Shown here one piece after another: positions 1 through 64,000 of a stretch of 64,000 nt of DNA. The translations under genes and the position numbers were made by a program. The first letter of the stretch is position 1, and each line of letters starts with the position of its first letter. The stretch is from Candidatus Babeliales bacterium. Its GTDB lineage: Bacteria > Babelota > Babeliae > Babelales > Vermiphilaceae. The notes below the pieces were generated by a model. That model worked only from the letters and a program-made list of their open reading frames with translations, was not told where the DNA came from and searched no databases. The stretch lies in the NCBI GenBank assembly GCA_963743635.1, contig CAVUQO010000002.1:288001-352000 (forward strand), given 5' to 3'.

Positions 1-289
<289 letters not shown>

Positions 290-309
290 GAGCGGCAAGG
301 AGAAAGCCA

Positions 310-4524
<4,215 letters not shown>

Positions 4525-4670
4525 TCCGCCTACATTGCCGGAAGGCTCGGCCTGTCAGGCGTAGCTCCAAAAGGAGCGAAGACTGGACAAGCGTAGACGG
4601 ACATACACAAAAATATTATTTGTGGTATTATTAGATAAAGACTATAAAAAATACATAACTAGAGGTTAGA

Positions 4671-4943
4671 ATGACCCGAACAAAAGAAGAAAGATTAGAG
4701 ATCATAAAACCGTTTCAGTTGAATCCCCAAGATACAGGTTCAGTTGAGGTACAAGTTGCCTTGTTGACCGACCGTATTCTTGCGTTGACGGAGCATTTTA
4801 AGGTTCATAAAAAGGATTTTTCTCTTAAGAGTGGCCTTTTGAAGCTTGTATCGCGTCGTCGTACCCTATTGGGATACTTGGAACGAAAAAATGCTCAAAA
4901 GTGTCAGGCTGTTATGAGCGCTTTAAATCTTCATAAAAAATAA
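4671..4943 (+). CDS. rpsO: 30S ribosomal protein S15
   Basis: DTGSVEVQVALLTDRI..LTEHFKVHKKD..GLLKLVSRRRTLL; lies upstream of pnp. Confidence 0.96.
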   Translation: MTRTKEERLEIIKPFQLNPQDTGSVEVQVALLTDRILALTEHFKVHKKDFSLKSGLLKLVSRRRTLLGYLERKNAQKCQAVMSALNLHKK

Positions 4944-5019
4944 CAAATAACGGAAGATCCATGAGGGTCGTCTCGATACGAATAAATAAGAATAATAATA
5001 TTACAATAGGTTTGTTGGA

Positions 5020-7104
5020 ATGGTAAAAACGTTTCGTTTAGAAGAATTAAATTATGAAGTAGAGATTGGGAAATACGCCTGTCAGGCTGATGGCGCAGTA
5101 TGGTTAAGACAAGGGGGCACCGTTGTACTAGCGACTGTCGTTTCGGCAAAATCACAGGAATTCCCTGGATTTTTACCATTAACCGTTGATTATCGAGAAA
5201 TGTTTGCAGCTGCGGGTAAAATTCCGGGTGGTTACTACAAGCGTGAAGGTCGATCTACCGACAAAGAAATTTTGACAGGTCGTCTTATTGATCGCACATT
5301 GCGGCCACTATTTCCATCAAACTACTTCAATCAACTACAAGTTCTTGCAACAGTTTATTCTGTTGATAAGGAACATATGCCAGGAACTCTTGCACTAGTC
5401 GCAAGTTCACTGGCTCTTTCTATTTCAAAGATCCCCTTTCTCGGGCCAGTAGGCGTTGTAGAAGTTGGACGTGTAGATGGCAAATGGATTGTAAATCCTA
5501 CTTTTTCACAAAGCCAAAAATCTGATGTTCGCATTGTAGTGAGTGGTACCGAAGAAGGTATCGTCATGGTTGAAGGTTCATCAAATGAAATTTCTGAAGC
5601 TGAAATGGTCGATGTACTATTCTTAGCGCATGATTCAATTAAGAAGCAGGTTGCTTGGCAAGAACAAATTCGTAAAGAAGTTGGCATTGCTAAAGAAGAA
5701 GTTGACCAAGCGCTCAATTGGGATTTGTGGAACGGAAAAGCTCATGCATTCCTTACTAAGGACGTCTTGAGCCGTTTGAATGTTGCCGATAAAGTTGAAC
5801 GCAGCAAAAACTTAAAAGAAATAAAAGAAACGTTCATTATGCATTTAGCAGCAGAGGTTGCTGAAGGTGTAGTGACGGAAAAAATTCTCGATTACGCTTT
5901 TGAACAAGCATTAAATCGCAATGTTACTGATTTTGTGATTGCTCAAAGCAAGCGTATGGATAACCGTGCATTTGATAAAATTCGTGCAATTTCGTGTGAA
6001 GTTGGGTTGTTACCATACAATCACGGTTCAGCGTTATTTACACGAGGAAGTACTCAAGCGCTGGTGAGTGTGACTCTTGGAAGTGGACAAGATGAACAAC
6101 GCGTAGAAAGTCTTATGGAAGACGACACAGTGGGTCGCACTTTCATGTTGCATTACAACTTCCCTCCATTCTCAGTGGGTGAAGTAAGACCGATGCGTGG
6201 TCCAGGACGTCGAGAAGTTGGGCACGGGTATTTGGCAGCGTCAGCGCTTAAATACATGCTTCCAACCAAAGAAGAGTTCTCTTACACGATTCGTGTTGTT
6301 GCGGACATGCTTGAATCTGACGGTTCAACGTCTATGGCAACCACGTGTGGGACAACACTCGCTTTGATGCAAGCAGGTGTTCCAATTAAAAAAATGGTAA
6401 GCGGTATTGCTATGGGATTACTCCGTAATACTCAAGGTGATTTCCGTGTACTTTCAGATATCTCCGGTTTTGAAGATGCCTTTGGTCTTATGGACTTTAA
6501 AGTGACCGGTACGGATGACGGTATTACCGCGATCCAAATGGATATTAAATATAAGGGAGGCTTGCCCCGTGAAATTTTCGAATCCGCTCTTGCTCAAGCT
6601 CGGCAAGGACGACTACATATATTAGGCGAAATGCGTAAAGTAATGGATAAACCAAACACAAAATTGTCAGATCTAGTTCCTCAATTAGAAACCTTCAAAA
6701 TTTCACCAGATAAAATTGGTGCAGTTATTGGTACAGGTGGCAAAACTATTCGTGAAATCATTGAAAAAACTGGTGTTGCGAGTATCGATATCGAAGAAGA
6801 TGGCTTAGTTAAAATTTTTGGAACTCCGGATTCAAAAATTGATATGGCGATCAATTGGGTAAAAACAATTGCTGGTCAAATCGAATCAGGCGCACGTTAC
6901 GAAGGCGTTATCAAACGCATCGTTGATTTCGGTATCTTCGTTGAGCTAGTTCCTGGTCAAACAGGCTTGGTTCACGTTTCAAACATACCAAAAGAAAAAC
7001 AACGTACTTTTGCTCGTGATTACAAAGTTAATGACGCTGCAACGGTTGAAGTTCTTGACTATGATTCAGCAACTGGTCGTATCAGACTTCGTATTATTGA
7101 ATAA
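5020..7104 (+). CDS. pnp: Polyribonucleotide nucleotidyltransferase (PNPase)
   Basis: FLPLTVDYRE, HGSALFTRGSTQ, HYNFPPFSVGE, RREVGHG, DFKVTGT, C-terminal KH and S1 domains. Confidence 0.98.
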   Translation: MVKTFRLEELNYEVEIGKYACQADGAVWLRQGGTVVLATVVSAKSQEFPGFLPLTVDYREMFAAAGKIPGGYYKREGRSTDKEILTGRLIDRTLRPLFPSNYFNQLQVLATVYSVDKEHMPGTLALVASSLALSISKIPFLGPVGVVEVGRVDGKWIVNPTFSQSQKSDVRIVVSGTEEGIVMVEGSSNEISEAEMVDVLFLAHDSIKKQVAWQEQIRKEVGIAKEEVDQALNWDLWNGKAHAFLTKDVLSRLNVADKVERSKNLKEIKETFIMHLAAEVAEGVVTEKILDYAFEQALNRNVTDFVIAQSKRMDNRAFDKIRAISCEVGLLPYNHGSALFTRGSTQALVSVTLGSGQDEQRVESLMEDDTVGRTFMLHYNFPPFSVGEVRPMRGPGRREVGHGYLAASALKYMLPTKEEFSYTIRVVADMLESDGSTSMATTCGTTLALMQAGVPIKKMVSGIAMGLLRNTQGDFRVLSDISGFEDAFGLMDFKVTGTDDGITAIQMDIKYKGGLPREIFESALAQARQGRLHILGEMRKVMDKPNTKLSDLVPQLETFKISPDKIGAVIGTGGKTIREIIEKTGVASIDIEEDGLVKIFGTPDSKIDMAINWVKTIAGQIESGARYEGVIKRIVDFGIFVELVPGQTGLVHVSNIPKEKQRTFARDYKVNDAATVEVLDYDSATGRIRLRIIE

Positions 7105-7128
7105 CCTTTTCAAGGGTTTAAAGCAGTA

Positions 7129-7959
7129 ATGCAGAAAACAATTCGTAGAATTGGTGGGCGTGCGTATAATCAGCTACGCCCACTTTCCATTTCATATGAT
7201 GTATATGGCTATGCACTCGCCTCGGTACTCCTAGAAGTAGGCAACACCAAAGTCTTGTGCTCTATACATATACAACACAATGTGCCTCCCTTCTTACGTG
7301 GTAAGAAACAAGGATGGCTCACCGCGGAATACAGCATGTTGCCGAGCGCAACACAAGTGCGCACCGTACGCGAATCTTCGAGTACGAATCGTAACGGCCG
7401 TTCGGTGGAAATTTCGCGTCTTATCGGCCGATCATTACGATCGGTTCTCGATCTCACCAAACTCGGTGAACAAACCATAGTAGTTGATTGTGATGTGTTA
7501 CAAGCAGATGGCGGTACACGTACTGCGTGTCTGACTGGCGCATTTTTAGCAGTTGAACTTGCGATCAAACGCTTGCATTACCTGAGTGAAGAAGATCGCG
7601 CTGCGATCATAAAAGATCGTCTTGTGGCACTTTCAGCTGGCGTATGCGGCGATCAAGTGTTACTCGATATTGATTGCGCAGAAGATAGTAGCATTGATGC
7701 TGATTTTAATTTTGTGCTGACCGAGTCAGATAAAATTGTTGAAGTTCAAGGTACTGCCGAACATCACGCTATTGACTGGGCGCTCTTCCAGCAACTGTGC
7801 GATATTGCACGCCAAGGTGCTCAGGATCTTGCCGATCAACTCAAGAAATTCCCTGCGCCAGAAGTAAAACAAACTCATGGCTCATCGTCAGAAAAACGCC
7901 CCGCATTCTTTAGCTTGCAGAACCGCTCCTCGGCACGTCAAAGCACCACATCTGAATAA
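7129..7959 (+). CDS. rph: Ribonuclease PH
   Basis: GWLTAEYSMLPSAT, GRSVEISRLIGRSLR, DCDVLQADGGTRTA, VEVQGTAE. Confidence 0.96.
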   Translation: MQKTIRRIGGRAYNQLRPLSISYDVYGYALASVLLEVGNTKVLCSIHIQHNVPPFLRGKKQGWLTAEYSMLPSATQVRTVRESSSTNRNGRSVEISRLIGRSLRSVLDLTKLGEQTIVVDCDVLQADGGTRTACLTGAFLAVELAIKRLHYLSEEDRAAIIKDRLVALSAGVCGDQVLLDIDCAEDSSIDADFNFVLTESDKIVEVQGTAEHHAIDWALFQQLCDIARQGAQDLADQLKKFPAPEVKQTHGSSSEKRPAFFSLQNRSSARQSTTSE

Positions 7960-7970
7960 ACCGCACTCCT

Positions 7971-8040
7971 CCTTCGATACATTTTCATCTCGTCTCTTTC
8001 GTTACACTCAGGATGATCGGGATCCCGTTCCTGGTGAACT
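7971..8040. repeat. REP-like palindromic element (CCTTCGATAC...CACTCAGGATGATCGGG)
   Basis: Same arms as the elements at 32062, 42271 and 53835. Confidence 0.6.
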
Positions 8041-8097
8041 ATCCACTACTCACATTTTGAATTGTCACTTCTTGATTTTACTTTAAAGCTATTGATC

Positions 8098-8286
8098 CCC
8101 TTATATCCCGCGTTACGCCCTTGCGGGCTACTAGGGACGAACGGGGATGGGAATCTTCAGTTAGATTAAGCATTATTAAAGAAAAAAACATAAATAAATT
8201 CATATGAAAAAACCTAAATTTTGAAACAAATATCCACTCCCGTTCGTCCCTAGTAGCCCGCAAGGGCGTAACGCGGGATATAAGGG
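8098..8286. mobile_element. MITE/REPIN-like element with perfect 48-bp terminal inverted repeats
   Basis: 8098-8145 is the exact reverse complement of 8239-8286; AT-rich core; second copy at 46966-47147. Confidence 0.85.
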
Positions 8287-8446
8287 ATAAATTTAATAAG
8301 CCTGGCTATAAAAAGTCGTTCCTTGAATCCTCTTCATTTCAATGTATACTGGAAAGTAAACAATTAGTTTATTGTTATAACAACAATTCCCCCGTTCATC
8401 ATGAGTGTTCTGAGGGTGAATGTAATGAGCCCAAAGAACGTATCGA

Positions 8447-9397
8447 ATGATGGATTTTATTACGGTATTAAAAAATGTTGCCTCTCCTTCCTGGATTGCG
8501 CAACACCATGTCATCAAATGTACGGGTACCCAAGAGTATCCACTCCTCTTTTTCTCATTGTTGTTACAACAGCTTAAAAAACAGAGCAACCAACCCATGC
8601 ACACGGTGCAAGAGGATGAAAGTTACTCCAGTCTTATCCATCGTTTCGAGTCATCATTTTTAGGAATGTCGAGTGTCTACTGGCTTGGCGATATACAACG
8701 TTATGACCAGTCAACGCGAGAAAAGCTGACCACCTACATCGAGTCCTATCAAGGGCCGAATGTGCTTATTATCTACATGGCGCCGCATGCTGAACGTTCC
8801 TCCTCAAAGAAGATGGTGACCGTAGAAATTCCCGCAATCGTTGATAAAAAACAAATTCAAGAACTATGCACGCTGTTTGGTAACGGGCGCGTGCGTACGG
8901 TGCCCGATCTTGGCGTCTACGAAAAGCAATTGACGCTCGATCGCGTATGCTTGCTCATTCAATATTTGAGTGTGGTGGGTAGCGGTGTGCGTGATTTCAA
9001 TGAACAATGGCTCGGGCATGTCATCGTGCCGGAACTATCGCTCTTCACGTTGAGTCAATACTTCTTTGCACGTGATGGTATGCGCTTTTTCAAACAATGG
9101 GCAGTGCTCAAAGATCAATATGCCGCACCATTCTGGATCTCATTCTGGTCCGAACAAGTATGGCGCGCAACCCTCTTTATTGAACTTTCGCAACAACGTA
9201 ATTTCGCCGAAGCAAAACGTATCAGCTTTAAGCTTCCGTTTTCATTCATTCAACGCGATTGGAAAAATGTTACTGCGCAAGAATTAAAACGCGCACACGA
9301 CGTTCTCTATCGTTGCGATCACGCCATCAAAAATGGCGGCGACGCTAATATGCTCGAACTCTTCTATACCGACTATTTACAGCGGTTATATCAGTAA
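8447..9397 (+). CDS. Probable DNA polymerase III delta subunit (HolA-like)
   Basis: 316 aa; SSFLG box near the N-terminus and a helical C-terminus LKRAHDVLYRCDHAIKNG resembling HolA. Confidence 0.6.
   Translation: MMDFITVLKNVASPSWIAQHHVIKCTGTQEYPLLFFSLLLQQLKKQSNQPMHTVQEDESYSSLIHRFESSFLGMSSVYWLGDIQRYDQSTREKLTTYIESYQGPNVLIIYMAPHAERSSSKKMVTVEIPAIVDKKQIQELCTLFGNGRVRTVPDLGVYEKQLTLDRVCLLIQYLSVVGSGVRDFNEQWLGHVIVPELSLFTLSQYFFARDGMRFFKQWAVLKDQYAAPFWISFWSEQVWRATLFIELSQQRNFAEAKRISFKLPFSFIQRDWKNVTAQELKRAHDVLYRCDHAIKNGGDANMLELFYTDYLQRLYQ
9296..9397 (+). repeat. holA-like 3' end, copy 1 of 3 direct repeats
   Basis: Repeated at 10051-10152 and 21760-21837. Confidence 0.95.
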
Positions 9398-9412
9398 TGG
9401 ATTTTTAAATTT

Positions 9413-9685
9413 TTACTTCTTCAGATCACGATAAAAATTTTCATGTGATCCCAAAGAAAGCAAGATCAATGTATCCTGATGTTCTTGCCATTCATACGCA
9501 AGTAACGTGAGCTGTTTAACCATACTGAATTTGTAGACTTGTACTCCATCGAGATCGCCTTTTTTTAAAGCTCCAACTGTAGGATTAGCCATAACCGTTG
9601 TTATCGCTAAATCGAGATCTTTTTTTTGATTGGTGTGTAGTTTTTTGACTTGCTTAGAAAAAGTTGAAGTTTGTAAGATTTTCAT
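9413..9685 (-). CDS. Type II toxin, RelE/ParE family
   Basis: 90 aa; FSKQVKKL..NPTVGALKKGDL..VYKF..LGSHENFYRDLK; downstream of the antitoxin. Confidence 0.85.
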   Translation of the reverse strand: MKILQTSTFSKQVKKLHTNQKKDLDLAITTVMANPTVGALKKGDLDGVQVYKFSMVKQLTLLAYEWQEHQDTLILLSLGSHENFYRDLKK

Positions 9686-9687
9686 AA

Positions 9688-9909
9688 CTAGTTCTCATCA
9701 AATTCATAGGCCTCAAGTTTGTCCGCAATTGCCTCTTGTTGGGCAATAAGAATATTTTTGATGAACTCATAGGTTAAATCAGGATTTTCTTCGGCCAATC
9801 TTCCGATTTTAGCCCAATGTTCTATCTGTCCGGCCAGAGAACGATTTAACGCCTTAGATATAATTTTTGCCTCTGAAATTATATCTTTTGATAATTTGAC
9901 TGTTGCCAT
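9688..9909 (-). CDS. ParD-like antitoxin
   Basis: 73 aa; VKLS..NRSLAGQIEHWAKIGRLAEENPDLTYEFI. Confidence 0.85.
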   Translation of the reverse strand: MATVKLSKDIISEAKIISKALNRSLAGQIEHWAKIGRLAEENPDLTYEFIKNILIAQQEAIADKLEAYEFDEN

Positions 9910-10050
9910 AGTGGTTTTTTCCTTTAAATTTAGATTTAAGAGCTTTATTAGAATTATACGTTATTTTGACTCAAAATGCAACCATATGCGTAAAATAAAG
10001 TCCTTTTGACCCGTTTTAAAGTGAAAGCGAGGGAAATTAAAATTGGTACG

Positions 10051-10152
10051 CACGACGTTCTCTATCGCTGCGATCACGCCATCAAAAATGGCGGCGACGC
10101 TAATATGCTCGAACTCTTCTATACCGACTATTTACAGCGGTTATATCAGTAA
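10051..10152 (+). repeat. holA-like 3' end, copy 2 (102 bp, 1 mismatch)
   Basis: Direct comparison with 9296-9397. Confidence 0.95.
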
Positions 10153-10197
10153 AAATAGGAATAATGAAATCTGTCAGCACGTTGCATAGGAATAGAG

Positions 10198-11085
10198 ATG
10201 TCTCCAAAAAAAATGCATGAACACGAGATTGATATTGATGTATCGCTTGTCAAAGAATTGGTGAATGCGCAATTCCCAGAATGGGGGCAATTACCGATTA
10301 AGCGAGTTGAATCAGCGGGAACCGATCATGTAATGTATCGTCTTGGTAATGATTTGTGTGTGCGATTGCCGCGTATCATTGAGGCGGATGCATGTATTGC
10401 AAGAGAGCAAGCATGGCTGCCCAAATTAGCACCTCTCTTATCACTTGCAGTTCCAGTACCTCTTGTATATGGAAAGCCGCAGGGTAATTACCCATGTCAC
10501 TGGTCTGTGTATCGATGGATTGAGGGCGAGAATGCATTTCATGCACCAATAGATGATAATCCACAAGCTGCAATCGATCTCGCGCAATTCATACATGCCT
10601 TGCAATTAATTGATACAGCAGGCGCCCCACATTCGCGTCGTGGTGTGCCACTTGCAACGCTTGATGGAGAAGTTCGTTCTGCAATGATGTCACTGCAGCA
10701 TGTGATTGATGCAAAGGCGGTCACTGCCGTATGGAATGAAAGCCTTGCAGCGCCTGAGTGGAATAAGCCTCCTGTGTGGAGTCATGGTGATCTGCTGCCA
10801 GGAAATGTGTTGGTGCGTAATGATCGAATCAATGCGATTCTTGATTTTAGTTCCGTTGGTATTGGCGATCCTGCATGTGATATGATTCCCGCATGGAGTA
10901 TTTTTTCGGCTAAAACACGGGATATCTTTCGAGCTCATCTGAGCGTTGATGATGCGACGTGGATGCGTGGTCGCGGTTGGGCGCTGTCTATTGCAGTTAT
11001 TGCACTTCCTTATTACCAGGACACTAATCCTGTACTTGTGGCAATTGCGCACCGTATGTTAAAAGAAATTTTAGGCGAACGTTAA
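10198..11085 (+). CDS. Aminoglycoside phosphotransferase (APH) family kinase
   Basis: SAGTD..YRLG..VRLPR, HGDLLPGN, ILDF..GIGDPACD. Confidence 0.92.
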   Translation: MSPKKMHEHEIDIDVSLVKELVNAQFPEWGQLPIKRVESAGTDHVMYRLGNDLCVRLPRIIEADACIAREQAWLPKLAPLLSLAVPVPLVYGKPQGNYPCHWSVYRWIEGENAFHAPIDDNPQAAIDLAQFIHALQLIDTAGAPHSRRGVPLATLDGEVRSAMMSLQHVIDAKAVTAVWNESLAAPEWNKPPVWSHGDLLPGNVLVRNDRINAILDFSSVGIGDPACDMIPAWSIFSAKTRDIFRAHLSVDDATWMRGRGWALSIAVIALPYYQDTNPVLVAIAHRMLKEILGER

Positions 11086-11138
11086 AATTATATGCGTAGG
11101 CAAAATATGAAAAAAGTAAGCAAGAGAGGTATCTTATT

Positions 11139-12011
11139 ATGACATCGTCCTCAGGAATCATCGAAATTGATGGTTTTAAAATGCATTATACGATCGAAGG
11201 TTCGGGCAAACCGGCGCTCGTAATTGGCAGTGCCATCTACTATCCACGCACCTTTTCACAAAATTTGCGCAATCATCTGCAACTCATTTTTATCGACCAT
11301 CGTGGCTTTGCGGAATCGAATATTACTGATACCAAGAAGTTTGAGCTTGATCTTTTACTCGATGATGTTGAAAAGATTCGGCAACATCTGAATCTCGAGG
11401 ACATCATCGTCATAGGCCATTCCGGCCATGGCTATATGGCGCTTGAATATGCCAAAAAATATCCACAGCATGTTTCGCACGTCGTGCTTATTGCAACCGG
11501 CCCTGATCAAAGTCCTGCAAGTATGCAAGCAGCTGAGCAGTATTTTAATGATACGGTAAATCCCGAGCAAAAAGCGTTCTTAGAGGACGATCTTAAGAAA
11601 TTGCACGCTGATATTCAAGCTGATCCTGATCGCCGCTTTGTGCACTTTTGTGTGCGCCTTGGCGCTAAAAGTTGGTATGACTTTACCTACAATGCGTCTA
11701 AATTGTGGGAAGGGGTTACCACGAATATGGCAATGATCGATTATGTGTGGGGAGCCGTATTTCGCGATCTTGATATCACGAAAGGTCTTGAGAATTTTAA
11801 TAAGCCGGTATTTCTCGCGCTCGGACATTTTGATTTTCTCGTCGCACCATTCTATTTATGGAATCCAATCAGATCAAAATTTAAGAATCTCACGATTCGC
11901 CTCTTTGGCAAAAGTGGCCATACACCACAACTCGAGGAGCCGGCATTGTTTGATGCAGAACTGTTGAAGTGGCTTTCTGCAAATCAGGGCACAAGGAATT
12001 TCAATTTATAG
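11139..12011 (+). CDS. Alpha/beta hydrolase (proline iminopeptidase-like)
   Basis: DHRG, GHSGHG nucleophile elbow, SGHTPQLEEP. Confidence 0.9.
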   Translation: MTSSSGIIEIDGFKMHYTIEGSGKPALVIGSAIYYPRTFSQNLRNHLQLIFIDHRGFAESNITDTKKFELDLLLDDVEKIRQHLNLEDIIVIGHSGHGYMALEYAKKYPQHVSHVVLIATGPDQSPASMQAAEQYFNDTVNPEQKAFLEDDLKKLHADIQADPDRRFVHFCVRLGAKSWYDFTYNASKLWEGVTTNMAMIDYVWGAVFRDLDITKGLENFNKPVFLALGHFDFLVAPFYLWNPIRSKFKNLTIRLFGKSGHTPQLEEPALFDAELLKWLSANQGTRNFNL

Positions 12012-12058
12012 TGCCATAATTTGTTCTGCTGAAGTTTGCGAGCTTTCATTATTTATCC

Positions 12059-13027
12059 TTATGTAAGGTTTAATTTTTGCATTTTTTCTAATCGTGTGGG
12101 TTCTAATTTTATAAACCAATCGTTTTGCGAAAGATCTTGGTATGCAAGTCCTGCGAACTGTTTCGCAAATGCCAAATGAATTTCTGCCAATTCTTCATAA
12201 ACCATGCCGCGTCCGACAGCGATTATCTCAGGCGGTAAGGCACTTTTTTTTGCTATTTCGTCATATTCAGCAAGAACGGCTTGCTGAATAGTCAACGCTT
12301 CATCGAGCCGTCCCAGCGAACGTAGTGCACGTCCAATGCCCCATTTGGCGCCTCTCACAACAATTACGTCGCCTCGCTCTTGCCCATATTTTTTACATTC
12401 TTCGAATGCAGAAAGCGCTTTATCATACTCCTCACCTTGGATGTAAGCCTGTGCCAAATTATTATAAAGGGCGCCCAGCCACGCCTGCGCACGCGTACCT
12501 TTTGATGCACGCGCCAACTCAATTGCCTTTTCATTCCATTTGATTTTGTCCTCAGGACGTTTTTCAACTATCGCGATCATATGAGCAGCATTAGCGGTAT
12601 GAAAGTCAAATCCATGCTGTGCACTCAACTCATACGATTGCATGAAAAGCGGTAATGCTTTATCCACGTCGCCCGCTTGATGATATACACGCCCACGCTC
12701 AAGCAGTATTCTCACGCGTGCAAGATCATACTCAGGCGCCAGTAATGCTTCCGCTGTGTCCAATGTTTCATGCGCCTCAACGAATTTTTGCTGCATGGCT
12801 TGAACCAGCGCAATTTGAGATAGGATCTGCAAATATATTGATTTATCTTCTAATGCTTGCGCTTCCGGGAGTAACGCAGAGAGATTCTTCTCTATGTCTG
12901 GACCACTGCCCGTAAAAAGCTCATCAAAGTTTTCCAATGAACTGACCTTTTTCTGTTGATTCATATAAAATCCAAAAGCTATGAGTAGAACGGTAAAAAC
13001 TAACAAGAATAGATATCTTAAAGACAC
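12059..13027 (-). CDS. TPR-repeat protein with N-terminal membrane anchor
   Basis: Hydrophobic N-terminus; LERGRVY..AG..A, YNNLAQAY TPR-like helices. Confidence 0.85.
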   Translation of the reverse strand: MSLRYLFLLVFTVLLIAFGFYMNQQKKVSSLENFDELFTGSGPDIEKNLSALLPEAQALEDKSIYLQILSQIALVQAMQQKFVEAHETLDTAEALLAPEYDLARVRILLERGRVYHQAGDVDKALPLFMQSYELSAQHGFDFHTANAAHMIAIVEKRPEDKIKWNEKAIELARASKGTRAQAWLGALYNNLAQAYIQGEEYDKALSAFEECKKYGQERGDVIVVRGAKWGIGRALRSLGRLDEALTIQQAVLAEYDEIAKKSALPPEIIAVGRGMVYEELAEIHLAFAKQFAGLAYQDLSQNDWFIKLEPTRLEKMQKLNLT

Positions 13028-13130
13028 GTCGTTTCCTTTATTGCGCTATGATTGGTATGATTTTACATAGTACTATTAATCTGCTCATTTTTAAATAAGT
13101 GCTATAAACAATACTTTTGGCCGTAAAAAA

Positions 13131-13165
13131 AGAAAGCCTTTTTCAACCGAGGAAAAAGGCTTTCT
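13131..13165. terminator. Hairpin terminator after the 13188 gene
   Basis: AGAAAGCCTTTTTC..GAAAAAGGCTTTCT with an A tract on the left. Confidence 0.7.
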
Positions 13166-13187
13166 CTGAGAAGTTAATGATCTTGAA

Positions 13188-13748
13188 TTATACAGATTTA
13201 TTCGTATTAATCTGTTCTAGTATAGGTGTGGTTTCTTTAGATTTAAGGAACCATTCAAGAGCACCGTTTTTAAGAGCAGGATTTCCTAAAGATTTTTGTG
13301 AGAACATTGGTTGTTGTACGTGGCGTGCAAGCATACGCGATGCTTTTTGAGCATGAAACAAAGATCTTGTTGCTAATGCCCCGGAGGCAACCGCAATACC
13401 TGCAGTAATAGCAGCAGGTGCAGCCAAGGCATCTATATTACCACCACCTGAAATGATCATCCCGCTATCGAGTCCGACCATTAATGAGCCTGTCATTGTT
13501 AAAAAGGCACCACCGGCGACGGCTGCAAGAGCTACAAATCGGTTGCCAATTTTGATATAACGCAATGTCTTTAAGGTGCCTTCAGGACGAGCTTCATAAC
13601 GCATCGTGTGGCGTCCGTGAGTATCTTCGTAGTTATGCGTAACCTCGCCAACTGGTGGATTATCAAGAGGGTTGGCATGCAACAGCTCTGTAGGCAGTGC
13701 GCTGAAAGTCAAAAGGAAGGCGATTGTTTTAATGATATTTTTATTCAT
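13188..13748 (-). CDS. Secreted/membrane hypothetical protein with two hydrophobic helices
   Basis: Signal peptide MNKNIIKTIAFLLTFSA; two Gly/Ala-rich hydrophobic segments. Confidence 0.75.
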   Translation of the reverse strand: MNKNIIKTIAFLLTFSALPTELLHANPLDNPPVGEVTHNYEDTHGRHTMRYEARPEGTLKTLRYIKIGNRFVALAAVAGGAFLTMTGSLMVGLDSGMIISGGGNIDALAAPAAITAGIAVASGALATRSLFHAQKASRMLARHVQQPMFSQKSLGNPALKNGALEWFLKSKETTPILEQINTNKSV

Positions 13749-13866
13749 AAATTGGTCTCTGATTGTTTTTTGATATGTTTTTTCATTGTTAAATAGTACC
13801 ATAAATGAACGTGAAAAAGAAATAGAGCTTGTAGGATAGAAGTCGCATTATATAGAAAGAACTACC

Positions 13867-14226
13867 ATGCATAAAATTTTATTATTACTCATAGCAACCA
13901 GCACATACGCATCATTGATGGGTATGGCACAACACAAACAAATCACTCCGGCATTACCTGCCAACAATGGGGCGGCGAGAATGGAAGATATTGAATTGAC
14001 TCGTAACACGGCCACTCAATCTACTACTTCGGATAATGCAAGAGGTTTTTGCGATAATTCCTGTGACCTCATGTGTTGCGGTGTCTGCGCAGCTTGCATG
14101 CTTTGCCCTATTTTTAGTGCCGCAGTCGTATGGGATACCGCACACGTCATATCTGACTGCAAAGAAAAAAAGTGCTATCCGGAAACAAAAGAAGCCGCTA
14201 AATTATGCTACTGCTTCTTGCATTGA
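13867..14226 (+). CDS. Secreted Cys-rich hypothetical protein
   Basis: Signal peptide ending LMG|M; CDNSCDLMCCGVCAACMLC; ends CYCFLH. Confidence 0.75.
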   Translation: MHKILLLLIATSTYASLMGMAQHKQITPALPANNGAARMEDIELTRNTATQSTTSDNARGFCDNSCDLMCCGVCAACMLCPIFSAAVVWDTAHVISDCKEKKCYPETKEAAKLCYCFLH

Positions 14227-14252
14227 GAGCGCCTGCGCTTTATCATAGATGT

Positions 14253-14288
14253 AAAAAAGCCGTTCTGCAGTAATACAGAACGGCTTTG
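14253..14288. terminator. Bidirectional terminator
   Basis: AAAGCCGTTCTG..CAGAACGGCTTT between convergent genes. Confidence 0.75.
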
Positions 14289-14330
14289 TATATTGAGCTG
14301 TTTTTTCGTGGAGATTATGCTTGAGATGAC

Positions 14331-15218
14331 TTATTTCTGTTCAGCTTCATCAGCCCAACGTTCGAGATACTTTGCGCGGGTGATTAGTGGTGGATGTGGA
14401 TTCCAATGATCATGTTTGAATTTCATTAAAGAGCCAAGTGTCGATTTCGCTTGAGGAATACCGATTTCATTGGCAAGAACTTCTCCATCTTCTTGAAAAT
14501 CCTGTATTTGGGTATTGTCCATCTTGCGGAAGAAGGTTGCGACGGCACGAGCCAGAACCGGTTTATCCCTCAATGCTGCATCAGCATCTCTTTCTAAACA
14601 TTTGAGCATGCCAAGTTTGATGGGTATGGCGAGTGTATACAGCGCAGCTGCCAGCGGAATACGCAAGAGCGATCGTGTTATTGATGGGGGGATGATAGAT
14701 GCTTTTGCAGGAGATAATGCTTCTTTTACGCAATGCAGCCCGAACGGTAATGAGGCAGCAATTGCAGGAAAATAAGTGAGGTGATTTCTATCGATATGCC
14801 GTTTTTCGTGAAAAAGTGCACCAAGGAAAGCATCATCACTGAGACCGTCATATTTACTGGCAACCTCAATGGCGAGAGGGTTTATAATGATGGTGTTACG
14901 TGGTGCAGCCATCGCAAAGGGGAACTCTGGATGCTTCTTAATGGTCACTTCATCTAAATCATTGATTCCGTGCTGATGTGCTAATGCTAAAATATTTTCT
15001 CGATAGTTCGAGCAGATTGGCAGAGTTTCTTTTTCAATGATATCAATGATTTCCTCTCTTGCGACGATACTGTTGTAAGCAGGAAGTGCGACAATGGTAC
15101 CCCAATAGCCGGCAGCTCCAATGTAGGAGGCCAGTTTTTTGAATGGAGTTGCCTGAATCGATCCCAGGGATCCGATACTGAGCGCAAGCGCTATGATTTT
15201 ACCTATTCGTTTGTTCAT
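14331..15218 (-). CDS. Secreted M48-like zinc metalloprotease
   Basis: Signal peptide; HEKRH (HExxH), ERDAD, HPPLITR. Confidence 0.8.
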   Translation of the reverse strand: MNKRIGKIIALALSIGSLGSIQATPFKKLASYIGAAGYWGTIVALPAYNSIVAREEIIDIIEKETLPICSNYRENILALAHQHGINDLDEVTIKKHPEFPFAMAAPRNTIIINPLAIEVASKYDGLSDDAFLGALFHEKRHIDRNHLTYFPAIAASLPFGLHCVKEALSPAKASIIPPSITRSLLRIPLAAALYTLAIPIKLGMLKCLERDADAALRDKPVLARAVATFFRKMDNTQIQDFQEDGEVLANEIGIPQAKSTLGSLMKFKHDHWNPHPPLITRAKYLERWADEAEQK

Positions 15219-15263
15219 AATGATCTTTCATTTTTAGCTATTGTTAATAATCTACTACTTAAA

Positions 15264-15292
15264 ATATTATCAAATAGAAAACAGCTTGTAAA
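15264..15292 (-). promoter_or_regulatory. Sigma70-type promoter TTTACA-N17-TAATAT (extended TG)
   Basis: Near-identical arrangement at 21662-21690. Confidence 0.55.
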
Positions 15293-15440
15293 ATGGTGTG
15301 TAGGTTTGGCCTAGCCGCCACATTGATTTTATATACAGAGTAGAACAGGTTCGAATATCGCTCCACCTCATCCCTGAAGAATCGTTTGAGATCATTGCAT
15401 TGCATATGCTTGGATTTAATCCGTTAGAATCCTAATTCCT

Positions 15441-15483
15441 CTACACCACCGGTGCAGAATCATCCACAAGTCGAATCTCAATG
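15441..15483. repeat. 43-bp boundary repeat, copy 1
   Basis: CGGTGCAGAATCATCCACAAGTCGAATCTCAATG; other copies at 16901, 18202, 20171, 23073. Confidence 0.9.
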
Positions 15484-15653
15484 TGACCGATCGATGGCTA
15501 CCGTTCCCAGATATTTCATAGCAAAATACTTTATCTTTTAGTGGCATTGTATTACCTGTATACATGCTTTTTGCACTCAAAACCCTTTTTATATTTGGGA
15601 TATTAAGATATGCTAATGGGCGTTATGTTTTTTTGCAGTGAAGGTACCACATT

Positions 15654-16898
15654 ATGAATAAAAGAACTCAATTATTAAAGGTTATGATGTTCAATCTCCT
15701 TGTATGGACTCAAATGCAGGGGATGGACGCAGGCTCTTCTTTTACTGAACCTGAACAATATATAAAAAATTTTAATGAACGATATTTTCCTCGTAGGACT
15801 GAAGAGGAAAAAGCGCTAGAAGCGCTCGCAGATGGAATAGACAATCCATATCGTTTTGGACCTATTGCCATTGATCGAATAACTGCACAAGATCTTGCTG
15901 ATATAGAAGGTTTAAAAGAAGGTGAATCTCTCTTTCATATGGAATCCCGTATTAGAACGTATGTAGAAAAGCGAACGCTCATGGCAAAAGCGGGGCGACA
16001 ACGATGGTATGATAAGTTCATGGATTGGGATTGCAACGAACCAGACCGTGATGAGCATCTTATAAATTGTATTTTTGGAGCGGCTATTCGTAGAGAGGAT
16101 GTTCCTCTTGCAAAAGATTTACTTAAGCATGGCACAAATCCCAATAAAGACATACAGCTGCGCTGTGGTTATCGAGGGCAGCCTATTTTTGAAGTTATGA
16201 CAGTACCAATGCTTGATTTATTGGTTTCTCATGGAGTCGATCTTGATAAGCCTAATAGATATTATGGACCTGGATATTATCCACCACCTGGATATGAAGT
16301 ATCTCTCGTGCATCATGTAGTTGCATATAGGTCACCAGAAATTTTGGAGCGATTGCTTCAATGTCCAGGAGTTAACGTCAATGCCCGAAGGAACCCAGAA
16401 GCTAACTTCACTGGTCCAACGAGAAACGATCTTCCAGCTTCATACAGGCTTCCACCTTCATACAGGAGTGATATTAAGGACACGCCATTGCATGTATGGG
16501 CTAAGCTGTCCCCTTTTAAGTCGAAGTTTCTGGGTATACAAAAGCAGTTAATGAGTTTAATACGCGCCGGTGCCGATGTGACCTTAAAAAATAGCGAAAA
16601 TTACACAGCGCTTGATATTCTTCGCTCAAAGCTTGCAGATCCTTATGAATACGAGATGCAAATAGTAGTCCAACTCGTCGCCCAACTCGCTGCTTTAATG
16701 CCTCCACAGCCTCAAGCAGATATTGCAAGAAAGGCAGTAGTCGCCACAGAGGAATCAGCCTGCGTTATTTGCTTGGAAAATTTTCAACAATCTGATGATC
16801 GCACTACATTACCATGCGCACATGTATTTCATACGGCGTGTGTAAATCCCTGGATTGCATCAAACAGCACATGCCCTACTTGTAGAACTGCGATATAG
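15654..16898 (+). CDS. Secreted ankyrin-repeat protein with C-terminal RING-H2 (E3 ligase-like), copy 1
   Basis: Signal peptide; LLKHGTNPN, TPLHVWA, LIRAGADVTLKN..TALD; CVIC-x15-CAHVFHTAC-x10-CPTC. Confidence 0.92.
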   Translation: MNKRTQLLKVMMFNLLVWTQMQGMDAGSSFTEPEQYIKNFNERYFPRRTEEEKALEALADGIDNPYRFGPIAIDRITAQDLADIEGLKEGESLFHMESRIRTYVEKRTLMAKAGRQRWYDKFMDWDCNEPDRDEHLINCIFGAAIRREDVPLAKDLLKHGTNPNKDIQLRCGYRGQPIFEVMTVPMLDLLVSHGVDLDKPNRYYGPGYYPPPGYEVSLVHHVVAYRSPEILERLLQCPGVNVNARRNPEANFTGPTRNDLPASYRLPPSYRSDIKDTPLHVWAKLSPFKSKFLGIQKQLMSLIRAGADVTLKNSENYTALDILRSKLADPYEYEMQIVVQLVAQLAALMPPQPQADIARKAVVATEESACVICLENFQQSDDRTTLPCAHVFHTACVNPWIASNSTCPTCRTAI

Positions 16899-16900
16899 AT

Positions 16901-16943
16901 CTATACCGTCGGCGCGGAATCATCCACAAGTCTAATCTCAATG
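16901..16943. repeat. 43-bp boundary repeat, copy 2
   Basis: CTATACCGTCGGCGCGGAATCATCCACAAGTCTAATCTCAATG. Confidence 0.9.
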
Positions 16944-17107
16944 TGGTTGATCGATGGATATTGTTCTAATCTTCCATAGAAAAATACTTTATCTTTCAGC
17001 GATATAGTACACCTGTATACATGCTTTTTGCACTCAAAACCTTTTTATATTTGGGATATTAAGATATACTCATGGGCGCTATATTTTTGCAGTGAAGGTA
17101 CCACATT

Positions 17108-18199
17108 ATGAATAAAAGAACTCAGTTATTAAAGGTTATGATGTTCAATCTCCTTGTATGGACTCAAATGCAGGGGATGGACACTGATTCTTCTTTTACT
17201 GAAGAGGAAAAAGCGCTCCAAGCGCTCGAAGATGGAACAGGCAATCCATATCGTTTTGGACCTATTGCCATTGATCGAATAACCGCACAAGATCTTGCTG
17301 ATATAGAAGATTTAAAAGAACGTTATTCTCGCTATCTTATGACATTCGATATTAGAACGTATGTAGAAAAGCGAACGCTCATGGCAAAAGCGGGGCGACA
17401 ACGATGGTATGATAAGTTCATGGATTGGGATTGCAACGAACCAGACCGTTATAAGCCTCTTATAGATAAGATTTTTGAAGCGGCTCTTAGTAGAGAGGAT
17501 CTTCCTCTTGCAAAAGATTTATTTAAGCATGGCGCGTATCCCAATGAACGCATAGCGCGGGGGCCTTTTTTGGGAGTTAGAACAGTACCGATGCTTGATT
17601 TATTGATTTCTCATGGAGTCGATATTGATAAGACTGGATGTAATCTACCTATCGTGCATAATGCAGTTGCATATGACTCACCAAAATTTTTGGAGCGATT
17701 GCTTCAATGCCCAGGAGTTAACGTCAATGCCCGAAGTAACCCTGGTCGAATGAAAGACGTTTTTGAATGGAGGCAAGATTTTGAGGACACGCCATTGCAT
17801 GTATGGGCTAAGCTGTGCCCTTGGGAGTCGCGGTTTCCGGGTATACAAAAGAAGTTAATGATTTTAATACGCGCCGGTGCCGATGTGACCTTAAAAAATA
17901 GCAAGAATCACACAGCGCTTGATATTCTTCGCTCACATATTGCAGATCGTACATATTGTGTAATGCTGCGCGAACTCGCCGACCAACTCGCTGCTTTAAT
18001 GCCTCCACAGCCTCAAGCAGATATTGCAAGAAAGGCAGTAGTCGCCACAGAGGAATCAGCCTGCGTTATTTGCTTGGAAAATTTTCAACAATCTGATGAT
18101 CGCACTACATTACCATGCGCACATGTATTTCATACGGCGTGTGTAAATCCCTGGATTGCATCAAACCGCACATGCCCTACTTGTAGAACTGCGATATAG
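17108..18199 (+). CDS. Secreted ankyrin-repeat protein with C-terminal RING-H2, copy 2
   Basis: Tandem paralog of 15654; same signal peptide and nearly identical RING. Confidence 0.92.
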   Translation: MNKRTQLLKVMMFNLLVWTQMQGMDTDSSFTEEEKALQALEDGTGNPYRFGPIAIDRITAQDLADIEDLKERYSRYLMTFDIRTYVEKRTLMAKAGRQRWYDKFMDWDCNEPDRYKPLIDKIFEAALSREDLPLAKDLFKHGAYPNERIARGPFLGVRTVPMLDLLISHGVDIDKTGCNLPIVHNAVAYDSPKFLERLLQCPGVNVNARSNPGRMKDVFEWRQDFEDTPLHVWAKLCPWESRFPGIQKKLMILIRAGADVTLKNSKNHTALDILRSHIADRTYCVMLRELADQLAALMPPQPQADIARKAVVATEESACVICLENFQQSDDRTTLPCAHVFHTACVNPWIASNRTCPTCRTAI

Positions 18200-18201
18200 A
18201 T

Positions 18202-18244
18202 CTACATCGTCGGCGCGGAATCATCCACAAGTCTAATCTCAATG
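18202..18244. repeat. 43-bp boundary repeat, copy 3
   Basis: CTACATCGTCGGCGCGGAATCATCCACAAGTCTAATCTCAATG. Confidence 0.9.
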
Positions 18245-18405
18245 TGGTTGATCGATGGATATTGTTCTAATCTTCCATAGCAAAATACTTTATCTTTTAG
18301 TGGCATTAATATCTGTACACATGTCTTTTTTGCATTCAAAGCATTTTGTATTTGGGGATTATGGTATGCTAATAGACGTATTTTTTGAAACGAAAGAGAT
18401 TATAT

Positions 18406-19260
18406 ATGAATAAAAAAATGCAGTGGATAGCGGTGATGTGCATTGGGTTTTTGACGGGGTGCGTAAGCGCTATGAATGATCGTGGCATGCACTGGGCATG
18501 TTTTAACGATGATCATGATCAAGCTCAGGAATTACTAAACGAAAGTAAAAATAGTGTCCATAATTTTACCTTGAACAATGTAGAAATCAGATCTATACCC
18601 GTTCTCTTTTTTGCCAAATCAATTAAGATTGCGGATTTATTAATGCGATATGGTGCGGATCCATATCAGGTAGCTACTTATTATCCCCATGGTGGTGAAA
18701 CTATTATTCATAATTCAATGAGCGCAGATTATTCGATTCCACTTTTGAAACATTATATTGATACTGTACGAATTAATATCAATACAACCACAGCAAATAA
18801 AGATACCCCCTTGCATTATTGGGCACGTTCATCACTTTTTACGTCATCACATTATTTAGGTGTGCAGCCGTATTCAGGGTATTTATCTATCGCACAAGAA
18901 AAATTAAAGATACTCATCGCAGCGGGGGCAAATACAATGCTCAAAAATGCTACGGGGGATACAGCTTTGGATGTTCTCCGACGAAAAAAACTTTCATATA
19001 TTGACAGGCTTCCTGTTACAAAGCAAGAGCGTGAATTGCGAAATGAGGCTTTTGACATACTTGCTCTGCTGCTTAATGCGGCAACAAGAAAACAAATTGC
19101 AAGCATGCCAGAACAGCCTTTTTGTGTTATTTGTCAGGGCGAGCTTGAAGAATCTGATGATCGCACTAGATTACCTTGTACACATGTATTTCATATGACG
19201 TGTATAAATAGCTGGATTACATTAAACGGAATTTGTCCTACTTGTAGAAGAGAAGTATGA
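18406..19260 (+). CDS. Secreted ankyrin-repeat protein with C-terminal RING-H2, copy 3 (divergent)
   Basis: Signal ..CVSA|MN; LMRYGADP, DTPLHYWA, GDTALD; CVIC..LPCTHVFHMTC..WI..CPTCR. Confidence 0.9.
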   Translation: MNKKMQWIAVMCIGFLTGCVSAMNDRGMHWACFNDDHDQAQELLNESKNSVHNFTLNNVEIRSIPVLFFAKSIKIADLLMRYGADPYQVATYYPHGGETIIHNSMSADYSIPLLKHYIDTVRININTTTANKDTPLHYWARSSLFTSSHYLGVQPYSGYLSIAQEKLKILIAAGANTMLKNATGDTALDVLRRKKLSYIDRLPVTKQERELRNEAFDILALLLNAATRKQIASMPEQPFCVICQGELEESDDRTRLPCTHVFHMTCINSWITLNGICPTCRREV

Positions 19261-20162
19261 AAATGAATTACATGAAAAACGCTTATTTTAATCTTATCGC
19301 GCTTGTGGCGCTTTGCATGAGTGAGTCGCTGTATGCAATGGATCAGTTGAGAGCTTTTGAAAATTATTTTCAAAATGGTGATCTGTGGGTCGATGAAAAT
19401 GAAGATGTAATGTCTGATCATATCGTCAAAATACAGAATCATCTTGATGTGCAGCGGCATCTTGGAATGCGGACATATCCCCCGATAAAGACACCGCCCC
19501 CTTTAAATGATGCAACGCAATTAAAATCAGCATTGATGCCACAAAATGATATTGATCGACTTTATGGAGAATACGAGCAGCATGTAAATAAATTTGTTGG
19601 CGCTGTTGTATGTCAGCAAGAGGTTTTAAAGCGTTTGAGGCAAGAAGCATCAAAGTCAGAAAAGCAGACTGGCTTCTTTATTGAATTGCATCGAATATTC
19701 GAAGGTGTTGAGGCATTGATACTGGCTGGTTCAAAATGGCTTGCCGTAACCCGAGAATCGGGCGTAGAGCATTATCTCATTTTAGAGAAATGTCGGCCTT
19801 CTATGGAACAGCAAAAGTACATCAAGTATCGCGTTGATACTCCCGCAATACGAGCAGAATTTTGGAAGTATGCACTGCAACAAGCGCTCTTAAATAATTG
19901 GCAGGCGCATTACAACGATGAGCATTATTGTTTTTGGAAGCATGCAAGCCCACTATCAATGCTCATCATACGGCACCAACTCTATAAAGGGTTTGAAGGT
20001 TTAGACTATAAAAAGACCACTGAATATACTGGTCCTCCGCTTTGTCGCCTAAAATTTAAGGACGGAAAGTTTTGTAATTGGCCGTATGAGAAATTAGAAA
20101 AGTTGCTGGCATTAGCGGATGAAGAGGCGAATGAGCTTAATACAGAACTGCTCTGGAAGTAA
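19257..20162 (+). CDS. Secreted hypothetical protein
   Basis: 301-aa ORF overlapping the RING gene stop (ATGA); signal ..SLYA|MD. Confidence 0.8.
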   Translation: MKMNYMKNAYFNLIALVALCMSESLYAMDQLRAFENYFQNGDLWVDENEDVMSDHIVKIQNHLDVQRHLGMRTYPPIKTPPPLNDATQLKSALMPQNDIDRLYGEYEQHVNKFVGAVVCQQEVLKRLRQEASKSEKQTGFFIELHRIFEGVEALILAGSKWLAVTRESGVEHYLILEKCRPSMEQQKYIKYRVDTPAIRAEFWKYALQQALLNNWQAHYNDEHYCFWKHASPLSMLIIRHQLYKGFEGLDYKKTTEYTGPPLCRLKFKDGKFCNWPYEKLEKLLALADEEANELNTELLWK

Positions 20163-20170
20163 AGGGGGAT

Positions 20171-20428
20171 CTATGCCGTCGGCGCAGTGTCATCCACAAG
20201 CCGAATCTCAATGCGTTCTATTCCTTTTCCCGGGCGATCTCTTTTGAGCGTCACAAACCCAACTTCACTGGTTTTCGCTATGATCATTTGAACACCATAT
20301 ATATTGTCACGTATGTATCGATTATCATCCGCTTCTCCATCTTTAAGATATTTTTCAAGCGTAGGTTTCTCCATGGCGAGGAGTGGAGATGTCATCATGG
20401 ATAGAATGAAAACGAGTTGTTTTTTCAT
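20171..20428 (-). CDS. Small secreted protein whose C-terminus is encoded by the 43-bp repeat (copy 4)
   Basis: Signal ..PLLA|ME; N-terminal half paralogous to the 20443 gene (YIRDNIYG vs HIRDNICG); ends IEIRLVDDTAPTA. Confidence 0.7.
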   Translation of the reverse strand: MKKQLVFILSMMTSPLLAMEKPTLEKYLKDGEADDNRYIRDNIYGVQMIIAKTSEVGFVTLKRDRPGKGIERIEIRLVDDTAPTA

Positions 20429-20442
20429 GGAATTCCTTCGAA

Positions 20443-20913
20443 TTAATTAGTTACTATTTTTTCAGAAGAACCAAACTTCTTCTCGTATTCTTTAATGTTA
20501 TATTGCCGTCGCTTTTCCATGAGCTGTGCCAGGCGATCATTCATGTTAGCAGTGAAAGCCTCTAGTGCTTTATGCGCTTCTTCAATCGATATATTTTCCA
20601 CTACTTTTCGCTCAATAAAGCCTTCTTTGTCATGTTTGTCTATCTTTAACAGGGTAACAGAGTAAGGAGTTTTATCTTCTATTTGCATGAGTGTTTTCAT
20701 GAACTTTTTTGCCTCAGGGCAAGAGAGAAGATATCCCATAGGCCAGAAGCAGCCTTTTTTCTCTACTATTATTTCAGTGCCACAAATATTATCTCTAATG
20801 TGGGCTTCATCTTCTACTTTTTGTTCCTCGAGATATTCCTCTACATTTTCATAGTTCTTACCAAAAATTGGCAATACCATTATTGATAACATTAAAACAA
20901 GATTCTTATTCAT
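20443..20913 (-). CDS. Secreted hypothetical protein
   Basis: Signal MNKNLVLMLSIMVLPIFG; paralog of the 20171 gene. Confidence 0.75.
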   Translation of the reverse strand: MNKNLVLMLSIMVLPIFGKNYENVEEYLEEQKVEDEAHIRDNICGTEIIVEKKGCFWPMGYLLSCPEAKKFMKTLMQIEDKTPYSVTLLKIDKHDKEGFIERKVVENISIEEAHKALEAFTANMNDRLAQLMEKRRQYNIKEYEKKFGSSEKIVTN

Positions 20914-21028
20914 ATGCATTCTTTGGGATATAGGGTTGAAAAATTCAAGAACTGAGCGCCATTGTATCAAGTTTGAATATACTCCGCAATCAACTGCGGA
21001 ATCGGGGAGTAAAGGTCTTTTTAACAGT

Positions 21029-21057
21029 AAAAAAAGCCGCCCCGAAGGACGGCTTTT
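21029..21057. terminator. Terminator hairpin
   Basis: AAAAGCCGCCCCGAAGGACGGCTTTT downstream of the 21088 gene. Confidence 0.75.
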
Positions 21058-21087
21058 AAAAATTCAAGGTGGAGTTGCTTTTGCTGT

Positions 21088-21612
21088 TTAGTTGTCTTTA
21101 GCATGGATGTATTCATTCATCGCGAAAGCTCCCAAACCAGTTGCTATCATAGCTAATCCGGCTGTTTCACCTACTCTTCCACAACGCGATAAGATCTTTG
21201 CTGTTCGTGCAGTGCGATATTTATCGCTGAGTATTAACGGAATAACTTGGATACCAGATCCGACCATATAAGTCGTGTATCCTGTGCCTATCATACCGAA
21301 TGCTATGCTGGAGCCTTTCGAATATGTAGAACGTTGCGGAGTTTTTACTTCGGTAGTGTTTTTAGTTGCTTCAGCAGGTTCTTTAATATCAATAATGGTT
21401 TTAGTTTTTTCAGCAGGTTTTGTAATACCAACATCAGCGCTGTTAGTTCTTTCAGCAGGTTTTGTAATACCAACATCAATTGCGGTAAAATCGGTTTTTT
21501 TGAGCGCTGCTATTACTTCGTTGCATAGATCCCTAATAAAATTAGCTTTAATCGTTCCCAAGGCGCTGGTAGCCAAAACGATGACTGCTATTTTTAGTAT
21601 TCGTTTCTTCAT
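21088..21612 (-). CDS. Secreted/membrane protein with internal DVGITKPAE repeats
   Basis: Signal peptide; three degenerate 14-aa repeats; two C-terminal hydrophobic helices. Confidence 0.78.
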   Translation of the reverse strand: MKKRILKIAVIVLATSALGTIKANFIRDLCNEVIAALKKTDFTAIDVGITKPAERTNSADVGITKPAEKTKTIIDIKEPAEATKNTTEVKTPQRSTYSKGSSIAFGMIGTGYTTYMVGSGIQVIPLILSDKYRTARTAKILSRCGRVGETAGLAMIATGLGAFAMNEYIHAKDN

Positions 21613-21661
21613 AATTACCTCTCATTTATTAGGCATTGTTAATACTATGTTTTCACTTCTA

Positions 21662-21690
21662 AGATTACCAAATAGAAAAATTATTGTAAA
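21662..21690 (-). promoter_or_regulatory. Sigma70-type promoter TTTACA-N17-TAATCT
   Basis: Homologous to 15264-15292. Confidence 0.55.
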
Positions 21691-21759
21691 AGGGGCGCTC
21701 TGGGAGGCCTTTTTTAGATGGGTATGCCTGGAAAAAGCATATTGGCCCAGGTTTGGGCT

Positions 21760-21837
21760 GATTACGCCATCAAAAATGGCGACGCTAATATGCTCGAACT
21801 CTTCTATACCGACTATTTACAGCGGTTATATCAGTAA
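21760..21837 (+). repeat. holA-like 3' end, copy 3 (78 bp, one GGC deleted)
   Basis: Direct comparison with 9317-9397. Confidence 0.93.
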
Positions 21838-21881
21838 GCTTATATGATAATCATAATCACATTACCAAGAGGTATCTCATT

Positions 21882-22025
21882 ATGGCATCTTCTTCAGGAA
21901 TCATAGAAATTGATGGCTTTAAACTGCGTTATGCAATCGAAGGTTCGGGCAAGCCTGCGCTCGTAATTGGCAGTGCCATCTACTATCCACGCACCTTTTC
22001 ACAAAATTTGCGCAATCATCTGTAG
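21882..22025 (+). pseudogene. Truncated 5' duplicate of the 11139 alpha/beta hydrolase
   Basis: MASSSGIIEIDGFKLRYAIEGSGKPALVIGSAIYYPRTFSQNLRNHL then TAG; RBS region also shared. Confidence 0.9.
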
Positions 22026-22058
22026 CTCAAAGCAGATTTGTATGCCTTGGTATTGCGA

Positions 22059-22520
22059 TTAATCCTCACGTCTGAGCCTTTGTTGCATCTCTACGTATTG
22101 CTTAATATCTGTCCCGAGTATATCAAAAAATTGCCTATCAACCGCCTCAACCAAGGGAATCGCCTGCTCAACAATCGCAGCACCGTGCTCTGTGACCTGC
22201 GAAAATTTCGAACGTGCATCATCTTCACGCTGCAGACGCTTAACGTATCCTTTTCGCTCAAGCGATCGCAGGACTTGCGAAGTCATAGTCACATCGGTGC
22301 CACAGTGCTGGGCAAGTTTCACTTGTGTCATGCCAGCATTATTTCTTGTTGTCCAGCCAAGACTCGCCAACAAGACAAACTGTTGATAAGTAAGTCCAAT
22401 TTTTGCGAGTTCAGTTTCAATGTGCCAGCGCCACTGCGTACTCACTTTCCATAACAAAAAGCCTGGACTTGGTTCAGCTCCTTCAAATCTCGTTATTTTT
22501 TTATGGGTAGTTTTTTTCAT
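22059..22520 (-). CDS. MarR family transcriptional regulator
   Basis: SPGFLLWKV..GLTYQQFVLL..MTSQVLRSLERKGYVKR..DARSK. Confidence 0.93.
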   Translation of the reverse strand: MKKTTHKKITRFEGAEPSPGFLLWKVSTQWRWHIETELAKIGLTYQQFVLLASLGWTTRNNAGMTQVKLAQHCGTDVTMTSQVLRSLERKGYVKRLQREDDARSKFSQVTEHGAAIVEQAIPLVEAVDRQFFDILGTDIKQYVEMQQRLRRED

Positions 22521-22954
22521 GAGTTTATCTCAGCTTTACTGAGCTCTTCAGCTATTTTAATCATTGCCGCCATTTCAATAGGAATTTTCTTTTTTATGTC
22601 TTGACCAATCAAGAATACCCAAATGAATGCAAGAGGTCCACGTATCTCAGTCTGAAAAGTGACAATCGTTTTGCTGTCTCTTTCAATTAAAAAGTGTGAC
22701 ATAATAATGCGCGCAAGAGGAACTTTAGCCTCTTGAACAAACACTGTCATGGGCTCTACTCTGGTGAGTTTCGTTTGCAAAACCGGACCATCTTTAGGTT
22801 TAAGCTCCCCGGTTGTTCCCGTTGCGAACGGCCCATTAATTGAGCTGCGTTCAGTGCCGTGATCCCACATTGGCCAGTTACTGACATCACTCAAAACTTT
22901 CCAGATTGCCCAAGCAGGTACAGTAGTTTGCACTGAGTGTTTGGTGATAAGCAT
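22517..22954 (-). CDS. SRPBCC / polyketide cyclase-like protein
   Basis: IWKVLSDVSNWPMWD..GPFATGTTG; overlaps the MarR start. Confidence 0.88.
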   Translation of the reverse strand: MLITKHSVQTTVPAWAIWKVLSDVSNWPMWDHGTERSSINGPFATGTTGELKPKDGPVLQTKLTRVEPMTVFVQEAKVPLARIIMSHFLIERDSKTIVTFQTEIRGPLAFIWVFLIGQDIKKKIPIEMAAMIKIAEELSKAEINS

Positions 22955-23072
22955 AAATCCTCCAACTATTTTAAAACAATATATGTATGTATATAGTATG
23001 CATGCATATATTGTTTTGTCAAAACAAAGGAGGAGTTGGAGTTACTGAAAGGCCTTTCTGGGGACTATTCTG

Positions 23073-23115
23073 ATACATCATCGGCGCGGAATCATCCACA
23101 AGCCGAATCTTAATC
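23073..23115. repeat. 43-bp boundary repeat, copy 5
   Basis: ATACATCATCGGCGCGGAATCATCCACAAGCCGAATCTTAATC. Confidence 0.88.
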
Positions 23116-23125
23116 CGTTTGGCTA

Positions 23126-24454
23126 TTATGAACAGAATGAGGTTACCATGGTACTGACTGGATCTGAAACATTACCATATGCGTCGGTTGCTACAATGCT
23201 GTAGGTGTGGAGAATGTTTGGATTGCAGTTATGAACCATGTATTGCAAAGGATTGCTTGCAGGAATAGTAGCAATCGGTTCATTCGACGAAGAAATAGTA
23301 TAGGATACTGGCGGATTACCGGTTGTTGGTGCTGTCCAGGCAAGATTATTAATATAATCCGTTTGCGTCAGGAATCTATTTTGTGTTTTGCACCCCTGAA
23401 ATGCGGTAGGGGGAAACACGGAAGTAATACTCATAATACTCACGGTATTGCCTTGCGTATTGGCGATATATCCCGTTCTGCCATTTGGCATAATTGAAAT
23501 GCCACCCGACCCATCAAGTGTTGCCAGAGGATCAGATACCGTTGCGGGTACTCCTACCGTATCGTTGATTGCATCGATGATAATAACGGTGTTGGAAGTC
23601 CCTTGCCCAGCGTATGCCGTAGTGCCATCAGGGGTGAAGGCAATGCCAGTGCAAAGACTAAAAGGGCCATTGGTAATAACAGACGTTACGCTATCATCAG
23701 CAGTAGAAACGACCTGAACGCCTACGCCATTGAGACTGCTTACGTATGCTTTGGTGCCATCGGGAGATAGAGCGATAGCATATGGTGCGCTAAAAGCAGT
23801 CATGGTATTAGTAACATAATGCGTAGCGCGGAGAGAAGGGACGTCGATAACGGAGACACTGTTGTTGGTTTGATTGACGACGTATGCTTTTTGCTCATTG
23901 ATGAAAGCAAGTTGTTGAGGAGTGTCAAATGGTGCGTCAGTACCATCTATCAATCTCACGAATGTATCATTGATTGCATCAATAACGCCAACAACGCTAC
24001 TGCCGGTGTAGGAAACGAATGCTTGCGTGCCATCCGGAGAAAAAGCGATGTATAGTGGGTACAGGTAGTATGGCTCAGTGATGTTCATTATGGCAGTCGC
24101 AGGATTTTGGGTAAGATCAACAACCGTCACAGAATTACTAGTATTTCCCACATATGCTTTGCGTCCATCAGGAGCAATGGCCATTCCGACCGGTTGAGAA
24201 ATATAACTATATGGATCATATACAACACCCACTACCACCGCAGGATTTTGTGTAAGATCAACAATACTCACTCCACCACTGTTATTAGTAACGTATGCGG
24301 TAGTTGCATCAGGAGCAATAACAAAAACGTAGGGCGTCTCGATGGTGGCTTGGCTATCAATGACGGTACCCGTAATAATGCTCTGAGGAGTAACGCCATA
24401 GAGCGTTGATATGACCATACAAGATAGTAGTAACGATATGATTTTTTTATACAT
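23126..24454 (-). CDS. Secreted YVTN/YncE beta-propeller protein with C-terminal FN3-like domain
   Basis: Repeated A-[IF]-[AST]-PDG..AYV.N..VS[IV][IV]D blades; LAWTAP..YSIVATDAYGNVS. Confidence 0.9.
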   Translation of the reverse strand: MYKKIISLLLSCMVISTLYGVTPQSIITGTVIDSQATIETPYVFVIAPDATTAYVTNNSGGVSIVDLTQNPAVVVGVVYDPYSYISQPVGMAIAPDGRKAYVGNTSNSVTVVDLTQNPATAIMNITEPYYLYPLYIAFSPDGTQAFVSYTGSSVVGVIDAINDTFVRLIDGTDAPFDTPQQLAFINEQKAYVVNQTNNSVSVIDVPSLRATHYVTNTMTAFSAPYAIALSPDGTKAYVSSLNGVGVQVVSTADDSVTSVITNGPFSLCTGIAFTPDGTTAYAGQGTSNTVIIIDAINDTVGVPATVSDPLATLDGSGGISIMPNGRTGYIANTQGNTVSIMSITSVFPPTAFQGCKTQNRFLTQTDYINNLAWTAPTTGNPPVSYTISSSNEPIATIPASNPLQYMVHNCNPNILHTYSIVATDAYGNVSDPVSTMVTSFCS

Positions 24455-24540
24455 GAGAGATATTCCTTTTTAAGATGGGGATATCATATGTTTACTACAT
24501 CTGGTGACGGAGTAGCAAGCTTTTTAAGTGATGGCGGAAC

Positions 24541-24948
24541 TTAGATCAGAGCTTGCAGCAATGCTACAATTGGTAAATCGGCTTCTGGCATATCGTATTG
24601 AGAGAGTTCAGCGGGAAATACCCATGCCATCGCAGAATGTTCGCATAGAGTTATTTCGCCTTCGAATGAGGTCACTTTAAAGACGCACATATCAAAGAGA
24701 GCGTCCTTATGTTGAAAGGTACTGGTGCAGAGATAGTCGCCAACTTCTGCATGGATGCCCAACTCTTCAAAGAGCTCGCGTTTGAGGCATTCTTCTAACG
24801 TTTCACCAGCTTCAACTTTACCGCCGGGAAACTCCCATTTTCCGAAATTACATCCCCTGTCTGCGCGCTGAGCAATGAACATTTTGCCATCACGTTCTAT
24901 AACAGCGGCAGCTATGAATTTTTTTGGAGAAGTTTGATTATTGTGCAT
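24541..24948 (-). CDS. NUDIX (d)NTP pyrophosphohydrolase (MutT/NudG-like)
   Basis: GKWEFPGGKVEAGETLEECLKRELFEELG Nudix box. Confidence 0.93.
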   Translation of the reverse strand: MHNNQTSPKKFIAAAVIERDGKMFIAQRADRGCNFGKWEFPGGKVEAGETLEECLKRELFEELGIHAEVGDYLCTSTFQHKDALFDMCVFKVTSFEGEITLCEHSAMAWVFPAELSQYDMPEADLPIVALLQALI

Positions 24949-25017
24949 GATTAAGCCTCTTTTGATATTTATATTCAGTATATCAGGTTGTAAAAGAGGA
25001 CGCCACGGGGGTAGGGA

Positions 25018-25944
25018 TTATTGAATATACTGAGCAATTAATGCTGGAGCATCCAATAAAATCGATAGGTGCGCAGCATTTTCGACGATCTGTGCTTGCA
25101 CGGGTGCATGAATCAGATCTTTATACGCAATTACTTTTTCTGGGATGAATTGTTCATCCTGGGCACCGATGAAAAGTCCAACCGGCTTATTGATCTTCTG
25201 CAATAAGGGAGTGATGTCATACGGCGTTGTAGCGCACGACATGGCAAAGGTGTAAAAGGGGAGTATTAAAGGATCTGCTTGTAGCAAGACGTCTGAATAA
25301 TTGAAGAATAATGCTTTGTAATGAATGAACCATGAGTTGGGAAACATCATACCAAGCATATAAACCCATGGGCGTACACTTTTGATAAAGTGTTGATCAG
25401 CATGTTCGTGTGTTTTTGCGGTGCCCGATTGTGGCCCGAGATAGGGCGCCAAGAAAATATAACCATCTTCCAGGGTCTGAGTGTTGTTTGCAGCGTAATT
25501 AATAATGAGTCCCGCGCCCGATGAATGCCCGACTAAATAGAGCTTTGCATCGACCTGTTCATTTTTCACAAAACCGACTGCCTGAGCAACATCATCCCAT
25601 ACTTGATTGATTGATGCTGCATCACCACGTTCTCCCTCGGAATGGCCGTGCCCACGAATATCAAAAACATAACATCCAATGTTGTATTGCTCATTCAATG
25701 TTTTAGCGACCCATTGATATGTTTTGTTGCCGTATAATCCAGCGCCAGCATAGAGGATGGTGATCGCACGGTTATCATCATTGACGAAAGGGTAATAGGC
25801 AAGCTGAACGCCATCGGATGCGGTGAGAAATTGAGGTTTGGTGAGGGTGAAATCTTGGATTGCATCGATTTCTTTGAATGAGAAAGGTTCGTGTGCGTTC
25901 ATAAGGAAACTCCAGCTCAGAATGAGCAAAAAATAATGTTTCAT
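25018..25944 (-). CDS. Alpha/beta hydrolase (lysophospholipase-like), signal peptide
   Basis: DIRGHGHSEGERGD, GHSSG. Confidence 0.9.
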   Translation of the reverse strand: MKHYFLLILSWSFLMNAHEPFSFKEIDAIQDFTLTKPQFLTASDGVQLAYYPFVNDDNRAITILYAGAGLYGNKTYQWVAKTLNEQYNIGCYVFDIRGHGHSEGERGDAASINQVWDDVAQAVGFVKNEQVDAKLYLVGHSSGAGLIINYAANNTQTLEDGYIFLAPYLGPQSGTAKTHEHADQHFIKSVRPWVYMLGMMFPNSWFIHYKALFFNYSDVLLQADPLILPFYTFAMSCATTPYDITPLLQKINKPVGLFIGAQDEQFIPEKVIAYKDLIHAPVQAQIVENAAHLSILLDAPALIAQYIQ

Positions 25945-25950
25945 ACAGGA

Positions 25951-26580
25951 TCAGGCTTCGATCTTGATGCGTTCGGCGATTGCCATTAACACGCGCCGAG
26001 CACGATGTGCATTTTGTGCTTGGGCTGTTTTCCATGCGGCCATCATTTCATCTTTTGACGCAGTAGGATGGGTGATCTGCATTTCTTGCATGAAATTAAT
26101 GTAGCGCCACTCTTTTTTCGGATCTTCTGGCGTTTTTTTACGCCGTTCATATTCCGCAACCCAATAATCGGCAAATTCTTGATAAGTTGGGGGTTTGCCT
26201 GCCATCCAACGATCATTGATCCAATCAATGCCAAAGGCGGTGTAATGAAAATAAGGGCCAATTAATGTTTTAAAAAATGTTCTGGTTGCCGCGTCATTCT
26301 TATACAATCCATAGAGCATGAGCGCATTTGGATGTAATGTTGCAGGATGTCCGCGGCGAAGGGTTGCGCGTGATTGAGCAGGAATCGTAGGTAATGTCAT
26401 GGTCTTACCCGTGCGAATGAAGAGCATAATTTTTTCTATGAGTTCAGCCTTTTTTCCCGCTTCAGGAAGACCAAGAATACGGCATGCATCGTGCAATTCA
26501 GCCATCTTCATAAAGTGCATTGCATCACTGAGTGATGCTTGTTCTTGCTCTGTTAATAAGGGATAGGAAATGGTCTTCAC
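25951..26580 (-). CDS. SAP-motif / DUF6434-like protein
   Basis: ELHDACRILGLPEAGKKAELIEKI; YKNDAATRTFFKTLIGPYFHYT; GTG start. Confidence 0.75.
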   Translation of the reverse strand: MKTISYPLLTEQEQASLSDAMHFMKMAELHDACRILGLPEAGKKAELIEKIMLFIRTGKTMTLPTIPAQSRATLRRGHPATLHPNALMLYGLYKNDAATRTFFKTLIGPYFHYTAFGIDWINDRWMAGKPPTYQEFADYWVAEYERRKKTPEDPKKEWRYINFMQEMQITHPTASKDEMMAAWKTAQAQNAHRARRVLMAIAERIKIEA

Positions 26581-26596
26581 GCTAATCCGATCTACT

Positions 26597-27565
26597 TCAA
26601 ATTTTTTTACACTCTATTGCACACATAAGATTGCCCAAGGGGCGAATGGAAACAATTTCTAGTCCAGCGGCTGTGATAAGCATTTCAAAGTCTGCCCTTG
26701 TTCTTTCACGCCCCTGGAAAATAGTCAGCAATGCAAGATCAATAGCAGCCAAAAGCTTTTTGTCTTCAGAGTAATCAAGAATGCCGTCGATAATATACAA
26801 GCTTGAATCTTCTTGCATCGCGTTACTGACATTGTTGAGAATTTTTAACGATTCTGCATCATCCCAATCATGCAAGACTCTTTTGAGAATGAAAATATCA
26901 GCGGTGCACGCAATAGGCTCAAAAAAACTACCAGCTTTTTTAGTGCAGATCGGATCTAAATTATCAGCTTGTGCCACCACTTCGGGAAGATCGAATAAAA
27001 TACCCTCGGTAAGAGTATGAGTGCGAGCAATGTTATTAATGAGTTGTCCAGTGCCACCGCCAATATCAATGACTCTGTTTTTGAAAGAGATCGTTTTTGC
27101 AATCATTGCATCTTCTTGCGCAGAAATGATGGTCATTGCATCATTAAAGCGTGCACTTAAAAGCGGATGTTGTTTTAAATGCTTAAAATAGTCAGTTCCA
27201 TAGAGCTTATCAAATGAGGCTTTTCCGGTAGCAATGGAATACCCTAAATGACCAAAACAGTTCCACCGGGTTTCATCATCATGCAATAAAAAAGGTTTTA
27301 TAGTATGGGGATCGTCAGTGCGCATGGTTTGGGAAAAATCAGTCAGGCAGTAGCGCTGATCCTCTTGTTTTTTGAACACATCATTGAGTTCTAAAAAGTA
27401 TAATAAACGCTTTAATGATGACGCTTCAGTATGCGTTACGATCGCGATTTCATCTGCGGTCATCGCTTTTAATGCGAGATGCTCAGCAATATTAAGATCG
27501 GCTGCAACGAACAATGCGCGTGCAAGAATGATGCTTTCAAGTAATGCATTAATAGAAATTGCCAT
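26597..27565 (-). CDS. SAM-dependent O-methyltransferase
   Basis: Dimerisation N-terminus, DIGGGTG, FDLPEVV, KRVLHDWDD, GRERT. Confidence 0.94.
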   Translation of the reverse strand: MAISINALLESIILARALFVAADLNIAEHLALKAMTADEIAIVTHTEASSLKRLLYFLELNDVFKKQEDQRYCLTDFSQTMRTDDPHTIKPFLLHDDETRWNCFGHLGYSIATGKASFDKLYGTDYFKHLKQHPLLSARFNDAMTIISAQEDAMIAKTISFKNRVIDIGGGTGQLINNIARTHTLTEGILFDLPEVVAQADNLDPICTKKAGSFFEPIACTADIFILKRVLHDWDDAESLKILNNVSNAMQEDSSLYIIDGILDYSEDKKLLAAIDLALLTIFQGRERTRADFEMLITAAGLEIVSIRPLGNLMCAIECKKI

Positions 27566-27677
27566 AGGTGCGCCTTTTGATTAAGCAAATGTAAGGAAAT
27601 ATGTGTGTTATATCATGAATGTTTCGTTTGATATGTATTCCAAGTATAACAGGAAGTAAAAGAGGGCGCTATTGGTG

Positions 27678-27855
27678 TTAGACTGTTGGCTCAGTGACGA
27701 ATTCAAGAATTTTATGCTGCAGCTTTTTCAATTCCTCTGGATGATCTAAGAGCCAAAGGTCAATTTTGTGCGGGCATTCAGGAATGGTATATATTTCTTT
27801 TTTGCGGGTGTTTGGTGTATGCCGAGAAAAATGTTCTTTGCTGTTACATGAGTAT
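27678..27855 (-). pseudogene. Possible 3' remnant of a hydrolase gene
   Basis: Start-less frame KKEIYTIPECPHKIDLWLLDHPEELKKLQHKILEFV*, resembling an alpha/beta hydrolase His-loop tail. Confidence 0.35.
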
Positions 27856-27951
27856 GATTTACACTATCAGTGTAACGAAATGCAGATTAAAATGTTAAGT
27901 ATCTTTTCACGTTAAAGTAATTTAATATTCCGAAGTATCAAGGAAACCGAT

Positions 27952-28968
27952 ATGATCAAAAAAACTCTCAGTTTCATTTTTTTATGCTCAGCAATGGTCA
28001 TTCATGCATCAGGCGTGAATGAGATTACGCCATATAAGTTTAAGAATCCACTGAAAGAGCCAGCCTATGATATTCCTCCATCATCACGATTTACGATCCC
28101 GCGTACAGATCTAGATGCTGCAGACATCGTTTATTATCTCAGCAAGCCTCCGGTTAATAATTACCCTATAGCTGTTCTATGCGGCGGATCATCGCATAAA
28201 GATGCCATTTTCAGCATCATGCTTTTTCATCGTTATTTGTTACAAGAATTTAAGGATTTGGGCATTGCCGTGTTAACGGTGGAGCAGTGGGGCGTTGATG
28301 GCAACATCATCGATGCAGATGCATTCATGGAGCATTACACGCGTTCACAACGGCTCAAAGATCACCAATCGGTGATCGAATATTTGAAATCAAATCCGCC
28401 GGCTGGATGGAATGGCAAGCTTATTTTCTTCGGAGTGTCTGAGGGCGGACCTTTGGTGACAAGTCTTACCACTGAGTATTCAAACATAACGAGTGCGACC
28501 ATCAATTGGGTTGGTGCGGGAGATTGGTCTTGGCGCGATGAACTCTGGGAATTTATTGTAATGATGAGAAAAGATGCGCCCTGGTGGATAAAATTATGGG
28601 ATTTGATGCCGCGATGGGTGCCGTTTGCCTTCGATCTTCCGAAAACAAGAAGTGAATATGATTTAATTATGGATGCTACGCTTGAGGATCCCTGTGTGGA
28701 AAAGGAATTTATGGGCATGACGTATCGATACCATGCTGATGCGCTTACCTATCCATTGCCAGAATATGACAACATTCGTACACCATTTTTGGTAGTTGCA
28801 GGTGTACGAGACTCGATTATTCAATCGTGTGATGCATTCATTGAAAAAGCCCGTGCTGTTAGTGTGCCCATTACTTATATGCGTATTTCTGATATGGACC
28901 ATTATGTGATCAAACGACCGGTTATCGTTCAACAATCATTTGAATGGCTGGCTGAGCATATAGATTGA
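27952..28968 (+). CDS. Secreted alpha/beta hydrolase (S9-like)
   Basis: Signal peptide; GVSEGG, AGVRD, MDH. Confidence 0.88.
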   Translation: MIKKTLSFIFLCSAMVIHASGVNEITPYKFKNPLKEPAYDIPPSSRFTIPRTDLDAADIVYYLSKPPVNNYPIAVLCGGSSHKDAIFSIMLFHRYLLQEFKDLGIAVLTVEQWGVDGNIIDADAFMEHYTRSQRLKDHQSVIEYLKSNPPAGWNGKLIFFGVSEGGPLVTSLTTEYSNITSATINWVGAGDWSWRDELWEFIVMMRKDAPWWIKLWDLMPRWVPFAFDLPKTRSEYDLIMDATLEDPCVEKEFMGMTYRYHADALTYPLPEYDNIRTPFLVVAGVRDSIIQSCDAFIEKARAVSVPITYMRISDMDHYVIKRPVIVQQSFEWLAEHID

Positions 28969-29044
28969 GATTTTTCTGGGAAAAACCGTAAACTAAGGTA
29001 TTAAAAACTCATTGTGATACTGCTTTACTCAAGGTGAAAAAGCT

Positions 29045-29461
29045 ATGAATAAAAAAGAATACTTCCTCACGGGGGCAATATTTACGCTCATGTTTATATT
29101 ATTTGTGATGTTGTTTGGGATTATCCTCAATGTGATCGGATATAGTGATGTAAACGTTACCTCATGGCGCTATTGGGTCGGCATGATGGCCTGTTTTATG
29201 CCGATGGCAGTTCCCGTATTTCTGAACCGTAATAATATTTCGTTAACGAGTATTCTAGGCCGCATGATTTATTTTTATGTCACCGGCATTTCATACCTCA
29301 TGATTTACACCTTTATCGGTAAGCAATCGATAGATCTTTGGCAGGTCTTTATTTGGGTAGTGGTTTTCAGCATTCTCTATCCTTGTTTAATGTGGATTAT
29401 GCAGCACCCATGGACTCAAGGGCGCATACAATCTATAAAAAACTATTTTTCCAGAAAGTGA
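29045..29461 (+). CDS. Small membrane protein (about 4 TM helices)
   Basis: Four hydrophobic stretches. Confidence 0.8.
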   Translation: MNKKEYFLTGAIFTLMFILFVMLFGIILNVIGYSDVNVTSWRYWVGMMACFMPMAVPVFLNRNNISLTSILGRMIYFYVTGISYLMIYTFIGKQSIDLWQVFIWVVVFSILYPCLMWIMQHPWTQGRIQSIKNYFSRK

Positions 29462-29465
29462 CCCA

Positions 29466-29627
29466 TGATGCATAACACGCTGTTGCTCTTGCGGTATCTT
29501 ATTTTTATGAACCCTGAAAGCGGGCTGTACGCAGGCACTCTTGCTTGCATCAGCAGTAGGCAAGCCGCTCTATGAACGTATGGGATTTAAAGAATACGCA
29601 GTCTACAAGATATATGCTAACGGTTAA
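29466..29627 (+). pseudogene. 3' remnant of a GNAT acetyltransferase
   Basis: AGCTQALLLASAVGKPLYERMGFKEY* is a typical GNAT tail; no intact 5' part. Confidence 0.6.
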
Positions 29628-29647
29628 TATTAAAAATAAGGGTTTTC

Positions 29648-30193
29648 ATGAAACGCGATTTATTAATGCAGCAGCTCCTGCGCTATACCCCATCTCCTGC
29701 AGAAGAAACATTTAAAAGCATCATGCTTGATTTTTTGTCAACGAGCGAAGATGTTTTTGAACGATCACATTGTTGCGGACATATTACGGCATCATGCTGG
29801 CTACTGAGCAAAGATCGCTCGCACGCGCTCATGATGCATCATAAAAAACTTGATCAATGGTTTCAATTGGGAGGTCATTGTGATGGAGATCCTGATACGC
29901 GTAAGGTAGCGATTAAAGAGGCGCAAGAGGAATCAGGTATTAATGATATTATAGCCATCTCTCCTGACATATTTGATATCGATATTCATTGGATTCCTTC
30001 CAACAAAAAAGAAGCAGGGCATTATCATTATGATGTACGTTATCTTCTAGGCGTAACCTCGGATGAGCAGATCATTCAGAATCCTGAATCAAAAGAATTG
30101 CGCTGGATATCAATGGAAGGAGAACTTCCTACTCATAATGCATCGGTGCTGCGTATGTTCAATAAATGCAAACACTCTATGCGCAATGCCTAG
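29648..30193 (+). CDS. NUDIX hydrolase
   Basis: GHITAS, HHKKLDQWFQLGGHCDG..AIKEAQEESG, HYHYDVRY. Confidence 0.92.
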   Translation: MKRDLLMQQLLRYTPSPAEETFKSIMLDFLSTSEDVFERSHCCGHITASCWLLSKDRSHALMMHHKKLDQWFQLGGHCDGDPDTRKVAIKEAQEESGINDIIAISPDIFDIDIHWIPSNKKEAGHYHYDVRYLLGVTSDEQIIQNPESKELRWISMEGELPTHNASVLRMFNKCKHSMRNA

Positions 30194-30349
30194 TCATGAA
30201 TGGAAGACCTAAGCAAAAAAGATGGTCACCGCGCTTATTCTACCCTCATCCTTAGATTCTTTTTAAGATCATCGCACATCAACTATAGATCCAGCGCTGG
30301 AATTATGTAAGGTTATAACGGAAATGAAGATCTATAAAAAGGAGCGGGT

Positions 30350-31681
30350 ATGAATCGTTATTGCCGTATCATCATATGGTTATTAGTGTTGAGTGGTGGT
30401 CAGTTCTTATCGGGTGATGATCAGATACTCATCGATAATCTCACGCGGTATGTTCCCGTTCCAGAGATTATTGCGCAAGCGCTGACCAGTCTCATAAATC
30501 CTGTGCATGAGAGTGCAGATTTTACGTTGTCATCCAAAGAGCAAGACTGGCCTTTATATCGCGCGTATCCCGATCTGATGGAAACGTTGCCGCGCGTTGT
30601 GCTGTGCGAGTTGCCAACGCCAGTTACGCATCTTGAAGCGTGTGGTGAACAGTTGGGCATAAGCCTGTGCATGAAGCGGGATGATCTGACCGGCACTAAG
30701 AATCATTTTGGCGGTAACAAACCGCGCAAATTAGAAACGATTTTGGCAGATGCAAAACGTCATAACGTGGATACCGTAATTACCTTTGGCTGCATTGGAT
30801 CCAATCATGCAGTCGCCACCGCTGACTGTGCGGAGCGATTGGGGCTCAATTGCATTCTCATGTTAAAGCCGCAAACAATATCGCGCGTTGTCAGAAGAAA
30901 CTTGCTGCTCATGGATTATTTCGGTGCAGATATACGCTTTTCACCGACGCATGCATTGCGCGATTTGGACGTTGCCAATATCTTTTTACATCAGCGTTTA
31001 GATTCTGGTGCATTTCCCTATGTGATCCCGACGGGCGCTGAAACGGCGTTAGGCGCCGTTGGTTACGTCAATGCCGCGTTCGAATTAAAAGAACAAATTG
31101 ATGCAGATGAATTGTCAGAGCCCGATTATATCTACCTCGCGGCCGGCGGTTATGGTCATCCAACTGGTTTACTGGGCGCTACGATTGCCGGACTTGTGGT
31201 GGGGTTAAAAGCAGCAGGGCTCAAGACTAAGGTAGTCGGCGTATTTACGCAGCCGGAAAAAAAGAAAACGATCGAGAAACTGTTATTGCAACAATGTACT
31301 GAAACGGTTGCGTTGCTCCATGATGCTGATTCTGCATTTCCTGCATTACGCATTACCCCTACTGATTTCATTATCATCGATGATTGCGTCGGCGAACGAT
31401 ACGGCGTATACACGTCCGAGGGCGTTGCAGCGATGAAGTTGGTCAAAGAAACCGAAGGTATTCACCTCGATGGAACGTATACCGGTAAAGCATTTGCCGC
31501 ACTCATACGCGATGCGCGTGCAGGGAAATTAAAAGCTAAGAATGTATTATTCTGGAATACGTTTTGCGGTAATGATTTCAAACGTGTGCTGAAACGCCGC
31601 TCTTATGAGGCATTGCCATATGCATTGCATGCATACTTTGAAGGCGCTACGCAGCCATTAGATGGGGACCCTTCGCTTTAA
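30350..31681 (+). CDS. PLP enzyme, D-cysteine desulfhydrase / ACC deaminase family, with N-terminal signal
   Basis: LPTPV, KRDDL..GGNKPRKLE, GSNH, EGIHLDGTYTGKA. Confidence 0.9.
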   Translation: MNRYCRIIIWLLVLSGGQFLSGDDQILIDNLTRYVPVPEIIAQALTSLINPVHESADFTLSSKEQDWPLYRAYPDLMETLPRVVLCELPTPVTHLEACGEQLGISLCMKRDDLTGTKNHFGGNKPRKLETILADAKRHNVDTVITFGCIGSNHAVATADCAERLGLNCILMLKPQTISRVVRRNLLLMDYFGADIRFSPTHALRDLDVANIFLHQRLDSGAFPYVIPTGAETALGAVGYVNAAFELKEQIDADELSEPDYIYLAAGGYGHPTGLLGATIAGLVVGLKAAGLKTKVVGVFTQPEKKKTIEKLLLQQCTETVALLHDADSAFPALRITPTDFIIIDDCVGERYGVYTSEGVAAMKLVKETEGIHLDGTYTGKAFAALIRDARAGKLKAKNVLFWNTFCGNDFKRVLKRRSYEALPYALHAYFEGATQPLDGDPSL

Positions 31682-31714
31682 CTCCCTACTACGCTAAAGC
31701 TTCGAAGGGCAGGC
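31682..31714 (+). repeat. 33-bp dispersed repeat CTCCCTACTACGCTAAAGCTTCGAAGGGCAGGC
   Basis: Identical copy at 55276-55308. Confidence 0.85.
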
Positions 31715-31771
31715 GGGGCAGTCGGGCTGGGGGATTTTTCTTTTGTTAACCGGCAATCAATTTCATCAAAA

Positions 31772-32002
31772 AAATAAGTAAAATCCCCTCATCCGTTCGT
31801 CCCGGGTGTTTCTATTCCTGCGCGAAGCGGAGGATAGAAATGTGCGAGGGATTTTAAATCAGATAATTCATATTTTAGTGTGGAGTACATGCAGATTTTA
31901 TGTGGAATATTATTTATCAACAATTCCTCGCACAATTCTCTCCTTCACTGCGTTCAGGATAGAATCACTCGGAACGAACGGGGGAGGGGATTTTACTTAT
32001 TT
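31772..32002. mobile_element. REPIN/MITE-like element with ~80-bp imperfect inverted arms
   Basis: AAATAAGTAAAATCCCCTC..CCGTTCGT..TGTGCGAGG mirrored at the right end. Confidence 0.8.
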
Positions 32003-32061
32003 CTATGATGTAATTGCCATTTAATTTCTTAACCCTACTCACACCAAAAAAGAATCTATAA

Positions 32062-32112
32062 ACCCGTTCGTCGTGAGATGTTTCGATCCATTAGGAGCGA
32101 AATGTATCGAAT
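32062..32112. repeat. REP-like palindromic unit
   Basis: CCCGTTCGTCGTGAG..AAATGTATCGAA. Confidence 0.6.
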
Positions 32113-32139
32113 GATTGAAAAGAACGGGATATATAAAAA

Positions 32140-32565
32140 CTATTGATTATCGTCTTGTTGCTCTTGCCATCGACGATAGCGGACTTCTTGTTTTTCTAAG
32201 TCCTTCAGACATTTTTCACTTTGTGCAATTCTTTTTTCTATATCATGTACATGATTTGCATCCTCTTCAGAAAGAATGGCAGCTGCATGTTCTTGACGGT
32301 ACTCTTCCCAACGGGCCCATTGCAGGAGATCTTGTGCTTGCATTTGAAAAGCTTCCTTGCACAATTTGTGCTCTGCGACTGGACGCCCTTCGGTTATGAG
32401 AGGGGTCATCATTAAACCGCACACCGCAGTAAGATAACAGCATGCTTTTACTGCATTGCCGTAGGCATTCGTAGATGATTTAGTTTTCGCAGTTTCCATT
32501 TGCATAGCGTGCATGTGTGAAGTGCAGAGCGCAAAGGCCATGAGGCCGATTAATAGTTTTTTCAT
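32140..32565 (-). CDS. Secreted hypothetical protein
   Basis: Signal ..HMHA|MQ; internal hydrophobic helix and coiled coil. Confidence 0.78.
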   Translation of the reverse strand: MKKLLIGLMAFALCTSHMHAMQMETAKTKSSTNAYGNAVKACCYLTAVCGLMMTPLITEGRPVAEHKLCKEAFQMQAQDLLQWARWEEYRQEHAAAILSEEDANHVHDIEKRIAQSEKCLKDLEKQEVRYRRWQEQQDDNQ

Positions 32566-32614
32566 TGGGTATTCCTATAGTGAATTTATCACGCCATAGC
32601 GAAGCGACGGCGGA

Positions 32615-33139
32615 TTAATTTTTTTGATCTTTATCAGTGTTGTGTTGCTTTTGTGCGGACCGGTTGCTTGCATCTAATAATGCCTGTGTGTATGGATCTA
32701 ATAATGCATAAGATGCTTGAATCCGTTTTTCGACCGCGTCGCCATAGATATAGCGATCTGCTAACGCAACTGCATCATCGATGGTTGCATGCCCCTTATG
32801 ATCGATTTGCTCGAAATGCTGGAGAGCTCTTAATTTAACGTCTTCAGGTAAGTATTGAATACCTCTACGCAACACATCCCATGGAGAAGATGCCGTGGCC
32901 CCTTCCCTTGGCCCTCTTATTCCAGCCAATCTCTCACCGGTAAGGTCAAAATCACTTTCCCCTACTATTTGAGGACGCATGTCAGAATTAATGCCAGGCA
33001 CTTCTCTCAAAAGATATGGTTTGTCTGCATCATTGCCATTCTCCCCATCCTTACCAATATTTAGTGGATTACCACTTCCCGCAACCATGCACAATGGCAT
33101 CATGAGTGCTGCGATAAAGATTTTTCTTAGATTATTCAT
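32615..33139 (-). CDS. Secreted hypothetical protein
   Basis: Signal MNNLRKIFIAALMMPLCMVA. Confidence 0.75.
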   Translation of the reverse strand: MNNLRKIFIAALMMPLCMVAGSGNPLNIGKDGENGNDADKPYLLREVPGINSDMRPQIVGESDFDLTGERLAGIRGPREGATASSPWDVLRRGIQYLPEDVKLRALQHFEQIDHKGHATIDDAVALADRYIYGDAVEKRIQASYALLDPYTQALLDASNRSAQKQHNTDKDQKN

Positions 33140-33146
33140 GTGAGTC

Positions 33147-33623
33147 CTATTGGTTTGATGAAAAATAATTAATCCAGCTTTGTACGTAGGCTATGGTGCG
33201 CGTAGTAAGAGTGGGCGTTTCTTGAACGGGAACGCTTGGTGCTTTTGTGACATCATTGTTCGCTTGTTCCCACTGTCTCAAAGTTCCAGGATTCCAGCTG
33301 ATCAATTGGCGTGCAGTGTTGAAACTATCCTGAAATTTTAATTGCTCTCGTTGATAGATATTTCTTGCGAGAGCGTGACATCTTTCTTGTTCCTCTTCAC
33401 TCATATGCTGACTGGATTCGTTTTCGTTAACATCCAAGGGTTCAGGAGGAACCGCCATCTGGCGTGCTGTATTAAAACTCATCGATGCGGGAAGATGCCC
33501 AATTGCAACTCGTTCACCTTGCGCATTTGTGCGGAACATTACTACTGAACTGAGACCAGATCTATCCATTGCGTGCAGGTGATGCGCTGCTATGAGCAAT
33601 ATGGTACATAATAGTTTTTTCAT
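33147..33623 (-). CDS. Secreted hypothetical protein
   Basis: Signal ..HLHA|MD; SFNTARQ occurs twice. Confidence 0.78.
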   Translation of the reverse strand: MKKLLCTILLIAAHHLHAMDRSGLSSVVMFRTNAQGERVAIGHLPASMSFNTARQMAVPPEPLDVNENESSQHMSEEEQERCHALARNIYQREQLKFQDSFNTARQLISWNPGTLRQWEQANNDVTKAPSVPVQETPTLTTRTIAYVQSWINYFSSNQ

Positions 33624-33710
33624 ACGATTTCCTTCTCATATGGTGATTGATAATTCTTCTTTCGTTTGCCCTGAGTATTTCGAGCCGACAGCGAGAAATG
33701 TGTCGAAGGG

Positions 33711-34625
33711 TTACTCAATTGAACCATAGTGAGCCACGCGTTTATCAGCATTCGCTTCATGCCAAAATGCTGCGTAACGATCTTGAGCACCGGGTTTGCT
33801 TGGTGAAAAATGCCAGTATTCATTGTGATAATTAGTGAGTCCTGCGAGTGCAGCAGCCATTTGCAAATAGAGGCGGTTACGTTTTTGAGTATCGGAAATA
33901 TCTTCTGAATAGGTTGGCACTGATGGATTTGCTCCCCAAATCACGCCAAATTTCCCAAGATCAAGATACTCTTTTTTCTTTTCATTCCATAAACGAAAAT
34001 CGATTGCTGCTCCGGTAGAATGCACGGGCACATTATTCTTAACCGGTGAAACCCATTTTGATGTTTCAGCGTCTGCTTGTTCGTCTGTCATTCCCATATT
34101 GGCCGCCATAATTTCAGCCTTTTTGTTATTGAAGAGCATCTCTTGCGTTTTTAAATCGCGCAATCCTTCAAATACTTTAATGGAAACTTCCGCAGGTTCA
34201 TAGCCAAAATGGGGCGATAATGTATCGAGATTTGGAATCATTGCCGCTACGGATGCATACACCGTTTTACGTACTTTCGATGCACTTGGTAATCCAGAGT
34301 TGCATGCATCGCTTTCAAAGGGGGTTGCAGGATCCGGCATCATCGTAATGCGTGGATTGTGGATTTCTCGTACGTCTACGAGTGATTCATGATTTTCTAC
34401 TATGGGTATGCTTCTTACGTCAGGGTGGGCGATGGCCGGAGCTTCACCGCGTGCAAATGCAGCTTGTTGGCGTTTAATAATTTCCAAGGCAGGGTATTGC
34501 TCAAAAAGAGGTTGATATTTTTGGAATAGTTCCGGCCAAGACATTGCTAGTGCATCAGAGTGCGTTGCCATAACGAGTGCTAAAAGAGCTATTTTTTTCA
34601 TGGTTAATTCAGTTGTTCTTATCAT
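33711..34625 (-). CDS. D-Ala-D-Ala dipeptidase-like M15 peptidase (VanX/DdpX family), signal peptide
   Basis: VFEGLR, HSTGAAID, EYWHF. Confidence 0.88.
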   Translation of the reverse strand: MIRTTELTMKKIALLALVMATHSDALAMSWPELFQKYQPLFEQYPALEIIKRQQAAFARGEAPAIAHPDVRSIPIVENHESLVDVREIHNPRITMMPDPATPFESDACNSGLPSASKVRKTVYASVAAMIPNLDTLSPHFGYEPAEVSIKVFEGLRDLKTQEMLFNNKKAEIMAANMGMTDEQADAETSKWVSPVKNNVPVHSTGAAIDFRLWNEKKKEYLDLGKFGVIWGANPSVPTYSEDISDTQKRNRLYLQMAAALAGLTNYHNEYWHFSPSKPGAQDRYAAFWHEANADKRVAHYGSIE

Positions 34626-34665
34626 AGTAATTCCTTATGTTTGGAGTTTTTCGTGGTTTTAATTG

Positions 34666-35427
34666 CTATCGATTTATGCCATGAAGGCGTAGAGTTTGAA
34701 TCATTCTTTGTTTTTGTTCTTCATTCCAGTCAGTGCTCTGCACAATATTGGTTTCGATAATCTGTTGCTCCCCATTTGAAAGCTCTGGAACCTCATGCAA
34801 CATCTCTTCCAGCAGCTCTGGATACGAAGCATGGTTGGTACGACATACACCTAAACGATGCACAAAATTTCCATGCCGCATTAAGGTGCGTATTATTGCA
34901 ATATCGCACCAATTGACTGCTGCCTGAAATGCATGTTCACTGACGGGATGTCCCGCCTCTAAAAGCACGTCTATTGTGTCGCTGATTTGTAATGGATCGC
35001 CATTATGCTTGCTGGCAGCAAATGCTGCATCTATTAGAAGATCTTTTTGCTCGCCGAAGCATATTTCAAGATCATAACGAGCGCCTGCCTTAAGCAACAC
35101 TCTTGCTACCTCTGCGTGAAAATTACGCACCGCAAGGCCAAGTGCCGTACTTCGAAAGCCAAAGGATTGATATGTTGCATCAACTGATGCATCGGCAATA
35201 ATCAACGCTTGCGTTATATCCGCATGGCCCAGATAGGCAGCCCTATGTAATGGTGTCCGACCATATGTATCTTTGGTATTAACTAAACTTGGAAATTGCC
35301 TGATGAAGTCATACACATCCCGCGTATTTGCATTGTGTGCCTCTATAAGATTATGCAAAGGTCCAGCGCATAGGTTGCCTGTACTGAGCATGAGAAGAAG
35401 CGTATATAGAGATTGTATTCCTTTCAT
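34666..35427 (-). CDS. Secreted ankyrin-repeat protein
   Basis: GRTPLHRAAYLGHADI..LI, STALGLAV..LLKAGA. Confidence 0.9.
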   Translation of the reverse strand: MKGIQSLYTLLLMLSTGNLCAGPLHNLIEAHNANTRDVYDFIRQFPSLVNTKDTYGRTPLHRAAYLGHADITQALIIADASVDATYQSFGFRSTALGLAVRNFHAEVARVLLKAGARYDLEICFGEQKDLLIDAAFAASKHNGDPLQISDTIDVLLEAGHPVSEHAFQAAVNWCDIAIIRTLMRHGNFVHRLGVCRTNHASYPELLEEMLHEVPELSNGEQQIIETNIVQSTDWNEEQKQRMIQTLRLHGINR

Positions 35428-35626
35428 ATGAATCTTTCAGGTAAAAAGTGATATTTTCTATCATTATAGTATAGGTAAAACGCCTTTAAGTATGCTAGCA
35501 ATGGACGAAAAAGTCCATTAAGCCTGCATTTCAGTGTGAGGTTAACTCTAGAAAAGGAGAGGGGGTTGTGATACTCTAAGGGATATAAAAGCCTATATTA
35601 ACAACCTATTTTAGGGGGCAACCCTG

Positions 35627-36211
35627 ATGAATTACACTAAATACTTAGCATTATCGTTAATTGCACTTTTAAGCTCGGCGCCGGTATCTGCTCGGCGGGG
35701 AGAATCTGCTGAAGAAAAAAAAGCTTCTCGAGAGAGACAGGCGAGCCATACGTCATTCTATAGTGCAGACCTGCGACACATTATCGAAAACGGAAGCAAC
35801 GGATTTTATGTTCACACTTTTGTTGCATCTCGCTCTTTTTCCTCTGATGAGCCGCGCGCTATGAGCAATAATAACGTTGCCAACGGGCAAAACACTCGCG
35901 CAGCGGCACGCAACGAATCTCGGCTCGTTCCTCGCATTATTCACCACTTTGTGGAATTAACTCCCCATCCTGTCACTGGTGACGTTCTTACGGTCGAGAC
36001 CAGCACGGTTGTTACCAGCAATGAAGGCAACATTGTCGTTGAACTTCCCGGTGTTTCCGATCCAGAAGAAGCAAAAACAATGATCGGTCATGAAATTATC
36101 CCACCGCGTGTTATCACTGCAAGAAGCGAAGACTGGATCCGTGCTCAAGAAATCATTGAGCTATTGGATAAACCGGCTGTTCAAATGCCAAAAATCGAAG
36201 ACGTAGATTAA
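35627..36211 (+). CDS. Secreted hypothetical protein with SecD-like peptide and IEDVD tail
   Basis: Signal peptide; NIVVELPGVSDPEEAKTMIG; ends PKIEDVD. Confidence 0.78.
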   Translation: MNYTKYLALSLIALLSSAPVSARRGESAEEKKASRERQASHTSFYSADLRHIIENGSNGFYVHTFVASRSFSSDEPRAMSNNNVANGQNTRAAARNESRLVPRIIHHFVELTPHPVTGDVLTVETSTVVTSNEGNIVVELPGVSDPEEAKTMIGHEIIPPRVITARSEDWIRAQEIIELLDKPAVQMPKIEDVD

Positions 36212-36243
36212 AAATTAGAATGGTAACCATTCAGGGGGGCACT

Positions 36244-37281
36244 ATGAAAAAATATATGAGATTTATGCTCAGCTTGATGCTGTGCGCAGGGTTTTTGCAG
36301 CCAACGTTGCAGGCAGTCCCATCCGAAACGTGCGCAAAATGGGTAGCGCGCGGTGCTACACTTATATACTGGAATTTTTTGATGGGCCCAGCATTTGATA
36401 AAGCACTTGGTGCGATGAATTTACGTGTCGCTCGCAGCCATATAGATGAGCGGGCGTGTGATTTACAAGACATCGCTCCCGAATCGTATGCTGAAATTCA
36501 AAATATTTTACGCCAGGAAGGGTTGCCTGGATTAGATGGATATACTATCAAAAAGGCACCTAAAAATTCATCCGGATGCGAATGGGCATATTTTGGGGGT
36601 AAAACTATCATTGCGCCATCGAATGCTTTTGTACCCCGTGACGAACATGAAGAGAGCTATGCATCATCTTCATCGGCCGCAGCGGTTCCTGTCGATAAAG
36701 GTAAGCGGTTTAAAATAGTTGATTGTGAAGAGGCTGCTGCAATATTATCCCATGAAATGGAACATGAACGCAGAAAACATATTGAAAAAAGAGTCTTGAT
36801 CTCAGCAGTAGTGCCCTTAATCGCTCATACAATAGGAAAAGCAATGGCGAGCCCTCAGGTTGCGGGTGCCGTTTACCCAAGCATAGGGCGATCATTATTG
36901 CGTATACCATACGCGCTTGCCATCGTTATGCCGGTCTATTGGTTAGATTTATGGTATTCAAGAAGAACTGAACGAGAAGCAGATGCGATTTTACAACGCA
37001 GTCCAAAGCTTGCCCAGAAGTTTAGTGAGTTTCTTAAAAAAGATTATGCTTCGGTTGATGGAAAATTCGAAGAATCTAAGAGCAGCGTGTGGGATAACGT
37101 TCATAATGGAAATCTCACGAATGTCGGCATTGTAGATAGAGTATTGGCTCCCAATTTGAGTAAGCCTCGTTATATCGCAGCGATCAAAGATATTCATGGC
37201 CTCACTCAGACTCATCCATGGTGCTCAGAGCGTATTGCATATTGTGAAAAATGGGCCAAGGAAAAAGATCAGTCGAAATAA
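36244..37281 (+). CDS. Secreted M48-like zinc metalloprotease (paralog of 14331)
   Basis: HEMEH, EREAD, THP..ERI; PSIGRSLLRIP shared with the 14331 gene. Confidence 0.82.
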   Translation: MKKYMRFMLSLMLCAGFLQPTLQAVPSETCAKWVARGATLIYWNFLMGPAFDKALGAMNLRVARSHIDERACDLQDIAPESYAEIQNILRQEGLPGLDGYTIKKAPKNSSGCEWAYFGGKTIIAPSNAFVPRDEHEESYASSSSAAAVPVDKGKRFKIVDCEEAAAILSHEMEHERRKHIEKRVLISAVVPLIAHTIGKAMASPQVAGAVYPSIGRSLLRIPYALAIVMPVYWLDLWYSRRTEREADAILQRSPKLAQKFSEFLKKDYASVDGKFEESKSSVWDNVHNGNLTNVGIVDRVLAPNLSKPRYIAAIKDIHGLTQTHPWCSERIAYCEKWAKEKDQSK

Positions 37282-37304
37282 TCATTGTTGTTATACAAAA
37301 AATG

Positions 37305-37333
37305 AAAACCCCTCAAATTTTGAGGGGTTTTTT
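37305..37333. terminator. Bidirectional terminator
   Basis: AAAACCCCTCAAATTTTGAGGGGTTTTTT. Confidence 0.85.
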
Positions 37334-37340
37334 ATGGTGT

Positions 37341-37988
37341 TTACTTATGAACCGTAAATCGATCGGGGCAGATGATGCCGCCGGATATGATGAGTGCCAT
37401 TGCTTCTTGTCGGTTGAGTTGCGTGATGGAGATTTTACTCTCAGGAACGATGATGAAAAAGCCGGTGGTGGGGTTGGGAGTTGTCGGTACGAAGACATTG
37501 AAGTATTTGATGTTGGTGTGTGGCGTGAGCGCCTGAGGCATTTCACCGCTCAGAAAACCGATGCTGTAAACGCCTTCGAGCGGAAATTCGAGCATGACTA
37601 CTTGTTTGAAGGTGACCTTATCTTGCGATGAGAATGCACCAACCAATTGTTTGATGCCGCCATAAATAGGGCGCACAAGCGGAAGTCTGAGAATGAACGA
37701 TTCGGCATAATCTATTAAAGTTCGCAAAACAAACACTTGCATGATGGCGCCAATGGCGAGAATGATCGCAATCGCGAGAAGAATTTCATAATGAGGAATT
37801 GTGCTTAAAACCGGTATTTCAAGCGTTTGTAATGGCGCAAGCCACTTTTTTATTTGCCCAAAAGAGAAGTTGAAAATAACGATGGTCAGAATGACGGGTA
37901 AGATCGTGAATAAACCGCTCAGGAATAATGACCAAATCGTGCGAAGAACGCGCATAATGGTTTCATGGATAGGAGTTAGCATACTCAT
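37341..37988 (-). CDS. DUF502 family membrane protein
   Basis: RLPLVRPIYGGIKQL, VFVPTTPNPTTGF, IISGG. Confidence 0.92.
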   Translation of the reverse strand: MSMLTPIHETIMRVLRTIWSLFLSGLFTILPVILTIVIFNFSFGQIKKWLAPLQTLEIPVLSTIPHYEILLAIAIILAIGAIMQVFVLRTLIDYAESFILRLPLVRPIYGGIKQLVGAFSSQDKVTFKQVVMLEFPLEGVYSIGFLSGEMPQALTPHTNIKYFNVFVPTTPNPTTGFFIIVPESKISITQLNRQEAMALIISGGIICPDRFTVHK

Positions 37989-37990
37989 TC

Positions 37991-39328
37991 CTATTGGTTA
38001 AGGACTTTGGAAAGTTTTTGTGATAATGCCGTGCCGATAAAGGTAGCGTGTTCAAGTGTATCATCTTCAATCATGATGCGTAAGAGATTTTCAGTTCCCG
38101 AGTATCTAATGACGCATCTACCGGCATGTAGTTGATTTTCATAGTCACGAATGATGGTCGAAAACGGGGGAGTTGAGAGATCCTTTTTTTCCAATACGGG
38201 GACATTGATGAGTATTTGTGGATAGGGGCTGAAGGTTTTCATAGCCCAATTGCCATTCAGGCATAAGGTTTCGAGTAATCTGAGGGCAATGAAAATGCCA
38301 TCGCCGGTATTAAGATAGTCCCGCACGATAATGTGTCCTGATTGTTCGCCGCCGAGCAGCAAATTATGCGTTTCTAAAGCCAGTGCAACGTGCTTATCAC
38401 CCACATTGGTGCGCAATAATGTTTTTCCGCGTTGTGCGAGAAAATGAGCAAAGCCATGATTACTCATGCTGGTACCGACTACTTGAGGTGTATCTTGGTA
38501 GCGCGGATGATCGAGCAACAATGCGAGGATGGTGTCTCCATTGTGGATGGTGCCATCTGCACCGACGGCTACCACGCGATCTCCATCGCCATCAAACGCA
38601 AATCCCGCGTCAGCGCGATGTCCGACGACTGCCTGCGCCAACAGTTCGGGATGCAATGCGCCGCATCCTTGGTTGATATTGATGCCGTTTGGCGTACCGT
38701 GCAGCATGTGCGTGGTTGCGCCGAGTTGCTGAAAGATGGTTTGTGCGACGGTATGCGTTGCGCCCTGTGCACAATCAAGTACGATCGTTTTTCCCGCAAG
38801 CACATTATGGGGAAAAAGACTCATGATATGCGCGATGTAATCATGCGCTGCAGTGTGATAGAAAAAGCGGGAACCAAGATTGTTATAATCAATCGCAGGT
38901 GGCGTTGCATCATAAAAAAATTGCGTAATCATCTGCTCATCAGCTTCTGAAATTTTGCCATGTTTGCGAATGATTTTGATGCCATTATCGTGATACGGAT
39001 TATGTGATGCGGATATGATAATGCCGCAATCAATATCATCTTGAATGTGCGCAAGCAGACAGACTGCAGGCGTTGGGAGCGTGTGCGCATCACGTAATGT
39101 AACGGGATGTTGCAGCAAACCGCTTTCAAGCGCGCTTAACACCCATGAACATGAAATGCGTGTATCATGCGCAATGATGATGCGCGGGCGATGCGCGTGC
39201 GTTTGCAATGCCCAGCGTGCAATAGCTGCACCGAGTCGTGGTAAATCGTGGAGGGTGAATGGCATGTGGCCGACGCGATTGCGAATCCCATCGGTGCCAA
39301 ATAAATTGCATATCGGTGTGTTTTGCAT
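37991..39328 (-). CDS. glmM: Phosphoglucosamine mutase
   Basis: FGTDGIR, ISASHNPYHDNGIK, FDGDGDR, GGEQSGH, RYSGTE. Confidence 0.95.
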   Translation of the reverse strand: MQNTPICNLFGTDGIRNRVGHMPFTLHDLPRLGAAIARWALQTHAHRPRIIIAHDTRISCSWVLSALESGLLQHPVTLRDAHTLPTPAVCLLAHIQDDIDCGIIISASHNPYHDNGIKIIRKHGKISEADEQMITQFFYDATPPAIDYNNLGSRFFYHTAAHDYIAHIMSLFPHNVLAGKTIVLDCAQGATHTVAQTIFQQLGATTHMLHGTPNGININQGCGALHPELLAQAVVGHRADAGFAFDGDGDRVVAVGADGTIHNGDTILALLLDHPRYQDTPQVVGTSMSNHGFAHFLAQRGKTLLRTNVGDKHVALALETHNLLLGGEQSGHIIVRDYLNTGDGIFIALRLLETLCLNGNWAMKTFSPYPQILINVPVLEKKDLSTPPFSTIIRDYENQLHAGRCVIRYSGTENLLRIMIEDDTLEHATFIGTALSQKLSKVLNQ

Positions 39329-39427
39329 GTCTGATCTGAAGCCCTTATTAGAGTTGTTATGTTATGCACTAAAGGATACATAATTTAGAATAATCTTGAA
39401 ATGAATGGTTTAAATAATTGCATAGAA

Positions 39428-40021
39428 TTATTTGTTACATTTTAGTGAAGGCTTTTCCAAGATACTCAAAATGCTCTCTGATTGTTGTATCCATTGCTGA
39501 GCCATTTCTATCGTTAGTTCATGAACTACTATTGGATTATAATTCGCTGCATATTCATCAAAACTAAAATAATTTTCAGATGGTTCAGGGTCTGAAAAAA
39601 GCCATGGGTAGGTGTAAGATATTTCTAAATAAATTTTGTTATTCCTTGTATAGAGCCATGTTTGTATTTTTGAAGGTGAGGACCATAGCCATAAAGGTTT
39701 ATAATCAATGTCATTATTATTGTTTTGTTCATCAAAGCTAAATGACAGGCTTGCCTGACCTAGCTCTATAGAAGATGGGAGTATCTGTTTGTTAATAAGA
39801 GCATGAGTTAAGATGTTTTTTAACATTTCGAAACACAATCCTACAGCATCTTCAAAGAGTGTTGTTTCGATACCACTATTACAGTAGATTATCGTAACAA
39901 TATCATAGATATGTAATCGTTCTGTTGGTGGATAATAATAGTTATCCTTGTGAGGAAATTCCGGAACCAAAATATCGATGTAGGCATTGTCATTTATTGT
40001 GAATCGAGTGATTGAGATCAT
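39428..40021 (-). CDS. Probable immunity protein
   Basis: Start overlaps the toxin stop (ATGA); AT-rich, acidic/aromatic 197-aa protein. Confidence 0.65.
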   Translation of the reverse strand: MISITRFTINDNAYIDILVPEFPHKDNYYYPPTERLHIYDIVTIIYCNSGIETTLFEDAVGLCFEMLKNILTHALINKQILPSSIELGQASLSFSFDEQNNNNDIDYKPLWLWSSPSKIQTWLYTRNNKIYLEISYTYPWLFSDPEPSENYFSFDEYAANYNPIVVHELTIEMAQQWIQQSESILSILEKPSLKCNK

Positions 40022-40965
40022 AAAATTTTACCTTTTTTGTTTACCAAATTTGCCTTGATTAAAGCCGATTTCATGGCGTCTGTTAATTCTTTCCACGTGC
40101 GAACATGACCGTGAAATAATCCGTTTGCATGGCTATCTAATACGACGAGTTCTCCCTCGCTTATGCCTAATCTTCTACTTGAGCTTTGCGATATTTGTAT
40201 TGAATTATCCAATGCTTGTTGGCCGTTGCGAGGAGCTGGATTTTTTGTTCCTTGGCTATTTGCATGGTGGTAAGGGGCATTTTCATAGGTGCCATGGGGG
40301 TGCTTTTTCTTGTTTGGATCTTCAGGAGGTATGCCAGGGCAATTGTAGATCGGTTCAAGATTTGTGTTTTGAGCTTGGTTTTTTTGCTGATTATTTTTAA
40401 ATAGCTTTAGACCCATTAATCCAAGTACAAAAACCAATGTTTGCATCGCAATGGGGCTTTCCCAAGCGAGAGGAATAGCAAGAGCGGGAGCGAAATTGTG
40501 CACTACAAGTTCATCGTTTGTTATTAAAAAATTGTGAGGTGATTCCAATGAGATATCATAGGCGTGCATTTCCTGCGTGCTATATGTGCATGCAATGCAT
40601 TCAATGGTAGTCCCAGAACTGTTCATAAAATGAGATTCAGTGCCAATATCAGCAGCGGCTATCCATACACCTATTATCGGATCGTATAATTTTTGAGATG
40701 GAGAAGTGTAAAACTGTGTCGTGGGTGTTGTTATCCTATAACTGCCAGCAACTTTTTTAGAAGTTCTTTGTATAATGCGATTTTCGATAAGTCTGCCATC
40801 GGCAAAGGATAAGACTGTATCATCAACATTGAGCTGTTCAATTGGTATCAGTCCCCGAGGTGTTTTGACCAAGGTGCCTTCAATGAGGGCTGAAAAAATC
40901 GGCTGGGTTAATAGTAAGGTTACACTCAATACTACTGCGTAGTATTTGAATACAGTCCTTTTCAT
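40018..40965 (-). CDS. Secreted Hint-domain polymorphic toxin with C-terminal RNase-like domain
   Basis: Signal peptide; Hint ALIEGTLVKTPRGLIPIEQL...HNFLI..VVHN; C-terminal NGQQALDNS..RR..VVLD..FHGHVRTW. Confidence 0.88.
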   Translation of the reverse strand: MKRTVFKYYAVVLSVTLLLTQPIFSALIEGTLVKTPRGLIPIEQLNVDDTVLSFADGRLIENRIIQRTSKKVAGSYRITTPTTQFYTSPSQKLYDPIIGVWIAAADIGTESHFMNSSGTTIECIACTYSTQEMHAYDISLESPHNFLITNDELVVHNFAPALAIPLAWESPIAMQTLVFVLGLMGLKLFKNNQQKNQAQNTNLEPIYNCPGIPPEDPNKKKHPHGTYENAPYHHANSQGTKNPAPRNGQQALDNSIQISQSSSRRLGISEGELVVLDSHANGLFHGHVRTWKELTDAMKSALIKANLVNKKGKIL

Positions 40966-40967
40966 AA

Positions 40968-41432
40968 TTAGGCCTGCTCATCAGAACTCTTGTCCGACGT
41001 AGCCTGAGCTAAAACGGAATTGGTGTGTGGTACACTGATAGAAAGATTTTGCGGGTTATCATTGTATGAAATAAGAATGTTTGATGGTGCATAGTGTACC
41101 ATTTTGATCGCATCTGGTACAAATAACTGTTCATTTTTTACGACACATTGATTGCTTCCGGTATGCAACGTTGAACCATCAACATGGATTGCAAGATTAT
41201 CAAGATCAAGATTGTAAAAATCCTGCAATTTTCCAGCCAATTTGACTTTTACTTTTTCGGGTGCTTGAAATTGCGCTGATTCAGGCACATTGTAAACGCA
41301 CAGCGGCACATCAAGATCATAGGAAATCGTTTGCGATTGACTCCAGATAAACCAAAAGGTGTATCCCATGATGAGTGAAACTGCTTTAAGCGTGAGGTTG
41401 TTTGTGATTATTGTTTTGTTCAGATGCTTCAT
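40968..41432 (-). CDS. YbbR/CdaR-like protein (single domain)
   Basis: NNLTLKAVSLIMGYTFW anchor, DVPL..NVP..PEKVKVKLAG; sits between cdaA and glmM. Confidence 0.8.
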   Translation of the reverse strand: MKHLNKTIITNNLTLKAVSLIMGYTFWFIWSQSQTISYDLDVPLCVYNVPESAQFQAPEKVKVKLAGKLQDFYNLDLDNLAIHVDGSTLHTGSNQCVVKNEQLFVPDAIKMVHYAPSNILISYNDNPQNLSISVPHTNSVLAQATSDKSSDEQA

Positions 41433-42237
41433 AATGAATAGCTCCTGTTTCGTTGAGAGTGATCAATTTTTTTACAAATTTCAGTGCATGATGTGCAGCG
41501 ATATTTTCAAAACGTTTACCGCGCGTGATAATCGTGAAGTTGCGCGTTTTTGGATTAATGCCAAGCGTAATAGCATCAGTTTTTGACGTGAAGAACAGTG
41601 CGTCATGTTGCCATGCGGGAAAATCTGACGTTTCAATCGTTTTCCATAGTTCATCATTGGGTGTTTTCCAGGTGGCGTTTATGCCGCGCAAGGTACCCTG
41701 ATCGTTGAGCCAGATAAACGTAGTGTCATCATACGCGCTGCCGGTGATGAGCATATCGAAGGTGGCGCTGTGCAATTCCGCATTAAAGATAAAAGGGGAG
41801 GTTAAGAAATCTTGGAGGCTATCTTTTCGTTCAATCACGCATATGAGCGATTTATTATTATTTACGGCGACGATACCAGACCGTATAATCTGCTCAAGCC
41901 AATCGGTTGAGGGCGAACGTGCGGGCGTGAGCGAGCGTAATGCAACGAAATTTTTTTGCAGCTGCTCTTGGTGCATCATGAGAAAAAGCATGATGATGGC
42001 AGGGGAGAAGAAGAATAAGACGTTGCTGATTGTTTTAAGCTGAAGGCAGTAGGTCACGAGGCCAATTAAGCAGTAGCTATACCAGTAGACTAATAAATGT
42101 TGGTGACGATCTCTTTTGAGCCACAGCGAGAGCTGATAGAAGAGGGTCGAGAAAAACAGAATTTCAACAATGGCGCGCCAGGTTACAAAATAAGTATAGC
42201 TGTTGAAAAAAGCATTGAGTGTAGAAAATATATTCAT
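41386..42237 (-). CDS. CdaA/DacA-like membrane diadenylate cyclase homolog with degenerate active site
   Basis: Three N-terminal TM helices, LICVIERKDSL..DAC-like fold, operon context. Confidence 0.8.
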   Translation of the reverse strand: MNIFSTLNAFFNSYTYFVTWRAIVEILFFSTLFYQLSLWLKRDRHQHLLVYWYSYCLIGLVTYCLQLKTISNVLFFFSPAIIMLFLMMHQEQLQKNFVALRSLTPARSPSTDWLEQIIRSGIVAVNNNKSLICVIERKDSLQDFLTSPFIFNAELHSATFDMLITGSAYDDTTFIWLNDQGTLRGINATWKTPNDELWKTIETSDFPAWQHDALFFTSKTDAITLGINPKTRNFTIITRGKRFENIAAHHALKFVKKLITLNETGAIHYEASEQNNNHKQPHA

Positions 42238-42270
42238 AGTGTTCCTTTTATAAGGTTATTATTTCCGTTA

Positions 42271-42414
42271 CCCATTCGATACATTTCTCTCCTTCGCCTT
42301 CGCTTTGCTCAGGACTTTGGATCGAAACACTCAGGGCGAACGGGAATTTGATCTCTCCCCGTTCGCCCTGAGTGTTTTTCATGAATGAAGTGAAATGAAA
42401 AATGTATCGAAGGG
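42271..42414. repeat. Inverted REP doublet (REPIN-like)
   Basis: TTCGATACATTT..ACACTCAGGGCGAACGGG / CCCGTTCGCCCTGAGTGT..AAATGTATCGAAGGG. Confidence 0.8.
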
Positions 42415-42504
42415 TAGGGGAAATTGCGTGATTTTCAATATATAAAGTACTCGTTCCTTTGGTAAAGGTGTTGTGCTATGATGTTCTAATCAGTATAGTC
42501 TTAA

Positions 42505-43530
<1,026 letters not shown>

Positions 43531-43609
43531 TCCGAATATTCTTTATTTACGACTCCCAAGTATGCTAGCCTACTTGGGTAAGTAACCTATAAAAAATAAA
43601 GGAGGGGGT

Positions 43610-44206
43610 ATGAACAAGGGACAATTGTTTACTCCACAAAAAGGTTTGATATACGGATATATCACGCCATTGCTGACAATTGCGTTATTCATTGTGTTAA
43701 TCGGCATATCCATATTTAGTCTCAGATATAAATCGCAAGCAAGCACCGCAAGTATTATTGAGCGAGATTTGGGACTGCTTATTGATGCATTCAAACGGAT
43801 CGACAAGGATTGTAGAATCCAGGGTTTCGATCATCAAATTACGCGTATTAATTTCTTGAATGTTAAATCATTCGCGGGTTCTGAAGTAGGGGATGTTAAT
43901 TTCGCGTTTCCACAACAATGGAAAGGTCCATATCTGCCGACTAATCCGACAATCCAGTCAGAAGAATATCTTGTCGTTGTCACCTACAAGGGTAACTTTA
44001 TAACGCCCGGCATTGGCGTTCAGCTTCCCAATGGAAAGACCGTTGATCGGAGTATACTTTTGAACAAAAATGCAGACATCGAGGCGATGATGAAGCCAGG
44101 AGCATTATTCAATCACGAGGGTAAGCCGTTAGCGGTAAAACTCGACGTTGGACCTTCGGTCACTGAGCAGATTTTGCGTGCACAATTGGCGGTGGATGAG
44201 GAATAG
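43610..44206 (+). CDS. Pilin/pseudopilin-like (GspG-like) membrane protein
   Basis: QKG followed by a hydrophobic helix; WKGPYL motif. Confidence 0.55.
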   Translation: MNKGQLFTPQKGLIYGYITPLLTIALFIVLIGISIFSLRYKSQASTASIIERDLGLLIDAFKRIDKDCRIQGFDHQITRINFLNVKSFAGSEVGDVNFAFPQQWKGPYLPTNPTIQSEEYLVVVTYKGNFITPGIGVQLPNGKTVDRSILLNKNADIEAMMKPGALFNHEGKPLAVKLDVGPSVTEQILRAQLAVDEE

Positions 44207-46636
44207 TTAGACCTTCGTGACAAATTTCTGATCTATTTTTTTAGTGCCGGACTTAAAATGTACGGTCAGAAAAACCTGTTCATTACCGCGAGTTTCGATA
44301 TTTTTAATGATACCAACCCCAAAGCTTTTATGCGCAACGGGTTGGTTCGTTTTCCAACCGTGTGTGGTTCGACTAGGCTCACCATGAGCGGGTATGATGG
44401 TGGCAACAACTGGTTCAGAAGCCGCCCCTCGATACGCTTTGCTACTCGGGATGACCGGGTGGGATGCGGTATAGCGTTGAGCAACCGCTTCTTTGATTTT
44501 TTGAGTGACCGTTTTTACAGCGCCTTTTGCACTTGCTGATCTGCCCGCCGTCTTGTCTGAAGTAGCCTTGGCACTTGATTTTGACGTAGACGTCTTAGTG
44601 AACGCAGAGCCACCAAACGTCATAACGGATGCGGGGATTTTAGTGTTGAGCCAATCAGCGAAAAATGCTTTTGCTTGAGTAATATTCCAGGAAGTGCCAT
44701 CAAACGATGGTGCCATTCGATCAGGAATTTCATCCAAGAATCGCGAAGAAATTTGATCGTTCATCTGACCGTACGTGTAGCGATGGCGGGCATGTGTGAT
44801 AAGCAATCGTTCTTTTGCACGCGTGATACCGACGTAAAAGAGGCGACGTTCTTCTTCCAAGCCTTCATCGGTGATAACTGAGCGAGAACTCGGAAATAAT
44901 CCTTCTTCAAGACCACACAAAATAACCATATCAAATTCAAGTCCTTTTGCGGCATGAAGGGTCATTAAAAGAACGGGGTCTTTAGCCTCATTCTCTTGCA
45001 TATGCTCTTGCATGAGCGCAATTTCATCGAGCAATCCGCGAATGGTGGTGATACCGTTCGCTTCAAAGTGTGCAATCGCACGCAATAATTCTTTTACGTT
45101 ATCCACGCGCGTTTGCGCTTCTTCCGTATCATACGCATTCTTGAGATAGGTAATGTAGGCAACCTGCGCAACAATCATTTCAAGGGCTCGTAAGGGGCGC
45201 GTGTCATGATTTAAAGTCTTAAAAGTGTGCGCAAATTGTTCTAGCGAAGTCTTCTTAGTGCCAGTCACTATCTTTTCAGCGACGAATGCTTTGATGATGG
45301 CGTCATAGGGCGAGAACGGTTCATTGTTCCAGCGTTCATAGAATAACTCTTCAAATTTTTCACCAAGACCACGCATTGGGCAGTTAATTACGCGAAAGAA
45401 TGCAGCGCGATCAAACGGATTGACCACGAGCCGTAAATAGGCCAAAAGATCTTTAATTTCTTTGCGATCATAGAACTGTGTGCCCCCGATAATTTTATAG
45501 GGGATGGAGTATTTGACGAGCGCTTCTTCGATGGTGCGTGATTGGTAGTGTGCGCGGTACAAGATGGCTATTGAGCTGAGCGATTGCTGTTTGGCAGCCA
45601 CCAGCATGAGTTGTGCGATTGTGTCGCCTTCTTGATAGCTCGACATGCACGCGATGGTGCGCACGCGATCTTTTGCCGGTCGATCGGACCATAAATTTTT
45701 CGGATTTCGTTGTTTGTTATTCTTAATCACGTGATTTGCGATATCTAAAATCGGCTGCACGGAGCGATAGTTTTGCTCAATTTTAATGATTTCAGTTTCA
45801 GGGAAATCATGCTTGAAGTTCATAACGTTAGCGACTGTTGCGCCACGCCATGAATAAATAGATTGATCTTCATCACCGACGACGCAGACTGAATCGATCA
45901 CCATCTTGCGCGGGCCATCTTGCGCCATTTGTTTGAGAAATTCATGCTGAATAACATTGGTATCTTGATACTCATCCACTAAAATGTGGCGCACTGTTTG
46001 CTGAAACTGTTTTTTAAACGGCGGATGTTTTTTAAAAAGATTGAGGCCTTCGATGAGTAAATCATCAAAATCGAGCGCTTTGCTGAGCCGTTTTTCTTTT
46101 TCATACGCATTGTAAAGATCGGTGAGTAATTTTGGATCGAGGCCACCAGAAAAGGTAAGTGGATCTTGCATCTGATTTTTAATTTGCGAAATCTGATATG
46201 AAAGTTGTTTTGCCGTGATGCGTTTGGTCAGAGCGCTGCGCTGAATAATGCCGTTGAGCAGCTTTGTTTGATCATCTTCATCAAGAATGGAAAGGAATGG
46301 TTGATCAAGATATTCACCATTCGTTTTGAGTAATTTTAAACAGTAGGAATGAAACGTGCCGATGAAAGGCAGGGTGTTTGCACTACCTAAAAAACGCGCG
46401 ATACGTTCTTTCATTTCATTTGCTGCTTTATTGGTAAAGGTAAGTGCAATAATCGCGCTCGGCGAAACATTCTCATTGAGTATGAGATTAGCAATGCGCG
46501 CCGTAATAACGCGCGTTTTACCAGAACCAGCACCAGCCACTACGAGCAATGCACCACATTTGGGTGTTACCGCTTGTTGTTGCGCTGGATTTAATTGTTG
46601 CGAAAAAAATTGTTTGAATGCTTGAGTATTTTCCAT
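44207..46636 (-). CDS. pcrA: UvrD/PcrA ATP-dependent DNA helicase
   Basis: AGAGSGKT, DEYQD, VGDEDQSIY, HAAKGLEF, EERRLFYVGITRA, C-terminal Tudor-like VAHKSFGVG. Confidence 0.95.
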   Translation of the reverse strand: MENTQAFKQFFSQQLNPAQQQAVTPKCGALLVVAGAGSGKTRVITARIANLILNENVSPSAIIALTFTNKAANEMKERIARFLGSANTLPFIGTFHSYCLKLLKTNGEYLDQPFLSILDEDDQTKLLNGIIQRSALTKRITAKQLSYQISQIKNQMQDPLTFSGGLDPKLLTDLYNAYEKEKRLSKALDFDDLLIEGLNLFKKHPPFKKQFQQTVRHILVDEYQDTNVIQHEFLKQMAQDGPRKMVIDSVCVVGDEDQSIYSWRGATVANVMNFKHDFPETEIIKIEQNYRSVQPILDIANHVIKNNKQRNPKNLWSDRPAKDRVRTIACMSSYQEGDTIAQLMLVAAKQQSLSSIAILYRAHYQSRTIEEALVKYSIPYKIIGGTQFYDRKEIKDLLAYLRLVVNPFDRAAFFRVINCPMRGLGEKFEELFYERWNNEPFSPYDAIIKAFVAEKIVTGTKKTSLEQFAHTFKTLNHDTRPLRALEMIVAQVAYITYLKNAYDTEEAQTRVDNVKELLRAIAHFEANGITTIRGLLDEIALMQEHMQENEAKDPVLLMTLHAAKGLEFDMVILCGLEEGLFPSSRSVITDEGLEEERRLFYVGITRAKERLLITHARHRYTYGQMNDQISSRFLDEIPDRMAPSFDGTSWNITQAKAFFADWLNTKIPASVMTFGGSAFTKTSTSKSSAKATSDKTAGRSASAKGAVKTVTQKIKEAVAQRYTASHPVIPSSKAYRGAASEPVVATIIPAHGEPSRTTHGWKTNQPVAHKSFGVGIIKNIETRGNEQVFLTVHFKSGTKKIDQKFVTKV

Positions 46637-46690
46637 ACATCATAGTGTAGCTGAAATGTGTACGTTATAAAAGCAATAAAACGTGACGCG

Positions 46691-47047
46691 TTATTTCCTT
46701 TCTTCGATCGTATGAGGATCTTGTGGGTTATCGATGAAGACCCAATTGTTTTCTGTTGAAAGAGGCTTAATGTGCGTGCGTATGTAGTGTATGAGTTGGA
46801 ACTTTTTTAGCAAGTTTATGCATGCCTGAGTGCGTTTTGCACTTTCCTGTTTGGTTGAATTTTGCGTTGTGAGCTTTTCCATTGCATGAAGATCGTAGGA
46901 TGCGCAAAAAACTAATGCGATGACGAGCGCGGTATAGCAAGACTTGCTAAGTGATGCACATTTATCCCTTATGTCCCGCGTTATGCCCCTGCGGGCTACT
47001 AGGGACGAACGGGAGTGGATATTTGTTAAAACATTAGGCTTTTTCAT
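46691..47047 (-). CDS. Secreted-type hypothetical protein whose 5' end lies in the MITE
   Basis: ..LVIALVFCASYDLHA|ME; the first ~28 codons derive from the repeat element. Confidence 0.55.
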   Translation of the reverse strand: MKKPNVLTNIHSRSSLVARRGITRDIRDKCASLSKSCYTALVIALVFCASYDLHAMEKLTTQNSTKQESAKRTQACINLLKKFQLIHYIRTHIKPLSTENNWVFIDNPQDPHTIEERK

Positions 47048-47147
47048 ATGAATAATTTATGTTTTTTCCTTTGATAATACTTAATCAAACTAAAAATTCT
47101 CATCCCCGTTCGTCCCTAGTAGCGAAGCGTAACGCGGGACATAAGGG
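46966..47147. mobile_element. Second copy of the 8098 MITE/REPIN, inverted
   Basis: Arms and AT-rich core match the reverse complement of 8098-8286. Confidence 0.85.
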
Positions 47148-47164
47148 GAGCGCAGCTATTTCAT

Positions 47165-47199
47165 AAAAAGGCCGCCACGTAATGTGACAGCCTTCTTTT
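47165..47199. terminator. Terminator hairpin
   Basis: AAAAAGGCCGCCAC..GTGACAGCCTT. Confidence 0.6.
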
Positions 47200-47217
47200 G
47201 CTAGTGCTTAGAACGAT

Positions 47218-47979
47218 TTATTTTTTGGAGTAGAACCATGATAATGGTGACAACCAACTGCCTGCTGCAGGAGCTGGAGTAGATGCCGCTGCAGAAGACG
47301 AAGAAGATGATGAAGATGAAGAAGATGATGAAGCGATAGCATCTTGTGCATTGAGATTTACAAAACCATCCTTATCTTGATCTGGAAACAGATCGATGAT
47401 ATTTGGTGCTTGTTCTGCATGCACTGCTGATTTTGGATCAATGAAGTTTTTTAACGCTTTGATATTAGCTCTAATATTTTTTTGTTTTTCATGCAGGGCA
47501 TAGCTAATAGACTCTGATGCAATCAGTATTGATTGTGCTTCACGTTGTTCATCAAGTTTTCGGAGTGCTGCGAGATTGAGTGCTCGTTGATAATTGCAAA
47601 TATTTGAAAATAAGTGATTTCTTTTGTTAACGACATCCAATGCTGCATCCAATACTGCGATTTTTTGCATATTTATTTGTGTTGGGCGCTTGGCGATCAT
47701 ATCAAGCGATGGCTTAAATGATTGTAAATGTAGGCTTTGTTTTAACGCTTCAGCTCTATCAATTTGCGTTGCTTTTTGTTCAGTTTCTTCTACGAATGTT
47801 GCGAACCCATCAAAGAAAGGGAGCATATCGTCTTCTACTGGAACACTATTGCTGGATACGGCACTTATTGGTGCAACTGCGATAGCATTAGGTTTTTTCT
47901 TTCTTTTGCCGGCTTCAAGCGCTAACGGTGACGATAAAAGCAGTGTCAGTGATAGTGTGCTGATTATCTGTTTTTTCAT
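47218..47979 (-). CDS. Secreted protein with basic KRKKK motif and poly-Ser tail
   Basis: Signal ..ALEA|GKRKKKP; SSSSSSSSSSSSS. Confidence 0.82.
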   Translation of the reverse strand: MKKQIISTLSLTLLLSSPLALEAGKRKKKPNAIAVAPISAVSSNSVPVEDDMLPFFDGFATFVEETEQKATQIDRAEALKQSLHLQSFKPSLDMIAKRPTQINMQKIAVLDAALDVVNKRNHLFSNICNYQRALNLAALRKLDEQREAQSILIASESISYALHEKQKNIRANIKALKNFIDPKSAVHAEQAPNIIDLFPDQDKDGFVNLNAQDAIASSSSSSSSSSSSSAAASTPAPAAGSWLSPLSWFYSKK

Positions 47980-48028
47980 GAGGGCCCCTTTTGGAAAAGA
48001 TTAATTTTTTTAGAAAGACTATTCAGTT

Positions 48029-48268
48029 TCATTTTTTTTCACAACCATTTTTTTGATTAGGCGACTTAAAGAGTGGATTGAGCGTTGTGTTGGTGGCTGG
48101 TTCACCGTGCGTTTCTCTTTTTGCGTTTTTATCATGAAGCGCCAAGACTTCTTCCAGAGTAATTTCGTCTATTTGGCTGTTGGATTGCTTATTGTTGGGT
48201 TGCATTGCGTGCAGCGTGAAAGAAGAAACGAGAAGAGTTAGGACAAGGTTATTCCATATAATATTCAT
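48029..48268 (-). CDS. Small secreted protein
   Basis: Signal ..TLHA|MQ. Confidence 0.65.
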   Translation of the reverse strand: MNIIWNNLVLTLLVSSFTLHAMQPNNKQSNSQIDEITLEEVLALHDKNAKRETHGEPATNTTLNPLFKSPNQKNGCEKK

Positions 48269-48350
48269 GAAAATCCTTTGGGCTCGCAAGGAGCATTTGG
48301 TATTGAAACGTCGCATTGTGTATATCGTGGTTTGTTAAAAAAGGCAACCA

Positions 48351-48680
48351 TCAGAGGATTATGCATTTTGAGCAAGCAGTCTCTTTGGTGTCATCGGTTT
48401 GATGATCAGAGAGTGGAATATCGGTGAAGCTACGGACATTATCTATTTTTTCTGCAAACACCTCGCTTATAGCATTTATATCGTCATCGTGGTGCGTGGT
48501 CATGTCTTGATTAAATTGGGGTTTCGGTTCTGCGGTAGTATTGGTAGTAGTGCTTGCATCGCTGTGCGTTCTTAATCTGTGTACAATTGCTTTGAGTGAT
48601 GCGATCGGCCCACTCATTATGCATGTGGGCGACGATAGTATAACGAGGGAGATTATAAGAGAGATATATGTATGTTTCAC
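48351..48680 (-). CDS. Small secreted protein with C-terminal CaaX box
   Basis: Signal peptide; ends ACSKCIIL*. Confidence 0.75.
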   Translation of the reverse strand: MKHTYISLIISLVILSSPTCIMSGPIASLKAIVHRLRTHSDASTTTNTTAEPKPQFNQDMTTHHDDDINAISEVFAEKIDNVRSFTDIPLSDHQTDDTKETACSKCIIL

Positions 48681-48763
48681 CGTATGTTCCTTTATATCTT
48701 CAAAATAGAGGGATACAACACGAGTACTTTATCTCAGGAGTATTGGCATATACAAGAAATATA

Positions 48764-49069
48764 TTATTCTTTTGCGGGTTTAGGAGTTTTGGGCGTTCTG
48801 GGAGTAATGGGAGGGCGTGGGGAATTTGGATTAGAAGAACTACCATTGGAAGGGATAGAGATGGCAGCTTTTATTTTCAGGATAGTTTTGGTGTTGATAT
48901 TTTCTTCTTCGCAGAAGCTTTTATTGAGGGTTTCTTTTAATTCCTCGATGCGGCGTGGCGAAAAGGGAACGACTTCAGGGTCTGACGAAGGGGAATCTTG
49001 CATACCCATCAGCGAGGCAGTGCTTTGCGCAATAACCATGCATACTAGATAATAAATATGACGTTTCAT
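48764..49069 (-). CDS. Small secreted S/T-P-rich protein
   Basis: Signal ..SLMG|MQ; SPRPPITPRTPKTPK. Confidence 0.72.
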   Translation of the reverse strand: MKRHIYYLVCMVIAQSTASLMGMQDSPSSDPEVVPFSPRRIEELKETLNKSFCEEENINTKTILKIKAAISIPSNGSSSNPNSPRPPITPRTPKTPKPAKE

Positions 49070-49171
49070 AAATCTCCCCTATAGATAACGTATGGCAGAT
49101 AATTCGAATATATTTTATTTCTATTTCGCGGAATACCACGTGCTTCAGCGCGTGGATGAAAGCGAATAGAA

Positions 49172-49228
49172 CCCGACGAAGCAAAACACTTCCTGAGGTA
49201 TAACTTCGAAGTATTAGCGAAGCCTGGG
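49172..49228. repeat. 57-bp dispersed palindromic repeat
   Basis: Similar to the reverse complement of 55348-55404. Confidence 0.75.
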
Positions 49229-49278
49229 TCAAATTAATTCTGTGCGATACAACGGGTTTCAACCCGTTGAGTGCTTCA

Positions 49279-50406
49279 TTATACTGACTGTACTTTTTCT
49301 TGAGACCAAGAGTCAATGAAATTACGTAATGGTTCTAATCCTTCTTTGGAAGTCGCTGATACCAAAACATGTGGTTCGTAGCGGAATAAGAATGGCGTTA
49401 TCGTTGAAAGATCGGTAACTTTATCGATCTTATTAAAGACATACAGCATATCTTTCTCGATCTTAAGATCGCTTAAGATTTTGCGTACTACTTCGATATG
49501 GGTTTCCCAATTTTCATCAGATGCATCAATAACTTGCACGAGAAGATCTGCAAAATGCAGTTCGTCGAGAGTAGATTTGAATGCTTCAATTAATTTGGGA
49601 GGAAGTTGTTGGATGAATCCAACGGTGTCGGAGATGAGACCTTTTTTCTGACCGTGAATGTACAGTTCTCGTGTAGTGGTATCAAGGGTAGCGAACAGTT
49701 TGTCTTCAGCTAATACGGAACTTTTGGTTAACGCATTGAGAATAGTCGATTTGCCGGCATTGGTATATCCAATAAGACAAAGTTGCGGCATTTTGTTAAT
49801 GATGCGTCGCTTGCGTTGCTCTTCGCGTGTTTTACGAATGCGTTCAATTTGTCTTCTGAGTCTGAGAATGAGGAGTTCAATATGACGCGTTTCGCGTTGT
49901 TTTAACGTTTCACCTGGTCCTGCATTGACACCGATTCCGCCCGATTGTTGGGAAAGATCGATACCTTTTCCAGTCAGGCGTGTTTTAAGATATTGTAATT
50001 TCGCAATTTCAACTTGCGCCTTGCCTTCTGCTGAATGCGCAGCCTTTTCGAAAATATCCAAAATTAAGCGGGTGCGATCAAATACTTTGCAATGCAATGC
50101 ATCGGTCAGATTGCGTTCTTGTTGTGGCGTGAGTGTTTCAGAAATAATCACTTCATCGACTTCTAATTCGGTGCAGAGCTTCTGAAGTTCCTCAAGCTTA
50201 CCCTTGGTGAAAAAATAAGAGTTATCGATATCGCGTAATTTGAATACGACCATCTCTTGATAGTGAGTGCCGCTTGATTTTACTAAATTTACAAATTCAT
50301 CAATGTATGAATCGATATTAGTAAAGCTATGATAGGGCGCTTTGACGCCGATCAATAAGACTTTCGGGAGATAAACATCGAGCGTTTCAGCTTGTTTTTT
50401 TGCCAT
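49279..50406 (-). CDS. hflX: GTPase HflX
   Basis: GKLEEL, LTPQQERNL, GPGET, GYTNAGKST, LFATLDTTTR, DTVGFI, NKID. Confidence 0.97.
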   Translation of the reverse strand: MAKKQAETLDVYLPKVLLIGVKAPYHSFTNIDSYIDEFVNLVKSSGTHYQEMVVFKLRDIDNSYFFTKGKLEELQKLCTELEVDEVIISETLTPQQERNLTDALHCKVFDRTRLILDIFEKAAHSAEGKAQVEIAKLQYLKTRLTGKGIDLSQQSGGIGVNAGPGETLKQRETRHIELLILRLRRQIERIRKTREEQRKRRIINKMPQLCLIGYTNAGKSTILNALTKSSVLAEDKLFATLDTTTRELYIHGQKKGLISDTVGFIQQLPPKLIEAFKSTLDELHFADLLVQVIDASDENWETHIEVVRKILSDLKIEKDMLYVFNKIDKVTDLSTITPFLFRYEPHVLVSATSKEGLEPLRNFIDSWSQEKVQSV

Positions 50407-50596
50407 GGAATCACAACTTTTTATAAGAATCCTTCAACTCATCGCTTCAGGATGAGGATAAGACTATTCTATTAGAATATGTGAATAGTGTCAAGGAGAT
50501 GGCTGTTTTGATAATGTTTATTCATAGCAATTTTGCGGCAATGTGCTATAGTAATAACCATACCAAGACATATATTTAGCATGAGGTTATTCCACT

Positions 50597-51935
50597 ATGT
50601 TTGATTTCCTTTCAGAGAAGTTTTCAACTATTTTCTCTCGAATCACGGGTCAGGCGCATCTGAACGAACATAATATTAACGAGGCGTTAACCAAGGTAGA
50701 AGAGTCCCTGTTAGAAGCGGATGTACCCTACGCGGTGGTGAACACCTTTATTGAAGAAATTAAGCAAGAAGCGATCGGCAAGAAGGTACTTTTCTCCTTA
50801 AAGCCGGGCGATCAGCTCATTAAGATTGTACATGAAAAATTAAAGAGCTTTTTGGGTAGCCAGCAAGCGGCAGGGGATTTCTCCTTTCAGATACCATCCA
50901 TTGCCATGGTTATGGGTTTGCAAGGTTCAGGAAAAACTACTTCGATTGCCAAGTTGGCTCATTATGCCCAAAAACAGGCGAAAAAACGGGGCAAGACCCG
51001 CAAGATTTTAGTGGCATCAGTCGATTTTTATCGTCCTGCTGCGGTCGACCAGCTTGAAATTCTTGCAAGACAGGTTGGCATCGATTTTTATCGTGCCCAA
51101 AGCAGCAATCCCATTCGAGCGGCTGAAGAGATTCATGCCTATTATAAGCAGCATGGTTATGAGCTATTGCTCCTCGATACGGCAGGTCGTTTGCATGTGG
51201 ATCGATGAGATGCTTGAGGAGTTACGCGCTATTGATGCACGGCTCCAGCCTAAATATAAAATTTTGGTGCTTGATGCGATGACTGGTCAGGAATCCCTGG
51301 CGGTGGCGCAAGCATTTGACCAAGCGGTCGGTTTTCACTGGGCATTATTGAGTAAAATGGATAGTGAGACGCGTGGCGGTTCAGCCTTTGCGTTTCGTTA
51401 TGTGCTTAAAAAGCCAGTCCTTTTTATCGGTATGGGTGAAAAAATAGATGATCTTGAACAGTTCCATCCTGATCGGATGGCAGGGCGTATCCTTGGTATG
51501 GGAGACGTGCTGACCCTGTTGGAACGCGCTGAAGAGCGGGTGCAGATAGCCGATCAAGAATCATTGTATCAAATCAATTTCACGACGGGCATTTGACCTT
51601 ACAGGACTTTGCTGACCAAATTAGCATGGTCAATAAGATCGGTTCTTTGGGCAAATATGGTAAAATATATGCCGGGAATCGGCGGAAAGTTATCTCCTCA
51701 GGCAATTGAGCAGGGCGAGCGACAATTGGCTCAATTTAGGGCAATTATTAGTTCGATGACGATGAAAGAGCGTCTGGATCCACGTATCCTCAATGGTGAG
51801 CGTAAAAAACGCATAGCCGGCGGGGCGGGGGTAACGCCTTCTGACATCAATCTTTTGCTCGAGAGATTTGAACAAAGTCAGCAATATGTTAAACTTTTCA
51901 AGAAGATGAATAAATTCGGTAGTTTTTTCAAATAA
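50597..51935 (+). CDS. ffh: Signal recognition particle protein (frameshifted, likely sequencing errors)
   Basis: LLEADV, GLQGSGKTT, DTAGR, DAMTGQ, GMGEK..FHPDRMAGRILGMGD, IISSMT..ER..RIAGGAG across three frames. Confidence 0.95.
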
Positions 51936-51968
51936 ATAGATCATTTTTTTTACTTAAAGGACCATTTA

Positions 51969-52217
51969 ATGGCAGTTAAGATACGTTTAGCTCGTATTGG
52001 CAAAAAGCATGTACCTTTTTTCCGTGTCGTAGCACTTGATTCACGCAAGAAGCGTGATGGAGCATTTTTACAAGACCTTGGCACCTATGATGCCCTCAAG
52101 AGCACCCTTGTGCGTTTTGATGCAGAAGGTATCAATAGTTGGATATCCAAAGGCGCAATCATCGCTGATAGCGTAAAGCGTTTACAAAAGTTGCATAAGA
52201 AACAACAAGCAGTTTAA
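51969..52217 (+). CDS. rpsP: 30S ribosomal protein S16
   Basis: MAVKIRLARIGKKHVPFFRVVALDSRKKRDG. Confidence 0.97.
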   Translation: MAVKIRLARIGKKHVPFFRVVALDSRKKRDGAFLQDLGTYDALKSTLVRFDAEGINSWISKGAIIADSVKRLQKLHKKQQAV

Positions 52218-52302
52218 GCAGAACGCTTATGCTGGCTATCCCGTTCAGGGATAGTCCTAAGTAGCCCTGAGCAAGGGCGAAGGGCATAGCGAAGGGTTCG
52301 TA

Positions 52303-52530
52303 ATGATAAAAGAAATACTCGAACATGTAGTGCAGTCGCTTGCGACTAAGCCCGAGCTTGTATTGGTAGAAGAAACGTGCGAAGGCACGAACTGTACCTA
52401 TGAGATCGTCGTCAATGAAGCCGATCGCGGTCGGATCATCGGAAAAGATGGTCAGACGGTACGCGCACTACGCATGCTCGCTCAAGCTGCAGCGAGTGAA
52501 GGGCAAATGATTACCGTGACCGTGCGATAG
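52303..52530 (+). CDS. khpA: KH-domain RNA-binding protein
   Basis: DRGRIIGKDGQTVRALR; follows rpsP. Confidence 0.9.
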   Translation: MIKEILEHVVQSLATKPELVLVEETCEGTNCTYEIVVNEADRGRIIGKDGQTVRALRMLAQAAASEGQMITVTVR

Positions 52531-52533
52531 TCT

Positions 52534-53832
52534 ATGAAAGTTTCCATTCTCACGGTTTTTCCTGATATATATAACTGTTTTTTGCAGACCAGTTTAGTGC
52601 GTCGCGCGCAAGAAGCGGATCTCATTACGATTGAAACCCACGGGTTTATGTCCTATGTGCCGCCCAAAGTGCGCATCGACTCTCCTACGTTTGGTCCTTC
52701 TGCAGGTATGCTTATTCGGCCAGATGTGGTTGAACAGGCGATAGATTCATGTGAAAAAACACATGGCAATGCATTTAAAATCTTCTTTTCTCCGCATGGC
52801 AAAAAATTAGACCAACCACTTCTGCAATCGTTAGCCGATCGTTTAAAGGAACAAAAGCATTTGATGCTTATTCCTGCTCGCTACGAAGGTATGGATGCAC
52901 GCGTTGAGCAGTATTATGCCGATGAGATCATTTCCGTTGGTGATTTTGTACTCATGGGCGGTGATATACCAGCGATGATGTTGCTTGAAGGGTTGATGCG
53001 TTTGATACCAGGCGTCATCGGCAAACAGGAGTCAATCGAACGAGAATCGTTCAGGGGACCGTTTGTGGATCATCCTGAGTATACGGCGCCCGTCGATTGG
53101 AAAGGTATGCTGGTGCCCGAAATTGTACGCTCTGGACATCATGCGGCAATTGAGGCCTGGCGTCGGGAACAGTCTGCTGAACGAACAGTGCTTTCTCATT
53201 TTTCTTGGTTACGCGCTGCACCAATGACGGTTGCTGAGCGTGATCTTGCTAAAAAATACATTCCCAATCACTATGCCGTATTAATGCATGCGGATGTTAT
53301 GGTGCGTGGGAGTGATCAAGTGGGTACTACTTCGGTGACGTCTATTGATATTCATGATATTGCCAGATCAGCAAAAACGTATGGATTGGAACAATTTTTT
53401 ATTGTAACGCCTTTGCGTGATCAGCAGCATATCGTAAAAACGCTCCTTGATTTCTGGCAAAAGGGTGCCGGTTTTGAGTATAACGAATCTCGGTTCGAGG
53501 CGCTCAAGCAGGTGAATTTGCTCGATTCGCTGGATCAGGTTATGGCCGCGATAGAAGAAAAAGAGGGCAAAAAGCCACTCCTGGTGGTCACTTCAGCACG
53601 AGAAATGGGTAGCATTCCGACGATATCATATGAAGATCAGGCAATTGTATGGGCACATAAGCGTCCTGTATTGCTGATATTTGGTACCGGCGGGGGATTG
53701 TCTGAGGCTCTCATAGAGCGCTGCGATTACCTGCTCAAGCCAATTAAAGGCTTTTCATCCTATAATCATCTATCGGTCCGTTCTGCAGCAGCAGTGATAT
53801 TTGACCGGTGGTTGGGATTGAATGAAAAATAA
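52534..53832 (+). CDS. trmD: tRNA (guanine-N1)-methyltransferase TrmD fused to a second SPOUT-type methyltransferase domain
   Basis: RYEGMDARV, SVGDFVLMGGD, SGHH; C-terminal DIHDIARSAKTYG..FGTG..YNHLSVRSAAAVIFDR. Confidence 0.93.
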   Translation: MKVSILTVFPDIYNCFLQTSLVRRAQEADLITIETHGFMSYVPPKVRIDSPTFGPSAGMLIRPDVVEQAIDSCEKTHGNAFKIFFSPHGKKLDQPLLQSLADRLKEQKHLMLIPARYEGMDARVEQYYADEIISVGDFVLMGGDIPAMMLLEGLMRLIPGVIGKQESIERESFRGPFVDHPEYTAPVDWKGMLVPEIVRSGHHAAIEAWRREQSAERTVLSHFSWLRAAPMTVAERDLAKKYIPNHYAVLMHADVMVRGSDQVGTTSVTSIDIHDIARSAKTYGLEQFFIVTPLRDQQHIVKTLLDFWQKGAGFEYNESRFEALKQVNLLDSLDQVMAAIEEKEGKKPLLVVTSAREMGSIPTISYEDQAIVWAHKRPVLLIFGTGGGLSEALIERCDYLLKPIKGFSSYNHLSVRSAAAVIFDRWLGLNEK

Positions 53833-53834
53833 CT

Positions 53835-53984
53835 CCTTCGAGACGGCCTGACGGCACTCCTCAGGATGAGCGGAAACGGTTCATGGTGAGCTCTGATTCT
53901 TCAACTAGCTCAGAACTAAAGGCGCTAAAAGTCATTTATCCTGAGTTTGATGAAGGGAACGACGGAAGCGAAGGGATCGAAGGA
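53835..53984. repeat. Cluster of REP-like units
   Basis: CCTTCGAGACG..CTCAGGATGAGCGG; GTTCATGGTGAGC; TCCTGAG..ATCGAAGGA. Confidence 0.6.
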
Positions 53985-54193
53985 CGCCGGGCAAGCAGGA
54001 TTGATCGGGAAATAGATATCATTTTCATATCTAAAAATCGATCGGTCATAGATTTTGATTGGCAAAATAAGCTTTTTTTGATATATTTTCTTATATTCGT
54101 GAAAATCAGGTGTTTTGCTAATGGATTGGATCGAATAGAATCATAAGAAAATTCAGTAATTTTCAGAGCACTTAGTATCAAAGGTTTTCAGGT

Positions 54194-54628
54194 ATGAAAG
54201 CAAAAAAATTCACCCGCGAAACAATTCGCGATCTAGGGACTTACGAACGCCCCTTTCTAAATATAGAAGTAGGCAGCACCGTAGCAGTATCTCAACGTAT
54301 TAAAGAAGGCGACAAAGAACGTATCCAGGTCTTTGAAGGTGACGTTATTGGCATCAGCAATAATGGTCCATCTAGCACGTTTACGGTTCGTAAAATCGGT
54401 GCAAACTCAATTTCAGTAGAACGTATTTTTCCATTCTATTCTCCGCTTATTGAAAACATACGTTTTGTTAAAAAGGGTAAAGTTCGTCGCGCAAAACTGT
54501 ACTATATGAGAGATCGTGTTGGTAAAGCTGCTCGCGTTGAAGAGAAAATATTGACCAAAGAGCAAAAAGCACGCGCACAAGCGTCTCATGCTTCTGCGGT
54601 TGAAGCTCACGCTCCAGAACAAGAGTAA
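54194..54628 (+). CDS. rplS: 50S ribosomal protein L19
   Basis: [36 protein letters not shown]. Confidence 0.97.
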
Positions 54629-54637
54629 TAAAAATCA

Positions 54638-54670
54638 AGGGGCGTCCAGAAATGGACGCCCCTTTTTTTT
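54638..54670 (+). terminator. Rho-independent terminator
   Basis: AGGGGCGTCCA-GAAA-TGGACGCCCC followed by T8. Confidence 0.92.
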
Positions 54671-54685
54671 GAGGGAGATTCATAG

Positions 54686-55291
54686 ATGCGTCATGCGTTA
54701 ATATCTATGCTAATGGTGATGGCGATCGCGCTCGGTTCGTGCAGCGGATCGAAGCACGTTAAGCCGAAGGCATTACACGTTCATCCTTCAGCGAGTGAGG
54801 CGCACGTTCTTGCGCAACATAAAGAAGCAAATCCCTTTGCAGACTTATCCCTTGATGATATTCGTAATAACCGAGAATTTTTTGATACTGAAATCGCCAC
54901 CGGTGATCGCGCTACTCAGAAGAATGATCGTCGACAGATGCTTTCAGATGAGCATGAAGCTCGTCTGATTGATATCGCAATTCCCTTTGGAGCTCAATTT
55001 CTTGAGCAGTATGCGGATTCAGAATCTGCGGATAATGAAAAAGTCCTTGGTTATATAACCAGAATGTCCGTCACGGAACTGGTAGGATTTTACACTGAGC
55101 AGATGGAACGATTAGGATGGAGCTGTACGAGCCACGTGCGTGGATACGAGCAGCTTCTTTTATTTGAACGGCCTGATCGGCTCTGTGCAATCGTTATGCG
55201 ATCAGCCTCCGGTGCGCACCAGGGTGATATGCCGCTGACGAAAATCGTGATATTCATATCCCATCTGTCGTCAGGCTCCCTACTACGCTAA
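54686..55291 (+). CDS. Putative lipoprotein
   Basis: Lipobox LGSC; FYTEQMERLGW. Confidence 0.75.
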   Translation: MRHALISMLMVMAIALGSCSGSKHVKPKALHVHPSASEAHVLAQHKEANPFADLSLDDIRNNREFFDTEIATGDRATQKNDRRQMLSDEHEARLIDIAIPFGAQFLEQYADSESADNEKVLGYITRMSVTELVGFYTEQMERLGWSCTSHVRGYEQLLLFERPDRLCAIVMRSASGAHQGDMPLTKIVIFISHLSSGSLLR

Positions 55292-55462
55292 AGCTTCGAA
55301 GGGCAGGCAGGGCGATCGGGAATAGGATTAACAAAAAAATACCCTCCCCCCGTCTTCGCTTTTACTTCGAAGTTTTACTTCACGATGTGTTTTGCTACGT
55401 CGGGCTGCGCCGTTCGTGCCGAGTGTTGGTAATTTCCGAAGGAAATGACCAATGTGCGAGGT
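55276..55462. repeat. Cluster of three repeat types (33-bp, 57-bp, REP unit)
   Basis: Matches 31682, 49172 and the 31793 arm respectively. Confidence 0.75.
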
Positions 55463-55485
55463 ATTGTAATAAAATAATATTTCTT

Positions 55486-55536
55486 AAAAAGCAAAAGAGC
55501 ACGTAAGAGATAATCTTGCGTGCTCTTTTGCTTTTT
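55486..55536. terminator. Bidirectional terminator
   Basis: AAAAAGCAAAAGAGCACG..CGTGCTCTTTTGCTTTTT. Confidence 0.85.
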
Positions 55537-55546
55537 AACGGGGAGT

Positions 55547-55957
55547 TTACGAGTAGAGCTCTTCGAATTCTTCGATTACAACTGGTTGGTATGCATTTCT
55601 TTGTTGAGCTGGCGTGTTTTTAGTTTCTTTTTTGTGATGGCGTGATGACTGCTTAGACTGCGCTTCTTTGTCTGACTTGTTTTTGTCAGATTTCATAGCT
55701 TTATCTTTGCGTTCTTTCATCACATCGTTTCTGCCACGTGCATACTCTTTTTTCTCTTCTTCTCTCTCATATTTACGTTGTTTTCTATTGTGTGTTTCAT
55801 CTCTTCTGCCGGCCCAGTATGCATGTTTTTCTCTCCACGTTCTGTGGACATGCGCTGGCTTTTGTTCAGCTTCCGTTTTAGGAGCGGCTTGAACTACCTG
55901 CAGTGCTAACACGTTACAGATAATGATAGCGGCAAGAAACTTATTGATTAAATTCAT
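55547..55957 (-). CDS. Secreted highly charged protein
   Basis: Signal peptide; K/R/E-rich; AYWAGRRDE, EYARGRND. Confidence 0.75.
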   Translation of the reverse strand: MNLINKFLAAIIICNVLALQVVQAAPKTEAEQKPAHVHRTWREKHAYWAGRRDETHNRKQRKYEREEEKKEYARGRNDVMKERKDKAMKSDKNKSDKEAQSKQSSRHHKKETKNTPAQQRNAYQPVVIEEFEELYS

Positions 55958-55989
55958 AGTGTTTCCTTTTTATTAAACTTAACTTTTAA

Positions 55990-56355
55990 CTACTCTTGAT
56001 CTTGGTTACGTTCAGAGCGTTCGCGTCTGCGTTCACGTCTGCTTTGGCGTCTGTTAGAAGATTTAGATTCAGACTTGTTGCCAGATTTGATTTTGTTGCG
56101 TTCCTGTTCTCTGCAGCGATCATATTGTCTTTGTTTATAGCCACGTACCCATTCATGTCGGGGCGCGCCGTTTCTTTCATCTTCTTTACCCATTTGGCAC
56201 GCGTTGGTACCAACATGGAAGCCTAAGCCACTGTTATCATTATCATTATCGCCGCCAATGTGAAAACCAATATCCGCGATTGTTGTTTGTTGAATGCATA
56301 CTCCACTAATAACAACTATTGCTACCAATGTTTTTGCCTTTTTTACCCAATTCAT
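55990..56355 (-). CDS. Secreted Arg-rich protein
   Basis: Signal peptide; IGFHIG/LGFHVG; RRQSRRERRRER. Confidence 0.72.
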   Translation of the reverse strand: MNWVKKAKTLVAIVVISGVCIQQTTIADIGFHIGGDNDNDNSGLGFHVGTNACQMGKEDERNGAPRHEWVRGYKQRQYDRCREQERNKIKSGNKSESKSSNRRQSRRERRRERSERNQDQE

Positions 56356-56438
56356 TTTATCTCCTTTTAAAATGGGTTAATCATTACTTTAACTATATCG
56401 AAAATAAGTGCCTAAAATCAATAGTTTTTAATTATTCA

Positions 56439-56996
56439 TTAATCTTGTTCTTGGTATTGCAGGTTCATTGGCTGTCGCGGGGCATTCCGTCTTTGGGTAG
56501 AATAAGTAGGGCGTTTTACGGGGCCTCTTGGGCGGACATTGCCGGGGCGATTAGGGCGTCGAGCCTGCATATCCTGCGTAGCATCTTCCCAGCCACTGTC
56601 GTAGGCGTCACGTTCTGATCTATGTTTGAAATGTTTTTGGTAGTGTCTGCCATACTGCGCATCATGCATACCGCGATCGTACGCTCTGCGTTCTGCTCTT
56701 TGTCTTTCTTGACGTCTGCGTCGATCATGACGTTCGCTACGACTGCCTTCAGTAGCGGCAAGACCAAAAAGAAGGCCAGCACCAGCACCAATAGCAGCGC
56801 CTCTGCCACCACCAGCTGCTCCGCCGACAAGGGCGCCCGTAGCGGTTGTACCTAAGACGGTTCCTGCCTCTCTACCTCGTCGATCTCTATCGTAATAATA
56901 ATCATCGTCATAATAGGCGCGTGCGGTTTGTGCCACAACCATGCTGCTTACAGCGAGTATTGCGAGCAATTGCTGCTTCTTAGTTATCCAATTCAT
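56439..56996 (-). CDS. Secreted glycine-zipper, Arg-rich protein
   Basis: TGALVGGAAGGGRGAAIGAGAGLLFG; AYDRGMHD, AYDSGWED. Confidence 0.8.
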   Translation of the reverse strand: MNWITKKQQLLAILAVSSMVVAQTARAYYDDDYYYDRDRRGREAGTVLGTTATGALVGGAAGGGRGAAIGAGAGLLFGLAATEGSRSERHDRRRRQERQRAERRAYDRGMHDAQYGRHYQKHFKHRSERDAYDSGWEDATQDMQARRPNRPGNVRPRGPVKRPTYSTQRRNAPRQPMNLQYQEQD

Positions 56997-57032
56997 TATT
57001 ATCTCCTTTTTAAAATGGGTTTATCTATCTCT

Positions 57033-57419
57033 TTATCTTCCAGGAATATTGTTATTGCCATACATCGGTCCATGGTCATACAGATCTGGAACGCTGGTTC
57101 TCTTTTCGTAATATAGTTTATTGACGCGCGATCGGAATGCTGAACGAGCAATTTTGCCTTCTGCTAAGTCTTTGGCATATTCCTGTCTACCGAGTCTGTA
57201 GGCTTCTTTTTTTCGTGAAAGTCGGTAAAGTTCGTTTTCGCGGTATGGCTTATTATGCTCTTCGTCGTATCTACCTTGCTGGTATGCCTGTGAATCTCTG
57301 AGATCTTGCACGTGTCCATTGGCATTTTTGCCGTTAGCAGCACATAATAATGGCGTTACGCCCGCAATATAGAGCACCGCGATTGTGATAATTATTTTTG
57401 ATTTTTTTACCCTGTTCAT
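57033..57419 (-). CDS. Secreted basic protein
   Basis: Signal peptide; AYQQGRYDE, AYRLGRQE. Confidence 0.75.
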   Translation of the reverse strand: MNRVKKSKIIITIAVLYIAGVTPLLCAANGKNANGHVQDLRDSQAYQQGRYDEEHNKPYRENELYRLSRKKEAYRLGRQEYAKDLAEGKIARSAFRSRVNKLYYEKRTSVPDLYDHGPMYGNNNIPGR

Positions 57420-57579
57420 AACCGTCCCTTTTTAAATTGGTTATTATTTACTTTAACTATATTAAAATAAGGACTTAAAAATCAATGATATGGTATTAAA
57501 AATAAAAGAATTACCTGCGTTTGCAGGAATGGAGGGGTAAAAAGGAGAGGCCTGCTACCCGTAGGGACAGGAGGAGGTT

Positions 57580-57625
57580 AATAAAAACCCCCTGGGACAT
57601 CATGTGTACACAGGGGGTTTTTATT
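57580..57625. terminator. Terminator hairpin
   Basis: AATAAAAACCCCCTG..CAGGGGGTTTTTATT. Confidence 0.8.
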
Positions 57626-57668
57626 GTTTTTTCAGTCAAGTTTCGACGTACTGATTTTTATCCGCATC

Positions 57669-58118
57669 CTAGTTTTGATTTAGAGGTTGCGTACGCGTCG
57701 CTGGTTGTTGTGCCAAGTTGTGTGCGATTTCCATTAAGTATTTATGTAGCCATTGTGACATTTCTGTGCCTTGTTCACCATCTTCCTCTAATAATAGAGG
57801 TTTTATTGCTAGATAGCGTGTATGGAGCTTATTTAATCGAGAGTGTGCGGCATAGTATCCAAGCGCATCTATTGCTTGCCAGGTTTCAAGCACGGTATTA
57901 GGAAAGTTACTGAAATCATCAGCGCACTTTGCCTTGAACTTTATTGAATTTTCCGTCCATTCGTTCTGCGGTATAACGCAGGTTTTGCGGCAATCTTCGA
58001 AGGTCATGCTCATTACTTGTCGGCAGCTAGCGAGGTCCTCATCCCGACCAGCAGATGCATTCTGGGTCGTCAGAAGGGCAGACAAGTATATTACTGTTGA
58101 AAGTATCTGTTTTTTCAT
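57669..58118 (-). CDS. Secreted helical protein
   Basis: Signal peptide; RYLAIK..MSQWL motif shared with 60573. Confidence 0.75.
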   Translation of the reverse strand: MKKQILSTVIYLSALLTTQNASAGRDEDLASCRQVMSMTFEDCRKTCVIPQNEWTENSIKFKAKCADDFSNFPNTVLETWQAIDALGYYAAHSRLNKLHTRYLAIKPLLLEEDGEQGTEMSQWLHKYLMEIAHNLAQQPATRTQPLNQN

Positions 58119-58195
58119 TATTTTTCCTTTGTTATATAGCTGCAATATGTGTTTATTCTTTAATTATATATTACAATAAGACTTATTGCAAAGGC

Positions 58196-58618
58196 CTATT
58201 GAGGTATTATTATTGCGGTTAATGCTGTTTTGGTCTCATTAAGCTTAACATCTTGTGGCTGTTGCCTGGGATTCTTTAAAAAGTCGAGCAAATAATTTTG
58301 ATCATTTGTCTCTGCTGAGGCATTCGACGCATGCTGACGGCGTTCCCATATACTCATCTTCTCAGCTGAGTTCGATACCAATGCCTTTGCTTGCAGTGAT
58401 GCACGTGTATGACCGCTCGGTTTAAAGTTTAAGGTTGCAGGATGTGGCAGTGGTATAGTTCTTTGAGTTCTTTCCCGGTACCGCTCTTGCTTTAAGGCCA
58501 GGCAAACAAGGTGCCAGATAGTAATTTCATCCTGCGATAGGCAGCCCTGGCCCGCATGGGCGGGGAAAATGGTGGCGCATGCGAAGATTATTGTTATGCC
58601 ATACATTGATCGATGCAC
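58196..58618 (-). CDS. Secreted hypothetical protein
   Basis: Signal ..PAHA|GQGCLS. Confidence 0.65.
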   Translation of the reverse strand: MHRSMYGITIIFACATIFPAHAGQGCLSQDEITIWHLVCLALKQERYRERTQRTIPLPHPATLNFKPSGHTRASLQAKALVSNSAEKMSIWERRQHASNASAETNDQNYLLDFLKNPRQQPQDVKLNETKTALTAIIIPQ

Positions 58619-58730
58619 TATGTTCGTACTCTTATTATGAGATTTATGATTGCTTAATATACTGCGCCAATTGATTAATTTTTACTGCCCCCAGAAGGAG
58701 CACAAGAACGTCAGCGGCGATGCGTTGAAT

Positions 58731-60311
58731 TTATTCATCATCCCCATCATCATCATAGTCGTCGGGATTTGAACTATTGTCATTATCCTCGTCATCATCA
58801 TCGTCGTCATCATCATCGTCTTCAGCATTGAGCATACTTTGCATCTTCTGGATGCCCGCTAATGCCCGCGTGGTTTTATTGGCAAGAGTTATTCGTTGCA
58901 GATCCATTATTTTTTGAATATCGGTTGATTCTTGATTCTCGGGCGGCAGTGTGGGAATAATGTCGACGCCCAGATCTTGCGCAAAGCGATTTCTCAGCCG
59001 GTCACGCAGTGCGATATGTTCGGGATCTTCTACAGTAATGCCTTTGAGATAAAGAAGGCCCATATTAAGAACGTTTTGATAATGCTGTTGCCATTGCTTA
59101 ATGCGCTTAAGGTTTTGCGCATACGGTTTTACGTGATTGGCCTCAAGATTGCTTACATTTTCACTGATTTCTTGTGCGATGGAGATCATGCAGGGGGCGT
59201 CTTGCTTGATTTCAGGTGAGTGTAATATCGAACGCTTTTCTTGCTGATATGCTCGTAAATAAGAGGGAATATCTACCAAAGAATATTGTTCGCTTTCGGT
59301 ATTTGCGAAAACGAGGACGTTGAGCATGCTGAGCTTATCTGCCTGATCGATCATAGTGCGGGCGATAGCTTGAGACTCCGTTTTTAAGAAGTGATCACGG
59401 AATCCCTCATGCGCCATGATATTCGAGCGTTTGTGTATGGCATTAGTGTCATGGGCGTGTGAATGCAGGAGCGGCAAAAAGCCGGGATTTTTGGGGGTTG
59501 ATTGTGCTGCGGGCTGTGCAGCTTCAGGATCATCGTCGTCGTCATCATTTTCATCAATATGCACTCGCTTTAGATCATTGGTTACGATATCGTCCGAATC
59601 AGACGCATCTAAAAGTGTTCTTTTGTGAGATCCAGCTGCCGGAGCAGATGCTGGTGTTGTAGGCGTTTGGTTATTTGGAGGTATGCAGGACAAGGCAGAA
59701 AACTGGAGCATCTTCGAGGCGAGGTTGATTTCCTGATGTTCTAGGCGTAATTTGGCGATGGTTCTTGTTTGAGTGGTTATAAAAAATCGCTCATCAGAGT
59801 CATATTTGTTTAATATATTGCGTAAGTCAGTGATGAGGCAATGATACGGATTAGAAGCTTCAATATACGGGATTGCGCTGTGCGCGAACCTGTTGTAATA
59901 GAGTTGTAATCGCAAGATTCTTTCGGCCATTTCAGAATAGGTATAATTTATGCGTGGACCGATGTGGAGCCTGCGGTGAGAGGTGCGTGCGATATTTGCT
60001 TCAGTTTCTTTAATGTTGTTGATTATTTTTTGTATATCTCCGGCTAAAAGGTCCAATTGAGTTACAGGTTTTTCCTCTTTGATTATTTGGCGGCACAATG
60101 TTTGTTGATCCCATGGTTCTCCAGAGAATAGATCCTTGTCTTCAAAAATCTCTATAGCCTCTTGTGCAACATTTTTTCGAATATTTTGCAGTTCCGCGGT
60201 TAATCGATCGGTAACTTCTTCGCTTGGCGCGGCGATGAGTGTAGATGCTGCAATAAGAATGTAGAGCGTGAATGCTGCGGCGATACGCATTAGTGTTTGT
60301 ATTTTGTTCAT
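58731..60311 (-). CDS. Secreted protein with poly-Asp tracts
   Basis: Signal peptide; two helical halves, each followed by an acidic tract; poly-D C-terminus. Confidence 0.85.
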   Translation of the reverse strand: MNKIQTLMRIAAAFTLYILIAASTLIAAPSEEVTDRLTAELQNIRKNVAQEAIEIFEDKDLFSGEPWDQQTLCRQIIKEEKPVTQLDLLAGDIQKIINNIKETEANIARTSHRRLHIGPRINYTYSEMAERILRLQLYYNRFAHSAIPYIEASNPYHCLITDLRNILNKYDSDERFFITTQTRTIAKLRLEHQEINLASKMLQFSALSCIPPNNQTPTTPASAPAAGSHKRTLLDASDSDDIVTNDLKRVHIDENDDDDDDPEAAQPAAQSTPKNPGFLPLLHSHAHDTNAIHKRSNIMAHEGFRDHFLKTESQAIARTMIDQADKLSMLNVLVFANTESEQYSLVDIPSYLRAYQQEKRSILHSPEIKQDAPCMISIAQEISENVSNLEANHVKPYAQNLKRIKQWQQHYQNVLNMGLLYLKGITVEDPEHIALRDRLRNRFAQDLGVDIIPTLPPENQESTDIQKIMDLQRITLANKTTRALAGIQKMQSMLNAEDDDDDDDDDDEDNDNSSNPDDYDDDGDDE

Positions 60312-60488
60312 GATTTGTTGTCCCTGCAATAAGTATCTTGTATTTAAATAAACATATGCAGCATATCAAAAACGCAATGTATAGGGCAAATGATTGCTAT
60401 TGGAAAATCTGTTTTATGCGCAATTTGCCTCGTATTGAATTGATTAAAATTGCATCAAGTGGGCAATAAAAGCATAAAGTGAGTCTAT

Positions 60489-60525
60489 AAAAAAAATCCC
60501 CTTGTAATCTACAAGGGGATTTTTT
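60489..60525. terminator. Terminator hairpin
   Basis: AAAAAATCCCCTTGTA..TACAAGGGGATTTTTT. Confidence 0.85.
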
Positions 60526-60572
60526 GAAATTGCTTTGATTCTGTAAACATCTTTTGAATGCGGAACTTCTAT

Positions 60573-61403
60573 TTACTTTGAATTTTTTGTAATTTCGTTT
60601 TCTACCAAGTTCTGAGCAGCTTGTTCTAGTTTTTTCGCAAGCCATTGAGACATCTGTCGTCCATCCGTAGTTTCTTCCAATTGGCTTTTTATCGCTAGAT
60701 AACGCTTGTTGAGATGAGAGCATTCTTGAATCAAGTCGCTATCAAGAAAAAATTGTGATTCGCCGAGCAATAAGTCCACCCTTTTAGGAAAATTAGTTGG
60801 CCTTGCATAAGCGGAGAGGTTTGCAGAATTTTTGCTGAATCTACTCACTTTGGTTTGCCAATCTAACATGAGCGCTTTCTCATATATGATATCGCCACAA
60901 GAAGGCTGTTTGTCTAGTTTAACATTCATTACAGCTTGGCATTCGCGAAAATCTCGTAATGCCATCCTGTTAGCGTATGCGCTAGTCATATCAGGATCGT
61001 TATAGGTTATATTGTAGTTGCAAAAATGTTTGGACGCGCCTGGGTTAAATTCATTTGAGTTAGCAATCAATGCCTTAGCGGAAGAGGTTAGGTGATTTGC
61101 AATTGTTTTTGACCTCTTGTCCCCCCCTGGAGTTGCTTCTAAGCGTTCTTTTATTGCGCCATAGTCATCAGACAACGTTTTGTATGTAGTAAGCGTGCGA
61201 CTATAGAAGTCAGCATCGCCACACCATGGGAGAGGTGCTTCAAGAGCGAGGCAGCGTGCCTCCTGCTCGAGATCAGTTACTAAATTGCTGAATTCAGCAT
61301 TATCCATAGTAGGTTTGTTATTCATAGCAGATAGACTATCTACTGCAAAAATGCTGCATAAGACAACAATTCTAAAAAAATCGTTAGCATGTCTGTTTTT
61401 CAT
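60573..61403 (-). CDS. Secreted helical protein
   Basis: Signal ..SLSA|MN; RYLAIK..MSQWL. Confidence 0.8.
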   Translation of the reverse strand: MKNRHANDFFRIVVLCSIFAVDSLSAMNNKPTMDNAEFSNLVTDLEQEARCLALEAPLPWCGDADFYSRTLTTYKTLSDDYGAIKERLEATPGGDKRSKTIANHLTSSAKALIANSNEFNPGASKHFCNYNITYNDPDMTSAYANRMALRDFRECQAVMNVKLDKQPSCGDIIYEKALMLDWQTKVSRFSKNSANLSAYARPTNFPKRVDLLLGESQFFLDSDLIQECSHLNKRYLAIKSQLEETTDGRQMSQWLAKKLEQAAQNLVENEITKNSK

Positions 61404-61669
61404 CAGTTTTCCCTTAAAAAAGTTATTAATACTATTTACAGTTTATCACAAAAAGCATCAATATCAAATGCCTTTTTGATATTGAGAGTAATTTTTTAGG
61501 TATAAGTGCAGAAGAATTAATCCTGTTATTGAGAAAGAATAGCAGCGATTATGGTGACAATCAGAATGCGTCGGGGGGCTATGGGTGGCATTGCCTGGTA
61601 TCCGTATCGGATGAGGAGCATGTTATGGTGATAGTGGTGCTATGATTGTCTTATGTAATGAAAAGTACT

Positions 61670-62140
61670 TTATATATTTGCAAAAAAGCAGCATCGGCGT
61701 TGATAGGCTTGTTCTACTCGTCGTCGTTCGAAAAGATTAGTAGTTGGAGCATGATTCTTTCTTCGTTCTTCAATGATAGCAGCTGTGAGGGGCACAATGC
61801 CTGGGCATACTGGGCCAAATAATAGGTGTTGGTTTTCTCCGGGCAGCTGTGAGTTTGGAGAGTGTTTGTTTTGTTTACTGCGTTCTTGTTCCATGAATAG
61901 ATAGTAGTAGACTATAGCCTCGTGATAATAAATTCTCTCATACGCTTGCTTGTTACATTGGCAAGGGCTCACGGGAGCAGGAAGAGTCTCGTCCGGTTTT
62001 ATTGTCGAGAACCACTCTTTATTCGCCACTCTTAAAAGATCAATATCATTAGTGGAGAGCCTTTCCATTGCACATAGCGTATGTGTGATAATCAGAGAGG
62101 AAATTAATAATAATAAAGATCGATTCATATAGGTGTTCAT
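61670..62140 (-). CDS. Secreted hypothetical protein
   Basis: Signal ..TLCA|ME; ends RRCCFFANI. Confidence 0.72.
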   Translation of the reverse strand: MNTYMNRSLLLLISSLIITHTLCAMERLSTNDIDLLRVANKEWFSTIKPDETLPAPVSPCQCNKQAYERIYYHEAIVYYYLFMEQERSKQNKHSPNSQLPGENQHLLFGPVCPGIVPLTAAIIEERRKNHAPTTNLFERRRVEQAYQRRCCFFANI

Positions 62141-62169
62141 TGTTTTTTTTTACTTAAAAATTTGAATAA

Positions 62170-62632
62170 TCAATTCGAAGTTTTTATATTGCAGACTGGC
62201 GTTCCAATAAAAGTGGCTGATACCAACCCCGCTGATTCTTTATTATCGAGATTATCGAAACGAAGCGTGCCGGATAGCTCTATTTTCTCACCAGTTTCCC
62301 ACTCGAGAGTTGCTGTTACGTTTTGCACTTGCAGCATGGTGTAAAGCGATGTGTGGCGAGAGCACTCTTCTTCATCATCATCATCGAACGCCAGGATCAT
62401 CGCCTCTATTGCTTGGGCCAATGCAGTTGCTGCTTTTTCTTGCAATGCTAAGGCAGCATCATATTCAATGTGATAGTTCTCAAAATATGCGAGTGCCTTC
62501 TCCGATGCCATTTCTGAGGCTAGTTTCGCTTGTATCGCGGGCAGCTTTCAGCTCTTTGAGTCCTGCATTTGCCGGCAATGCAGCGCAGAGCATGATTATG
62601 GTGATGGAAGTACATAGATTGGAGGATTTCAT
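62170..62632 (-). CDS. Secreted hypothetical protein (one frameshift near 62530)
   Basis: MKSSNLCTSITIIMLCAALPANA signal joins the 62170-62511 ORF if one base is removed. Confidence 0.6.
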
Positions 62633-62639
62633 ATAATTC

Positions 62640-64000
62640 CTATGATTGCTTGATATAGTTTGCCAGTTGATTAATCCTTCCTGCGCCTAAAAGGAGCACG
62701 AGATCATCAGCGGCGATGTATTCATCCAAGCTTGCGCGTATTTGCGTGAATTCATATTCGTAGGGCACGTAGGTAACCGAGAATGTAGGATTACGTTCTT
62801 TGAGTGCCTCGGTGAACGCGATGCTCGTGATGCCGGGAATGACGTCTTCACTTGCGCCATAAATATCGGTGATGATCAGATGGTCGATCGGGCTGTTCAT
62901 GAAAATTTCGATGAACTGATCCCAGAGCGCCTTGGTCCTCGTGTACCGATGGGGTTGAAAAACAACGACGACGCGTCCTCGCGCACGATTTCGGGCTACC
63001 TTGAGTGTGACATCGATCTCGGTCGGATGATGGCCGTAATCGTCAAAAATTTCTGCGCCACGATAGGTGCCGTGGTACGAGAAGCGGCGATCGATGCCTT
63101 TAAAGCCGGCGAGCGCATGTTGGATAATTTCGAGAGGAATATCTAAATCTTGCGCAAGCGCGATGGCAGCGAGTGCATTGAGCACATTGTGTCGGCCTGG
63201 CAGATTAATTTTTATATCCCCAATTGGGTTATCTTGATGCATGAGAGTGAAGCGCGAATGGTCAGCAGCGAGGGTGATGTCGCGCGCCATGACGTCAGCG
63301 GGATTATCGATGCCATATTTAATAATTTTTAAGTGAGAGAGCGGCAATAGCGAGCGAATATGCTGCATCATCGATGCATAAAATTGCTTTGCCATAGAAA
63401 GGAAGATTGTTCAAAAATTGTAAAAACGTTTGTTTGATATCGTCAATATCTTTGAACACATCAAGATGCTCAAGATCGATATTAGTCACGAATTGCCAGC
63501 GTTGCGTGCAAATGAAGGAGCGAGCGATCGCTTTCATCTGCTTCCGCAACGAGGAATTCTCCATCTCCGAACCGAGCATTCGTGGAGATATTTTTCAAAT
63601 GGCCGCCAATGATAACGGTAGGGTTTAAGCCTGCTTCGATAAGAATATGTGAAACGAGCGAAGTGGTAGTTGTTTTTCCATGTGCGCCCGCAATAGCAAT
63701 GCTATATTTTGTTCGCATCAATTCAGCAAGCATCAAGGCTCGCGAAATCGTGGGGATGCCTCGGCGTTGCGCGGCAAGAATTTCTTCATTGTGTGCGCGG
63801 ATTGCAGAAGAATAAACCAAGATTTCAATTGAAGGATCATTGCATCCGGGAGTGTTGTTTCCCTCGTGAAGCGTGCAGCCCAACTCTTTTAACAGTTGCG
63901 CGCTTTTCTGGGTGACATCAAGATCGCACCCGGAAATCGTATAGCCTTGTTGACGGAGTATAGTTGCGATACCACTCATACCAATGCCGCCGATACCAAC
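62640..64000 (-). CDS. murC: UDP-N-acetylmuramate--L-alanine ligase (5'-partial, frameshifted)
   Basis: [55 protein letters not shown]. Confidence 0.95.

Follow-up and report, generated by a model that had tools for sequence, protein, structure and literature searches.

In the Dependentiae (Babeliales), methionine as the predicted first residue after the signal peptidase I cut is a lineage-wide convention of Sec signal peptides and is not confined to the 14 genes in which it was noticed. The exported proteins probably start with Met followed by Asp, Glu, Asn or Gln, an N-terminus almost never seen with ordinary bacterial secretion signals. The reading favoured here, tentatively and at rather less than an even chance, is that selection has extended the signal peptidase I site in this lineage, most likely so that host-exposed proteins receive a eukaryote-style, Met-retaining N-terminus.

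Candidate sites in the window

The window is the whole stretch of 64,000 nucleotides that was analysed. The source organism is a bacterium parasitic on protists, and its relatives also carry Met-first sites on many secreted proteins. All 14 open reading frames (ORFs) singled out in the preliminary description are present where it placed them, each opening with a basic stretch, followed by a hydrophobic core and a c-region whose last residue, Ala or Gly, stands directly before Met. Position +2 is Asp, Glu, Asn or Gln in 12 of the 14, as had been claimed (A, D, D, N, D, E, Q, D, S, E, Q, Q, N, E in the order below, a slash marking the predicted cut).

13867..14226, + strand: 119-aa ORF, no Pfam family; 19-aa leader ...SLMG/MAQHKQ; Met codon 13924-13926
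15654..16898, + strand: 414-aa ankyrin and RING-H2 protein; 23-aa leader ...TQMQG/MDAGSS; Met codon 15723-15725; SD-like motif 5' of the leader start
17108..18199, + strand: 363-aa ankyrin and RING-H2 protein, tandem paralogue of 15654; identical leader ...TQMQG/MDTDSS; Met codon 17177-17179
18385..19260, + strand: 291-aa ankyrin and RING-H2 protein; leader ...GCVSA/MNDRGM; Met codon 18472-18474
19257..20162, + strand: 301-aa ORF, no Pfam family; leader ...SESLYA/MDQLRA; Met codon 19338-19340
20171..20428, - strand: 85-aa ORF, no Pfam family; 18-aa leader ...TSPLLA/MEKPTL; Met codon 20372-20374; SD-like motif upstream
32140..32565, - strand: 141-aa ORF, no Pfam family; 20-aa leader ...TSHMHA/MQMETA; Met codon 32503-32505; SD-like motif upstream
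33147..33623, - strand: 158-aa ORF, no Pfam family; 18-aa leader ...AHHLHA/MDRSGL; Met codon 33567-33569
33711..34625, - strand: 304-aa peptidase M15 (VanX/VanY-like); leader ...HSDALA/MSWPEL; Met codon 34542-34544
46691..47047, - strand: 118-aa ORF, low confidence as a gene (coding score -0.7); ...SYDLHA/MEKLTT 55 residues from the sole upstream start; Met codon 46880-46882
48029..48316, - strand: small ORF, weak coding score (5.6); 21-aa leader from ATG 48268, ...SFTLHA/MQPNNK; Met codon 48203-48205; SD-like motif before 48268
48764..49069, - strand: 101-aa ORF, no Pfam family; 22-aa leader ...TASLMG/MQDSPS; Met codon 49001-49003; SD-like motif upstream
60573..61403, - strand: 276-aa ORF, no Pfam family; leader ...VDSLSA/MNNKPT; Met codon 61323-61325; SD-like motif upstream
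61670..62140, - strand: 156-aa ORF, weak coding score (6.6), no Pfam family; 24-aa leader ...THTLCA/MERLST; Met codon 62066-62068

The tandem paralogues at 15654 and 17108 reduce the 14 ORFs to at most 13 independent leaders, and three ORFs, those scored above with the dicodon model (46691-47047, 48029-48316 and 61670-62140), were not called as genes, the first with a leader that would be atypical at 55 residues. The ORF at 18385..19260 is the longest reading from TTG 18385, the preliminary description having taken ATG 18406. A site chooser using only positions -3 and -1, and hence blind to +1, selected the noted Met site in seven of the 14 ORFs and another nearby small-residue site in the other seven. 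Over the whole window the pipeline yielded 77 gene calls, of which 36 were signal peptide-like, with Met sites in five by the blind and eight by the permissive count. The leader of 13867..14226 has 53 nt in common with a contig 3 gene, the match stopping one codon past Met, and that of 33147..33623 is similar to the leaders of contig 3 genes with mature parts lacking similarity. Relatives of the M15 peptidase (74-76% identity) read ...ALS/QTW, with Gln in place of Met.

Frequency across the genome and the phylum

Sites were predicted with a home-made heuristic (charged n-region, hydrophobic core) rather than SignalP, 726 of the 1519 called genes of the 1.45-Mb genome (G000) passing as signal peptide-like. 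With the blind chooser, Met was the commonest +1 residue genome-wide, found at 130 of the 726 N-termini (17.9% against a background of 2.7%; binomial p 6.6e-65). The permissive count was 208/726, confident sites (polar mature start, with Ala or Gly at -1 for non-Met sites) gave 111/405, and with paralogues collapsed Met stood at +1 in 42 of 321 singletons. Chance is ruled out as the source of the excess at genome scale. No excess of Val or Leu was seen at +1 among the same 726 N-termini.

The same pipeline applied to about 400 kb of each of six other Dependentiae genomes found +1 Met in 32/170 (G009), 19/171 (G028), 19/173 (G060, 'Candidatus Dependentiae bacterium Noda2021'), 11/174 (G058), 15/132 (G043) and 9/194 (G047), a range of 4.6-18.8% and a 4-fold spread among genera of one family. 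In 300 kb of E. coli K-12, where 50 of 257 genes were signal peptide-like, including known periplasmic proteins, and known sites such as those of SurA and DegP were recovered, +1 Met occurred in 0/50, and in a Chlamydiae genome (G059) in 1/72. The proposed lineage specificity is thus borne out, the motif being present in 7/7 sampled Dependentiae genomes and absent as a pattern from both controls. Literature searches found no description of a Met-first rule.

Within the genome the predicted site is unevenly distributed. Met stands at +1 in 109 of 485 secreted proteins with no cross-genus homologue (22.5%) and in 21 of 241 with one (8.7%; p 3e-6), a 2.6-fold enrichment in orphans as anticipated. 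The description of the motif as an effector hallmark holds in part, in keeping with this enrichment and with the site in 7/7 RING-finger (E3-like) proteins of the genome, but the site is not exclusive to such proteins: 8.7-13% of conserved signal peptide proteins carry it (21/241 blind, 15/115 confident), ankyrin proteins are mixed, and cross-genus homologues have Met in common in six pairs and are discordant in 38, so it is not conserved across genera. Among RING proteins of 28 other Dependentiae genomes only four (blind) or five (permissive) of 25 with a leader have the site, which is therefore not required for RING proteins to work. With Met excluded, stabilising and destabilising +1 residues were divided alike between orphan and conserved proteins (p 0.47), a general rule of N-degron avoidance being unseen. 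Signal peptides were reported on 44% of the coding sequences of one Dependentiae isolate (PMC6561590) and on 79 of 126 ankyrin proteins of another, for which type II secretion is described as the sole secretion system (PMC4378268).

The residue pair after the predicted cut

The c-region of the Met set fits signal peptidase I, with Ala (86%), Gly (11%) or Ser (4%) at -1, Leu, Ala, Val, Met or Ile and also Thr or Ser at -3, and Gln, Leu, His, Phe, Asn or Tyr at -2. The fit is partly by construction, the chooser having required the -3 and -1 residues, while the 14 window sites show these residues directly. The basic n-region, hydrophobic core, small -1 and mostly aliphatic or small -3 residues are those of classical Sec substrates, and the genome encodes a SecA homologue (49% identity to E. 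coli SecA) and two intact-looking tandem LepB genes above the TIGR02227 cut-off; the difference lies in Met as the commonest +1 residue, against 0/50 and 1/72 in the controls. A lipoprotein (signal peptidase II) signal was considered and rejected, +1 being Met rather than Cys and the -2 residues not the Ala, Ser or Thr of a lipobox; an LspA gene is present, with one in-frame TGA.

The residue following Met is as distinctive as Met itself. Asp, Glu, Asn or Gln occupies +2 at 82 of the 130 blind Met sites (63%) compared with 120/596 other sites and 18.9% after internal Mets (Fisher p 8e-21), and at 63 of 105 Met sites in the six other Dependentiae genomes. Asp (23%) and Gln (20%) lead, with Ser at 11.5%, Thr at 3.1%, Ala and Lys at 2.3% each and Gly and Pro rarer still, while position 2 of proteins without a signal peptide favours Lys (14%), Asn (10%), Ala (9%) and Ile (9%). 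As had been proposed, the +2 spectrum is the substrate class of the eukaryotic acetyltransferase NatB as given for that enzyme (PMC8553619).

On the favoured reading, LepB would cut between Ala or Gly and Met, and the exported protein would start with a non-initiator Met. Apart from Ser, small residues that would allow methionine aminopeptidase to remove Met are rare at +2, as are hydrophobic residues, which would form a Met-hydrophobic degron, and basic residues, which would disturb export; what remains is the NatB class. The benefit on host-exposed proteins would be stability or host acetylation rather than a second start codon. The frequency of Ser, which permits Met removal, stands against this reading. 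NatB works co-translationally on nascent chains at host ribosomes (PMC8553619), whereas the N-terminus considered here is predicted from a bacterial peptidase after translocation, so that acetylation of an imported protein is speculative. A more specific form, in which Met-[Asp/Glu/Asn/Gln] is a host-directed code, is doubtful: NatB-class ends on proteins released to the protist cytosol would be acetylated or missed as N-degrons, or would license a second export step, in what would be bacterial mimicry of a eukaryotic N-terminal proteoform, carried by promoter-leader-Met modules shuffled among effector genes.

Alternative readings and significance

Sorting at a second step, in which the new Met-acidic or Met-amide N-terminus would be recognised in the periplasm and direct proteins across the outer membrane (by type II secretion or vesicles), is unlikely, although several observations suit it. 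The dipeptide moves with the leader rather than the variable body, lineage-specific secreted proteins are enriched for it, all RING proteins of the genome, which are able to act only in the host, carry it, and the genome encodes two secretins with type II secretion-type ATPase and platform genes (two GspE-like, two GspF-like) and a pseudopilin. In Plasmodium, cutting of the PEXEL element exposes a new N-terminus, x-E/Q/D, which is acetylated and specifies export (PMC10653839). There too a short motif lies at the processing site of a parasite's secreted effectors, with an acidic or amide residue at mature position 2, but PEXEL is eukaryotic and depends on plasmepsin V and an RxL motif, so the likeness to the Met rule is only functional and speculative. 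An RxLxE/Q/D motif of that type was looked for and rejected, the sites following [LAVIM]-x-[AG] and lacking an Arg at -3 relative to a Leu. Against sorting, the Met is unconserved between homologues, RING proteins elsewhere in the Dependentiae have leaders mostly without it, and the D/E/N/Q spectrum is left without a reason. Type II secretion is not known to use a linear N-terminal signal, which also tells against this reading.

It is improbable that Met at P1' with a polar P2' residue is simply what the signal peptidase I of the Dependentiae cuts best or with the greatest precision, the motif having no downstream role. A weaker Met excess does extend to conserved signal peptide proteins, and every sampled Dependentiae genome shows an excess. 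A phylum-specific P1' rule is also known elsewhere, the Q-rule of Bacteroidetes, in which Gln at P1' of signal peptidase I substrates is cyclised to pyroglutamate (PMC5837995, PMC10653852). The two rules are alike in placing a phylum-specific residue right after the Sec/signal peptidase I cut, in being predicted proteome-wide and in giving an unusual mature N-terminus. They differ in that the residue here is Met, Gln occupying only 23/726 of the blind +1 positions, in that the Met rule covers a minority of substrates (~18-29%) and the Q-rule most, and in that the predicted Met rule is coupled to D/E/N/Q at +2 and enriched in lineage-specific proteins. Against a mere enzyme preference, the Met share varies 4-fold among genera of one family, is 2.6 times higher in orphan than in conserved proteins, and does not track the LepB type (long form, 4.6%, in G047; short form only, 11.4%, in G043; both, 17.9%, in G000).

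The preliminary description had also suggested that Met might be the start codon of a captured gene, and the leaders do behave as reusable modules. In 34 families (107 genes) upstream DNA and leader are shared, 15 families being all-Met, 12 all non-Met and seven mixed, with Met in 65 of the 107 genes. Two genes, unrelated from the codon after the ATG on, have a 178-nt module in common at 98.3% identity, 12 of the 36 matches between leaders of Met-type genes stop 0-9 nt past the first base of the Met codon, similarity between leader-sharing genes is often lost within one to three codons past Met, and 101 gene pairs have similar leaders and mature parts with no detectable similarity. Conotoxin precursors are likewise secreted gene families with conserved leaders and hypervariable bodies, similarity falling sharply at the start of the mature part, but here upstream non-coding DNA is also shared and bodies can be wholly unrelated, which indicates recombination of leader modules and not only fast divergence.

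These data can be taken as the trace of promoter-plus-leader cassettes fused before other ORFs, at the ATG or close to it, or of gene conversion, with Met a largely neutral junction scar. The breaks directly after Met, the enrichment in young or orphan genes and expanded leader families and the lack of conservation across genera would all agree with this, yet it is put no higher than the enzyme preference. Of 41 Met-type proteins that have leaderless homologues, none has one beginning within eight residues of Met, the +2 residues are unlike native second residues, there is no excess of +1 Val or Leu as captured GTG or TTG starts would give, and no clear SD remnant precedes Met (4.6% against 2.2%). 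Capture of a gene's own start codon fails on the first two of these counts, even though cassettes that break directly after Met do exist. The excess also persists in singletons with no detectable leader similarity to other genes, so that Met has outlasted every other leader residue.

That Met is a second start giving a leaderless cytoplasmic isoform (from an internal RBS or a leaderless transcript) is hardly credible: it is always encoded by ATG and some database relatives have their annotated start at this Met or close by (e.g., P0055), but an SD-like motif precedes 67% of the 726 leader starts and only 4.6% of the 130 Met codons, marking the leaders as the real starts, TANNNT boxes resembling a -10 element show no excess upstream of Met over other +1 codons (12.6% against 14.6%), and cytoplasmic copies of ~130-200 secreted proteins would have no obvious use.

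The Met-polar dipeptide behaves as the final element of a reusable export leader. It stays with promoter and leader modules that are copied and reshuffled among fast-evolving secreted genes, and its recurrence in unrelated families indicates that it is apparently maintained by selection. For annotation, gene finders can choose the internal ATG of such genes as the start, in which case the leader is lost, and several database relatives of the M15 peptidase start at or inside it.

If N-terminal proteomics confirms the predicted sites, the Dependentiae would join the Bacteroidetes, with their Q-rule, as a second phylum with a rule on the residue next to the signal peptidase I cut. The Dependentiae carry export signals on about half of their proteins and the biology of their host manipulation is almost unknown; a confirmed rule would allow some of the candidate host-directed proteins to be recognised cheaply from sequence, and would make it testable whether the two leading residues of a protein secreted by a bacterium control its fate in the eukaryotic cytosol.

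Methionine at predicted cleavage sites in the window and the genome

The preliminary description held that in 14 ORFs of the window a hydrophobic leader ends in Ala or Gly immediately before a Met, which is mostly followed by Asp, Glu, Asn or Gln. Translation bears this out: all 14 ORFs begin with basic residues, continue with a hydrophobic, uncharged core and reach the A/G|Met site through a short polar c-region, and D/E/N/Q follows Met in 12 of the 14.

Window ORFs with a Met-first site (Met at +1 of the predicted mature protein), with the position of the Met codon
ORF 13867: Met codon 13924
ORF 15654: Met codon 15723; ankyrin and RING-H2
ORF 17108: Met codon 17177; ankyrin and RING-H2
ORF 18385: Met codon 18472; ankyrin and RING-H2
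ORF 19257: Met codon 19338
ORF 20171-20428: Met codon 20372
ORF 32140-32565: Met codon 32503
ORF 33147-33623: Met codon 33567
ORF 33711-34625: Met codon 34542; peptidase M15
ORF 46691-47047: Met codon 46880; poor coding score
ORF 48029-48316: Met codon 48203; poor coding score
ORF 48764-49069: Met codon 49001
ORF 60573-61403: Met codon 61323
ORF 61670-62140: Met codon 62066; poor coding score

The three ORFs with poor scores under a dicodon model were not called as genes, and ORF 46691 needs a leader of 55 residues, while ORFs 15654 and 17108 are tandem paralogues with one leader in common. Domain assignments are from Pfam, in which the remaining 10 of the 14 ORFs matched no family; 4/14 Met-type against 8/22 other signal-peptide-like ORFs have a Pfam family, no clear difference in this small, window-only sample. 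On a contig from one of four DNA runs (X2), position 16476 is joined to 17784, skipping 1307 nt, which would correspond to a single copy in place of the tandem ankyrin-RING pair (15654-18199), and joints that go back occur there on contigs of X2 and of a second run (X3); the pair's copy number seems to differ from one population to another. Many short contigs from all four runs pile up in the intergenic stretch at ~31770-32115, where depth is raised, variants are numerous and there are loose ends and joints to the opposite strand; the stretch is probably a repeated element or hairpin-rich repeat. Over long pieces the contigs of the four runs hardly differ from the window and are therefore uninformative on constraint at the Met codons.

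Genome-wide frequencies were obtained with our own gene caller and signal-peptide heuristic, the cut sites being heuristic predictions and the gene starts longest-ORF calls. The cut-site chooser reads positions -3 and -1 and the absence of charge past the core and is blind to +1. In the window's genome (1.45 Mb, 3 contigs, 42% G+C, 85% complete) 726 (48%) of the 1519 genes called have signal-peptide-like N-termini, which fits the 44% of CDS with signal peptides reported for a Dependentiae isolate (PMC6561590). Met leads all residues at +1, with 130/726 (17.9%) compared to 2.7% Met overall (binomial p 6.6e-65); a +1 frequency equal to background, named in the preliminary description as counting against the pattern, was not seen under the blind heuristic. 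When only sites with a polar mature start are counted, Met has 111/405, A or G at -1 being required of the non-Met sites. Under a permissive rule, by which an allowed [AGSCT]|M site anywhere near the core counts, the figure is 208/726 with an enrichment of 10.6x background for Met and ~3x for most other residues. In the non-Met set Met climbs again 3-6 residues past the chosen site and many leaders have the form ...A|SMHAMED, indicating that the blind figure is an underestimate. When proteins were clustered by single linkage on leader or mature similarity, blind Met was retained in 42/321 singletons.

The identity of the next residue is coupled to Met. D/E/N/Q occupies +2 at 82/130 Met sites but at 120/596 of the others (odds ratio 6.8, p 8e-21), and internal Mets are followed by one of these four in 18.9% of cases. 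Rare after the +1 Met are T (3.1%), A (2.3%), K (2.3%), G and P. By reading of translations, an rpoC-like frame (window 543-4459, + strand) is spread over nine or more ORFs, a uvrA-like gene (contig 2, 547255-549198) is split into five pieces, and a match to lspA (contig 3, 413886-414335) carries an in-frame TGA. Such breaks are either assembly indel errors or real decay, and in essential genes (rpoC, uvrA) they imply that some gene calls in this genome are wrong, lowering their reliability.

Distribution across genomes and protein families

The same code was run on all genomes, the Dependentiae samples covering about one third of each genome and including kin that are not independent. In the E. 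coli run known sites, among them those of SurA, DegP and BtuF, were recovered.

Met at +1 of the site chosen by the blind heuristic
E. coli K-12 (300 kb): 0/50
Chlamydiae chromosome G059 (400 kb): 1/72
Dependentiae G009 (~400 kb; same family as the window's genome): 32/170
Dependentiae G043 (~400 kb; same family): 15/132
Dependentiae G047 (~400 kb; same family): 9/194
Dependentiae G028 (~400 kb; another family): 19/171
Dependentiae G058 (~400 kb; another family): 11/174
Dependentiae G060, 'Candidatus Dependentiae bacterium Noda2021' (~400 kb): 19/173

Summed over the six Dependentiae samples, Met is found at 105/1014 sites with D/E/N/Q next in 63/105, showing that the Met excess is phylum-wide, yet with ~4-fold variation even inside one family. 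The phylum-level relatives all belong to one order and have genomes of 0.8-1.9 Mb. In the G060 sample 47% of genes match the window's genome at a median identity of 55%, as for other same-phylum genomes, while in the Chlamydiae sample 16% match at a median of 39%. Together with the 48% share of signal-peptide-like N-termini and the labels of M15 relatives, these matches led to the genome being treated as Dependentiae (Babeliales). The 20-kb loci around M15 homologues are too small, and too biased by the M15 gene itself, to be more than a weak control, with Met counts of 7/89 in Dependentiae, 3/48 in Chlamydiae, 2/36 in Alpha/Rickettsiales, 1/40 in Gamma/Legionellales, 0/6 in Amoebophilaceae, 0/13 in Actinobacteria, 1/12 in CPR, 0/3 in Bdellovibrionota and 8/84 in unlabelled loci.

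Within the window's genome Met-first sites are concentrated in proteins of narrow distribution, being present in 21/241 (8.7%) of signal-peptide proteins with a homologue in any of the six partial Dependentiae samples and in 109/485 (22.5%) of those without (p 3e-6), orphans being over-called for both groups alike because each sample covers ~1/3 of a genome. This genome has seven RING-finger proteins that pass the Pfam cut-off, and all of them carry the site, as do three of the 12 other ankyrin proteins checked; two ankyrin proteins with no leader call were unscored. RING ORFs from 28 other Dependentiae genomes include 25 with a leader, of which Met follows in 4 (blind) or 5 (permissive), and the link between RING and Met is local. 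The orphan enrichment agrees with the proposed lineage-specific effector hallmark in part; the RING proteins of the other genomes mostly lack the Met. PF13639 RING-H2 proteins themselves were found in 57/121 Dependentiae genomes and 0/14 controls, with a signal-peptide-like N-terminus in 25/28 examined; F-box-like, U-box and Pkinase families had no match in the 85%-complete genome of the window. Cross-genus homologue pairs were concordant for Met in 6 cases and discordant in 38.

Reusable leaders and the M15 peptidase

Similar leaders with undetectable mature similarity were found in 101 gene pairs. Leader families were set by shared upstream non-coding DNA because pairs defined by protein similarity (1303) match by chance through low-complexity leaders. 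The 34 families defined in this way, with upstream DNA and leader in common, hold 107 genes; every member has Met in 15 families, no member in 12, and 7 are mixed. The Met site is heritable, with turnover. Two genes outside the window (contig 2, 551638-551922 and 554205-554693, both - strand) share a 178-nt stretch at 98.3% identity, which begins ~110 nt before the start, spans the leader and ends right after the ATG, beyond which the sequences are unrelated, with weaker copies at more than 10 further places. Promoter-plus-leader modules of ~180 nt and 75-100% identity are dispersed ahead of bodies that are sometimes unrelated (contig 2, 549373-555466; for example also contig 2, 420.4-422.0 kb, and contig 3, 469.2 kb and 492.3 kb; more than 10 others), a pattern suggesting that secreted genes exchange their export leaders by recombination or gene conversion.

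Counted from the first base of the Met codon, 12 of 36 leader matches between Met-type genes with shallow reach into the body end within 0-9 nt, 3 before that point and 21 further on. Similarity in an 11-gene family (...WRMGA|MEQ...) is gone two to three codons past Met, and a 53-nt match between the leader of ORF 13867 and a gene on contig 3 stops one codon past Met. These end points indicate that Met, and often +2, is part of the conserved reusable leader and not of the variable body.

At the cut site of the M15 family the window protein reads ALA|MSW and relatives at 74-76% identity ALS|QTW, with VFA|MNW, along with I or S variants, in a Chlamydiae-labelled group. The secreted M15 peptidase (VanX/VanY-like; 33711-34625) has close relatives at 40-56% identity (loci L053-L132) in MAGs labelled Dependentiae, Chlamydiae, Rickettsiales, Legionellales and Amoebophilaceae, Babeliales MAGs also being among its named relatives, and it seems to be a gene that protist-associated bacteria have in common. 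In six relatives (P0035, P0055, P0064, P0079, P0117 and P0120) the annotated start lies at or inside the leader, in P0055 exactly at the Met, so that the export signal of a Met-first gene can be missed by gene finders.

Competing readings and a possible role at the host interface

Of the export machinery, the genome has SecA, two secretins, GspE-like and GspF-like genes and LepB. The last is encoded by two genes in tandem (332 and 312 aa; contig 3, 523052-524998, outside the window), which both appear intact and contain SGSME and KR[VI]IG stretches, which we take to be the catalytic Ser and Lys boxes. In one isolate no secretion system other than type II was found (PMC4378268), and a comparison of seven genomes showed type II secretion, with two copies of gspD, to be conserved in all of them (PMC4776705). 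That Met serves as a sorting signal for a second export step is unlikely.

An optimum of the signal peptidase I enzyme itself is more doubtful still. Relatives carry a long LepB (~330 aa), a short form (~300 aa) or both, and LepB type as the cause was rejected, Met frequency not following the form (11.4% in the short-form-only G043, 4.6% in the long-form G047). Equally improbable is a cassette scar of leader fusion, since Met is still present in singletons with an otherwise unrecognisable leader and recurs in unrelated families, which argues for selection rather than a neutral scar. Nor does Met look like what is left of the start codon that a captured gene brought along, an origin also put forward in the preliminary description: D (23%) and Q (20%) lead after Met, compared to K 14%, N 10%, A 9% and I 9% at position 2 of leaderless proteins; none of 41 Met-type proteins with leaderless homologues has one starting within 8 residues of the Met; and neither Val nor Leu, which captured GTG/TTG starts would give, is raised at +1.

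An internal start is very improbable: SD-like motifs precede 67% of the leader starts (n = 726) but 4.6% of the Met codons (n = 130), against 2.2% of other +1 codons. A leaderless-transcript start is opposed by -10-like boxes showing no excess (12.6% at Met, 14.6% elsewhere), a lipobox by Met at +1 and a bulky or polar -2, and a Kozak-like or DNA-level motif by pre-Met Ala codons (GCA 39, GCG 30, GCC 13, GCT 13) close to genome usage. N-degron avoidance at +1 was rejected as a general rule, orphan (114/125) and conserved (43/57) proteins showing no difference with Met removed (p 0.47).

The sequence features tested fit Sec export with signal peptidase I cleavage at A/G|M. Cleavage at the predicted site would leave a non-initiator Met as first residue, and the +2 spectrum would be what remains once small, basic and hydrophobic residues are excluded. 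Small +2 residues let methionine aminopeptidase remove Met, basic residues near the cut site hinder translocation and a hydrophobic +2 makes a Met-hydrophobic degron. The remaining +2 set is the substrate class of NatB (PMC8553619).

The nearest described phenomenon is the Q-rule of Bacteroidetes (PMC5837995; PMC10653852), from which the Met-first rule differs in residue, coverage and coupling, with Gln at +1 in only 23/726 here. Literature searches, with most subscription journals outside their coverage, found no description of a Met-first rule in work on Dependentiae/TM6 signal peptides, cleavage sites or effectors, and nothing relevant on Met at the signal peptidase I cleavage site; by term search of the main texts, 'signal peptide' occurs in PMC6561590 and PMC4378268 without 'cleavage', and 'signal' is absent from PMC4776705. 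A strict requirement for Met is disfavoured by the local RING link, the poor conservation across genera and the lack of a wider N-degron pattern. The preferred reading is that a predicted Met cap would give host-exposed proteins of these bacteria a eukaryote-style N-terminus.

Follow-up and report, generated by a model that had tools for sequence, protein, structure and literature searches.

Organization of the locus

What would a bacterium do with three adjacent genes that each join a signal-like N-terminus and an ankyrin region to a RING finger of eukaryotic RING-H2 type? These genes lie side by side in the window, i.e. the whole stretch of 64,000 nucleotides that was analysed. The reading that we favour, at a probability of about 0.65, is that the trio are exported mimics of eukaryotic RING-type E3 ligases that use ubiquitin-charged E2 enzymes (E2~Ub) of the host, and that they belong to an intracellular Dependentiae parasite of protists. 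ORF calling returned three tandem ORFs on the + strand exactly where an earlier note on this DNA had placed them. Gene 1 (15654-16898, + strand) is an intact ORF of 414 aa with a signal-like N-terminus (residues 1-23, ending MQG|MD), an N-region carrying the conserved NPYRFGPIAID motif, an ankyrin region at residues ~131-345 (16044-16688, +) and the RING-H2 finger at residues 370-411 (16761-16886, +). Gene 2 (17108-18199, +), also intact, encodes 363 aa, in which five ankyrin repeats identified from the structure model and Foldseek (residues ~116-297; 17453-17998, +) are followed by a linker helix and then by the finger (residues 319-360; 18062-18187, +). Gene 3 (+ strand) can be read from a TTG (18385-19260, 291 aa) or from the ATG at 18406 (284 aa), the latter being the likely start from the alignment with its paralogs. 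It is built without the N-region, so that its N-terminus, MNKKMQWIAVMCIGFLTGCVSA|MN, in which a lipobox-like L-T-G-C is found, leads to the ankyrin region and the finger (19123-19248, +).

Each gene is preceded by a copy of the same upstream block. Copy 1 (15440-15653, +), in which the promoter and 5′ UTR presumably lie, is non-coding, about 215 nt long and duplicated along with gene 1; copy 2 (16899-17107, +) fills the intergenic space between genes 1 and 2; copy 3 (18200-18384, +) resembles copy 2 over the first ~170 nt and then diverges. A scan of the region for the sigma-70 consensus gave 15 sites against 17.1 ± 4.3 expected, i.e. none above chance, a terminator scan found no + strand terminator between the genes, and no RNA sequencing run is listed as containing the locus. 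The neighbours of the trio are ORFans without Pfam matches. Among them is a downstream ORF (19257-20162, +; 301 aa) that starts with a signal-like N-terminus but in which no domain could be recognised, Pfam giving no match and the protein atlas search being equally empty. Nor is this ORF paralogous to the trio, since hhalign against the family covers only its first 34 residues at a probability of 12%. The overlap of its ATG with the gene 3 stop codon (ATGA) suggests that the two are co-transcribed.

The RING-H2 finger

The finger carries most of the argument. Pfam zf-RING_2 (PF13639) scores 53.5, 53.0 and 47.1 bits in genes 1, 2 and 3, above its cut-off of 27.3 in all three (E-values 3e-14, 4.1e-14 and 2.9e-12), and the complete C-terminal C3H2C3 finger described in the earlier note is literally present as C-V-I-C, LPC[AT]HVFH..C, W-I and CPTCR. 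The eight zinc ligands have the same spacing in all three genes, C-x2-C-x14-C-x-H-x2-H-x2-C-x10-C-x2-C. All three also have Ile two positions after the first ligand (C1+2), Trp in the helix, Pro after C7 and Arg after C8; these positions (with Arg or Lys at the last) we take, from structural work on RINGs, to be those that contact E2~Ub. The eight ligands are complete in 19 of 20 family sequences, and among these 19 the C1+2 residue is hydrophobic in every case, Trp is kept in 17 and Arg in 15. The same Pfam RING search matched 0 of 14 control genomes, by which chance is excluded. In the structure model the RING part has a pLDDT of about 90 (~86-96) and shows the short strands and the helix expected of it; the Foldseek ranking of this model is dominated by the ankyrin domain.

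In sequence, 56 PDB entries match the RING at E <= 0.001. It shares ~50% identity with active RING-H2 ligases whose structures are solved, the best match being Arkadia/RNF111 (2.8e-13), followed by RNF165, RNF38, RNF13 and ZNRF3 (up to ~1e-12), with RLIM as a further match. The Arkadia-type RINGs share with the trio the eight ligands, their spacing, the Ile, Trp and Pro and the terminal Arg, but this likeness is limited to the ~45 residues of the RING, the rest of these proteins and the bacterial genomic setting being unrelated. Sequence alone does not separate productive E3s from proteins that merely bind an E2, and 4 of the 19 family RINGs are without the Arg after the last Cys, so the RING could bind host E2 without substrate ubiquitination, whether by sequestering or blocking the E2, by acting with another modifier (SUMO, NEDD8) or as an interaction module only. 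We consider this quite improbable for the trio, as Arg, Ile, Trp and Pro are all kept in the three window genes, and the solved RINGs nearest to theirs come from active ubiquitin E3s whose partners are E2s of UBE2D type. For each gene 16-19 Pfam families are listed at E <= 0.1; they include no SP-RING-type family, which again counts against it, and no U-box family.

RING families are known from prokaryotes and ubiquitin-like operons from bacteria, and a Prok-RING_4 match is found in the trio, although weak and below its cut-off (E 0.014-0.025). The RINGs might instead act inside the bacterium, as part of an anti-phage system or of a bacterial system for ubiquitin-like conjugation. This is very improbable: the RING belongs to the eukaryotic RING-H2 type (E ~1e-14), 0 of the 10 scanned proteins of the trio and its neighbours match a Pfam E1, E2 or DUB family, and a signal peptide would remove the proteins from the cytoplasm. 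PADLOC, likewise, yields only a sub-threshold 19.9-bit match of gene 2 to PDC-M72A, with no stretch passing alone.

Ankyrin domain and divergence of the copies

The ankyrin repeats that had been attributed to all three genes were confirmed. Pfam Ank gives a weak signal in gene 1 (29.8 bits) and gene 2 (24.2 bits; cut-off 21.1), but gene 3 falls under every Pfam Ank cut-off, and there the repeats are not recovered by this family; the domain itself is confirmed by the profile and the model. Positions ~110-275 of the family profile match numerous multi-ankyrin proteins, and an AlphaFold2 model of the ankyrin and RING part, built from a 24-sequence alignment of that part, has a mean pLDDT of 84.5 and shows five helix pairs, that is five ankyrin repeats. 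Its Foldseek matches, which span ~180 columns, are ankyrin proteins and DARPins, with target-normalised TM scores of 0.80-0.86. An earlier model from a 6-sequence alignment reached a mean pLDDT of only 58.4 and was replaced.

Gene 2 is 78% identical to gene 1, gene 3 only 38%. Upstream copies 1 and 2 align almost base for base over ~215 nt, and on these alignments genes 1 and 2 are recent duplicates, with the putative promoter region included. The divergence between them is very uneven. The block of 69 codons that covers the linker and the RING has 1 difference, whereas 81.8 non-synonymous and 11.2 synonymous differences were counted in the ankyrin region, giving an omega of 2.3, which becomes 2.9 once codons near gaps are dropped (one-sided binomial p ~0.006). 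These values are from a simple Nei-Gojobori count on one paralog pair, with no codon model, and gene conversion or clustered substitutions could distort the ankyrin dN/dS. The array has grown through tandem duplication of a cassette made up of promoter and gene; from copy to copy the catalytic module has stayed nearly identical while the ankyrin module diversified, presumably tracking different or changing host targets.

Near-identical repeats, here the upstream block and the 3′ end that encodes the RING, typically break assemblies, so we also considered whether the trio is an artefact of eukaryotic contamination, a misassembled repeat or a set of decaying pseudogenes. Four DNA runs yielded contigs that cover the locus piecewise, none of them spanning the whole array; in one contig (run X2) position 16476 is joined to 17784 via 33 shared bases, skipping 1307 bases, a joint that may stem from a recombinant form or from an artefact of the assembly graph. 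Against this, the paralog-specific segments of all three genes are found at >= 99% identity in runs from two separate studies, the ORFs are intact with a genome-like GC of 0.39-0.42, the window lies in a 594 kb contig of even GC with the locus between Dependentiae housekeeping genes, and about 17 related proteins occur in other assemblies. An artefact is therefore hardly credible.

Lineage and relatives

The genome (1.45 Mb, 85% complete) belongs to the Dependentiae (TM6, Babeliales), its PNPase being 65-69% identical to those of Dependentiae/Babeliales genomes. Where members of this phylum have been cultured, they live as obligate parasites inside protist cells. Searches of the genome for an E2 (UQ_con) and for ubiquitin found none, and the control genomes were likewise without a match; this negative result weighs little because the positive controls gave no match and the genome is 85% complete. 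A profile search of 200 other Dependentiae genomes gave no full-length match to the family (the best, at 7.7e-19, is partial with an in-frame stop), and therefore its relatives are known only from metagenome proteins. When related loci were sought in species genomes with a tighter alignment, one RING-only locus was returned. A word-indexed search with the RING region alone had only the two paralogs among its 7 candidates and is uninformative on origin, and no relative of the family was found in the viral contigs searched.

N-terminal signals and export

Throughout the family the N-termini have a basic start and a hydrophobic stretch followed by [I/M]-x-[A/G]|M. The signal-peptide call depends on this family-wide pattern and a crude n-/h-region heuristic only, and a signal-like N-terminus discriminates poorly in this genome because the same heuristic flags 680 of its 1328 ORFs of >= 100 aa (51%). 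All 9 RING-type ORFs of the genome are flagged (with paralogs among them, i.e. ~6 independent families), and so are 15 of 21 RING ORFs at loci of related genomes. In the cultured relative Chromulinavorax, signal peptides are reported on 44% of CDS, and its ankyrin proteins that bear them are described as appearing to be secreted.

A Sec signal by itself brings a protein only to the periplasm and not into a host cell. The genome carries two secretins and two T2SS-type ATPases (the ATPases above cut-off), and a search of it for VirB4 found none. Chromulinavorax replicates in the cytoplasm of its host, and vesicles have been seen. From the secretins, the T2SS-type ATPases and this cultured relative we infer that the proteins may cross the outer membrane and enter the host. 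DsbA was also searched for in the genome and none was found (the control was positive in 8 of 14), so the Cys-rich finger may cross the periplasm without oxidation.

The same N-termini bear on whether the predicted ligases stay in the envelope, held by an uncleaved anchor or, for gene 3, by a lipoprotein signal. They would then act on the bacterial membrane or surface or on vesicles, at the interface of bacterium and host, for example by editing a host ubiquitin coat on the bacterium, and would not diffuse through the host cell. The L-T-G-C of gene 3 stands at the end of the hydrophobic stretch, genes 1 and 2 have short h-regions that contain Asn, and the vesicles of the cultured relative would fit as well. 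However, P0018, to which gene 3 is most closely related, shares the V-S-A|M site with it but has no lipobox-like Cys, and the family-wide [I/M]-x-[A/G]|M resembles a signal peptidase I site. We thus regard retention in the envelope as unlikely.

Proposed function

Under the preferred reading, that of exported mimics of host E3s, the N-terminal signal would route each protein through Sec, and a secretin-dependent (T2SS-like) route or outer-membrane vesicles would then release it into the host cytoplasm, where the bacterium is expected to replicate. There the C-terminal RING-H2 would bind and activate a ubiquitin-charged host E2, probably of UBE2D type, while the five-repeat ankyrin domain would hold a host protein near this E2, so that the protein would be ubiquitinated and thereby degraded or relocalised. 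The mechanism offered in the earlier note, in which ankyrins select host substrates and the RING recruits host E2, agrees with every computational test run, and is supported because the lineage is one of intracellular parasites, no E2 or ubiquitin of its own was found, the RING is canonical and the ankyrins diversify.

Comparison with known systems

The novelty of a bacterial RING was overstated in that note, as RINGs of intracellular bacteria had already been published (Cardinium 2012, Babela 2015, Simkania SnRING 2025, and a review of 2026) and, within this order, 20 of the 41 related genomes have RING domains. The nearest precedent is SnRING (SNE_A12920) of Simkania negevensis, reported in 2025 as an active bacterial RING E3 with the host E2s UbcH5b and UBE2T, which is a zinc-binding RING E3, as predicted for the trio, of an obligate intracellular bacterium able to infect amoebae, and which shows that a bacterial RING can be an active ligase (as described in PMC12591485). 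According to the same description its finger is atypical, with His as the third Zn1 ligand, NxxC in place of CxH and Ser at the hydrophobic E2 contact, and it lies at the N-terminus, ahead of an alpha/beta domain of unknown function. Going by what is published there, the trio is set apart by a canonical C3H2C3 finger at the C-terminus, by the ankyrins, the putative Sec-type signal and the tandem array, and by its phylum. There are also two earlier predictions: the RING finger protein of Babela massiliensis (2015; PMC4378268), a predicted RING E3, is from the same phylum as the trio, and CAHE_p0026 of Cardinium (2012; PMC3486910) is a predicted RING E3 of an intracellular bacterium. Both are single genes given one sentence each, and in the relevant parts of the two papers neither an ankyrin fusion nor a tandem array is described, nor is the sequence analysed (PMC4378268, PMC3486910).

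Other systems share the design but not the finger. In Legionella AnkB and the poxvirus ankyrin/F-box proteins, as presented in PMC3185573, target-choosing ankyrins are, as proposed for the trio, coupled to a module that plugs into host ubiquitination. Such F-box effectors recruit the host SCF through Skp1, whereas a RING-H2 of the trio's type engages the E2 directly and so would need no host cullin scaffold. The U-box effectors NleG, LubX and AvrPtoB are bacterial E3s that, as proposed for the trio, activate host E2~Ub and form no covalent intermediate, but the U-box is without zinc ligands where the trio has all eight. The plant proteins XB3/XBAT have ankyrins and then a RING, the same order as in the trio; as characterised in PMC3596331 they are of C3HC4 (RING-HC) type, in the plant cytosol and without a signal peptide, in contrast to the RING-H2 of the trio. 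The lower-ranked matches of our family profile include plant ankyrin-RING proteins, and the fusion in the trio probably arose independently of XB3/XBAT.

Significance and further observations

E3 mimicry by intracellular bacteria is a well-established strategy and the trio family is a new predicted example of it, so that what is gained is breadth and a good model, not a new principle. SnRING, with its atypical finger, is the only zinc-binding bacterial RING ligase characterised, and in the trio predicted RING-H2 ligases with a fully canonical finger are joined to a putative target-binding domain. As the proteins are small (284-414 aa) and come as three natural variants with almost identical catalytic ends, they would make a clean system for two questions, namely how a protist parasite rewires host ubiquitination and how gene duplication is followed by reshaped target specificity.

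We put forward more tentatively, at somewhat short of an even chance, a phylum-wide extension in which the Dependentiae took over a eukaryote-type E3 toolkit, made up of tandem arms-race RING-H2 arrays and Ariadne-type RBRs, and export it by plain Sec signals with no injection machine, the catalytic module being frozen and the ankyrin module under positive selection. Judged from its genomes, this widespread but barely studied phylum appears to possess many eukaryote-like ubiquitin enzymes, most of them so far undescribed. The RBRs are of the eukaryotic transthiolating E3 class, the bacterial counterparts of which had not yet been identified according to a 2026 review; if active, those of the Dependentiae would be the first.

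Separately from the trio, an Ariadne-type RBR ligase gene was observed 14 kb upstream of the window. Its protein aligns with ARIH2 over the whole RBR module (E 6e-31), the alignment spanning the GCNHM.C stretch of RING2, and IBR domains were seen in 33 of 201 sampled Dependentiae genomes.

The ankyrin-RING-H2 array and its neighbourhood

Three adjacent ORFs on the forward strand match exactly the region 15654-19260, for which the earlier note had claimed a tandem of three genes: gene 1 (15654-16898, 414 aa), gene 2 (17108-18199, 363 aa, 78% identical to gene 1) and gene 3 (18385-19260, 291 aa, 38% identical to gene 1). For gene 3 the sequence makes the ATG at 18406 the more likely start, since it lines up with the point where the paralogs begin (MNK[RK]) and is preceded by an AAAGAGA stretch. 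On sequence comparison, the duplicated unit was found to include roughly 215 nt of sequence before the start codon, and a third, partly diverged copy of this upstream block precedes gene 3. The array lies in a run of small genes on both strands (13188-21612), almost all of them ORFans bearing a signal-like N-terminus, and the stretch has the look of an exported-protein island; the flanking genes of the region are housekeeping ones (pnp, rph, glmM, pcrA, hflX, trmD). The PNPase is 65-69% identical to those of genomes labelled Dependentiae or Babeliales. It may be noted that the TrmD ORF (52534-53832, forward strand, 432 aa) is covered by TrmD models over residues 1-222 only, the remaining 210 or so C-terminal residues being unexplained. 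Also, a 295-aa ORF on the complementary strand (14331-15218) combines a signal-like N-terminus with the motif HEKRH (HExxH); no Pfam family matches it, but it adjoins Peptidase_M48 clusters in the protein atlas (score 0.95, 190 shared features) and may encode an exported zinc protease.

The genome bearing the window (G000) comprises 1.45 Mb in three contigs, is 85% complete and has a GC content of 0.40-0.42; the window is inside a 594 kb contig, and the GC content around the trio is 0.39-0.42. Of the words sampled from the locus, 89% and 73% were present in sequencing runs of two studies (peat and soil metagenomes); in contigs of these runs, each of the three genes is represented by paralog-specific parts with at least 99% identity. 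The runs listed for the locus include no RNA run. These contigs end at the repeats and none crosses the whole array. One contig, from the DNA sequencing run X2, joins 16476 in gene 1 to 17784 in gene 2 via 33 shared bases and skips 1307 bases; this joint could stem from a natural recombinant carrying one fewer copy or from an artefact of the assembly graph. As for the trio itself being an artefact, we give this reading almost no credence.

A canonical RING-H2 finger

The zf-RING_2 model of Pfam scored 53.5, 53.0 and 47.1 bits in genes 1, 2 and 3, above its cut-off of 27.3 in all three, while matching in 0 of the 14 control genomes. The finger has the spacing C-x2-C-x14-C-x-H-x2-H-x2-C-x10-C-x2-C, with an Ile two residues past the first Cys, a helix Trp, a Pro after the seventh ligand and an Arg directly after the eighth; the complete C-terminal C3H2C3 finger with Trp and Pro that had been claimed is thus present. 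The Ile, Trp, Pro and Arg positions are those that contact E2~ubiquitin in RING structures. A search of the RING against sequences from solved structures gave matches to 56 different chains (E <= 0.001), headed by Arkadia (2.8e-13), RNF165, RNF13, ZNRF3, RNF38 and RLIM, which share about 50% identity with it. By its sequence the finger is a canonical eukaryote-type RING-H2. A finger that binds an E2 only, or that serves as ligase for another modifier, would have to be reconciled with the same residues, and we consider it quite unlikely. Prokaryotic RING fingers were reportedly surveyed by Burroughs, Iyer and Aravind in 2011. Assignment of the trio to a prokaryote-specific RING family was rejected, Prok-RING_4 reaching E 0.014-0.025, below the cut-off.

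The ankyrin domain

The Pfam signal for ankyrin repeats is weak, with Ank at 29.8 bits in gene 1 and 24.2 bits in gene 2 (cut-off 21.1) and no Ank model reaching its threshold in gene 3. When 1.84 billion representatives were searched with a profile built from six members of the family, 104,269 proteins matched at E <= 0.001, of which 47 reached E <= 1e-30; among the matches are many long multi-ankyrin proteins, matched repeatedly at profile positions of about 110-275. The first structure model, built from an alignment of 6 sequences, was poor (pLDDT 58.4). With an alignment of 24 sequences, the ankyrin and RING part of gene 2 was predicted at pLDDT 84.5 as five helix pairs, a linker helix and then the RING. 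In Foldseek this model matched both DARPins and naturally occurring ankyrin proteins, with a target-normalised TM of 0.80-0.86 over about 180 columns. The Pfam matches of genes 1 and 2, the profile matches and the gene 2 model all bear out the ankyrin repeats proposed earlier.

Comparison of genes 1 and 2 showed only one differing site in the last 69 codons (linker and RING), as against 81.8 non-synonymous and 11.2 synonymous differences in the ankyrin region, an omega of 2.3 by Nei-Gojobori counting on this single paralog pair. The omega rose to 2.9 once codons within 3 positions of gaps were dropped, and the excess over the neutral site ratio has p of about 0.006 (one-sided binomial test). 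Indels between the two genes are located in the loops between repeats. These counts are suggestive of diversification of the ankyrin region; the near-identity of the RING end may reflect strong constraint or, alternatively, gene conversion.

The proposed export and function

Each of the trio proteins opens with a basic segment, continues with a hydrophobic stretch and then shows a small residue ahead of a Met, the family consensus at the signal end being [I/M]-x-[A/G]|M. Signal-like N-termini were called by a loose heuristic of our own rather than a trained predictor; it flags 9 of 9 RING-type ORFs of G000, but also 680 of the 1328 ORFs of at least 100 aa overall, a share consistent with the 44% reported for signal peptides in Chromulinavorax. 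Among the RING ORFs at loci in related genomes 15 of 21 pass, and part of the 6 failures look like heuristic misses or truncated ORFs. Also, 46 of the 1328 ORFs carry [Q/H]-[A/G]-M among residues 1-36; the signals of the RING proteins end in the same way, and this may be a cleavage or sorting motif typical of the lineage. Gene 3 has a lipobox-like L-T-G-C at its N-terminus; its nearest relative, the metagenome-derived P0018, is without this Cys and retains a V-S-A|M site. Retention of the trio proteins at the bacterial envelope, on which these N-termini bear, we regard as unlikely.

G000 encodes two secretins and two T2SS-type ATPases; searches for a VirB4-type ATPase (matching in 1 of 14 controls) and for DsbA (8 of 14) gave nothing in this genome. 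Published work on the cultured relative Chromulinavorax destructans describes uptake of the bacterium by a phagotrophic protist and replication in the host cytoplasm, proposes the Sec system as exporter of effectors, ankyrin proteins included, and records outer-membrane vesicles. The searches of G000 for a UQ_con E2 and for ubiquitin gave no match, and these negatives are weak because both searches matched in no control genome and G000 is incomplete. That the RINGs are part of a bacterial-internal system is very improbable in our estimate.

From the anatomy of the trio, which is the part established, we infer each functional step. The proteins would pass through Sec and then be released in a secretin-dependent manner or on vesicles. 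A UBE2D-type E2~Ub of the host would be recruited and activated by the RING, with the ankyrin domain serving to present a host protein. We put the probability that the trio are exported E3 mimics at about 0.65. The earlier note's reading, in which the ankyrins choose host substrates and the RING recruits host E2, is backed to the limit of computation.

Distribution of RING proteins in the lineage

In G000, zf-RING_2 is above cut-off at 7 places. Across the 41 genomes from its family and order (G000 counted) it is found in 20, several of them with two or three matches a few kb apart. Other architectures in G000 include a signal, RING-H2 and ankyrin protein with the domain order of the trio reversed (L001:1303-2067), a tandem pair with signal and C-terminal RING-H2 (L005:1486-2682 and L006:1489-2466), and a signal, WD40, ankyrin and RING-like protein (L009:85-1680). 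The ankyrin-RING family of the trio is rarer than zf-RING_2 proteins generally, a profile search finding no full-length match among 200 other sampled Dependentiae genomes. In metagenome libraries 17 relatives were examined, the closest being 55% identical to gene 2 (BLASTP). Five relatives (P0025, P0056, P0102, P0118 and P0142) have the family signal, the N-region motif and the ankyrin domain without the RING, which indicates modular gain or loss of the RING in the course of this family's evolution.

Relation to known bacterial ligases and an RBR-type protein

According to a 2026 review, RING and U-box E3s exist in bacteria, the latest example being SnRING of Simkania negevensis, whose finger is atypical. 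SnRING is active with UbcH5b and UBE2T (PMC12591485), and one RING finger protein each is described for Babela, as a potential E3 (PMC4378268), and for Cardinium (PMC3486910). Two other Dependentiae genomics papers make no mention of RING, and of the only two papers in the searched literature that contain both 'Dependentiae' and 'ubiquitin ligase' (PMC11323580 is one), neither deals with RING proteins in its title or abstract. Bacterial RING E3s as a kind are already known; in the literature searched, which excluded subscription journals, we found no description of the ankyrin-RING-H2 family, its tandem diversifying array or its spread in Dependentiae.

The same review states that bacterial counterparts of RBR ligases have not been identified so far, and our literature search found none. 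A RING-IBR-RING protein of 431 aa is encoded on the forward strand 14 kb upstream of the window (273006-274301 of its contig, G000:C2; L007:826-2121). Besides a signal-like N-terminus it has a Ser-rich/coiled-coil region, and its RING1-IBR-RING2 module is complete. The match to ARIH2 (E 6e-31) runs over residues 226-430, the alignment spanning the full module and including GCNHM.C of RING2; that to ARIH1 (E 1e-26) runs over residues 162-425. Of 201 Dependentiae genomes sampled, 33 had IBR matches that passed the cut-off, against 0 of 14 controls, mostly with two domains per ORF as in RBR ligases. The genomes with IBR include G002, G010, G017, G024, G077, G110 and G187 (loci L121-L126); in G010 and in G024 there are 13 matches, frequently arranged in tandem.
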